Positions 1 to 64,000 of a stretch of 64,000 nt of DNA are shown here, one piece after another. The stretch is from Nemertoderma westbladi. Taxonomy: Eukaryota; Animalia; Xenacoelomorpha. Position 1 is the stretch's first letter. Each line of letters begins with the position of its first letter. The stretch lies in the NCBI GenBank assembly GCA_032718475.1, contig JAUCBJ010007015.1, forward strand, positions 9,407-73,406, in the 5' to 3' direction. The notes beneath the pieces are model-generated. The model searched no databases, was not told where the DNA came from, and saw only the letters and a program-made list of their open reading frames with translations. Both the position numbers and the translations under genes were made by a program.

Positions 1-3000
1 TGATACACCAATACTTGAGGTACTCACTTGCGGTACTTACATGATACACCAATACTTGCGGTACTTACATGATACACCAATACTTGAGGTACTCACTTGC
101 GGTACTTACATGATACACCAATACTTGCGGTACTTACATGGTACACCAATACTTGCGGTACTTACATGGTACACCAATACTTGATGTACTTACATGATAC
201 ACCAATACTTGCGGTACTTACATGGTACACCAATACTTTATGTACTTACATGATACACCAATACTTGCGGTACTTACATGATACACCAATACTTGAGGTA
301 CTCACTGCGGTACTTACATGATACACCAATACTTGCGGTACTTACATGGTACACCAATACTTGCGGTACTTACATGGTACACCAATACTTGATGTACTTA
401 CATGATACACCAATACTTGCGGTACTTACATGGTACACCAATACTTGATGTACTTACATGATACACCAATACTTGCGGTACTTACATGGTACACCAATAC
501 TTGCGGTACTTACATGGTACACCAATACTTGCGGTACTTACATGGTACACCAATACTTGATGTACTCACTTGCGGTACTTACATGGTACACCAATACTTG
601 CGGTACTTACATGATACACCAATACTTGCAGTACCTACATGGTACACCAATACTTGCGGTATTTACATGATACACCAACACTTTCGGTACTTACATGGTA
701 CACCAACACTTGCGGTACTTACATGATACACCAACACTTGCGGTACTTACATGGTACACCAACACTTGCGGTACTTACATGGTACACCAATACTTGCGGT
801 ACTTACATGATACACCAATACTTGCGGTACTTACATGATACACCAATACTTGCGGTACTTACATGGTACACCAATACTTGATGTACTTACATGATACACC
901 AATACTTGCGGTACTTACATGATACACCAATACTTGAGGTACTCACTGCGGTACTTACATGATACACCAATACTTGCGGTACTTACATGGTACACCAATA
1001 CTTGCGGTACTTACATGGTACACCAATACTTGATGTACTTACATGATACACCAATACTTGCGGTACTTACATGGTACACCAATACTTGATGTACTTACAT
1101 GATACACCAATACTTGCGGTACTTACATGGTACACCAATACTTGCGGTACTTACATGGTACACCAATACTTGCGGTACTTACATGGTACACCAATACTTG
1201 ATGTACTCACTTGCGGTACTTACATGGTACACCAATACTTGCGGTACTTACATGATACACCAATACTTGCAGTACCTACATGGTACACCAATACTTGCGG
1301 TACTTACATGATACACCAACACTTTCGGTACTTACATGGTACACCAACACTTGCGGTACTTACATGATACACCAACACTTGCGGTACTTACATGGTACAC
1401 CAACACTTGCGGTACTTACATGGTACACCAATACTTGCGGTACTTACATGATACACCAATACTTGCGGTACTTACATGATACACCAATACTTGCGGTACT
1501 TACATGATACACCAATACTTGAGGTACTCACTTGCGGTACTTACATGATACACCAATACTTGCGGTACTTACATGATACACCAATACTTGCGGTACTTAC
1601 ATGATACACCAATACTTGAGGTACTCACTTGCGGTACTTACATGATACACCAATACTTGCGGTACTTACATGATACACCAATACTTGAGGTACTCACTTG
1701 CGGTACTTACATGATACACCAATACTTGAGGTACTCACTTGCGGTACTTACATGATACACCAATACTTGCGGTACTTACATGATACACCAATACTTGCGG
1801 TACTTACATGATACACCAATACTTGCGGTACTTACATGATACACCAATACTTGCGGTACTTACATGGTACACCAATACTTGATGTACTCACTTGCGGTAC
1901 TTACATGGTACACCAATACTTGCGGTACTTACATGATACACCAATACTTGCAGTACCTACATGGTACACCAATAGTTGCGGTACTTACATGATACACCAA
2001 CACTTTCGGTACTTACATGGTACACCAACACTTGCGGTACTTACATGATACACCAACACTTGCGGTACTTACATGGTACACCAACACTTGCGGTACTTAC
2101 ATGGTACACCAATACTTGCGGTACTTACATGATACACCAATACTTGCCGTACTTACATGATACACCAATACTTGCGGTACTTACATGATACACCAATACT
2201 TGAGGTACTCACTTGCGGTACTTACATGATACACCAATACTTGCGGTACTTACATGATACACCAATACTTGCGGTACTTACATGATACACCAATACTTGA
2301 GGTACTCACTTGCGGTACTTACATGATACACCAATACTTGCGGTACTTACATGATACACCAATACTTGAGGTACTCACTTGCGGTACTTACATGATACAC
2401 CAATACTTGCGGTACTTACATGATACACCAATACTTGCGGTACTTACATGATACACCAATACTTGCGGTACTTACATGGTACACCAATACTTGCGGTACT
2501 TACATGATACACCAATACTTGCGGTACTTACATGATACACCAATACTTGATGTACTCACTTGCGGTACTTACATGGTACACCAATACTTGCGGTACTTAC
2601 ATGATACACCAATACTTGCGGTACTTACATGATAAACCAATACTTGAGGTACTTACATGGTACACCAATACTTGCGGTACTTACATGATACACCAATACT
2701 TGCGGTACTTACATGATACACCAATACTTGCGGTACTTACATGATACACCAATACTTGCGGTACTTACATGATACACCAATACTTGCGGTACTTACATGG
2801 TACACCAATACTTGATGTACTCACTTGCGGTACTTACATGGTACACCAATACTTGCGGTACTTACATGATACACCAATACTTGCGGTACTTACATGATAC
2901 ACCAATACTTGCGGTACTTACATGATACACCAATACTTGCGGTACTTACATGGTACACCAATACTTGATGTACTCACTTGCGGTACTTACATGGTACACC

Positions 3001-4241
3001 AATACTTGCGGTACTTACATGATACACCAATAGTTGCGGTACTTACATGGTACACCAATACTTGCGGTACTTACATGGTACACCAATAATTGATGTACTC
3101 ACTTGCGGTACTTAAATGATACACCAATACTTGCGGTACTTACATGATACACCAATACTTGCGGTACTTACATGGTACACCAATACTTGATGTACTCACT
3201 TGCGGTACTTACATGGTACACCAATACTTGCGGTACTTACATGATACACCAATACTTGCGGTACTTACATGGTACACCAATACTTGCCGTACATACATGA
3301 TACACCAATACTTGCGGTACTTACATGGTACACCAATACTTGATGTACTCACTTGCGGTACTTACATGGTACACCAATACTTGCGGTACTTACATGATAC
3401 ACCAATACTTGCGGTACTTACATGATACACCAATACTTGCGGTACTTACATGGTACACCAATACTTGATGTACTCACTTGCGGTACTTACATGATACACC
3501 AATACTTGATGTACTCACTTGCGGTACTTACATGATACACCAACACTTGCGGTACTTACATGGTACACCAATGCTTGCGGTACTTACATGGTACACCAAT
3601 ACTTGCGGTACTTACATGATACACCAATAGTTGCGGTACTTACATGGTACACCAATACTTGCGGTACTTACATGATACACCAACACTTGCGGTACTTACA
3701 TGGTACACCAATGCTTGCGGTACTTACATGGTACACCAATACTTGCGGTACTTACATGGTACACCAATACTTGATGTACTTACATGATACACCAATACTT
3801 GCGGTACTTACATGCTACACCAATACTTGCGGTACTTACATGGTACACCAATACTTGATGTACTCACTTGCGGTACTTACATGGTACACCAATACTTGAT
3901 GTACTTACATGATACACCAATACTTGCGGTACGTACATGGTACACCAATACTTGCGGTACTTACATGGTACACCAATACTTGCGGTACTTACATGGTACA
4001 CCAATACTTGATGTACTCACTTGCGGTACTTACATGGTACACCAATACTTGATGTACTCACTTGCGGTACTTACATGGTACACCAATACTTGCGGTACTT
4101 ACATGATACACCAATACTTGCAGTACCTACATGGTACACCAATACTTGCGGTACTTACATGATACACCAACACTTGCGGTACTTACATGGTACACCAACA
4201 CTTGCGGTACTTACATGATACACCAACACTTGCGGTACTTA
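1..4241. repeat. 28-bp tandem satellite, left arm (TACTTGCGGTACTTACATG[A/G]TACACCAA) with 41-bp variants carrying an extra 13 bp
   Basis: Continuous head-to-tail 28-mers from the window start to ...CACTTGCGGTACTTA at 4241, with no spacers. There is a 641-bp higher-order duplication (rare marker CTCACTGCGG at 301 and 942). Confidence 0.98.
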
Positions 4242-4587
4242 TTTAGATTAGATTATCGCGCAAACGCGCGCAGCACCAGTCTAGCTGGCATTTATTCAAA
4301 CAGTAAAAACTTAAAAATCATCAAAACATTAAAACCGCATTGAAAGTGAAGGTTAAAATGTACAGTAATAAAATGGTAGGTAAGTTACCGTTAAATGGGG
4401 TTACACAGCACGGCATTCTAAATGCACCCAAAACCAAAAAGCATCACGTCTTTTCACTACCCTAATTGTGAAGTGACATTAAAACCACAAATATCAGGAT
4501 ATATAATAGACCTCGTGTACTAAAATCCTGCTAGGTTTAAAATTAAACAATTGAATCAAACAATATCAAACATAACACGATCAAAAT

Positions 4588-4683
4588 CGAGAAATCTGCA
4601 CTGGGTACTGGGTAGACTCCTACTAGATTTACATTTAGAAACCCGAGAAATCTGCACTGGGTACTGGGTGGGTAGTCTCCTAC
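4588..4683. repeat. Direct duplication of ~36-40 bp in the LINE 3' UTR
   Basis: CGAGAAATCTGCACTGGGTACTGGGT...CTCCTAC at 4588-4623 and 4644-4683, with a degenerate third copy near 4755. Confidence 0.8.
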
Positions 4684-4862
4684 CGCTAAAATGCACGACA
4701 TACTGTATGGAACCCAAGATCGCGAAAATACAGAGGGTAAATCTCCTTAGATCTAGAAACTGCACAAGTACAGTGTAATCTACTTGGTTTACATAACAAA
4801 ATAGGCTACTAAGTGCGCGACATAATGCAGCTTAAAATGGAAAATTCACAGGCTATCATATC

Positions 4863-7800
4863 TCATAATTCAAATATTCTGAAATATTCTTTTATGTGCT
4901 TATGCTTTGAACGAAAAGATACACCTGGTATTGAAAAAGTGTTTGAAATAAAATTAGCTGACATTTGAGAAACTGCTGAGACTTCTGGGGGAGATAGTCG
5001 TTCCTTAAGCGATTTATCGCAGTACTGATAGTTGCACAGCGATTTAATCGAGGGAAGACTATGCTCTTGTATGGCATATCTTAACGTGCCCCCTAAGCCT
5101 TGATACGTCCCTGGATTTCCCAACGCGTTATTTTGAACACCCAACCTAAAACTCACTTGTAGATTGTAATTGGGAGTAGATAGACCTCGCAGTAGGGTCC
5201 CAAGACACGATCTATAGGCTCCCACAGATAAACTATCTGTTCCAAACAGATGGTTTAGTGTTTCATTCGACACATACGGCCCCAAGTGAAGCAAACCTCT
5301 CAGCTTCTGGCGATAATATGCATCTAACTTGGCTTTCTCAAATTTCTTCAGAGCACCAATCGAGTATTTGTGTCGGTATAAGAACGAGGATAAAGCAATT
5401 GATCTCCATAAAAGTGCCACTTTTTCCACTGGATAGTGTTTGGTAGTCCAACCTTGCTTATGGAATCGATCAGCCAATATTGCCAGAGCCTGGATTGTAT
5501 TAGCCAACACATTTACATTATTTTGCCAAGACCTTTGGATATTAACACCAAGGAAAGTTATCGACTGTGACATATCATGGTGTCGACCATTTAAAAACAG
5601 AGTTGGAGGCGGTTTATTCTCCGCTGTATTCCAAGGAGATAGATATATCCAATTTATCTTCGAGTCTTCCAACCGCAGCCCTAGTTTGGTTATGTGTGTT
5701 TCTATACGAGTTGCCAACTTCTCCATATCCCGTGGACAACTTGCCATCAGAAGGATGTCATCAGCATATCCAAGAGCACTAAACAACTCATTATATATTC
5801 GGCAACCAATCTTACTTTGACCATTGCATGAATAAATATTTGTAAACATCCCATTTGTGTAATAGTTAAACAGGGCTGGAGATAGAATGGACCCTTGTTT
5901 TATTCCATTAAGCATAGTGAAACCATTTTCCGATACAAGGCCATTTATGTTTATGAAAAGACGACTAAGCTGATAATAAACAACCAGAATTCTACAGATG
6001 TACGGATTGATGACATCGGACATCCTCTGAAACAATTTAATCTGGTCGACTCCGTCATATGCCGCCGAGATATCCAGCTGACAAACGTATACTCCAGATC
6101 CATGCCTGCGATAATGTTCTATACACTCAAGTACAGCACTGAGAATTACATCACTGCCAATTCCCGATTGATAAGCCAACTGCTGAGGACTGGGTTCCAG
6201 AAAAAGATACTCCCTAAGTAATACTCCTTCGAGTACCTTGCCAAATATACTGATAGATGATATTGGACGATATGACGATGGTGCACAAACATCCTTTTTC
6301 TTCCCTTTGTAGATACAGGTGACTACAGTCTCCCCAAAGAAATCAGGCAGGCATCCTAGAGATATGGACTCATTTAATAACTTTGTTACGTGGTAGCACA
6401 CAACTTCTTTCTCCGAATATAAAAGGTGCTCTACAGTCATCATCTGCTTGTCTGGGGACTTATTTCTGTTGAGAAGTAAGATTGTCCGTTCAACCAACCT
6501 TTCAGAAATGACTGGTGCCTCAGTTTGACTACAAGCTGAACTTAGCTTCTCAAGTAAACTATTTATATTTTTCGGTTGAGAACTGTCCTTTTGTAGCTGA
6601 TTACATAAATAGTCGGTGAGAGGACCTCTCATGGATTCAGCCGTGGTATCTTTCCGTTTATTATTTACAAAATTCCAAAATCCACTTGGGTTGTGTCTGT
6701 AACTGCCAATTAAATGATCAATGCGCTTGGATAAGTGTTGCTTGGTGAGCCAGTTTTTAAGGTGCCTCGTTGCACGCTTGGAATCTTGAAACATCTGTCC
6801 AAAAGTGTCACCCGAATCCTTACCCCTTTCACACCAAATATTATATAACTTTTTAGATGTTTGGCATCTTTCCAGTAATTTTTTATTTCGCACCCTGATA
6901 TTGTTCGACTTCTTTTTGTGCTGTTTCTTGGGTATATATTCATAGGCAGTATCATAAAATATTGCTTTCAGCGCATGACCGTACCAATCTATATCCCTCT
7001 TTGTCCACTTTCGATCAAAACAGGAAACAATGTCCTTTAGCCTATTCAACTTGTGCTCGGTTTCTTGCATATACTTAGATAGCTTTTCCTTACTGCACTT
7101 TTCCCACGCAAAACGATGTATCCTTTGTACATTTTTTGTTGAAATTTTTTCTTTTTCTTCACGTTTTACTTCTAGTTTAAAACAAACGAGGACTGGGACA
7201 TGATCAGAATTATTGTGAACCTCATCCATACCAAAAACGAAGCCTTGATGAATACTATTTGCTCCAGACCTAGATGTCACTATGTGATCGATGTATGATT
7301 TGTTGCGTCCATGAAAAGTTACAGTTGGACCTTGAAAAGCTGAGAATGTGTCCACTGCATGAATACCTTGTTGCATTAAAAACTCATGAAATATTTTTCC
7401 CCTAGCTGATGCATGTTCTCGACCAAAACGCAGTCCCTGCAGAGGCCCAACATCAGCGTTGAAGTCGCCAATTAGTATCGGGAGACTATTTGGGTACGAC
7501 TTTAGGATGTTTGTCAGGCGACCTAAGAAGTCATAAAATTCACTAACTGGTTTACCAGCATCCGGAGCATATACATTCAGCACTAACAAATCCAAGTTAC
7601 CCAAAGTAGCCTTGATACCTATGATGTCATTGCTAGATTCGAGCGGCATAGTGTAGTCAAATAGGTTTTTCCTAATGAGCAAGCCGACTCCCCCACGAAC
7701 TACTGCACAATGTTTAGTTTGATGGCCAGGAATATATAGGCATTCATAATTATTTTTAAAGCTTTCACACCAAATTTTTTCACATTCCGTCCCATCCAAC

Positions 7801-8036
7801 CATAGTTCTTGTATTCCACAAATATCTACATTATGTTCATCCAACAATTTATCGACGTACATCATATTGCTAAGTGCTCCCCTTACATTAAAAGTCAGGC
7901 AGTTCAAATTAGTTTTGGTAACTACAGCAGAATTATTTTCTTTAAAATTGGTGCATTTTGCATCCAAGCCGGAGCCATTAGAATTGAGCGCTGTAGCACC
8001 ATCCTGAGCACCAGATCCATCTTTATTGTTAAACAC
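4863..8036 (-). CDS. LINE ORF2: apurinic-like endonuclease plus reverse transcriptase (1057 aa)
   Basis: APE motifs TFNVRG, GIQELW, NVYAP, IGDFNA, YIDHI and SDHVPV. RT motifs YRPIS, LDISAAYDGV, GIKQGSILSPALFN, GYADDILL and ITFLGV. The annotated start is GTG, and the first AUG lies at codon 58. Confidence 0.96.
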   Translation of the reverse strand: MFNNKDGSGAQDGATALNSNGSGLDAKCTNFKENNSAVVTKTNLNCLTFNVRGALSNMMYVDKLLDEHNVDICGIQELWLDGTECEKIWCESFKNNYECLYIPGHQTKHCAVVRGGVGLLIRKNLFDYTMPLESSNDIIGIKATLGNLDLLVLNVYAPDAGKPVSEFYDFLGRLTNILKSYPNSLPILIGDFNADVGPLQGLRFGREHASARGKIFHEFLMQQGIHAVDTFSAFQGPTVTFHGRNKSYIDHIVTSRSGANSIHQGFVFGMDEVHNNSDHVPVLVCFKLEVKREEKEKISTKNVQRIHRFAWEKCSKEKLSKYMQETEHKLNRLKDIVSCFDRKWTKRDIDWYGHALKAIFYDTAYEYIPKKQHKKKSNNIRVRNKKLLERCQTSKKLYNIWCERGKDSGDTFGQMFQDSKRATRHLKNWLTKQHLSKRIDHLIGSYRHNPSGFWNFVNNKRKDTTAESMRGPLTDYLCNQLQKDSSQPKNINSLLEKLSSACSQTEAPVISERLVERTILLLNRNKSPDKQMMTVEHLLYSEKEVVCYHVTKLLNESISLGCLPDFFGETVVTCIYKGKKKDVCAPSSYRPISSISIFGKVLEGVLLREYLFLEPSPQQLAYQSGIGSDVILSAVLECIEHYRRHGSGVYVCQLDISAAYDGVDQIKLFQRMSDVINPYICRILVVYYQLSRLFININGLVSENGFTMLNGIKQGSILSPALFNYYTNGMFTNIYSCNGQSKIGCRIYNELFSALGYADDILLMASCPRDMEKLATRIETHITKLGLRLEDSKINWIYLSPWNTAENKPPPTLFLNGRHHDMSQSITFLGVNIQRSWQNNVNVLANTIQALAILADRFHKQGWTTKHYPVEKVALLWRSIALSSFLYRHKYSIGALKKFEKAKLDAYYRQKLRGLLHLGPYVSNETLNHLFGTDSLSVGAYRSCLGTLLRGLSTPNYNLQVSFRLGVQNNALGNPGTYQGLGGTLRYAIQEHSLPSIKSLCNYQYCDKSLKERLSPPEVSAVSQMSANFISNTFSIPGVSFRSKHKHIKEYFRIFEL

Positions 8037-11000
8037 GAATCCTCTTTCTTCTCCCTTCAGTTACCCTATAATGATATTGCTTGGGGCTGAAATCTCTTTC
8101 TACTGGATAAAGGCAGTTATCCAATTCTACATACTCTGACAAGTCTCTCTCTTTAAAGTCCAATGGAGTATTATAAGCAGTTGCGCGTTCTTCCCATCTA
8201 ACACAAGTGATACCATCTGGCCAGAAAGATGGCTCCAAAAGATCTTGTTTACAGTTTCTCTCCATAATGAGCTTCATGTTTTTAATTCCATCAAAGATTC
8301 TTGTGGTTATACGGTGAATACGTGCCCCGCGATGTTCTACATAGGCGACAATGTCTTCCTCTGTATGTTTGCAGTTGATACCATTTACAAAAAACACCTG
8401 TGATTCAAGTTGTTTTCTGCCATTATTTGAATTCCCCTTTTCTCTATGTGAGTCGTTTTCTTTTCTCTTAACATCATGTTTATCCATATCCCTACATGAA
8501 AAGTTGGTCTTTAAGTCTTTGTTCTTTGTTTCCATTTTATTATTCACTGTGACATTAATTGTGTTCAAATGTTGTTGTTTTGGAAGAGAGCTGGATTTTG
8601 TATTTGTAACACTTTCGGTACTTTCAGTCTGTTTTATCTCTGGAAAAGTGTACCTGTTAGAGACTGGTATCTGAAATGCGTGACTTCCGTTTTGATTAAT
8701 GAAGTTAACGCGTTTCCTTGTGCAATTCTTTGACTTGACTATGGTATATTCCGGTTCTTTCTTCCCAAAGGTATCAAGAACCTCATTATCTGTATCACCT
8801 ATGGAATCAATCACTATGAAACAGTCATCTTGGGATCCCTTGATTGATGCTTGACATACATTCTGAGCAATAGTTACACTTGTAATTGGTTTTTCTTTCA
8901 TAGGCTGTGTCTGATTGTTATCTTTAGTACTCTCAACTTGTTGTTCAGCATTCCCTTTGATCAATTTTGTTAATGTTTCCATCTGATACTGAAGGACGTT
9001 TCTCAGCCGTCTTTCATGCTCTAATTCTTCACGTAGAAAACCCACTTCTTGCTTTAATGATGTTATATGAGTCTCTGTCTGGCTGAGTCTACCTTGGAGT
9101 ACGGCAGAGGAATTTATACATTCCTGATGGACATCCTCCAGAGTTGTGGACCCATCACTGTTGAGCTCCTTCCTTTTAAGCCGGCGCTTGCAGCATTCTG
9201 TGAAATTGTTTGATTCTTTGCATTTGTAGATCTCATAAATGTCAGTGACCAGCTCCTTTAGTGCCGCCCTGGATCGTAGCTGCAATGTGACAGAGTTTGT
9301 TGGGGACATTAAAGATTTTATGTCAGTAAAAAATTGACTTCTCAAAACATTACATTCTTCAGTTGTGTACGTTTTCATCATCTGTTTAATCGCAAATTGT
9401 CGCGGTTGTTGCATGATCTGATGAAAAATTGATCCATCCGAAGTATTAATATGATTATTTTTCTGCTTATATCCAGGGTCTTCAGTGGAGTCAAAGGAAC
9501 TTGTTTCCTGGTTTCCCAATGAATTTTGTAGTCGCTTAGTAGAAACCGAATCCATACTTAGACAGAAATTCTCCTTATTTTTATCGAAAGTATTTTGATA
9601 TCTTTTTTCTCCTCGTTGTATCTGAGAAAAACTAAAGATACCTGCAGATTCAATTAGTTTGCATTCTGTCAGGCATTCAAGAATCCACTTGCGTGCTTTC
9701 GCACTATCAAACACCACATCTGGGAGAACAACAGTATTTAAACCGCAGGCTAGAGCATAGTAGCACACAAAAACTCCACAATCAATACTGTTTCTTTGTT
9801 TCGCGAATTTCCTTGTCGAGACAGCTGAAAACCAAATTTTTTTGTGTCTTTCTTCCGTTTCAGGAGACAGTTCATCAATTAATGCCAACAGTTTGCAGAT
9901 TTCCTCAGTAGTGGCTGTAGGTACATTTATATTTAGTGAATCAATACATTCAACTTGCCTGGTCAGGGTATCAGCTATATGAAGTATAAAATGATTGCTC
10001 TGACATTCCGGGAAGAAAATATATCTTGGTTGAAGACCATCAGTATTAAATTTTCCATAATAAGCCTTTGCAATATACTTCACAGCACTTAAATTATCGT
10101 AGACTCGTGTCCCTTCAACCCAGTCCAAAGATTGTAATTTAGTTGTAAGACAGCAACTAACGTAGGAAGTGTGAGGAATGTTTCGTTCAACTAAACTTAG
10201 AAACCCCTCAAGTATGGAGTCAGTTAGCCAATCTCGGGTGTTAAGGAGATTTAAATCTGCAACTGATTGAAGAACAAGTCCCCTAGTACCAGGCTTAGCA
10301 TCAGAACAACATTGCAAATAATCCTTAATTGCCTTTGAGTTGTCATGTCGAAAATTTGATTGACTACAGGGATAGACTTCTACGTGACAGGCTTGATTGA
10401 AATTCTTTGATCCCTCTACCAAGGCAGTTTCATGTTTCTCTTGATTTCCGGGACACTTACCAGCATAATGCGATGGCTGAAATGGAGCCACACCTGGGTC
10501 TAGTTGGTGTTGGTTTGATTTGTTTGCGCTCAAATTGGAAATCTCATACGAAATCTGATCCAGTGAACCAGAGACCAGCTCCCCATCCGGCTCCACCACA
10601 GCCCGATCCAATCCCAGATTTGTCGACCCAGAAGGTGAACCCTCGACCGGAGGAGAAGGAGGGTTGGATCCCGGAGATGGCGACCCGGAAGGTGAACTCT
10701 CAACTGGAGGAGATGGAGAAGGAGGGTTGGATCCCGGAGACGGCGACCCGGAAGGTGAACCCTCGACTGGAGGAGAAGCAGGGTTGGATCGCGGAGATGG
10801 CGACCCGGAAACGGAACCCTCGACTGGAGGAGAATGAGGGTTGGATCCCGGAGACGGCGACCCGGAAGGTGAACCCTCAACTGGAGGAGAAGGAGGGTTG
10901 GATCCCGGAGATGGCGACCCGGAAGGTGAACCCTCGACTGGAGGAGAAGGAGGGTTGAATCCCGGAGATGGCGACCCGGAAGGTGAACCCTCGACTGGAG

Positions 11001-11616
11001 GAGATGGAGAAGGAGGGTTGGATCCCGGAGATGGCGACCCGGAAGCTGAACCCTCGACTGGAGGAGAAGGAGAATTGGATCCCGGAGATGGCGACCCGGA
11101 AGGTGAGCCCTCGACCGGAGGAGAAGGAGGGTTGGATCCCGGAGATGGCGACCCGGAAGCTGAACCCTCGACTGGAGGAGGAGGGTTGGATACCGGAGTC
11201 GGCGACCCGCAAGGTACCGGTATCTTCCTTAATCTCCAAGATCCGTCGTCTGCCAGATCCTCTATCTTATAGGGGTCAGCGGAGTGATCCTTCTTTACAG
11301 TTAACTGGGGAACACTTTCTGTGTTCTTGGGATCTCCGGGTTTACCCAATACTGGTAGTCCTACCTTGTGGTTGTACACAGCCGATTTCCTCCTAAGGCC
11401 ATCTGGTACCGTAACCGGTTGGCCTACCGATAACGATTGTCTCCGCTTTAAATCCGCCGATTTACTTGAGGTAACAGAGCTGTTTGCTTTTCTACCGGAG
11501 TTAGAGCAGAGGCCGCGTTTATTTGGCGCACAGTTTGTACATTTCCTTTGGTCGTTAACGCAGCTACATTTATTGCAACGTCCCCTTGTAGCGGAACAGA
11601 CGCAGCAAGGTGCCAT
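8029..11616 (-). CDS. LINE ORF1 (1195 aa): CXC-like Cys cluster, Pro/Ser repeats, Ulp1/SENP-like C48 protease, coiled coil, C-terminal RRM-like domain
   Basis: N-terminus CCVC...CNKCSC...CTNC...C. C48 motifs WLTDSIL, NHFIL, CIDSL and QRNSIDCGVF. Heptad region LSQTETHITSLKQEVGFLREEL. FFVNGI...LLEPSFWPDGITCVRW is typical of the RRM-type ORF1 of CR1/L2-group LINEs. Confidence 0.92.
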   Translation of the reverse strand: MAPCCVCSATRGRCNKCSCVNDQRKCTNCAPNKRGLCSNSGRKANSSVTSSKSADLKRRQSLSVGQPVTVPDGLRRKSAVYNHKVGLPVLGKPGDPKNTESVPQLTVKKDHSADPYKIEDLADDGSWRLRKIPVPCGSPTPVSNPPPPVEGSASGSPSPGSNPPSPPVEGSPSGSPSPGSNSPSPPVEGSASGSPSPGSNPPSPSPPVEGSPSGSPSPGFNPPSPPVEGSPSGSPSPGSNPPSPPVEGSPSGSPSPGSNPHSPPVEGSVSGSPSPRSNPASPPVEGSPSGSPSPGSNPPSPSPPVESSPSGSPSPGSNPPSPPVEGSPSGSTNLGLDRAVVEPDGELVSGSLDQISYEISNLSANKSNQHQLDPGVAPFQPSHYAGKCPGNQEKHETALVEGSKNFNQACHVEVYPCSQSNFRHDNSKAIKDYLQCCSDAKPGTRGLVLQSVADLNLLNTRDWLTDSILEGFLSLVERNIPHTSYVSCCLTTKLQSLDWVEGTRVYDNLSAVKYIAKAYYGKFNTDGLQPRYIFFPECQSNHFILHIADTLTRQVECIDSLNINVPTATTEEICKLLALIDELSPETEERHKKIWFSAVSTRKFAKQRNSIDCGVFVCYYALACGLNTVVLPDVVFDSAKARKWILECLTECKLIESAGIFSFSQIQRGEKRYQNTFDKNKENFCLSMDSVSTKRLQNSLGNQETSSFDSTEDPGYKQKNNHINTSDGSIFHQIMQQPRQFAIKQMMKTYTTEECNVLRSQFFTDIKSLMSPTNSVTLQLRSRAALKELVTDIYEIYKCKESNNFTECCKRRLKRKELNSDGSTTLEDVHQECINSSAVLQGRLSQTETHITSLKQEVGFLREELEHERRLRNVLQYQMETLTKLIKGNAEQQVESTKDNNQTQPMKEKPITSVTIAQNVCQASIKGSQDDCFIVIDSIGDTDNEVLDTFGKKEPEYTIVKSKNCTRKRVNFINQNGSHAFQIPVSNRYTFPEIKQTESTESVTNTKSSSLPKQQHLNTINVTVNNKMETKNKDLKTNFSCRDMDKHDVKRKENDSHREKGNSNNGRKQLESQVFFVNGINCKHTEEDIVAYVEHRGARIHRITTRIFDGIKNMKLIMERNCKQDLLEPSFWPDGITCVRWEERATAYNTPLDFKERDLSEYVELDNCLYPVERDFSPKQYHYRVTEGRRKRIRV
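10630..11200 (-). repeat. Coding 57/63-bp minisatellite in ORF1, about 10 copies of PPVEGSPSGSPSPGSNPPS(PS)
   Basis: GAACCC markers at 10871, 10928, 10985 and 11048 (spacing 57, 57, 63). All unit lengths keep the frame. Confidence 0.95.
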
Positions 11617-11719
11617 AATAATCTCACGATATTGATAGGTTATAATATTTCAGCAGTATTAGTACAGTGGTACTGCAAGGTGGGTTCTATATTTATTATT
11701 ACATATGATATTATTACAT

Positions 11720-14700
11720 ACTTGCGGTACTTACATGATACACCAATACTTGAGGTACTCACTTGCGGTACTTACATGATACACCAATACTTGCGGTACT
11801 TACATGATACACCAATACTTGCGGTACTTACATGGTACACCAATACTTGATGTACTCACTTGCGGTACTTACATGGTACACCAATACTTGCGGTACTTAC
11901 ATGATACACCAATACTTACAGTACCTACATGGTACACCAATAGTTGCGGTACTTACATGATACACCAACACTTTCGGTACTTACATGGTACACCAACACT
12001 TGCGGTACTTACATGATACACCAACACTTGCGGTACTTACATGGTACACCAACACTTGCGGTACTTACATGGTACACCAATACTTGCGGTACTTACATGA
12101 TACACCAATACTTGCGGTACTTACATGATACACCAATACTTGCGGTACTTACATGATACACCAATACTTGAGGTACTCACTTGCGGTACTTACATGATAC
12201 ACCAATACTTGCGGTACTTACATGATACACCAATACTTGCGGTACTTACATGATACACCAATACTTGAGGTACTCACTTGCGGTACTTACATGATACACC
12301 AATACTTGCGGTACTTACATAATACACCAATACTTGAGGTACTTACATGGTACACCAATACTTGCGGTACTTACATGATACACCAATACTTGCGGTACTT
12401 ACATGATACACCAATACTTGATGTACTCACTTGCGGTACTTACATGGTACACCAATACTTGCGGTACTTACATGATACACCAATACTTGCGGTACTTACA
12501 TGATACACCAATACTTGATGTACTCACTTGCGGTACTTACATGGTACACCAATACTTGCGGTACTTACATGATACACCAATACTTGCGGTACTTACATGA
12601 TAAACCAATACTTGAGGTACTTACATGGTACACCAATACTTGCGGTACTTACATGATACACCAATACTTGCGGTACTTACATGATACACCAATACTTGCG
12701 GTACTTACATGATACACCAATACTTGCGGTACTTACATGATACACCAATACTTGCGGTACTTACATGGTACACCAATACTTGATGTACTCACTTGCGGTA
12801 CTTACATGGTACACCAATACTTGCGGTACTTACATGATACACCAATACTTGCGGTACTTACATGATACACCAATACTTGCGGTACTTACATGATACACCA
12901 ATACTTGCGGTACTTACATGGTACACCAATACTTGATGTACTCACTTGCGGTACTTACATGGTACACCAATACTTGCGGTACTTACATGATACACCAATA
13001 GTTGCGGTACTTACATGGTACACCAATACTTGCGGTACTTACATGGTACACCAATAATTGATGTACTCACTTGCGGTACTTACATGATACACCAATACTT
13101 GCGGTACTTACATGATACACCAATACTTGCGGTACTTACATGATACACCAATACTTGCGGTACTTACATGGTACACCAATACTTGCGGTACTTACATGAT
13201 ACACCAATACTTGCGGTACTTACATGATACACCAATACTTGATGTACTCACTTGCGGTACTTACATGGTACACCAATACTTGCGGTACTTACATGATACA
13301 CCAATACTTGCGGTACTTACATGATAAACCAATACTTGAGGTACTTACATGGTACACCAATACTTGCGGTACTTACATGATACACCAATACTTGCGGTAC
13401 TTACATGATACACCAATACTTGCGGTACTTACATTATACACCAATACTTGCGGTACTTACATGATACACCAATACTTGCGGTACTTACATGGTACACCAA
13501 TACTTGATGTACTCACTTGCGGTACTTACATGGTACACCAATACTTGCGGTACTTACATGATACACCAATACTTGCGGTACTTACATGATACACCAATAC
13601 TTGCTGTACTTACATGATACACCAATACTTGCGGTACTTACATGGTACACCAATACTTGATGTACTCACTTGCGGTACTTACATGGTACACCAATACTTG
13701 CGGTACTTACATGATACACCAATAGTTGCGGTACTTACATGGTACACCAATACTTGCGGTACTTACATGGTACACCAATAATTGATGTACTCACTTGCGG
13801 TACTTAAATGATACACCAATACTTGCGGTACTTACATGATACACCAATACTTGCGGTACTTACATGGTACACCAATACTTGATGTACTCACTTGCGGTAC
13901 TTACATGGTACACCAATACTTGCGGTACTTACATGATACACCAATACTTGCGGTACTTACATGGTACACCAATACTTGCCGTACATACATGATACACCAA
14001 TACTTGCGGTACTTACATGGTACACCAATACTTGATGTACTCACTTGCGGTACTTACATGGTACACCAATACTTGCGGTACTTACATGATACACCAATAC
14101 TTGCGGTACTTACATGGTACACCAATACTTGCGGTACTTACATGATACACCAATAGTTGCGGTACTTACATGGTACACCAATACTTGCGGTACTTACATG
14201 GTACACCAATACTTGATGTACTCACTTGCGGTACTTACATGATACACCAATACTTGCGGTACTTACATGATACACCAATACTTGCGGTACTTACATGGTA
14301 CACCAATACTTGATGTACTCACTTGCGGTACTTACATGATACACCAATACTTGCGGTACTTACATGATACATCAATACTTGCGGTACTTACATGGTACAC
14401 CAATACTTGATGTACTCACTTGCGGTACTTACATGGTACACCAATACTTGAGGTACTTACATGGAACACCAATACTTGCGGTACTTACATGGTACACCAA
14501 TACTTGCGGTACTTACATGGTACACCAATACTTGATGTACTCACTTGCGGTACTTACATAGTACACCAATACTTGCGGTACTTACATGGTACACCAATAG
14601 TTGCGGTACTTACATGGTACACCAATACTTGCGGTACTTACATGGTACACCAATACTTGATGTACTCACTTGCGGTACTTACATGGTACACCAATACTTG

Positions 14701-17700
14701 ATGTACTCACTTGCGGTACTTACATGGTACACCAATACTTGATGTACTCACTTGCGGTACTTACATGGTACACCAATACTTGCGGTACTTACATGATACA
14801 CCAATACTTGAGGTACTCACTTGCGGTACTTACATGGTACACCAATACTTGAGGTACTTACATGGTACACCAATATTTGCGGTACTTACATGGTACACCA
14901 ATACTTGCGGTACTTACATGATACACCAATACTTGCGGTACTTACATGATACACCAATACTTGCGGTACTTACATGGTACACCAATACTTGCGGTACTTA
15001 CATGGTACACCAATACTTGCGGTACTTACATGATACACCAATACTTGCGGTACTTACATGGTACACCAATACTTGCGGTACTTACATGGTACACCAATAC
15101 TTGCGGTACTTACATGATACACCAATACTTGCGGTACTTACATGATACACCAATACTTGCGGTACTTACATGATACACCAATACTTGCGGTACTTACATG
15201 GTACACCAATACTTGCGGTACTTACATGGTACACCAATACTTGCGGTACTTACATGGTACACCAATACTTGCGGTACTTACATGATACACCAATACTTGC
15301 GGTACTTACATGATACACCAATACTTGCGGTACTTACATGATACACCAATACTTGATGTACTCACTTGCGGTACTTACATGGTACACCAATACTTGCGGT
15401 ACTTACATGATACACCAATACTTGCGGTACTTACATGATACACCAATACTTGATGTACTCACTTGCGGTACTTACATGGTACACCAATACTTGCGGTACT
15501 TACATGATACACCAATACTTGCGGTACTTACATGATAAACCAATACTTGAGGTACTTACATGGTACACCAATACTTGCGGTACTTACATGATACACCAAT
15601 ACTTGCGGTACTTACATGATACACCAATACTTGCGGTACTTACATGATACACCAATACTTGCGGTACTTACATGATACACCAATACTTGCGGTACTTACA
15701 TGGTACACCAATACTTGATGTACTCACTTGCGGTACTTACATGGTACACCAATACTTGCGGTACTTACATGATACACCAATACTTGCGGTACTTACATGA
15801 TACACCAATACTTGCGGTACTTACATGATACACCAATACTTGCGGTACTTACATGGTACACCAATACTTGATGTACTCACTTGCGGTACTTACATGGTAC
15901 ACCAATACTTGCGGTACTTACATGATACACCAATAGTTGCGGTACTTACATGGTACACCAATACTTGCGGTACTTACATGGTACACCAATAATTGATGTA
16001 CTCACTTGCGGTACTTACATGATACACCAATACTTGCGGTACTTACATGATACACCAATACTTGCGGTACTTACATGATACACCAATACTTGCGGTACTT
16101 ACATGGTACACCAATACTTGCGGTACTTACATGATACACCAATACTTGCGGTACTTACATGATACACCAATACTTGATGTACTCACTTGCGGTACTTACA
16201 TGGTACACCAATACTTGCGGTACTTACATGATACACCAATACTTGCGGTACTTACATGATAAACCAATACTTGAGGTACTTACATGGTACACCAATACTT
16301 GCGGTACTTACATGATACACCAATACTTGCGGTACTTACATGATACACCAATACTTGCGGTACTTACATTATACACCAATACTTGCGGTACTTACATGAT
16401 ACACCAATACTTGCGGTACTTACATGGTACACCAATACTTGATGTACTCACTTGCGGTACTTACATGGTACACCAATACTTGCGGTACTTACATGATACA
16501 CCAATACTTGCGGTACTTACATGATACACCAATACTTGCTGTACTTACATGATACACCAATACTTGCGGTACTTACATGGTACACCAATACTTGATGTAC
16601 TCACTTGCGGTACTTACATGGTACACCAATACTTGCGGTACTTACATGATACACCAATAGTTGCGGTACTTACATGGTACACCAATACTTGCGGTACTTA
16701 CATGGTACACCAATAATTGATGTACTCACTTGCGGTACTTAAATGATACACCAATACTTGCGGTACTTACATGATACACCAATACTTGCGGTACTTACAT
16801 GGTACACCAATACTTGATGTACTCACTTGCGGTACTTACATGGTACACCAATACTTGCGGTACTTACATGATACACCAATACTTGCGGTACTTACATGGT
16901 ACACCAATACTTGCCGTACATACATGATACACCAATACTTGCGGTACTTACATGGTACACCAATACTTGATGTACTCACTTGCGGTACTTACATGGTACA
17001 CCAATACTTGCGGTACTTACATGATACACCAATACTTGCGGTACTTACATGGTACACCAATACTTGCGGTACTTACATGATACACCAATAGTTGCGGTAC
17101 TTACATGGTACACCAATACTTGCGGTACTTACATGGTACACCAATACTTGATGTACTCACTTGCGGTACTTACATGATACACCAATACTTGCGGTACTTA
17201 CATGATACACCAATACTTGCGGTACTTACATGGTACACCAATACTTGATGTACTCACTTGCGGTACTTACATGATACACCAATACTTGCGGTACTTACAT
17301 GATACATCAATACTTGCGGTACTTACATGGTACACCAATACTTGATGTACTCACTTGCGGTACTTACATGGTACACCAATACTTGAGGTACTTACATGGA
17401 ACACCAATACTTGCGGTACTTACATGGTACACCAATACTTGCGGTACTTACATGGTACACCAATACTTGATGTACTCACTTGCGGTACTTACATAGTACA
17501 CCAATACTTGCGGTACTTACATGGTACACCAATAGTTGCGGTACTTACATGGTACACCAATACTTGCGGTACTTACATGGTACACCAATACTTGATGTAC
17601 TCACTTGCGGTACTTACATGGTACACCAATACTTGATGTACTCACTTGCGGTACTTACATGGTACACCAATACTTGATGTACTCACTTGCGGTACTTACA

Positions 17701-20700
17701 TGGTACACCAATACTTGCGGTACTTACATGATACACCAATACTTGAGGTACTCACTTGCGGTACTTACATGGTACACCAATACTTGAGGTACTTACATGG
17801 TACACCAATATTTGCGGTACTTACATGGTACACCAATACTTGCGGTACTTACATGATACACCAATACTTGCGGTACTTACATGATACACCAATACTTGCG
17901 GTACTTACATGGTACACCAATACTTGCGGTACTTACATGGTACACCAATACTTGCGGTACTTACATGATACACCAATACTTGCGGTACTTACATGGTACA
18001 CCAATACTTGCGGTACTTACATGGTACACCAATACTTGCGGTACTTACATGATACACCAATACTTGCGGTACTTACATGATACACCAATACTTGCGGTAC
18101 TTACATGATACACCAATACTTGCGGTACTTACATGGTACACCAATACTTGCGGTACTTACATGGTACACCAATACTTGCGGTACTTACATGGTACACCAA
18201 TACTTGCGGTACTTACATGATACACCAATACTTGCGGTACTTACATGGTACACCAATACTTGCGGTACTTACATGGTACACCAATACTTGTGGTACTTAC
18301 ATGATACACCAATACTTGCGGTACTTACATGATACACCAATACTTGCGGTTCTTACATGATACACCAATACTTGCGGTACTTACATGGTACACCAATACT
18401 TGCGGTACTTACATGATACACCAATACTTGAGGTACTTACATGGTACACCAATACTTGCAGTACTTACATGGTACACCAATACTTGCAGTACTTACATGG
18501 TACACCAATACTTGCAGTACCTACATGGTACACCAATACTTGCGGTACTTACATGGTACACCAATACTTGCAGTACTTACATGATACATCAATACTTGCG
18601 GCACATACATGATACACCAATACTTGAGGTACTTACATGATACACCAATACGTGAGGTACTTACATGATACACCAATACTTGAGGTACTTACATGGTACA
18701 CCAATACTTGCGGTACTTACATGATACACCAATACTTGCGGTACTTACATGATACACCAATACTTGCAGTACTTACATGGTACACCAATACTTGCAGTAC
18801 TTACATGGTACACCAATACTTGCCGTACATACATGATACACCAATACTTGAGGTACTTACATGGTACACCAATACTTGCAGTACTTACATGATACATCAA
18901 TACTTGCGGTACATACATGATACACCAATACTTGAGGTACTTACATGATACACCAATACGTGAGGTACATACATGATATACCAATACTTGAGGTACTTAC
19001 ATGATACACCAATACTTGCGGTACTTACATGATACACCAATACTTGCGGTTCTTACATGGTACACCAATACTTGCGGTACTTACATGGTACACCAATACT
19101 TGATGTACTCACTTGCGGTACTTACATGGTACACCAATACTTGATGTACTCACTTGCGGTACTTACATGGTACACCAATACTTGCGGTACTTACATGATA
19201 CACCAATACTTGAGGTACTCACTTGCGGTACTTACATGGTACACCAATACTTGAGGTACTTACATGGTACACCAATACTTGCGGTACTTACATGGTACAC
19301 CAATACTTGTGGTACTTACATGGTACACCAATACTTGCAGTACCCACATGGTACACCAATACTTGCGGTACTTACATGATACACCAATACTTGCAGTACC
19401 TACATGGTACACCAATACTTGCGGTACTTACATGATACACAATACTTGAGGTACTTACATGGTACACCAATACTTGAGGTACTTACATGGTACACCAATA
19501 CTTGCAGTACTTACATGATACATCAATACTTGCGGTACATACATGATACACCAATACTTGCGGTACATACATGATACACCAATACTTGAGGTACTTACAT
19601 GATACACCAATACTTGCAGTACTTACATGATACATCAATACTTGCGGTACATACATGATACACCAATACTTGCGGTTCTTACATGATACACCAATACTTG
19701 AGGTACTTACATGATACACCAATACTTGAGGTACTTACATGGTACACCAATACTTGCAGTACTTACATGATACACCAATACTTGCGGTACTTACATGATA
19801 CACCAATACTTGCGGTACTTACATGATACATCAATACTTGCGGTACTTACATGATACACCAATACTTGAGGTACTTACATGATACACCAATACTTGCGGT
19901 ACTTACATGGTACACCAATACTTGAGGTACTTACATGATACACCAATACTTGCAGTACCTACATGATACATCAATACTTGCGGTACTTACATGATACATC
20001 AATACTTGCGGTACTTACATGATACACCAATACTTGCGGTACTTACATGGTACACCAATACTTGAGGTACTTACATGATACACCAATACTTGCAGTACCT
20101 ACATGGTACACCAATACTTGCGGTACTTACATGATACACCAATACTTGCGGTACTTACATGATACACCAATACTTGCAGTACCTACATGGTACACCAATA
20201 CTTGCGGTACTTACATGATACACCAATACTTGCAGTACCTACATGGTACACCAATACTTGCGGTACTTACATGATACACCAATACTTGCAGTACCTACAT
20301 GGTACACCAATACTTGCGGTACTTACATGATACACCAATACTTGTGGTACTTACATGATACACCAATACTTGCAGTACCCACATGGTACACCAATACTTG
20401 CGGTACTTACATGATACACCAATACTTGCAGTACCTACATGGTACACCAATACTTGCGGTACTTACATGATACACAATACTTGCGGTACTTTCATGATAC
20501 ACCAATACTTGCGGTACTTACATGATACACCAATACTTGCAGTAGTACCTACATGATACACCACTACTTGAGGTACTCACTTGCGGTACTTACATGATAC
20601 ACAATATTTGCGGTACTTACATGATACACCAATACTTGCGGTACTTACATGATACACCAATACTTGCGGTACTTACATGATACACCAATAGTTGCGGTAC

Positions 20701-23700
20701 TTACATGATACACCAATACTTGCGGTACTTACATGATACACCAATACTTGCAGTACCTACATGGTACACCAATACTTGCGGTACTTACATGATACACCAA
20801 TACTTGCAGTACTTACATGGTACACCAATACTTGAGGTACTTACATGATACACCAATACTTGCAGTACTTACATGGTACACCAATACTTGGGGTACTTAC
20901 ATGGTACACCAATAATTGCGGTACTTACATGATACACCAATACTTGCGGTACTTACATGATACACCAATACTTGCGGTACTTACATGATACACCAATACT
21001 TGCAGTACCTACATGGTACACCAATACTTGCGGTTCTTACATGATACACCAATACTTGCAGTACTTACATGGTACACCAATACTTGAGGTACTTACATGA
21101 TACACCAATACTTGCAGTACTTACATGGTACACCAATACTTGCGGTACTTACATGGTACACCAATACTTGCAGTACTTACATGGTACACCAATACTTGAG
21201 GTCCTTACATGATACACCAATACTTGCAGTACTTACATGGTACACCAATACTTGCGGTACTTACATGGTACACCAATACTTGCGGTACTTACATGATACA
21301 CCAATACTTGCGGTACTTACATGGTACACCAATACTTGCGGTACTTACATGATACACCAATACTTGAGGTACTTACATGATACACCAATACTTGCGGTAC
21401 TTACATGGTACACCAATACTTGCGGTACTTACATGATACACCAATACGTGAGGTACTCACTTGCGGTACTTACATGATACACAATACTTGCGGTACTTAC
21501 ATGATACACCAATACTTGCGGTACTTACATGATACACCAATACTTGCGGTACTTACATGATACACCAATACTTGCAGTACTTACATGGTACACAATAGTT
21601 GCGGTACTTACATGGTACACCAATACTTGCGGTACTTACATGGTACACCAATACTTGAGGTACTTACATGATACACCAATACTTGCAGTACTTACATGGT
21701 ACACAATAGTTGCGGTACTTACATGGTACACCAATACTTGCGGTACTTACATGATACACCAATACTTGCAGTACTTACATGGTACACCACTACTTGCGGT
21801 ACTTACATGGTACACCAATACTTGCGGTACTTACATGATACACCAATACTTGCAGTACTTACATGGTACACCAATACTTGCGGTACTTACATGATACACC
21901 AATACTTGCGGTACTTACATGGTACACCAATACTTGAGGTACTTACATGGTACACCAATACTTGCAGTACTTACATGGTACACCAATACTTGCGGTACTT
22001 ACATGGTACACCAATACTTGCGGTACTTACATGATACACCAATACTTGCAGTACCTACATGGTACACCAATACTTGCGGTACTTACATGGTACACCAATA
22101 CTTGCGGTACTTACATGGTACACCAATACTTGCAGTACTTACATGGTACACCAATACTTGCGGTACTTACACGGTACACCAATACTTGCGGTACTTACAT
22201 GGTACACCAATACTTGCGGTACTTACATGGTACACCAATACTTGCGGTACTTACATGGTACACCAATACTTGCAGTACTTACATGATACACCAATACTTG
22301 CGGTACTTACATGGTACACCAATACTTGCGGTACTTACATGGTACACCAATACTTGCGGTACTTACATGGTACACCAATACTTGCGGTACTTACATGGTA
22401 CACCAATACTTGCAGTACTTACATGATACATCAATACTTGCGGTACATACATGATACACCAATACTTGAGGTACTTACATGATACACCAATACGTGAGGT
22501 ACTTACATGATACACCAATACTTGAGGTACTTACATGGTACACCAATACTTGCAGTACTTACATGGTACACCAATACTTGCGGTACTTACATGGTACACC
22601 AATACTTGCCGTACATACATGATACACCAATACTTGAGGTACTTACATGGTACACCAATACTTGCAGTACTTACATGATACATCAATACTTGCGGTACAT
22701 ACATGATACACCAATACTTGAGGTACTTACATGATACACCAATACGTGAGGTACATACATGATACACCAATACTTGAGGTACTTACATGCTACACCAATA
22801 CTTGCGGTACTTACATGATACACCAATATTTGCGGTACTTACATGGTACACCAATACTTGCGGTACTTACATGATACACCAATACTTGCGGTACTTACAT
22901 GGTACACCAATACTTGAGGTACTTACATGGTACACCAATACTTGCCGTACATACATGATACACCAATACTTGAGGTACTTACATGATACACCAATACTTG
23001 AGGTACTTACATGATACACCAATACTTGAGGTACTTACATGGTACACCAATACTTGCAGTACTTACATGATACATCAATACTTGCGGTACATACATGATA
23101 CACCAATACTTGCGGTACATACATGATACACCAATACTTGAGGTACTTACATGATACACCAATACTTGAGGTACTTACATGGTACACCAATACTTGCGGT
23201 ACTTACATGATACACCAATACTTGCGGTACTTACATGGTACACCAATACTTGAGGTACTTACATGATACACCAATACTTGCAGTACCTACATGGTACACC
23301 AATACTTGCGGTACTTACATGATACACCAATACTTGCGGTACTTACATGATACACCAATACTTGCAGTACCTACATGGTACACCAATACTTGCGGTACTT
23401 ACATGATACACCAATACTTGCAGTACCTACATGGTACACCAATACTTGCGGTACTTACATGATACACCAATACTTGCAGTACCTACATGGTACACCAATA
23501 CTTGCGGTACTTACATGATACACCAATACTTGCGGTACTTACATGATACACCAATACTTGCAGTACCTACATGGTACACCAATACTTGCGGTACTTACAT
23601 GATACACCAATACTTGCAGTACCTACATGGTACACCAATACTTGCGGTACTTACATGATACATAATACTTGCGGTACTTTCATGATACACCAATACTTGC

Positions 23701-26700
23701 GGTACTTACATGATACACCAATACTTGCAGTACCTACATGATACACCACTACTTGAGGTACTCACTTGCGGTACTTACATGATACACAATACTTGCGGTA
23801 CTTACATGATACACCAATACTTGCGGTACTTACATGATACACCAATACTTGCGGTACTTACATGATACACAATACTTGCGGTACTTACATGATACACCAA
23901 TACTTGCGGTACTTACATGATACACCAATACTTGCAGTACCTACATGGTACACCAATACTTGCGGTACTTACATGATACACCAATACTTGCAGTACCTAC
24001 ATGATACACCAATACTTGAGGTACTCACTTGCGGTACTTACATGATACACAATACTTGCGGTACTTACATGATACACCAATACTTGCGGTACTTACATGA
24101 TACACCAATACCTGCGGTACTTACATGATACACAATACTTGCGGTACTTACATGATACACCAATACTTGCGGTACTTACATGATACACCAATACTTGCAG
24201 TACCTACATGGTACACCAATACTTGCGGTACTTACATGATACACCAACACTTGCAGTACCTACATGGTACACCAATACTTGCGGTAGTTACATGATACAC
24301 AATACTTGCGGTACATACATGGTACACCAATACTTGAGGTACTCACTTGTGGTACTTACATGATACACAATACTTGCGGTACTTACATGATACACCAATA
24401 CTTGCGGTACTTACATGATACACCAATACTTGCAGTACCTACGTGATACACCAATACTTGAGGTACTCACTTGCGGTACTTACATGGTACACAATACTTG
24501 CGGTACTTACATGATACACCAATACTTGCGGTACTTACATGATACACCAATACTTGCAGTACCTACATGATACACCAATACTTGAGGTACTCACTTGCGG
24601 TACTTACATGATACACAATACTTGCGGTACTTACATGATACACCAATACTTGCGGTACTTACATGATACACCAATACTTGCGGTACTTACATGATACACC
24701 AATACTTGCAGTACCTACATGGTACACCAATACTTGCGGTACTTACATGGTACACCAATACTTGCAGTACCTACATGGTACACCAATACTTGCGGTACTT
24801 ACATGATACACCAATACTTGCGGTACTTACATGATACACCAATACTTGCAGTACCTACATGGTACACCAATACTTGCGGTACTTACATGGTACACCAATA
24901 CATGCAGTACCTACATGGTACACCAATACTTGCGGTACTTACATGATACACCAATACTTGCAGTACTTACATGGTACACCAATACTTGAGGTACTTACAT
25001 GATACACCAATACTTGCGGTACTTACATGATACACCAATACTTGCAGTACCTACATGGTACACCAATACTTGCGGTACTTACATGGTACACCAATACTTG
25101 CAGTACCTACATGGTACACCAATACTTGCGGTACTTACATGATACACCAATACTTGCGGTACTTACATGATACACCAATACTTGCAGTACCTACATGGTA
25201 CACCAATACTTGCGGTACTTACATGGTACACCAATACTTGCAGTACCTACATGGTACACCAATACTTGCGGTACTTACATGATACACCAATACTTGCAGT
25301 ACTTACATGGTACACCAATACTTGAGGTACTTACATGATACACCAATACTTGCAGTACTTACATGGTACACCAATACTTGGGGTACTTACATGGTACACC
25401 AATAATTGCGGTACTTACATGATACACCAATACTTGAGGTACTTACATGATACACCAATACTTGCGGTACTTACATGATACACCAATACTTGCAGTACCT
25501 ACATGGTACACCAATACTTGCGGTACTTACATGATACACCAATACTTGCAGTACTTACATGGTACACCAATACTTGAGGTACTTACATGATACACCAATA
25601 CTTGCAGTACTTACATGGTACACCAATACTTGCGGTACTTACATGGTACAACAATACTTGCAGTACTTACATGGTACACCAATACTTGAGGTACTTACAT
25701 GATACACCAATACTTGCAGTACTTACATGGTACACCAATACTTGCGGTACTTACATGGTACACCAATACTTTCGGTACTTACATGATACACCAATACTTG
25801 CGGTACTCACTTGCGGTACTTACATGATACACCAATACTTGAGGTACTTACATGATACACCAATACTTGCGGTACTTACATGGTACACCAATACTTGAGG
25901 TACTTACATGATACACCAATACTTGCGGTACTTACATGGTACACCAATACTTGCGGTACTTACATGATACACCAATACTTGAGGTACTCACTTGCGGTAC
26001 TTACATGATACACAATACTTGCGGTACTTACATGATACACCAATACTTGCGGTACTTACATGATACACCAATACTTGCGGTACTTACATGATACACCAAT
26101 ACTTGCAGTACTTACATGGTACACAATAGTTGCGGTACTTACATGGTACACCAATACTTGCGGTACTTACATGGTACACCAATACTTGAGGTACTTACAT
26201 GATACACCAATACTTGCAGTACTTACATGGTACACAATAGTTGCGGTACTTACATGGTACACCAATACTTGCGGTACTTACATGATACACCAATACTTGC
26301 AGTACTTACATGGTACACCACTACTTGCGGTACTTACATGGTACACCAATACTTGCGGTACTTACATGATACACCAATACTTGCAGTACTTACATGGTAC
26401 ACCAATACTTGCGGTACTTACATGATACACCAATACTTGCGGTACTTACATGGTACACCAATACTTGAGGTACTTACATGGTACACCAATACTTGCAGTA
26501 CTTACATGGTACACCAATACTTGCGGTACTTACATGGTACACCAATACTTGCGGTACTTACATGATACACCAATACTTGCAGTACCTACATGGTACACCA
26601 ATACTTGCGGTACTTACATGGTACACCAATACTTGCGGTACTTACATGGTACACCAATACTTGCAGTACTTACATGGTACACCAATACTTGCGGTACTTA

Positions 26701-29700
26701 CACGGTACACCAATACTTGCGGTACTTACATGGTACACCAATACTTGCGGTACTTACATGGTACACCAATACTTGCGGTACTTACATGATACACCAATAC
26801 TTGCGGTACTTACATGGTACACCAATACTTGCGGTACTTACATGGTACACCAATACTTGCGGTACTTACATGATACACCAATACTTGCGGTACTTACATG
26901 GTACACCAATACTTGAGGTACTTACATGATACACCAATACTTGCAGTACTTACATGGTACACAATAGTTGCGGTACTTACATGGTACACCAATACTTGCG
27001 GTACTTACATGGTACACCAATACTTGCGGTACTTACATGATACACCAATACTTGCGGTACTTACATGATACACCAATACTTGAGGTACTTACATGATACA
27101 CCAATACTTGCGGTACTTACATGATACACCAATACTTGCGGTACTTACATGATACACAATAGTTGCGGTGCTTACATGATACACAATACTTGCGGTACTT
27201 ACATGATAGACGAATACTTGCGGTACTTACATGGTACACCAATACTTGCGGTACTTACATGATACACCAATACTTGCGGTACTTACATGATACACCAATA
27301 CTTGAGGTACTTACATGATACACCAATACTTGCGGTACTTACATGATACACCAATACTTGAGGTACTTACATGATACACCAATACTTGCGGTACTTACAT
27401 GATACACCAATACTTGCGGTACTTACATGATACACCAATACTTGCGGTACTTACATGATACACCAATACTTGCGGTACTTACATGATACACAATAGTTGT
27501 GGTGCTTACATGATACACAATACTTGCGGTACTTACATGATACACCAATACTTGCGGTACTTACATGATATACCAATACTTGAGGTACTTACATGGTACA
27601 CCAATACTTGAGGTACTTACATGATACACCAATACTTGCAGTACTTACATGGTACACAATAGTTGCGGTACTTACATGGTACACCAATACTTGCGGTACT
27701 TACATGATACACCAATACTTGAGGTACTTACATGATACACCAATACTTGCGGTACTTACATGATACACCAATACTTGCGGTACTTACATGATACACCAAT
27801 ACTTGCGGTACTTACATGATACACCAATACTTGCGGTACTTACATGATACACAATAGTTGTGGTGCTTACATGATACACAATACTTGCGGTACTTACATG
27901 ATACACCAATACTTGCGGTACTTACATGATACACCAATACTTGAGGTACTTACATGGTACACCAATACTTGAGGTACTTACATGATACACCAATACTTGC
28001 AGTACTTACATGGTACACAATAGTTGCGGTACTTACATGGTACACCAATACTTGCGGTACTTACCTGATACACAATACTTGCGGTACTTACATGGTACAA
28101 CAATACTTGCAGTACTTACATGGTACACCAATACTTGAGGTACTTACATGATACACCAATACTTGCAGTACTTACATGGTACACCGATACTTGCGGTACT
28201 TACATGGTACACCAATACTTGCGGTACTTACATGATACACCAATACTTGCGGTACTCACTTGCGGTACTTACATGATACACCAATACTTGAGGTACTTAC
28301 ATGATACACCAATACTTGCGGTACTTACATGATACACCAATACTTGCGGTACTTACATGGTACACCAATACTTGCGGTACTTACATGATACACCAATACT
28401 TGAGGTACTCACTTGCGGTACTTACATGATACACAATACTTGCGGTACTTACATGATACACCAATACTTGCGGTACTTACATGATACACCAATACTTGCG
28501 GTACTTACATGATACACCAATACTTGCAGTACTTACATGGTACACAATAGTTGCGGTACTTACATGGTACACCAATACTTGCGGTACTTACATGGTACAC
28601 CAATACTTGAGGTACTTACATGATACACCAATACTTGCAGTACTTACATGGTACACAATAGTTGCGGTACTTACATGGTACACCAATACTTGCGGTACTT
28701 ACATGATACACCAATACTTGCAGTACTTACATGGTACACCACTACTTGCGGTACTTACATGGTACACCAATACTTGCGGTACTTACATGATACACCAATA
28801 CTTGCAGTACTTACATGGTACACCAATACTTGCGGTACTTACATGATACACCAATACTTGCGGTACTTACATGGTACACCAATACTTGAGGTACTTACAT
28901 GGTACACCAATACTTGCAGTACTTACATGGTACACCAATACTTGCGGTACTTACATGGTACACCAATACTTGCGGTACTTACATGATACACCAATACTTG
29001 CAGTACCTACATGGTACACCAATACTTGCGTTACTTACATGGTACACCAATACTTGCGGTACTTACATGGTACACCAATACTTGCAGTACTTACATGGTA
29101 CACCAATACTTGCGGTACTTACACGGTACACCAATACTTGCGGTACTTACATGGTACACCAATACTTGCGGTACTTACATGGTACACCAATACTTGCGGT
29201 ACTTACATGATACACCAATACTTGCGGTACTTACATGGTACACCAATACTTGCGGTACTTACATGGTACACCAATACTTGCGGTACTTACATGATACACC
29301 AATACTTGCGGTACTTACATGGTACACCAATACTTGAGGTACTTACATGATACACCAATACTTGCAGTACTTACATGGTACACAATAGTTGCGGTACTTA
29401 CATGGTACACCAATACTTGCGGTACTTACATGGTACACCAATACTTGCGGTACTTACATGATACACCAATACTTGCGGTACTTACATATGATACACCAAT
29501 ACTTGAGGTACTTACATGATACACCAATACTTGCGGTACTTACATGATACACCAATACTTGCGGTACTTACATGATACACAATAGTTGCGGTGCTTACAT
29601 GATACACAATACTTGCGGTACTTACATGATAGACGAATACTTGCGGTACTTACATGGTACACCAATACTTGCGGTACTTACATGATACACCAATACTTGC

Positions 29701-32700
29701 GGTACTTACATGATACACCAATACTTGAGGTACTTACATGATACACCAATACTTGCGGTACTTACATGATGCACCAATACTTGAGGTACTTACATGATAC
29801 ACCAATACTTGCGGTACTTACATGATACACCAATACTTGCGGTACTTACATGATACACCAATACTTGCGGTACTTACATGATACACCAATACTTGCGGTA
29901 CTTACATGATACACAATAGTTGTGGTGCTTACATGATACACAATACTTGCGGTACTTACATGATACACCAATACTTGCGGTACTTACATGATACACCAAT
30001 ACTTGAGGTACTTACATGGTACACCAATACTTGAGGTACTTACATGATACACCAATACTTGCAGTACTTACATGGTACACAATAGTTGCGGTACTTACAT
30101 GGTACACCAATACTTGCGGTACTTACATGATACACCAATACTTGAGGTACTTAAATGATACACCAATACTTGCGGTACTTACATGATACACCAATACTTG
30201 CGGTACTTACATGATACACCAATACTTGCGGTACTTACATGATACACCAATACTTGCGGTACTTACATGATACACAATAGTTGTGGTGCTTACATGATAC
30301 ACAATACTTGCGGTACTTACATGATACACCAATACTTGCGGTACTTACATGATACACCAATACTTGAGGTACTTACATGGTACACCAATACTTGCGGTAC
30401 TTACATGATACACCAATACTTGCGGTACTCACTTGCGGTACTTACATGATACACCAATACTTGAGGTACTTACATGATACACCAATACTTGCGGTACTTA
30501 CATGATACACCAATACTTGCGGTACTTACATGGTACACCAATACTTGCGGTACTTACATGATACACCAATACTTGAGGTACTCACTTGCGGTACTTACAT
30601 GATACACAATACTTGCGGTACTTACATGATACACCAATACTTGCGGTACTTACATGATACACCAATACTTGCGGTACTTACATGATACACCAATACTTGC
30701 AGTACTTACATGGTACACAATAGTTGCGGTACTTACATGGTACACCAATACTTGCGGTACTTACATGGTACACCAATACTTGAGGTACTTACATGATACA
30801 CCAATACTTGCAGTACTTACATGGTACACAATAGTTGCGGTACTTACATGGTACACCAATACTTGCGGTACTTACATGATACACCAATACTTGCAGTACT
30901 TACATGGTACACCACTACTTGCGGTACTTACATGGTACACCAATACTTGCGGTACTTACATGATACACCAATACTTGCAGTACTTACATGGTACACCAAT
31001 ACTTGCGGTACTTACATGATACACCAATACTTGCGGTACTTACATGGTACACCAATACTTGAGGTACTTACATGGTACACCAATACTTGCAGTACTTACA
31101 TGGTACACCAATACTTGCGGTACTTACATGGTACACCAATACTTGCGGTACTTACATGATACACCAATACTTGCAGTACCTACATGGTACACCAATACTT
31201 GCGGTACTTACATGGTACACCAATACTTGCGGTACTTACATGGTACACCAATACTTGCAGTACTTACATGGTACACCAATACTTGCGGTACTTACACGGT
31301 ACACCAATACTTGCGGTACTTACATAGTACACCAATACTTGCGGTACTTACATGGTACACCAATACTTGCGGTACTTACATGATACACCAATACTTGCGG
31401 TACTTACATGGTACACCAATACTTGCGGTACTTACATGGTACACCAATACTTGCGGTACTTACATGATACACCAATACTTGCGGTACTTACATGGTACAC
31501 CAATACTTGAGGTACTTACATGATACACCAATACTTGCAGTACTTACATGGTACACAATAGTTGCGGTACTTACATGGTACACCAATACTTGCGGTACTT
31601 ACATGGTACACCAATACTTGCGGTACTTACATGATACACCAATACTTGCGGTACTTACATGATACACCAATACTTGAGGTACTTACATGATACACCAATA
31701 CTTGCGGTACTTACATGATACACCAATACTTGCGGTACTTACATGATACACAATAGTTGCGGTGCTTACATGACACACAATACTTGCGGTACTTACATGA
31801 TAGACGAATACTTGCGGTACTTACATGGTACACCAATACTTGCGGTACTTACATGATACACCAATACTTGCGGTACTTACATGATACACCAATACTTGAG
31901 GTACTTACATGATACACCAATACTTGCGGTACTTACATGATACACCAATACTTGAGGTACTTACATGATACACCAATACTTGCGGTACTTACATGATACA
32001 CCAATACTTGCGGTACTTACATGATACACCAATACTTGCGGTACTTACATGATACACCAATACTTGCGGTACTTACATGATACACAATAGTTGTGGTGCT
32101 TACATGATACACAATACTTGCGGTACTTACATGATACACCAATACTTGCGGTACTTACATGATACACCAATACTTGAGGTACTTACATGGTACACCAATA
32201 CTTGAGGTACTTACATGATACACCAATACTTGCAGTACTTACATGGTACACAATAGTTGCGGTACTTACATGGTACACCAATACTTGCGGTACTTACATG
32301 ATACACCAATACTTGAGGTACTTACATGATACACCAATACTTGCGGTACTTACATGATACACCAATACTTGCGGTACTTACATGATACACCAATACTTGC
32401 GGTACTTACATGATACACCAATACTTGCGGTACTTACATGATACACAATAGTTGTGGTGCTTACATGATACACAATACTTGCGGTACTTACATGATACAC
32501 CAATACTTGCGGTACTTACATGATACACCAATACTTGAGGTACTTACATGGTACACCAATACTTGAGGTACTTACATGATACACCAATACTTGCAGTACT
32601 TACATGGTACACAATAGTTGCGGTACTTACATGGTACACCAATACTTGCGGTACTTACCTGATACACAATACTTGCGGTACTTACATGATACACCAATAC

Positions 32701-34053
32701 GTGCGGTACTTACATGATACACCAATACGTGCGGTACTTACATGATACACCAATACTTGCGGTACTTACATGGTACACCAATACTTGCGGTACTTACATG
32801 ATACACCAATACTTGAGGTACTCACTTGCGGTACTTACATGATACACAATACAGCGGTACTTACATGATACACCAATACTTGCGGTACTTACATGATACA
32901 CCAATACTTGAGGTACTTACATGATACACCAATATTTGCGGTACTTACATGATACACCAATACTTGAGGTACTCACTTGCGGTACTTACATGATACACAA
33001 TACTTGCGGTACTTACATGATACACCAATACTTGCGGTACTTACATGATACACCAATACTTGAGGTACTCACTTGCGGTACTTACATGATACACCAATAC
33101 TTGAGGTACTCACTTGCGGTACTTACATGATACACCAATACTTGAGGTACTCACTTGCGGTACTTACATGATACACAATACTTGCGGTAGTTACATGATA
33201 CACCAATACTTGCGGTACTTACATGATACACCAATACTTGCGGAACCAGCTGTACATGATACACCATTACTTTTCGGTACTTCATGATACACCAATACTT
33301 GCAGTACTTACATGATACACCAATACTTGCGGTACTTACATGATACACCAATAATTGCGGAACCAGCTGTACATGATACACCAATACTTGCGGTACTTAC
33401 AAGATAAACCAATACTTGCGGTACTTACATGATACACCAATACTTGCGGTACTTACATGATACACCAATACTTGAGGTACTTACATGATACACCAATACT
33501 TGAGGTACTTACATGATACACCAATACATGCGGTACTTACATGATACACCAATACTTGAGGTACTTACATGATACACCAATACTTGCGGTACTTACATGA
33601 TACACCAATACTTGCGGTACTTACATGATACACAATACTTGCGGTACTTACATGATACACCAATACTTGCGGTACTTACATGATACACCAATACTTGCGG
33701 TACTTACATGATACACCAATACTTGCGGTACTTACATGGTACACCAATACTTGAGGTACTCACTTGTGGTACTTACATGATACACCAATACTTGCGGTAC
33801 TTACATGATACACCAATACTTGAGGTACTTACATGATACACCAATACTTGCGGTACTTACATGATACACCAATACTTGCGGTGCTTACATGATACACCAA
33901 TACTTGCGGTACTTACATGATACACCAATACTTGCGGTACTTACATGATACACCAATACTTGCGGTACTTACATGGTACACCAATACTTGAGGTACTCAC
34001 TTGTGGTACTTACATGATACACCAATACTTGCGGTACTTACATGATACACCAA
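11720..34053. repeat. 28-bp tandem satellite, right arm (~22.3 kb), with kb-scale higher-order repeats; its last unit overlaps the PLSCR exon
   Basis: Same unit as 1-4241. A 2935-bp duplication is shown by rare markers at 13431/16366, 13601/16536 and 14461/17396. HORs of ~2.2-2.4 kb are shown by GATAGACGAAT at about 27205, 29628 and 31799. The array ends at ...CATGATACACCAA (34053). Confidence 0.98.
34036..34044 (-). promoter_or_regulatory. 5' splice donor CAT|GTAAGT of the PLSCR exon (first satellite unit)
   Basis: Perfect GTAAGT immediately after ...FGVS+T, at the point where scramblase similarity stops. Confidence 0.85.
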
Positions 34054-34268
34054 ACAAATCGGCATCAGTAAAGAGTTCCTTAGCGATCCCGCTGAATTTC
34101 TTTGCGATCTCACCAATAGGAGTTCCTCTACGATCCAGATGAGAATTGATGTTAAACGTCTTATCGAAACACCACAATATATCACATATAAGAAGTGGAC
34201 CCTTTATTCCGAATATAGGATAATGGTCCTTATCCAAAATTTCAAATCTTGGAGCTAATAAACTGCAT
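34042..34268 (-). CDS. PLSCR: Internal exon of a phospholipid scramblase (PLSCR/Scramblase family) gene
   Basis: Acceptor ...AAAATATTCACAG| and donor TCAT|GTAAGT bound 227 nt (1 nt + 75 codons + 1 nt) encoding CSLLAPRFEILDKDHYPIFGIKGPLLICDILWCFDKTFNINSHLDRRGTPIGEIAKKFSGIAKELFTDADLFGVS. This matches the scramblase pattern recalled from human PLSCR1 (PKFTI...KISGP...[25 protein letters not shown]). The leftover T fits the following Phe codon. Confidence 0.9.
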
Positions 34269-34300
34269 CTGTGAATATTTTATAAGTAAAAGAAATAAAC
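34269..34300 (-). promoter_or_regulatory. 3' splice acceptor of the PLSCR exon
   Basis: Minus strand reads GTTTATTTCTTTTACTTATAAAATATTCACAG|A, a T-rich tract plus CAG ahead of the open frame. Confidence 0.75.
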
Positions 34301-34342
34301 TTAATAATGATTACAGTCATTTTAGTGCGATTATTTATAATA

Positions 34343-37300
34343 TAAAATAACTACGAATACAATTAAAATAACTACAAATACAATTAAAATAACTATGAAT
34401 ACAATTAAAATAACTACGAATAGAATTAAAATGACTACAAATACAATTAAAATAACTACAAATACAATTATTAAAATAACTATGAATACAATTAAAATAA
34501 CTACAAATACAATTAAAATAACTACAAATACAATTAAAATAACTACAAATACAATTAAAATAACTACGAATACAATTAAAATGACTACAAATACAATTAA
34601 AATAACTACGAATACAATTAAAATAACTATGAATACAATTAAAATAACTACGAATACAATTAAAATAACTACAAATACAATTAAAATAACAACGAATACA
34701 ATTAAAATAACTACGAATACAATTATTAAAATAACTATGAATACAATTAAAATAACTATGAATACAATTAAAATAACTACGAATACAGATAAAATAACTA
34801 CGAATACAATTAAAATAACTACGAATACAGTTAAAATAACTACGAATACAATTAAAATAACTACGAATACAGTTAAAATAACTACGAATACAATTAAAAT
34901 AACTACAAATACAATTAAAATAACAACGAATACAATTAAAATAACTACGAATACAATTAAAATAACTACAAATACAATTATTAAAATAACTATGAATACA
35001 ATTAAAATAACTATGAATACAATTAAAATAACTACGAATACAATTAAAATAACTACAAATACAATTAAAATAACAACGAATACAATTAAAATAACTACGA
35101 ATACAATTAAAATAACAACGAATACAATTAAAATAACTACGAATACAATTAAAATAACTATGAATACAATTAAAATAACTACAAATACAATTATTAAAAT
35201 AACTATGAATACAATTAAAATAACTACGAATACAGTTAAAATAACTACAAATACAATTATTAAAATAACTACGAATACAATTAAAATAATTACAAATACA
35301 ATTAAAATAACTACGAATACAATTAAAATAACTACGAATACAATTAAAATAACAACGAATACAATTAAAATAACTACGAATACAATTAAAATAACTACAA
35401 ATACAATTATTAAAATAACTATGAATACAATTAAAATAACTACGAATACAGTTAAAATAACTACAAATACAATTATTAAAATAACTACGAATACAATTAA
35501 AATAATTACAAATACAATTAAAATAACTACGAATACAATTAAAATAACAACGAATACAATTAAAATAACTACGAATACAATTATTAAAATAACTATGAAT
35601 ACAATTAAAATAACTACGAATACAATTAAAATAACTACGAATACAATTATTAAAATAACTATGAATACAATTATTAAAATAACTACGAATACAGTTAAAA
35701 TAACTACAAATACAATTATTAAAATAACTACGAATACAATTAAAATAATTACAAATACAATTAAAATAACTACGAATACAATTAAAATAACTACGAATAC
35801 AATTAAAATAACAACGAATACAATTAAAATAACTACGAATACAATTAAAATAACTACAAATACAATTATTAAAATAACTATGAATACAATTAAAATAACT
35901 ACGAATACAGTTAAAATAACTACAAATACAATTATTAAAATAACTACGAATACAATTAAAATAATTACAAATACAATTAAAATAACTACGAATACAATTA
36001 AAATAACAACGAATACAATTAAAATAACTACGAATACAATTATTAAAATAACTATGAATACAATTAAAATAACTACGAATACAATTAAAATAACTACAAA
36101 TACAATTATTAAAATAACTACGAATACAATTAAAATAATTACAAATACAATTAAAATAACTACGAATACAATTAAAATAACAACGAATACAATTAAAATA
36201 ACTACGAATACAATTATTAAAATAACTATGAATACAATTTAAATAACTACGAATACAATTAAAATAACTACAAATACAATTATTAAAATAACTATGAATA
36301 CAATTAAAATAACTACGAATACAGTTAAAATAACTACAAATACAATTATTAAAATAACTACGAATACAATTAAAATAACTACAAATACAATTATTAAAAT
36401 AACTACGAATACAATTAAAATAACTACAAATACAATTAAAATAACAACGAATACAATTAAAATAACTACAAATACAATTATTAAAATAACTACAAATACA
36501 ATTAAAATAACTACGAATACAATTAAAATAACTACAAATACAATTAAAATAACTACGAATACAATTAAAATAACTACAAATACAATTATTAAAATAACTA
36601 CAAATACAATTAAAATAACTACGAATACAATTAAAATAACAACGAATACAATTAAAATAACTACAAATACAATTAAAATAACTACGAATACAATTATTAA
36701 AATAACTACAAATACAATTAAAATAACTACGAATACAATTAAAATAACTACGAATACAATTAAAATAACTACAAATACAATTATTAAAATAACTACAAAT
36801 ACAATTAAAATAACTACGAATACAATTAAAATAACAACGAATACAATTAAAATAACTACAAATACAATTAAAATGACTACGAATACAATTAAAATAACAA
36901 CGAATACAATTAAAATAATTACAAATACAATTAAAATAACTACAAATACAATTATTAAAATAACTACAAATACAATTATTAAAATAACTACAAATACAAT
37001 TATTAAAATAACTACAAATACAATTAAAATAACTACGAATACAATTAAAATAACTACAAATACAATTATTAAAATAACTACAAATACAATTAAAATAACT
37101 ACGAATACAATTAAAATAACTACGAATACAATTAAAATAACTACAAATACAATTATTAAAATAACTACAAATACAATTAAAATAACTACGAATACAATTA
37201 AAATAACAACGAATACAATTAAAATAACTACAAATACAATTAAAATAACTACGAATACAATTAAAATAACTACAAATACAATTATTAAAATAACTACAAA

Positions 37301-40300
37301 TACAATTAAAATAACTACGAATACAATTAAAATAACTACAAATACAATTATTAAAATAACTACAAATACAATTAAAATAACAACGAATACAATTAAAATA
37401 ACTACAAATACAAATAAAATAACTACGAATACAATTAAAATAACTACAAATACAATTATTAAAATAACTACAAATACAATTAAAATAACTACAAATACAA
37501 TTATTAAAATAACTACAAATACAATTAAAATAACTACGAATACAATTAAAATAACTACAAATACAATTATTAAAATAACTACAAATACAATTAAAATAAC
37601 TACAAATACAATTATTAAAATAACTACAAATACAATTATTAAAATAACTACAAATACAATTAAAATAACTACGAATACAATTAAAATAACTACAAATACA
37701 ATTATTAAAATAACTACAAATACAATTAAAACAACTACGAATACAATTAAAATAACTACGAATACAATTAAAATAACTACAAATACAATTATTAAAATAA
37801 CTACAAATACAATTAAAATAACTACGAATACAATTAAAATAACTACGAATACAATTAAAATAACTACAAATACAATTATTAAAATAACTACAAATACAAT
37901 TAAAATAACTACGAATACAATTAAAATAACAACGAATACAATTAAAATAACTACAAATACAATTATTAAAATGACTACGAATACAATTAAAATAACAACG
38001 AATACAATTAAAATAATTACAAATACAATTAAAATAACTACGAATACAATTAAAATAACTACGAATACAATTAAAATAACTACAAATACAATTATTAAAA
38101 TGACTATGAATACAATTAAAATAACTACGAATACAGTTAAAATAACTACAAATACAATTATTAAAATAACTACGAATACAATTAAAATAATTACAAATAC
38201 AATTAAAATAACTACGAATACAATTAAAATAACTACGAATACAATTAAAATAACTACAAATACAATTATTAAAATGACTATGAATACAATTAAAATAACT
38301 ACGAATACAGTTAAAATAACTACAAATACAATTATTAAAATAACTACGAATACAATTAAAATAACTACAAATACAATTATTAAAATAACTATGAATACAA
38401 TTAAAATAACTACGAATACAGTTAAAATAACTACAAATACAATTATTAAAATAACTACGAATACAATTAAAATAATTACAAATACAATTAAAATAACTAC
38501 GAATACAATTAAAATAACTACGAATACAATTAAAATAACTACGAATACAATTAAAATAACTACAAATACAATTATTAAAATAACTACAAATACAATTAAA
38601 ATAACTACGAATACAATTAAAATAACAACGAATACAATTAAAATAACTACGAATACAATTAAAATAACTACAAATACAATTAAAATAACTACGAATACAA
38701 TTAAAATAACTACAAATACAATTATTAAAATAACTACAAATACAATTAAAATAACTACAAATACAATTATTAAAATAACTACAAATACAATTAAAATAAC
38801 TACAAATACAATTAAAATAACTACGAATACAATTAAAATAACTACAAATACAATTATTAAAATAACTACAAATACAATTAAAATAACTACGAATACAATT
38901 AAAATAACTACAAATACAATTATTAAAATAACTATGAATACAATTAAAATAACTACGAATACAATTAAAATAACTACAAATACAATTATTAAAATAACTA
39001 CAAATACAATTAAAATAACTACGAATACAATTAAAATAACTACAAATACAATTATTAAAATAACTACAAATACAATTAAAATAACTACAAATACAATTAA
39101 AATAACTACGAATACAATTAAAATAACTACAAATACAATTATTAAAATAACTACAAATACAATTAAAATAACTACGAATACAATTAAAATAACTACAAAT
39201 ACAATTATTAAAATAACTACAAATACAATTAAAATAACTACGAATACAATTAAAATAACTACAAATACAATTATTAAAATAACTATGAATACAATTAAAA
39301 TAACTACGAATACAATTAAAATAACAACGAATACAATTAAAATAACTACGAATACAATTAAAATAACAACGAATACAATTAAAATAACTACGAATACAAT
39401 TAAAATAACTACGAATACAATTAAAATAACTACGAATACAATTAAAATAACTACGAATATAATTAAAATAACTACAAATACAATTATTAAAATAACTATG
39501 AATACAATTAAAATAACTACGAATACAGTTAAAATAACTACAAATACAATTATTAAAATAACTACGAATACAATTAAAATAACTACAAATACAATTAAAA
39601 TAACTACGAATACAATTAAAATAACTACGAATACAATTAAAATAACATCGAATACAATTAAAATAACTACGAATACAATTAAAATAACTACAAATACAAT
39701 TATTAAAATAACTATGAATACAATTAAAATAACTACGAATACAGTTAAAATAACTACAAATACAATTATTAAAATAACTATGAATACAATTAAAATAACT
39801 ACGAATACAGTTAAAATAACTACAAATACAATTATTAAAATAACTACGAATACAATTAAAATAACTACAAATACAATTAAAATAACTACGAATACAATTA
39901 AAATAACTACGAATACAATTAAAATAACTACGAATACAATTAAAATAACTACAAATACAATTATTAAAATAACTATGAATACAATTAAAATAACTACGAA
40001 TACAGTTAAAATAACTACAAATACAATTATTAAAATAACTACGAATACAATTAAAATAACTACGAATACAATTAAAATAACTACAAATACAATTATTAAA
40101 ATAACTATGAATACAATTAAAATAACTACGAATACAGTTAAAATAACTACAAATACAATTATTAAAATAACTACGAATACAATTAAAATAACTACAAATA
40201 CAATTAAAATAACTACGAATACAATTAAAATAACTACGAATACAATTAAAATAACATCGAATACAATTAAAATAACTACGAATACAATTAAAATAACTAC

Positions 40301-43069
40301 AAATACAATTATTAAAATAACTATGAATACAATTAAAATAATTACAAATACAATTAAAATAACTACGAATATAATTAAAATAACAACGAATACAATTAAA
40401 ATAACTACGAATACAATTAAAATAACTACAAATACATTTATTAAAATAACTACAAATACAATTAAAATAACTACAAATACAATTAAAATAACTATGAATA
40501 CAATTAAAATAACTACGAATACAATTAAAATAACTACAAATACAATTATTAAAATAACAACAAATACAATTAAAATAACTACGAATACAATTAAATTAAT
40601 TACAAATACAATTATTAAAATAACTATGAATACAATTAAAATAATTACAAATACAATTATTAAAATAACTACGAATACAATTAAAATAATTACAAATACA
40701 ATTAAAATAACTACGAATATAATTAAAATAACAACGAATACAATTATACAGTATATGTAGTTATTATATATATATATATACAAATACATATACAAATATA
40801 TATATACTACAAATACAATTAAAATAACTATGAATACAATTAAAATAACTACGAATACAATTAAAATAACAACGAATACAATTAAAATAACTACGAATAC
40901 AATTAAAATAACATCGAATACAATTAAAATAACTACGAATACAATTAAAATAACTACAAATACAATTATTAAAATAACTATGAATACAATTAAAATAATT
41001 ACAAATACAATTAAAATAACTACGAATATAATTAAAATAACAACGAATACAATTAAAATAACTACGAATACAGTTAAAATAATTACAAATACAATTAAAA
41101 TAACTACGAATATAATTAAAATAACAACGAATACAATTAAAATAACTACGAATACAATTAAAATAACAACGAATACAATTAAAATAAAATGACTACGAAT
41201 ACAATTAAAATAACTACGAATACAGTTAAAATAATTACAAATACAATTAAAATAACTACGAATACAGTTAAAATAATTACAAATACAATTAAAATAACTA
41301 CGAATATAATTAAAATAACAACGAATACAATTAAAATAACTACGAATACAATTAAAATAACTACAAATACAATTATTAAAATAACTATGAATACAATTAA
41401 AATAATTACAAATACAATTAAAATAACTACGAATACAATTAAAATAACAACGAATACAATTAAAATAACTACGAATACAATTAAAATAACATCGAATACA
41501 ATTAAAATAATTACGAATACAATTAAAATAACTACAAATACAATTATTAAAATAACTATGAATACAATTAAAATAATTACAAATACAATTAAAATAACTA
41601 CGAATATAATTAAAATAACAACGAATACAATTAAAATAACTACGAATACAATTAAAATAACTACAAATACAATTATTAAAATAACTACAAATACAATTAA
41701 AATAACTACAAATACAATTAAAATAACTATGAATACAATTAAAATAACTACGAATACAATTAAAATAACTACAAATACAATTATTAAAATAACAACAAAT
41801 ACAATTAAAATAACTACGAATACAATTAAATTAATTACAAATACAATTATTAAAATAACTATGAATATAATTAAAATAATTACAAATACAATTATTAAAA
41901 TAACTACGAATACAATTAAAATAATTACAAATACAATTAAAATAACTACGAATATAATTAAAATAACAACGAATACAATTATACAGTATATGTAGTTATT
42001 ATATATATATATATACAAATACATATACAAATATATATATACTACAAATACAATTAAAATACTATGAATACAATTAAAATAACTACGAATACAATTAAAA
42101 TAACAACGAATACAATTAAAATAACTACGAATACAATTAAAATAACATCGAATACAATTAAAATAACTACGAATACAATTAAAATAACTACAAATACAAT
42201 TATTAAAATAACTATGAATACAATTAAAATAATTACAAATACAATTAAAATAACTACGAATATAATTAAAATAACAACGAATACAATTAAAATAACTACG
42301 AATACAGTTAAAATAATTACAAATACAATTAAAATAACTACGAATACAATTAAAATAACTACAAATACAATTAAAATAACTACGAATATAATTAAAATAA
42401 CAACGAATACAATTAAAATAACTACGAATACAATTAAAATAACAACGAATACAATTAAAATAAAATGACTACGAATACAATTAAAATAACTACGAATACA
42501 GTTAAAATAATTACAAATACAATTAAAATAACTACGAATACAGTTAAAATAATTACAAATACAATTAAAATAACTACGAATATAATTAAAATAACAACGA
42601 ATACAATTAAAATAACTACGAATACAATTAAAATAACTACAAATACAATTATTAAAATAACTATGAATACAATTAAAATAATTACAAATACAATTAAAAT
42701 AACTACGAATACAATTAAAATAACAACGAATACAATTAAAATAACTACGAATACAATTAAAATAACATCGAATACAATTAAAATAATTACGAATACAATT
42801 AAAATAACTACAAATACAATTATTAAAATAACTATGAATACAATTAAAATAATTACAAATACAATTAAAATAACTACGAATATAATTAAAATAACAACGA
42901 ATACAATTAAAATAACTACGAATACAATTAAAATAACTACAAATACAATTATTAAAATAACTACAAATACAATTAAAATAACTACAAATACAATTAAAAT
43001 AACTATGAATACAATTAAAATAACTACGAATACAATTAAAATAACTACAAATACAATTATTAAAATAAC
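34343..43069. repeat. 21/24-bp AT-rich satellite, left arm (AATACAATT[ATT]AAAATAACTAC[G/A])
   Basis: Continuous tandem units. It includes a ~1.24-1.28 kb HOR marked by a (TA)n-containing interruption at about 40746 and 41981. Confidence 0.98.
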
Positions 43070-46000
43070 TATATTTATTACCCTGATATTTTGTTATTTT
43101 TCCGGTTATTTTAACCCGAGGAACAGGAACTAGCCGAGGCGTAGCCGAGGCTTTCCTGTTCCGAGGGTTAAAATAACCGGAAAAATAACAAAATATCAGG
43201 GTAATAAATGTGTTGTTTCCAACTAATCTCGGAAAAAATAACCAACTACATCATGTTTATATCAAGAAGCCACTATTAATTTACAATATACCAAACCCAT
43301 CCAGATACCCTAGATTTCTAAAAGGGTTTTGTTTGGGGGTAGAAATATAAAAATGGGGCTTGGAAATTTTGGGGGGAGACACTAATTACAAATTAATAAA
43401 TAACACGAGCGGCCAAGGCATAAAATAAATAAATAACATGAGCGGGCCTAGGCCTAACAATTTTCCCCTGGCGGGTAAACTGGAATAAAGTAAAAAAAAC
43501 TAATAAATATAATAGATCAAATAATAAAGTAATATAAAATAAATGATAGAAAATACTAGAATTTTTTTCCATTCCACAGTATGTATAGGTAACACGATGA
43601 TAGTGATGGGAGTCTACTCGGGACAGCTGAGAGCGTTACATCGTGTGGAATTGGGTGAGACACAACGTAGACAGAACCATTCGTGTGAGAATAGGTGAAA
43701 AGACGCATTGATGCATTTTAACGATTTATTGCACACGCAATGCATATTTTTATTTTATCACTCAGCATTTACCTTTGTATAAAAAATGGCAGAAAATGTA
43801 TGTAAAGTACTGTAGGCCTAACCCAAACACTTCGCTTCGATGCAATAAATTCCACCAGCACTTAATTTTTTGTACTTCAAAATTCAATGAAACCCAAGTT
43901 TCCGAAACCAGTGCATGTGCGACTCGCGAAAGGGTAAAAATCATTCACAAAAAATAATCACACACATACTGACATATTGTATTTTCTTATAGGGAGGGGT
44001 AACCTAACAGGGTAACATAAAGTACAGTAGGTATACATTACACGTTAGATTGCTGTAAAAATTTTACATATTAATGCCAGCAGTAATACCGATTTCACAA
44101 CTTACTGTATGTAATATTACTCTTAAATTGTTAGCGTACACGTACTCTTTCGATCGAATACTGTATACCCAAAAATCGGGAAAAGGAGGTACTTTTTCCA
44201 TAGGAAAATAGTAACCATACGATTGCATTAATTTTACTTTTTTCCCGGCGAAAATAGGAAAATAAAATATTTTTGGTGTCATTTTTTAAATTTCATTAAT
44301 TGTGTTGCAAGAGCATCGACGTAGAAAAGGTTTGCAAGTAATTTGTGCTAAATATATGCACGCACTCTATACATGAATGCGTTAGGTTCGTGAGTTTTTT
44401 GAAAGGGAAAGAATTGAGTTGATCGGCTAGCAGCAGAAACTAGATTGGGGCTAAGGATCTATCGGTGAGGAATAGGAGCTCTCCCAGGAACGCTGTTTCC
44501 ATTTTATGCATGGTTGTTAACAAATTATAAAAGAGAGAATTCAGATTAGAGATAGTATATTCAAATAATAATATAATATGAATAACAATCATAAGAATTT
44601 GTGCTCCCAGTATAAACGGGTAAACACCTAATAATATCGTTACCGTAAATGACTCTAGGTGACTGCCGGGATATTAACTACACTGCCTTAAATATGCAGA
44701 AATGTACAAAGAACAATGTGGTAATCAATTCACTCCAGCTGGTTGCTCACTAAGCAATCCCATTGGCAGTTACACTAGAAATCACTTAGGATAGATTACA
44801 GGCCAACTCAATAAAGTAATATGTATGCACTGCACAACATTATAACAGTTACACAAGGGGGGTTACATTGGATCAGCGCCTGATATAATACTGTCATAAA
44901 GCATTAAGAATACGAAGTAGTCTTCTATAGGGGCAACTAAATGCAATAACTGATCCAATGGGGCCCCAAATATATAATATTGCACAGAAGTTCTGCTGAT
45001 CTAAATCATCCGTATGGCCATTTTTGTTTGCAGAATACTAAGTAAATGGAACCGTGTACAGTCCCCCTAATCTTTCCTGATGTGTACAGGATAGATTACG
45101 AAGCAAATCGGTTCACAACAGTAGGCACTATTATTATGTCATAAAACAAAGATAGAAAAAATAAGAGAAACAATTAGTTCAAATTTTGAAAAAATGGTTT
45201 ATTTTTAAAATATAGGATATCTAATCTGAAAAAAAAAAAAAAAAAAAAAAAAAAACAGCCAAAAGTAACTAACACAACGAAAATTATTTCGTGAGGCTAG
45301 GGATTATAATCCCTCGTTTACAGATACGAGAGTACCGGCGGACAAACAACGTCGGTTTGCCCGATGTGTCCCTAACGACCGGAAAACATATGACGCAATG
45401 TTAGCGAGAATAACTTCTGAATCGAGTTTAGTAGCCTGTTAGAATTTCATTCAGTCACGAAGTAATAAATAACGGGTACTTAGCCTGATAAAGAAATTTC
45501 TCTAATCATCCTAGAGTCGGTGAATAGATAGATAAGATCAACCTTTAGATACGATGTCTCCTTTAGAAAATCCGTAGTCCAACAGATAGTCTGCTTCCAA
45601 AACTTCAACTCTTTCGGCGAGATGGAACGCACCAATTCGCTGCACACATATTCTTATTATACACGAATGCGTTAGGTTCGTGAGTTTTTTGAAAGGGAAA
45701 GAATTGAGTTGATCGGCTAGCAGCAGAAACTAGATTGGGGCTAAGGATCTATCGGTGAGGAATAGGAGCTCTCCCAGGAACGCTGTTTCCATTTTATGCA
45801 TGGTTGTTAACAAATTATAAAAGAGAGAATTCAGATTAGAGATAGTATATTCTAATAATAATATAATATGAATAACAATCATAAGAATTTGTGCTCCCAG
45901 TATAAACGGGTAAACACCTAATAATATCGTTACCGTAAATGACTCTAGGTGACTGCCGGGATATTAACTACACTGCCTTAAATATGCAGAAATGTACAAA

Positions 46001-47646
46001 GAACAATGTGGTAATCAATTCACTCCAGCTGGTTGCTCACTAAGCAATCCCATTGGCAGTTACACTAGAAATCACTTAGGATAGATTACAGGCCAACTCA
46101 ATAAAGTAATATGTATGCACTGCACAACATTATAACAGTTACACAAGGGGGGTTACATTGGATCAGCGCCTGATATAATACTGTCATAAAGCATTAAGAA
46201 TACGAAGTAGTCTTCTATAGGGGCAACTAAATGCAATAACTGATCCAATGGGGCCCCAAATATATAATATTGCACAGAAGTTCTGCTGATCTAAATCATC
46301 CGTATGGCCATTTTTGTTTGCAGAATACTAAGTAAATGGAACCGTGTACACACTCAAAAGTTATTGTAACTTTAGTATTTACAAGGCGTACTCCAAAACG
46401 GAACTCAATATCCAATATTGGTTTATGTTGTTAATCGGCTCTTTAGTTACGTAATAAATATTCGAGAACATTGAATTATTTAACGTTGAGTAATCAGAAT
46501 CATGAGTTAAACCCAGAGTACAAGAATTTGAATCGCAGTAACTATGGAAGCAATATAGTAAAATACTACAGCTTAATTTATTTTGTAACTCTATATCGCT
46601 GACGTTATCCAATGTAGGCTTACCATACTGTATACGATGTACCAATTTAACTTCAGAATAAACTTACAGTATGTATTACAGTATATGAGAAAAAAGTAGA
46701 ACATTTTGTTTCTCAATATTCTAGCAACCCTTTATTAACCTCGCTGAAGCTCGGTAAATAAAATGCCTCGAGAATAATAAAAAAAGTTCTAATTTTTTTC
46801 CCATGTAATAAATAATTATTTATTCTTAAATTGTTACTTTTTCGCCCGAATTTAGACCAAAAGCTGGAGAAAATATTTAACTTTTTTTCCTGACGAAAAA
46901 GTAAAATATAATATTTTTGGTGTAATTTCTTAAATTTTATTATCGTTGTACCGGTACCGTAGTTCTACAGCATTTGTGCATGTGCAGTATGTAAACCTAC
47001 GTTATTTACAACTGGTAGGTACAAGTCTGTCTGTCTGGTACGTCCGTCTTTACGGTAGAATCGTAGAAACTGTTGAGAATGGCATTCCTGCCATGATCAG
47101 GATGCTGCTGTCCATAATTGTCAAATACCGAAAGTAAAAGATCTCTGAGTAGGCTGAGTTGAGTGTGCAATCTGAACTTGTAGTGTAGGCCTACCAGTAC
47201 TGCATTTCCCGTTTAGTTTGCTAGTACCGGTACATTAAATTATTCCCCAATATGCTCTGTTCTGTAGGCCTACCGGTCAGGTAGGTTCTGTAGTTGTAAG
47301 GCAGTGATGTGATTGAGATCTTAAAGGAAGCTGTGGTACCGCTACCTGTACTGTACGATGCATTCAGTCAGTCTACCTACACTCTGAACTGAAAACATAC
47401 CATAGGCCTACGCTAGTCTTATTCTTACAACTTTCACTTTCACTCATGTTAGTAAAGGTACCGGTACCGTAAGCTAACTACTGTATTCACAACACGGCAA
47501 ACAGGCATAAATATAATTTCAACATGCAGATACCGGAGTGTTGAAAAATAAATGTATTATTTTTTCCTAGGACTAAAATAACACTATTTTTAGATAGGTT
47601 ATCATTGCGATTATGTTATTTTTTTCCGGGATTGGTTGGTAACAAC
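43070..47646. mobile_element. Non-autonomous DNA element with a long terminal hairpin and asymmetric inverted repeats (Helentron/DINE-like or Crypton-like; class uncertain)
   Basis: Hairpin at 43073-43209 with ~55-bp arms around GCCGAGGCGTAGCCGAGGC. 43210-43243 is an inverted copy of the right terminus (47614-47646). Boundaries come from the empty site TTATTAAAATAAC|AACAAATAC in the sister HOR copy (~41780-41800). TSD is absent or AAC. No ORF. Confidence 0.75.
44368..46350 (-). mobile_element. Young non-coding LTR element (TRIM/LARD-like): two 693-bp LTRs and a 597-bp internal region
   Basis: Direct repeats at 44368-45060 and 45658-46350 differ at 2 positions by eye. TSD is CACTC (44363-44367 and 46351-46355). 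A minus-strand polypurine tract GGAAAGATTAGGGGGAC abuts the 3' LTR. Termini are TGTACA...TGTATA. Confidence 0.9.
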
Positions 47647-50600
47647 AACAAATACAATTAAAATAACTACGAATACAATTAAATTAATTACAAATACAAT
47701 TATTAAAATAACTATGAATACAATTAAAATAATTACAAATACAATTATTAAAATAACTACGAATACAATTAAAATAATTACAAATACAATTAAAATAACT
47801 ACGAATATAATTAAAATAACAACGAATACAATTATACAGTATATGTAGTTATTATATATATATATATACAAATACATATACAAATATATATATACTACAA
47901 ATACATTTAAAATAACTATGAATACAATTAAAATAACTACGAATACAGTTAAAATAATTACAAATACAATTAAAATAACTACGAATATAATTAAAATAAC
48001 AACGAATACAATTAAAATGACTACGAATACAATTAAAATAACTATGAATACAATTAAAATAACTACAAATACAATTAAAATAACAACGAATACAATTAAA
48101 ATAACTACGAATACAATTAAAATAACTACAAATACAATTATTAAAATAACTACAAATACAATTAAAATAACTACAAATACAATTAAAATAACTACGAATA
48201 CAATTAAAATAACTACAAATACAATTATTAAAATAACTACAAATACAATTATTAAAATGACTACAAATACAATTAAAATAACTATGAATCCAATTAAAAT
48301 AATTACGAATATAACTATTAAAATAACTACGAATACAATTAAAATAACTACAAATACAATTAAATTAATTACAAATACAATTAAAATAACTACGAATACA
48401 ATTATTAAAATAACTACGAATATAATTATTAAAATAACTACGAAAACAATTAAAATAACTACGAATACAATTATTAAAATAACTACGAATATAATTATTA
48501 AAATAACTACGAATACAATTAAAATAACTACGAATACAATTAAAATAACTACGAATACAATTATTAAAATGACTACGAATACAAATATTAATATAACTAC
48601 AAATACAATTAAAATAACTACAAATACAATTAAATTAATTACAAATACAATTAAAATAACTACGAATATAATTATTAAAATAAATACGAATACAATTAAA
48701 ATAACTACGAATAGAATTATTAAAATAACTACGAATACAATTAAAATAACTACGAATACAATTAAAATAACTATGAATACAATTAAATTGACTACGAATA
48801 CAATTATTAAAATAACTACAAATACAATTATTAAAATGACTACGAATACAATTAAAATAACTATGAATACAATTAAAATAACTACGAATAGAATTATTAA
48901 AATAACTACGAATACAATTATTAAAATAACTACGAATACAATTAAAATAACTACGAATACAGTTAAAATAACTAGGAATACAATTATTAAAATAACTACA
49001 AATACAATCATTAAAATAACTACGAATACAATTAAAATAACTACGAATACAATTATTAAAATAACTACGAATATAATTATTAAAATAACTATGAATACAA
49101 TTAAAATAATTACAAATACAATTATTAAAATAACTACGAATACAATTAAAATAACTACGAATACAATTATTAAAATAACTACGAATATAATTATTAAAAT
49201 AACTATGAATACAATTAAAATAACTATGAATACAATTAAAATAACTACGAATAGAATTATTAAAATAACTACGAATACAATTAAAATAACTACGAATACA
49301 ATTAAAATAACTATGAATACAATTAAATTGACTACGAATACAATTATTAAAATAACTACAAATACAATTATTAAAATGACTACGAATACAATTAAAATAA
49401 CTATGAATACAATTAAAATAACTATGAATACAATTAAAATAACTATGAATACAATTAAAATAACTACGAATACAATTAAAATAACTACGAATACAATTAA
49501 AATAACTACAAATACAATTAAATAACTAACTATGAATACAATTAAAATAACTACGAATACAATTAAAATAACCATGAATACAATTAAAATAACTACGAAT
49601 AGAATTATTAAAATAACTACGAATACAATTAAAATAACTACGAATACAATTAAAATAACTATGAATACAATTAAAATAACTACAAATACAATTAAAATAA
49701 CTACAAATACAATTAAAATAACTACGAATACAATTAAAATAACTACGAATACAATTAAAATAACTACAAATACAATTATTAAAATAACTAACTACGAATA
49801 CAATTAAAATAACTACGAATACAATTAAAATAACTATGAATACAATTACAATAACTACGAATACAATTATTAAAATAACTACAAATACAATTATTAAAAC
49901 AACTACGAATACAATTAAAATGATTACGAATAGAATTATTAAAATAACTACGAATACAATTAAAATAACTACGAATACAATTATTAAAATAACTACGAAT
50001 ACAATTACAATAACTACAAATACAATTATTGAAATGACTACAAATACAATTAAAATAACTACGAATACAATTAAAATAACTATGAATACAATTAAAATAA
50101 CTATGAATACAATTAAAATAACTACGAATACAATTAAAATAACTATGAATACAATTAAAATAACTATGAATACAATTAAAATAACTACGAATATAATTAT
50201 TAAAATAACTACGAATACAATTAAAATAACTACGAATACAATTAAAATAACTATGAATACAATTAAATTGACTACGAATACAATTATTAAAACAACTACA
50301 AATACAATTATTAAAATGACTACGAATACAATTAAAATAACTATGAATACAATTAAAATAACTATGAATACAATTAAAATAACTATGAATACAATTAAAA
50401 TAACTACGAATACAATTAAAATAACTATGAATACAATTAAAATAACTATGAATACAATTAAAATAACTACGAATAGAATTATTAAAATAACTACGAATAC
50501 AATTAAAATAACTACGAATACAATTAAAATAACTATGAATACAATTAAATTGACTACGAATACAATTATTAAAATAACTACAAATACAATTATTAAAATG

Positions 50601-53600
50601 ACTACGAATACAATTAAAATAACTATGAATACAATTAAAATAACTACGAATAGAATTATTAAAATAACTACGAATACAATTATTAAAATAACTACGAATA
50701 CAATTAAAATAACTATGAATACAATTAAAATAATTACAAATACAATTATTAAAATAACTACGAATACAATTAAAATAACTACGAATACAATTATTAAAAT
50801 AACTACGAATATAATTATTAAAATAACTATGAATACAATTAAAATAACTATGAATACAATTAAAATAACTACGAATAGAATTATTAAAATAACTACGAAT
50901 ACAATTAAAATAACTACAAATACAATTAAAATAACTATGAATACAATTAAATTGACTACGAATACAATTATTAAAATAACTACAAATACAATTATTAAAA
51001 TGACTACGAATACAATTAAAATAACTATGAATACAATTAAAATAACTACGAATAGAATTATTAAAATAACTACGAATACAATTATTAAAATAACTACGAA
51101 TACAATTAAAATAACTATGAATACAATTAAAATAATTACAAATACAATTATTAAAATAACTACGAATACAATTAAAATAACTACGAATACAATTATTAAA
51201 ATAACTACGAATATAATTATTAAAATAACTATGAATACAATTAAAATAACTACAAATACAATTACAATAACTACAAATACAATTATTGAAATGACTACAA
51301 ATACAATTAAAATAACTACGAATACAATTAAAATAACTATGAATACAATTAAAATAACTATGAATACAATTAAAATAACTATGAATACAATTTGTAATAA
51401 CTACGAATACAATTAAAATAACTATGAATACAATTAAAATAACTACGAATACAATTAAAATAACTATGAATACAATTATTAAAATGACTACAAATACAAT
51501 TATTGAAATAACTACGAATACAATTAAAATAACTATGAATACAATTAAAATAACTATGAATACAATTAAAATAACTATGAATACAATTAAAATAACTATG
51601 AATACAATTAAAATAACTACGAATACAATTAAAATAACTATGAATACAATTAAAATAACTACGAATACAATTAAAATAACTATGAATACAATTATTAAAA
51701 TGACTACAAATACAATTATTGAAATGACTACAAATAAAATTAAAATAACTACGAATACAATTATTAAAATAACTACGAATACAATTAAAATAACTATGAA
51801 TACAATTAAAATAATTACAAATACAATTATTAAAATAACTACGAATACAATTAAAATAACTACGAATACAATTATTAAAATAACTACGAATATAATTATT
51901 AAAATAACTATGAATACAATTAAAATAACTATGAATACAATTAAAATAACTACGAATAGAATTATTAAAATAACTACGAATACAATTGAAATAACTACGA
52001 ATACAATTAAAATAACTATGAATACAATTAAATTGACTACGAATACAATTATTAAAATAACTACAAATACAATTATTAAAATGACTACGAATACAATTAA
52101 AATAACTATGAATACAATTAAAATAACTATGAATACAATTAAAATAACTATGAATACAATTAAAATAACTACGAATACAATTAAAATAACTATGAATACA
52201 ATTAAAATAACTATGAATACAATTAAAATAACTACGAATAGAATTATTAAATAACTACGAATACAATTAAAATAACTACGAATACAATTAAAATAACTAT
52301 GAATACAATTAAATTGACTACGAATACAATTATTAAAATAACTACAAATACAATTATTAAAATGACTACGAATACAATTAAAATAACTATGAATACAATT
52401 AAAATAACTACGAATAGAATTATTAAAATAACTACGAATACAATTATTAAAATAACTACGAATACAATTAAAATAACTATGAATACAATTAAAATAATTA
52501 CAAATACAATTATTAAAATAACTACGAATACAATTAAAATAACTACGAATACAATTATTAAAATAACTACGAATATAATTATTAAAATAACTATGAATAC
52601 AATTAAAATAACTATGAATACAATTAAAATAACTACGAATAGAATTATTAAAATAACTACGAATACAATTAAAATAACTACGAATACAATTAAAATAACT
52701 ATGAATACAATTAAATTGACTATGAATACAATTAAATTGACTACGAATACAATTATTAAAATAACTACAAATACAATTATTAAAATGACTACGAATACAA
52801 TTAAAATAACTATGAATACAATTAAAATAACTACGAATAGAATTATTAAAATAACTACGAATACAATTATTAAAATAACTACGAATACAATTAAAATAAC
52901 TACGAATACAATTAAAATAACTATGAATACAATTAAATTGACTACGAATACAATTATTAAAATAACTACAAATACAATTATTAAAATGACTACGAATACA
53001 ATTAAAATAACTATGAATACAATTAAAATAACTACGAATAGAATTATTAAAATAACTACGAATACAATTATTAAAATAACTACGAATACAATTAAAATAA
53101 CTATGAATACAATTAAAATAATTACAAATACAATTATTAAAATAACTACGAATACAATTAAAATAACTACGAATACAATTATTAAAATAACTACGAATAT
53201 AATTATTAAAATAACTATGAATACAATTAAAATAACTATGAATACAATTAAAATAACTACGAATAGAATTATTAAAATAACTACGAATACAATTAAAATA
53301 ACTACGAATACAATTAAAATAACTATGAATACAATTAAATTGACTATGAATACAATTAAATTGACTACGAATACAATTATTAAAATAACTACAAATACAA
53401 TTATTAAAATGACTACGAATACAATTAAAATAACTATGAATACAATTAAAATAACTACGAATAGAATTATTAAAATAACTACGAATACAATTATTAAAAT
53501 AACTACGAATACAATTAAAATAACTATGAATACAATTAAAATAATTACAAATACAATTATTAAAATAACTATGAATACAATTAAAATAACTACGAATACA

Positions 53601-54908
53601 ATTAAAATAACTACGAATACAATTATTAAAATAACTACGAATACAATTAAAATAACTACGAATACAATTACAATAACTACAAATACAATTATTGAAATGA
53701 CTACAAATACAATTAAAATAACTACGAATACAATTAAAATAACTATGAATACAATTAAAATAACTATGAATACAATTAAAATAACTATGAATACAATTAA
53801 AATAACTACGAATACAATTAAAATAACTATGAATACAATTAAAATAACTACGAATACAATTAAAATAACTATGAATACAATTATTAAAATGACTACAAAT
53901 ACAATTATTGAAATGACTACAAATACAATTAAAATAACTACGAATACAATTAAAATAACTATGAATACAATTAAAATAACTATGAATACAATTAAAATAA
54001 CTATGAATACAATTAAAATAACTACGAATACAATTAAAATAACTATGAATACAATTAAAATAACTACGAATACAATTAAAATAACTACGAATACAATTAT
54101 TAAAATAACTACGAATACAATTAAAATAACTACGAATACAATTAAAATAACTACGAATAGAATTATTAAAATAACTACGAATACAATTAAAATAACTACG
54201 AATACAATTAAAATAACTATGAATACAATTAAATTGACTACGAATACAATTATTAAAATAACTACAAATACAATTATTAAAATGACTACGAATACAATTA
54301 AAATAACTATGAATACAATTAAAATAACTACGAATAGAATTATTAAAATAACTACGAATACAATTAAAATAACTACGAATACAATTAAAATAAAATGACT
54401 ACGAATACAATTATTAAAATAACTACAAATACAATTATTAAAACAACTACGAATACAATTAAAATAACTCCGAATACAGTTAAAATAACTAGGAATACAA
54501 TTATTAAAATAACTACAAATACAATTAAAATAAAATGACTACGAATACAATTATTAAAATAACTACAAATACAATTATTAAAACAACTACGAATACAGTT
54601 AAAATAACTAGGAATACAATTATTAAAATAACTACAAATACAATTATTAAAATAACTATGAATACAATTAAAATCACTACGAATAGAATTATTAAAATAA
54701 CTATGAATACAATTAAAATAACTACGAATACAATTAAAATAACTACGAATACAATTAAAATAACTACAAATACAATTATTAAAATAACTTCGAATACAAT
54801 TAAAATAACTACAAATACAATTATTAAAATGACTACGAATACAATTAAAATAACTATGAATACAATTAAAATAACTACGAATACAATTAAAATAACTACG
54901 AATACAAT
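47647..54908. repeat. 21/24-bp AT-rich satellite, right arm
   Basis: Resumes in exact HOR register after the insertion, with the third (TA)n marker at ~47833. It has additional variants AATAGAATT, AAATTGACT and many ACTATG. Confidence 0.98.
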
Positions 54909-55598
54909 TGTAAGCGGATTCAATTCCGATACATTACCCACCAGAGAATGGGACCAGTGGAATTTTACTAATATAGTTGGGGATACGAGATTACCAATAA
55001 TAATCTCGCCTCATAACCAACTTGGGGGGGGGGGGTGACACAAGCCCTAAAGCCACAGAGAGAGGTGAGAGGTCAAACCACCTCAGAGGGAGAACACAGC
55101 TAGTAGAAGCTAGCAGCAATGGGGAAACACTCACAGGGAGTGCCAAAGTGACAATTAGTATATTAGCCAATAGCGGGGAGGGAAGCACGTGATTAGAGAT
55201 AGGAAAGCATCCACTGGGTACAGAGGGCCAAGTACAATAAGAGGTGAAACCAATACCTGTGTGTATCAATCATATATTATTCTGCATTACTGATTTACCG
55301 GTCAGTTCATTAGTTATACAGTTGCAGACCAGTCATAGTTTATGACCGTCACCGATACCAACATTAACAATTTAATATCTGTGTATTCTCTGCTGTCATT
55401 CTATGTCGTGATATTCATCAATGATTTACTGATTGTGCTATTATCGTTCGGAGTATAAATATTGTGAATCAAAAACTCTATTATTTTTCCCCGATTGCCT
55501 TCGGCCAAACTGACCCAGTGCAACTGCCCAGCAGAATGGTGACACGTACAAATCTAACAAACTGCCAGCCTAACAACTAAACTGTGACTGCAAGAAAC

Positions 55599-55889
55599 AT
55601 GGCGGAAGAAGGGACGCCCCGATTATCAGAAGGAGAGAGAACACCGCCGCGGACCCCGGACGATAGCAACCAAACGATCCGTGAGGCCGCGACGCGACGG
55701 TATCGGCCTGCCAAGCCGGATTCGCCAACGAGAGATGATCCGATAGGCCAAGCGGAGGGTAGCCGTCAACTACGAAGGAGAGAGGGAGACAAGTCGACAC
55801 GCGACGACGACGGCGGTCGGGGTACCGAAGTCACCGGCCATCCACAGGCTGAGGAGAGGAGAGGCCAGGAGAAAGGTAGACCAGCCTAA
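55599..55889 (+). CDS. Short charged, low-complexity ORF (96 aa) just after the candidate LTR; unknown function
   Basis: AACATGG start context and GC/purine-rich composition like the 61.5-63 kb ORF. No recognisable domain. Confidence 0.25.
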   Translation: MAEEGTPRLSEGERTPPRTPDDSNQTIREAATRRYRPAKPDSPTRDDPIGQAEGSRQLRRREGDKSTRDDDGGRGTEVTGHPQAEERRGQEKGRPA

Positions 55890-56385
55890 ACTATACCTGA
55901 GGCTAGGTGAGTCGAATAAACATTTTCATTATTTAATCCGTTTTGGACAGGGAGAACTGGCGAGTGAGAGAGCGAGGGGGGTCGCCACGGAACTGTTTGA
56001 ATTGTGGCGGTCCGTGGTAATGGAGCCAGACGTAGTGTACATAGGGCCGGAAGAGTCAGATCCCTAGAAGAGAGAATTGGAGGAAAGATAGGAGCCAAAG
56101 ACAGGAAGACCTACAGGAGGGCTGTGGGAAAGTGTTGCCTATTGGAAGGCTCACCTTAGAGTTTAGTTGTCCAATATGTTGGACTGAGGGGGTGGGAATG
56201 AGGGCGAGACGCCCTTCCCACTCATAAAATATACAAAAAAAATAAATAATAAGCAAATAATAAAATAAGAAGTGAGATAGTAGAAAGTAATAGTAGTAGA
56301 TAGTATGTAGCACTAAGTAGTAGTAGTAGGGAGTGTGGTATATTGACATGCCATGAGAATAGTAGCAGGGTACATAGTAGCGTAA

Positions 56386-58297
56386 AATGTGGCGTGGTGC
56401 AGGATCACCCCGACAGGGGGAGCTGCACAGGCGCTATTTATTTTCAAAGGCCGATTTTAAACGCTGTTTGCGTCAATGTAAAAGAAATGAAAAAGTAATT
56501 CGGTGCAATAAAATTGCAGAGGCCGAAATTAAGAAAGATTATTCCACTTTTTGGAATTCGGTTAAAAAAGAAAATAGTAGTGCGGTGCCGTTACCAAATG
56601 TAGTTAGTGGTGCAGTTGGTGAGAAGTTGATTGGTAATATGTTTAAGCAGGAATATTGTAATCTTTTAAATTGTTGTGATGCTAATTCAGACGAAAGTAA
56701 AACCAACAGGTCGTTTGTAGATAACTCATTAGAAGATTTATTATTGTAGTGATATGATTATCAGCCCATCTGAGATTAGCTGTGCTATCTCAAATTTAAA
56801 ATTAGGAAAGGCGGTTGGACCAGATGGTATTGCTGCTGAGCATTTTGTGTACAGCAATAGCATTCGGCTCAATACTTTTTTATCGATACTGTTAAGTTCT
56901 ATGAACGTTCATGGGTACATACCTGAAAGTATAATACATAGCGTTATAATTCCCATTATTAAAGATAAAAATGGTCCTCTATGTGATAAATCCAATTATA
57001 GACCAGTTGCGATTGCGACTTTACTAAGTAAGGTATTCGAGTATGTGATATTTTCTCGTATTGAATCCTATTTAATTACTAGTGACTATCAATTCTCGTT
57101 TAAACGCCGCAGTGGTACTGATTTATGTGTATATACACTAAAGGAAATTATTGATTTTTATTTGCACAACTCTTCTAGTGTATATGTCTGTTTTCTAGAT
57201 TCGAGCAAGGCTTTTGATCGGATAGACCACGATATTTTATTTGGCAAATTGATTGACAGAAAGATACCCCTGTTTATTATAAGAGTAATTGTTTTTTGGT
57301 ACCGCAACCAAACGCTTTGTGTTAAATGGGGCGTGACGAAATCAATATCTTTTACTGTGATAAATGGCGTAAAACAGGGTGGAATATTATCACCATATCT
57401 TTTCAATGTGTATATGGATGACCTTAGTTTCAGTTTAGTTGATACAAATGTTGGCTGTATGTTAGATGGGACTAGACTCAATCACATAATGTACGCAGAT
57501 GATATTTGCCTAATATCGAACTCTGCTATTGGCCTACAACGGCTGATTGATAATTGTTTTAAATATTCACAATTACATAATATTATTTTCAATATGAAGA
57601 AAACAAAGGTTATGTACTTTGTAGCTAAGGACTCATTTTGTATGTTTCCTCCCATGTACTTATATGGCATACAGATTGAACGTGCAGTTAAATTTACTTA
57701 TTTAGGTCACGTGATACATGACACCAGAGACGATGACTTCGATATTAGGAAGGCCACACGTGGCATCTATGCTCGAGGTAACATGTTGATGCGTAAATTT
57801 AAATCCTGCTCAACGTCTGTTAAAGTACAATTATTTAGGTCGTTTATAACTCCGGTATATTGCAACGCCTTGTGGTCGCGCAATAATTACTTGCACTCTG
57901 TTCATAATCGTATCAAAGTTGCTTACAACAGTGCTGCTCGATTGCTATTTTCATTACCAGTACGCGGTAGTATGTCGCTGTTTTTTGGTGTGCACAGCTT
58001 GCCGTGCTTTATCCATGTGCGTCATAAATCCATAGTCAATTTATTTAATAGGATTGATGCTACCACTAATAATCTAGTATCAACAGTTGCCGTGGGAACA
58101 CAGCACTGTTCAAGAATGAGATCGATGTTAGATTCCTCAATGTTATACTGATAATATGTTAATAATACCATTTTTGTGCATTCCTTTTAGTAATTAATAT
58201 TTTAGGCCCTAGTGTAGAATATGGATGACGTGTATGTAATTAATAATTATATTGATATATATATATATTGTCTGGAATAAATAAATAAATAAAATAA
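56386..58297 (+). mobile_element. 5'-truncated LINE (CR1/L2/Daphne-like RT) inserted in the 79-bp tandem repeat
   Basis: RT-bearing ORF remnants and a (AATA)n tail at ~58276-58297. TSD AGTA[G/C]CGTAA at 56376-56385 and 58298-58307 (1 mismatch). Confidence 0.9.
56387..58151 (+). pseudogene. Truncated, frameshifted LINE ORF2 (RT domain, no endonuclease)
   Basis: Frames 56387-56749 and 56754-58151 differ. Motifs GKAVGPDGI, NYRPVA, FLDSSKAFDRI, GVKQGGILSPYLFN, YADDI and FTYLG. Confidence 0.9.
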
Positions 58298-61020
58298 AGT
58301 ACCGTAAGAGAGTTAGAAGTTAGAGAATAGGGAGTGTGGTATAGAGACATACCACGAGAGTAGTAGCAGGGTACATAGTACCGTAAGAGAGTTAGAAGTT
58401 AGAGAATAGGGAGTGTGGTATAGAGACATACCACGAGAGTAGTAGCAGGGTACATAGTACCGTAAGAGAGTTAGAAGTTAGAGAATAGGGAGTGTGGTAT
58501 ATAGAGACATACCACAAGAGTAGTAGCAGGGTACATAGTACCGTAAGAGAGTTAGAAGTTAGAGAATAGGGAGTGTGGTATATAGAGACATACCACGAGA
58601 GTAGTAGCAGGGTACATAGTACTGTAAGAGAGTTAGAAGTTAGAGAATAGGGAGTGTGGTATAGAGACACACCACGAGAGTAGTAGCAGGGTACATAGTA
58701 CCGTAAGAGAGTTAGAAGTTAGAGAATAGGGAGTGTGGTATATAGAGACATACCACGAGAGTAGTAGCAGGGTACATAGTACCGTAAGAGGTATAAGTTA
58801 GAGAATAGGGAGTGTGGTATAGAGACATACCACGAGAGTAGTAGCAGGGTACATAGTACTGTAAGAGGTAGAAGTTAGAGAATAGGGAGTGTGGTATAGA
58901 GACATACCACGAGAGTAGTAGCAGGGTACATAGTACCGTAAGAGAGTTAGAAGTTAGAGAATAGGGAGTGTGGTATATAGAGACATACCACGAGAGTAGT
59001 AGCAGGGTACATAGTACTGTAAGAGAGTTAGAAGTTAGAGAATAGGGAGTGTGGTATAGAGACATACCACGAGAGTAGTAGCAGGGTACATAGTACCGTA
59101 AGAGAGTTAGAAGTTAGAGAATAGGGAGTGTGGTATATAGAGACATACCACGAGAGTAGTAGCAGGGTACATAGTACCGTAAGAGAGTTAGAAGTTAGAG
59201 AATAGGGAGTGTGGTATATAGACATACCACGAGAGTAGTAGCAGGGTACATAGTACCGTAAGAGGTATAAGTTAGAGAATAGGGAGTGTGGTATAGAGAC
59301 ATACCACGAGAGTAGTAGCAGGGTACATAGTACCGTAAGAGGTATAAGTTAGAGAATAGGGAGTGTGGTATAGAGACATACCACGAGAGTAGTAGCAGGG
59401 TACATAGTACTGTAAGAGGTAGAAGTTAGAGAATAGGGAGTGTGGTATAGAGACATACCACGAGAGTAGTAGCAGGGTACATAGTACCGTAAGAGAGTTA
59501 GAATTTAGAGAATAGGGAGTGTGGTATATAGACATACCACGAGAGTAGTAGCAGGGTACATAGTACTGTAAGAGAGTTAGAAGTTAGAGAATAGGGAGTG
59601 TGGTATAGAGACACACCACGAGAGTAGTAGCAGGGTACATAGTACCGTAAGAGAGTTAGAAGTTAGAGAATAGGGAGTGTGGTATATAGAGACATACCAC
59701 GAGAGTAGTAGCAGGGTACATAGTACCGTAAGAGGTATAAGTTAGAGAATAGGGAGTGTGGTATAGAGACATACCACGAGAGTAGTAGCAGGGTACATAG
59801 TACTGTAAGAGGTAGAAGTTAGAGAATAGGGAGTGTGGTATAGAGACATACCACGAGAGTAGTAGCAGGGTACATAGTACCGTAAGAGAGTTAGAAGTTA
59901 GAGAATAGGGAGTGTGGTATATAGAGACATACCACGAGAGTAGTAGCAGGGTACATAGTACTGTAAGAGAGTTAGAAGTTAGAGAATAGGGAGTGTGGTA
60001 TAGAGACATACCACGAGAGTAGTAGCAGGGTACATAGTACCGTAAGAGAGTTAGAAGTTAGAGAATAGGGAGTGTGGTATATAGAGACATACCACGAGAG
60101 TAGTAGCAGGGTACATAGTACCGTAAGAGAGTTAGAAGTTAGAGAATAGGGAGTGTGGTATATAGACATACCACGAGAGTAGTAGCAGGGTACATAGTAC
60201 CGTAAGAGGTATAAGTTAGAGAATAGGGAGTGTGGTATAGAGACATACCACGAGAGTAGTAGCAGGGTACATAGTACCGTAAGAGGTATAAGTTAGAGAA
60301 TAGGGAGTGTGGTATAGAGACATACCACGAGAGTAGTAGCAGGGTACATAGTACTGTAAGAGGTAGAAGTTAGAGAATAGGGAGTGTGGTATAGAGACAT
60401 ACCACGAGAGTAGTAGCAGGGTACATAGTACCGTAAGAGAGTTAGAATTTAGAGAATAGGGAGTGTGGTATATAGACATACCACGAGAGTAGTAGCAGGG
60501 TACATAGTACCGTAAGAGAGTTAGAAGTTAGAGAATAGGGAGTGTGGTATATAGAGACATACCACGAGAGTAGTAGCAGGGTACATAGTACTGTAAGAGA
60601 GTTAGAAGTTATAGAATAGGGAGTGTGGTATATAGACATACCACGAGAGTAGTAGCAGGGTACATAGTACCGTAAGAGAGTTAGAAGTTAGAGAATAGGG
60701 AGTGTGGTATATAGAGACATACCACGAGAGTAGTAGCAGGGTACACAGTACCGTAAGAGAGTTAGAAGTTAGAGAATAGGGAGTGTGGTATAGAGACATA
60801 CCACGAGAGTAGTAGCAGGGTACATAGTACCGTAAGAGAGTTAGAAGTTAGAGAATAGGGAGTGTGGTATATAGACATACCACGAGAGTAGTAGCAGGGT
60901 ACACAGTACCGAGAGTGTTAGAAGTTGTGGGCACTGAGGGCGCCACGTAGTAAGATAGTAGAGGGTATGGTATATAGGTATACCATAAGAGTAGTAGTAG
61001 GGTACGTAGTACCATAGAGG
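58298..61020. repeat. 76-81-bp tandem repeat (~33 copies) with an internal 7-bp hairpin and a 944-bp HOR; a degenerate first unit lies left of the LINE (~56290-56385)
   Basis: Unit AGTACCGTAAGAGAGTTAGAAGTTAGAGAATAGGGAGTGTGGTATAGAGACATACCACGAGAGTAGTAGCAGGGTACAT (79 bp) with a GTGGTAT/ATACCAC stem. Identical ORF-track entries are offset by 944 (58712/59656, 59028/59972, 59272/60216). It decays after ~60900. Confidence 0.95.
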
Positions 61021-61542
61021 CTGTGGACATTGAGAGTGCCACGAAAGAGAGATGGGGGCACGTGGGTACAACAGGATAGACCGTGTAGGCCGCACTAGAC
61101 AGACTACTGTACTGCACAGCCCATAGTGTAAGTTTAGGATGTTTGTTACAGGGCCAGGAAGTTACCTGGTACAAAGCTAGCACAGTAGAGAATAGCTAGT
61201 TTTCCCTGTATACAAACTACAGGGGTTATCTAGGTAAAATAACCCGCCATAACCGATAATAGCACACTAAGAGAGAATAAAATAGTATTAGGAGCAAAAT
61301 TTAATAAATTATGGTAACAGTAGGCAAAGGATTCTAGAATCATAATTAAAGTAACGGACAGATTTGAAAATTTAGGAAAATTGGCACTTTGGGGGACATA
61401 TACTTAAAATTATACCATAAAATAGGGTTTCTAGGACATAGGCCATTACTGAACAAATACAGACCATCTTATTAGACGTCACTCATCTAATTGAGCCTTG
61501 GTAAGGCACCACCAATAAGGTGAGTGCGCGAGAAAGTTCGTA

Positions 61543-63075
61543 ATGGCAGAGAGACTAGTTAAGAAGAGAAAGACGGAGAGGAGTGGAAAGGAGATACTAG
61601 TGGACTTCACGCAAAGGCATCCGGAGGAAAAGACGAGGGGATACAAGCCGCTACCGAAGGGTCACAAAGCGTGAGCGCTGCAGGACCACTTTAGGGAGAT
61701 GCACGAGAGACGACTGGTCGGGACCTATGGGATGCCGTCATTGGACAACGCGATCCTCGAGCATTTTCGCTACGTAGTGAAGGGAGACGAAGCAGAGTAC
61801 GGGATACCGAAGTATCCGAGGGAACCACCGAGAAAGGAGTATAGTAGGTTCGTAGAGTCTGTGAGTAGGGGTGGATACATGGTCCTAGACGATGAAGGGA
61901 CTGTGGAGGACGATGAGGGATCGAGAAGAGGGTCGGCGGGATCGGCTAGAACCATACTACTGCATTTGGCTGCGCCAAATGGAGACATCTTTCTATTTGA
62001 TCAAGGAACCTACGGGAAGAAGAGCGGGCCGAAGTTAAACCGGTTGCCGAGGGCGGTGCAGGACTTAGAGAGAGAGAAGACTACAGTGAAGGTGGGGTCG
62101 GCGATCCGTGATGACGCGGAGAGGATCGTCGGACTGGAGACCCCCAACCTCCTGGACATGCAAGCGGTCTATACGGCCATGATGGGGCCAGACGGGTTGG
62201 GATTGGTAGAGAACACAGGACATTGCGGAGCAGTGGCGATGGGTCAGCTCATGGGGCTCGTCTGCCACAAGCCGATGGACTGGGGTAAGTTCCGGGAGGA
62301 GTACGGAGCGGAACTGGCGAACTCGCTGAAATGGGGAGCAAGGCCAGGGAAACAGGAGGTGTATCAGTTCCGAAGGGGAGCGATAAAGATATATCAGAAG
62401 AGATATATCCTACAGGAGGATTGGATAATGATGAGTTTACTAAACCTATTCATGGCCGTGGTTATCGGAAGAGAGCCAACAGCGTTTCTGCTATCAGGAG
62501 CACCTCTAAACTACAGAAGAGCCTTTAAGGTGGCCTTCGAAGTTCTGGTAGACCACCCGGGGCTGAAGGGCGAGTCGGTGTACTACGATAGCCGGCACCT
62601 AGTAGTCAGGTATACACCATACAAGAGGTGGGAGAAGCTGGAAGCGGATAGAGTCGAGGAGAAGAGGCTGGAAGAAATCACCAGGCGAGAAAGGCGGGAA
62701 GCAGACGAGAGAGAGGCGGACATAAGGGGAGAGGACTACGGGTTCGAAGACCAGGACTTGGACGAGCTAAGGTGGGGATCAGGGAGCTCGGGCGAGTTTC
62801 TGGGGGAGGAACTGGGATGGACGGAGGGATCGCCGAAACAGTCAACATCGGGAATGCAAGTGATGCCCATACCAGGGGGCTCTGAGGGCAATTTTGCAAG
62901 GAAGAGACCGAGGGAGCAGGAAGGGTGGAAAGTTACGGGTGGAAACCAAGGCAGAAAGGGGCACAGTGGATCTACCGGGCAACCGGGTCCGGATCCACTC
63001 CCAGCGAGGGAAGAAGATGACGACGATGTCGGGGAGATGCCGACTTCGCAAAGCTGTGCCCAACAAAAGTTATAA
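61543..63075 (+). pseudogene. Intronless DEDDy-type 3'-5' exonuclease (RNase D/WRN/EXD-like) ORF with one in-frame stop and a probably truncated 3' end
   Basis: ExoI-like YMVLDDEG, then ILLHLAAPNGDIFLFD, ExoII-like LPRAVQDL...VKVGSAIRDDAERI, LLDMQ and ExoIII-like QKRYILQED. An upstream ATG at 61543 is in frame, with a single TGA at 61672 before the ATG at 61699. Confidence 0.7.
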
Positions 63076-63104
63076 TAATAATACTGATGTTCTTTATTTC
63101 ATGG

Positions 63105-63155
63105 CCATGGGAGGGGCTAGAGCCCCCTCAGCCCCCCCCTCTGGATCCGCGCCTG
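63105..63155. mobile_element. GC-rich MITE-type terminus fragment
   Basis: GGGGCTAGAGCCCCCTCAGCCCCCCCCTCTGGATCCGCGCCTG resembles the CAGG(C/G)GCGGATCCAG-type end common in invertebrate non-autonomous DNA elements. No partner end is seen. Confidence 0.45.
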
Positions 63156-63560
63156 ATGATGATGGGGTGATGGTAACTCCACCTACTGGCTCCAGAAATA
63201 GAGGGAATCCTGCCAAGTACCTAACTGATCTAGACTTTGCTGATCACTTAGGAGTACTCTCAGAATCACTAGAGGGAGCCCAACGGCTCCTCAGCTCATT
63301 AGAACATGCTGCTTCTAGTGTTGGTCTTTTTATTAACCCCAGAAAGGCCAAAATTTTGACAGTTAACTTTGAAAGTTCTCAGCAAGTCTCTGATCGGATG
63401 AGCATAAGCTCAAAGGATGGTATGCTTGAGCATGTGGACGACTTCTGTTACCTGGATCATGGATCCGGAAATCAGGTGAGGACCTTCGAATACGTAAGGG
63501 AAAGGCATGGGCAGCCTTGAATAGGCTTTCCAGGATTTGGAAGTCACATAGAATTACTAC
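63156..63560 (+). pseudogene. RTE-clade LINE RT fragment (degenerate)
   Basis: LTDLDFADHLGVLSESLEGAQRLL...VGLFINPRKAKIL and HVDDFCYL, then a frameshift to GSWI...RKGKAWAALNRLSRIWKS. The catalytic FADD is mutated to FADH. Confidence 0.85.
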
Positions 63561-64000
63561 TAGTATCGGCATGCTGCATTTTTAAGAATGCTGTGCCGGC
63601 TTGTCGACAAAATTGCGTCGCCACAACTCCCTATCACCCATGAAATTTGCTAGATCATCCGCATCTTCAAGGCCACTGGCCTTGAAGATGCGGTTGCTCT
63701 AGAAAATGTCATGGGCTGTCCACCATGCTTATTCACTCCATGAGGCTGCCAAAGTACAAGATTATGCACTGGCTGGTCCTCACGGCGAAAGCAATGTCCT
63801 GCAAAGCGGAGGCGATTTTGTTCTAGTGTCAAGCTTGGGGGAACCAATGAGACACTTCCAATGTAATATAGTGTCTGGTTGGAGATGTGTGCATTGTACT
63901 TGACACAATGAACCCGGCGTAGCATTCTTGTGAATGTGCCATCCAGAGATTTGGTGTCCTCAGCAGTTAGAGCCCAGCATGGACTCCCATAGAGGAGTAC
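63555..64000 (-). pseudogene. RTE-clade LINE 3' end in the opposite orientation
   Basis: LLYGSPCWALT...LDGTFTRMLRRV, LRFAGHCFR and C-terminal MGDRELWRR, with a stop near 63583 and a short TAG-like tail. Confidence 0.85.

Follow-up and report, generated by a model that had tools for sequence, protein, structure and literature searches.

Introduction

Tandem arrays that repeat an exon–intron junction or its donor are a described type of structure, known from human F7, CBS, 6-16 and ABCA7 and from the amphioxus "mirages" (PMC1557585, PMC3087553, PMC5954066). The account of the 37-bp VNTR in IVS7 of human F7 (Borensztajn et al. 2006; PMC1557585) names 6-16, CBS IVS13, lamin B2 and PDGF alongside it. 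Use of the first donor, and harmlessness, are reported there for F7, lamin B2 and PDGF (PMC1557585), and elsewhere for the amphioxus mirages (PMC3087553, PMC3902484). The latter are described in Adh3, troponin C, the globins BflGb6 and BflGb9, and PGBD5, with normal splicing undisturbed and with concerted evolution of the copies (PMC3087553, PMC3902484). In intron 18 of human ABCA7, a 25-bp VNTR is reported to reach 10,678 bp, or about 427 units (PMC5954066).

Here we analyse a locus of this type in a 64,000-nucleotide stretch of the Nemertoderma westbladi genome (hereafter the window; Table 1). What sets it apart is size: it covers at least 26.6 kb, where the longest allele in the literature compared reaches 10.7 kb. 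In the literature searched, which was mainly open-access and taken without supplements, we found neither a junction-derived array above the 10.7 kb of ABCA7 nor a U1-loading satellite.

Table 1. Coordinates of the features of the scramblase locus in the window
Feature	Position	Strand	Evidence
Part of the array on the far side of the LINE, leaving the window; 141 parsed units, 25 half-units and 156 GTRAGT	1..4241	-	
Full-length LINE of 7,478 bp, interrupting the array and oriented like the host gene	4242..11719	-	
Main 28-bp array: 769 parsed units, 64 13-nt half-units, 753 GTRAGT (33.7 per kb)	11720..34053	-	
First 13-nt half-unit: diverged copy of intron +1..+13 with donor-like GTGAGT, 8/11 consensus match	33988..34000	-	
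Second donor (GT 34013-34012), offset +28 nt with a frameshift; shares bases with the TAA in frame at 34012-34010	34010..34013	-	
First 28-bp unit, with the working donor GT 34041-34040	34026..34053	-	Sequence; X1 and X4 contig junction; equals array consensus
First 28-bp unit, of which the exon part encodes the tail of Phe, then Gly, Val and Ser, and opens the next codon	34026..34053	-	
227-nt internal coding exon of a PLSCR-type phospholipid scramblase gene	34042..34268	-	Pfam PF03803; X1 contig
Upstream intron of the same gene, >29.7 kb, occupied by transposon fragments and by unrelated satellites with 21-bp and 79-bp units	34269..64000	-	

Results

The exon bordering the array has a phase-2 acceptor (..TTCACAG) and a phase-1 donor, and its match to PF03803 (Pfam; E 8.3e-12, 45.3 bits) bears out its identification as a scramblase exon in a first-pass annotation made from the letters alone. 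A word-index homologue search of the exon peptide against longer proteins yielded 0 of 45 candidates, and a PDB search with the peptide returned nothing significant. Contigs were compared from four of the eight sequencing runs listed (X1 to X4). A 1003-nt contig of run X1 (study P1) covers exactly 34042–34268 with 0 differences and leaves loose ends on both sides. A 380-nt contig of run X4 (study P2) departs from the window at 34042, as that of X1 does, and carries an identical 30-nt loose end. Read by hand, this end translates in frame as F-P-H-D-L-D-V-T-M-K, in agreement with the F-P-x-D-L that had been expected of the next exon. Both contigs were taken as cDNA because they exit the genome at GT (and X1 also at AG) in frame. 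The exon is spliced at 34042/34041, the very junction that the first-pass annotation had exposed to refutation, onto an in-frame next exon. The authentic donor in X1 and X4 is thus the most upstream one, in contigs that cannot judge minor isoforms. X1 and X4 show no cover over 33960–34037, which says little about the later donors, since contigs lose rare variants; in the spliced transcripts observed, the signal chosen is the first among more than 900 near-identical donors.

The 28-bp unit consists of the last 12 nucleotides of the exon and the first 16 of the intron. Tandem Repeats Finder (TRF) detected the 28-bp period at 26–4241 and 11761–34053. Within the span 1–34053 named at first, the satellite holds at 1–4241 and 11720–34053 on the minus strand and gives way to a LINE at 4242–11719. 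Its 22,334 + 4,241 = 26,575 bp are a lower bound, as it continues past the left window edge. This agrees with the earlier estimate of at least 26 kb of satellite with no downstream exon in view, and the flanking exons had 0 matches in the window with up to 3 mismatches allowed. A wrap-around parse recovered 907 complete 28-nt units within the window, a minimum given that the array leaves it, and sorted them into 86 distinct types arranged in complex higher-order patterns. GT is kept in 900 of the 907 units and GTRAGT in 819, and the same parse found 89 half-units of 13 nt, each with a second donor-like GTGAGT. Altogether the array holds 909 GTRAGT sites (34–37 per kb). The unit, strand, exon relation and copy number of roughly 900 proposed at first therefore stand, by TRF and by the parse. 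With a 28-bp unit and 907 full copies, the array lies within the unit lengths of minisatellites (about 10–160 bp); its terminal unit spans a real exon–intron boundary, and the splice signal is repeated in the intronic copies.

The majority base of the array equals the first, junction-spanning unit at 28 of 28 positions, and units are ~95–98% identical to unit 1. An exact 2,935-bp duplication and further kilobase-scale repeats lie inside the array; these duplications are recent turnover, and the array is young. DNA runs of two separate studies, one run each, both contain the 28-mer at high depth. The assembly has therefore not invented the repeat, though its exact length may be wrong. With respect to variation in length between alleles or individuals, array-to-exon depth was ~1,100 in run X2 versus ~2,000 in run X3, as summed contig depth that gives no copy number.

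Sites with YAG preceded by 11/14 pyrimidines number 0 in either array segment, and the counts of AATAAA and ATTAAA across the 26.6 kb of array are 0 and 0. Recursive (ratchet) splicing would require an acceptor beside the donor, as would a gain of introns through duplication of AG|GT, and the unit lacks one. Rfam gave no match anywhere in the window.

At the first donor, intron positions +1..+7 (GTAAGTA) match U1 perfectly. Against the U1 consensus over −3..+8 the score is 9/11, with T at −1 and C at +8; the perfect U1 site claimed earlier is thus perfect on the intron side and not as a whole. With the second donor (offset 28) the frame is shifted but no stop is met, and all six later donors checked (offsets 41–181) include the TAA at 34012–34010. 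Among the donors examined, the frame stays intact from the first only, as the first-pass annotation had argued. We also considered whether RNA structure masks the decoy donors; this was rejected, the fold of the array RNA being no more stable than that of shuffled sequences (z = +1.11, 89/100 shuffles as good).

If the donor copies were selected, their bases should vary less than the rest of the unit. Donor positions +1..+6 carry 2.0 mutation types per position versus 1.86 at other positions, and 6.0 context-clustered events per position versus 4.36. Six permutation tests found no excess conservation of donor bases (P 0.2–0.8), at a low power that follows from the youth of the array (only 132 clustered events). 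At +1, +2 and +5, the most critical positions, the events are fewer, at 2.67 vs. 4.96 (P = 0.29).

The exon residues encoded in the unit are widely shared among the 92 homologues compared (F in 90/92, G in 63/92, V/I in 83/92). At the exon end 72 of the 92 continue with FP, and 13 go on with Cys and then unrelated sequence at the same codon. These 13, one of which is the scramblase of Holothuria leucospilota, appear from their protein sequences to read through into a phase-1 GT intron at that codon. On this comparison the intron position is old and common to distant homologues, and the repeat is therefore taken to derive from the junction, which by the same reasoning is older than the repeat. 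The proposal that the satellite arose by amplification of its junction is supported by this position, together with the identity of unit 1 and the array consensus. Scramblase loci in the metagenome collection (best 80 of 545) comprised 78 spliced or intronless loci and 2 without the motif, and are silent on intron position.

The LINE encodes an intact ORF1 (1206 codons stop to stop) with an Ulp1/C48 peptidase-like domain and an intact ORF2 (1065 codons) with endonuclease and reverse transcriptase; relatives of ORF2 are at most 33% identical. A probable 14-nt target-site duplication flanks it, and its transcribed strand carries 10 AATAAA and 6 ATTAAA. The insertion is later than the array, and having entered an existing array the LINE cannot explain why the array is there. 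The upstream intron serves as an internal control, with 3 GTRAGT sites (0.1 per kb) and 22 AATAAA/ATTAAA hexamers. The density of donors in the array (~34 per kb) is more than 300 times that of this neighbouring intron. Tandem arrays make up about 70% of the window.

Discussion

The array is probably a neutral, junction-derived minisatellite produced by ordinary turnover and tolerated because the first donor is used. It would have started as the junction was duplicated in tandem on a small scale and would then have been amplified by ordinary tandem-repeat turnover, perhaps through slippage, unequal exchange or conversion, in a gene whose introns gather satellites. Choice of the first donor may reflect exon definition and a co-transcriptional 5'-to-3' priority, as in human F7, and transcripts from later donors would be cleared by nonsense-mediated decay. 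Since the array has no acceptor-like site, none of its donors can mark out a pseudo-exon inside it, and carrying it would be cheap. The array would then have no selected function, and it is likely tolerated rather than functional; of the options listed in the first-pass annotation, simple tolerance is the best supported. Several observations run against neutrality: GT survives in 900 of 907 units, and the new 13-nt half-unit can itself be read as a donor; the sense-strand LINE places 16 poly(A) hexamers inside the array, where U1 protection could matter; and later donors are described as used in human 6-16, CBS and ABCA7 (PMC1557585, PMC5954066).

Another reading is that gene output is tuned by the length of the array, as in ABCA7, with decoys diverting part of the transcripts to frameshifted or stop-containing forms that would be degraded, or to exon skipping. 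The decoy donors are identical to the working donor and every later one examined is unproductive; one-unit retention and exon skipping are reported to track the ABCA7 VNTR (PMC5954066), and two extra donors to be used in 6-16 and CBS (PMC1557585). This reading is nevertheless unlikely. The sole junction seen, in two studies, is that of the first donor, the identical downstream donors of F7 are described as not competing (PMC1557585), and leakage would touch the nearest few units, leaving 900 unexplained.

It is rather improbable that the array has been co-opted as a landing strip for U1 snRNP that aids elongation and suppresses premature cleavage, notably at the LINE hexamers. In its favour, GTRAGT stands at 34–37 per kb in the array while the upstream intron has 0.1 per kb, the array RNA is not unusually folded (z = +1.11), which would leave the donor sites open to U1, and the LINE has hexamers to act on; telescripting is a published model (PMC13322065). 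The array itself, however, has no AATAAA or ATTAAA to suppress, the LINE arrived after it and so is no cause for it, and the donor bases show no excess conservation. The upstream intron, with its 22 hexamers and only 3 GTRAGT in more than 29.7 kb, belongs to a gene that is still spliced. Repression of intronic poly(A) sites has also been argued to be competition with splicing and not a splicing-independent effect of U1 (PMC13322065). The U1 loading for telescripting, feeding of NMD and sequestration of U1 that were first suggested for the satellite thus gain no support from donor-base conservation, array hexamers or the donor-poor upstream intron. The U1 pool is of the order of a million per cell in mammals. 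Against such a pool, sequestration by ~900 sites on few nascent transcripts would be unlikely. In its fullest form the idea is very improbable: an array born by chance and co-opted as a strip of 26 kb or more, by which polymerase would be helped across a giant intron and the LINE's 16 hexamers would be shielded.

Extremely doubtful is a dispersed satellite that inserted and supplied the donor, or an array length that is largely assembly artefact: the exact 2,935-bp duplication could be an assembly error, but the first 12 nt of the unit encode conserved scramblase residues at an intron position common to distant homologues, the 86 unit types form complex higher-order patterns, the depths of ~1,100 and ~2,000 (no copy number) are of the order of 907 units and far below a genome-wide satellite, and the metagenome collection has no exact match to the 28-mer.

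It is disputed whether U1 binding in introns is by itself enough to suppress premature polyadenylation, and this locus offers a built-in comparison on the point: one gene has both a sense LINE inside the array and, next door, a giant intron poor in donors. Should a U1 role prove true, the satellite would have a direct function in RNA processing by binding the spliceosome, and it would be a natural test bed for the splicing-independence of telescripting.

Among genes with swollen introns, the satellites of Drosophila kl-3 and kl-5 are simple ones and are not known to be junction-derived. These Y fertility genes are like the present one in having small exons and repeat-swollen introns that are still spliced, and unlike it in that their introns are described as megabase-sized (PMC6508621). 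The amphioxus mirages likewise duplicate an exon–intron boundary in tandem, splice signals included, at 3–6 units in the globin case versus at least 907 here (PMC3087553, PMC3902484). In F7, too, the first unit lies across the boundary, identical donors are repeated in the intron and the most upstream is used, with 5–9 units there and up to about 25 in the others named, versus at least 907 here (PMC1557585). The array here differs from F7 in its higher-order structure, nested 13-nt donor-like half-unit and LINE insertion, and it extends the first-donor rule by two orders of magnitude. ABCA7 is alike in an array that begins at the donor, opens each unit with the donor GT and reaches kilobase length (PMC5954066). 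It is different in documented one-unit retention and exon skipping, neither of which is seen in the contigs here, and in a unit that begins at GT without exon bases, whereas 12 exon nucleotides belong to the present unit, in an array at least 2.5 times longer than that of ABCA7 (PMC5954066).

Structure and turnover of the array

On the minus strand the 227-nt scramblase exon (34042-34268) ends in ...TTTGGTGTATCAT and the intron starts with GTAAGTACCGCAAGTA, after which these 12 exon and 16 intron bases are reiterated in tandem. TRF assigned a period of 28 bp to positions 26-4241 and 11761-34053 of the window; the whole satellite in the window sums to 26,575 bp and continues past the left edge. 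Once 89 half-units of 13 nt had been set aside, parsing against unit 1 (the first unit, holding the working donor) recovered 907 complete units of 86 types. GT is retained in 900 of them and GTRAGT in 819, and the unit 1 base is the majority base at all 28 of 28 positions, which confirms the splice-donor satellite described in the first-pass annotation. On the minus strand GTAAGTA occurs 819 times in the window, each time inside the array.

The array holds exact kilobase-scale duplications, and 11 of 41 sampled 200-mers are found exactly on both sides of the LINE that splits it, which shows recent turnover. One exact tandem duplication (12351-18247, 2,935-bp period) reflects either very recent expansion or an assembly error. 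The LINE is apparently intact and APE-type, with reverse transcriptase and endonuclease domains, two ORFs that stay open for 1206 and 1065 codons (counted stop to stop) and a probable 14-nt target-site duplication. In ORF1, the longer, a proline-rich 57-bp repeat precedes an Ulp1/C48 peptidase-like domain (Peptidase_C48, PF02902, E 3.7e-5, exceeding the cut-off); relatives of ORF2 are at most 33% identical.

Repeat features of the window
Feature	Position	Strand	Evidence or content
LINE, 7,478 bp	4242-11719	minus, same as scramblase gene	ORFs, domains, between two array segments
21-bp AT-rich satellite, unrelated to 28-bp unit	34343-54909		TRF, ~949 copies, with inserts
Insert in 21-bp array	43063-47650		palindromic end 43063-43218; direct repeat; 27-nt A run
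Second LINE RT fragment, truncated, 472 codons	56733-58151	plus, antisense to host gene	RVT_1 E 1.8e-31
79-bp satellite	58298-60926 (region 58298-61020)		33 copies, 95% matches

Splicing of the scramblase exon

The 75 residues translated from 34267-34043 score 45.3 bits against Pfam Scramblase (cut-off 25.4; E 8.3e-12). Four of eight sequencing runs (X1-X4) were compared with the window. A 1003-nt contig of X1 (study P1) equals the exon with 0 differences and has loose ends at both sides, and a 380-nt contig of X4 (study P2) has an identical loose end at 34042. Read in frame by hand, this end gives F-P-H-D-L-D-V-T-M-K and the upstream end of the X1 contig finishes ...G-Y-V-R-Q-T, both scramblase-like. 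X1 and X4, labelled "DNA?" by guess, were treated as cDNA because the contig boundaries match the splice sites exactly. The first donor is used in contigs from both studies; with the Pfam match, these bear out the proposed splicing at 34042/34041. Neither neighbouring exon is in the window, which makes the flanking introns longer than 34 kb downstream and longer than 29.7 kb upstream. A second transcript-like X1 contig (1492 nt) matches solely 34215-34255, with 5 differences, and is probably another scramblase paralogue.

X2 and X3 look genomic in origin, and one of them may be the source of the window itself. Summed 28-mer depth is ~73,000 in X2 and ~78,000 in X3 and exon depth 66 and 39; the ratio, which is not a copy number, hints at about a thousand units, mostly at the scramblase locus. 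Both runs hold a second exon version (34051-34296). Over 167 nt it departs from the window at 13 positions and carries 3 extra nt inserted in frame, with 7 codons silently different and 5 changed (K/E, I/V, E/K, R/K, D/E); in X2 the upstream intron beside it differs from the window's. This version is either an allele that has diverged or a paralogue of recent origin.

The later donors examined are unproductive, as the first-pass annotation had argued: that at offset 28 shifts the frame, and those at offsets 41 to 181 include a stop in every case. The array contains no acceptor-like sites, so pseudo-exons and ratchet points are impossible within it. Hiding of decoy donors by RNA structure was rejected, since array RNA folds no better than shuffled sequence. 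In human F7, mutagenesis is reported to demonstrate priority of the first donor (PMC1557585); by analogy, the simplest account here is that the most upstream donor would take priority over downstream decoys.

Probable origin from the junction

In 92 homologues from a 50%-identity library, conservation holds at the residues that the unit's exon part encodes: 90 have F, 63 have G and 83 have V or I. FP follows in 72, other spliced-looking residues in 7, and Cys and then unrelated sequence in 13 (CK 6, CA 2, CN 2, CL, CE, C), one of these named as Holothuria leucospilota scramblase. Cys-Lys is the expected product of T|GT AAG if gene prediction runs on past a phase-1 donor, and read-through at the window's first donor also gives Cys-Lys. 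The protein sequences suggest a common intron position in the 13, in which case the junction would be older than the repeat and the repeat copied from it. Origin of the satellite from the junction is well supported by the conserved exon-end residues and the read-through pattern. T at -4, as in unit 1, occurs in 45 of the first 50 units versus ~45-70% deeper in the array, consistent with an array that has grown outward from the junction.

Size and function of the array

Tandem array makes up ~70% of the window, and this repeat-rich neighbourhood would explain the array's size without need of function. The 21-bp satellite ends 75 nt ahead of the acceptor; some of its frames run for up to 2,086 codons without a stop and could trap gene callers. 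Its insert contains a 693-bp direct repeat (44368-45060 and 45658-46350, 99.7%). The 79-bp unit resembles sequence beside its array as well as one isolated copy at a distance of 2 kb (56327-56385), and is seemingly another repeat captured locally. Array and single copy each lie near a plus-strand ORF (55581-55889, 61675-63075), neither with a Pfam match.

The proposed role of the array as a functional U1-loading element is unsupported and, we believe, very unlikely. The array does offer 909 GTRAGT sites (34-37 per kb), and the sense-strand LINE within it carries 16 poly(A) hexamers; however, the array itself has none, and the LINE arrived later. In 29.7 kb of this gene's upstream intron there are 22 hexamers against just 3 GTRAGT sites, yet the exon is still joined upstream. 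Moreover, donor positions show no significant sparing from mutation: +1 to +6 have 2.0 allele types per position versus 1.86 elsewhere in the unit and 6.0 clustered events versus 4.36, and +1, +2 and +5 have 2.67 versus 4.96 (P = 0.29). No test for excess conservation of donor positions was significant, at the low power of 132 events. Telescripting is cited as established in the first-pass annotation; a 2026 paper reportedly contests its independence from splicing (PMC13322065).

Comparison with known minisatellites

A first unit spanning the donor is described for human minisatellites in F7, 6-16, CBS, lamin B2 and PDGF (PMC1557585), and amphioxus counterparts, termed "mirages", are reported to leave splicing undisturbed (PMC3087553, PMC3902484). 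In ABCA7 the VNTR likewise begins at a donor, and it gives an isoform retaining one unit (PMC5954066). The scramblase array shows four of the five features of this class and may show the fifth, length polymorphism; it belongs to these already described minisatellites. Its value lies in extreme size and a built-in test: it has at least 907 complete units, whereas F7 has 5-9, and spans at least 26,575 bp compared with up to 10,678 bp (~427 units) in ABCA7, which makes it the longest among those found in the literature searched.
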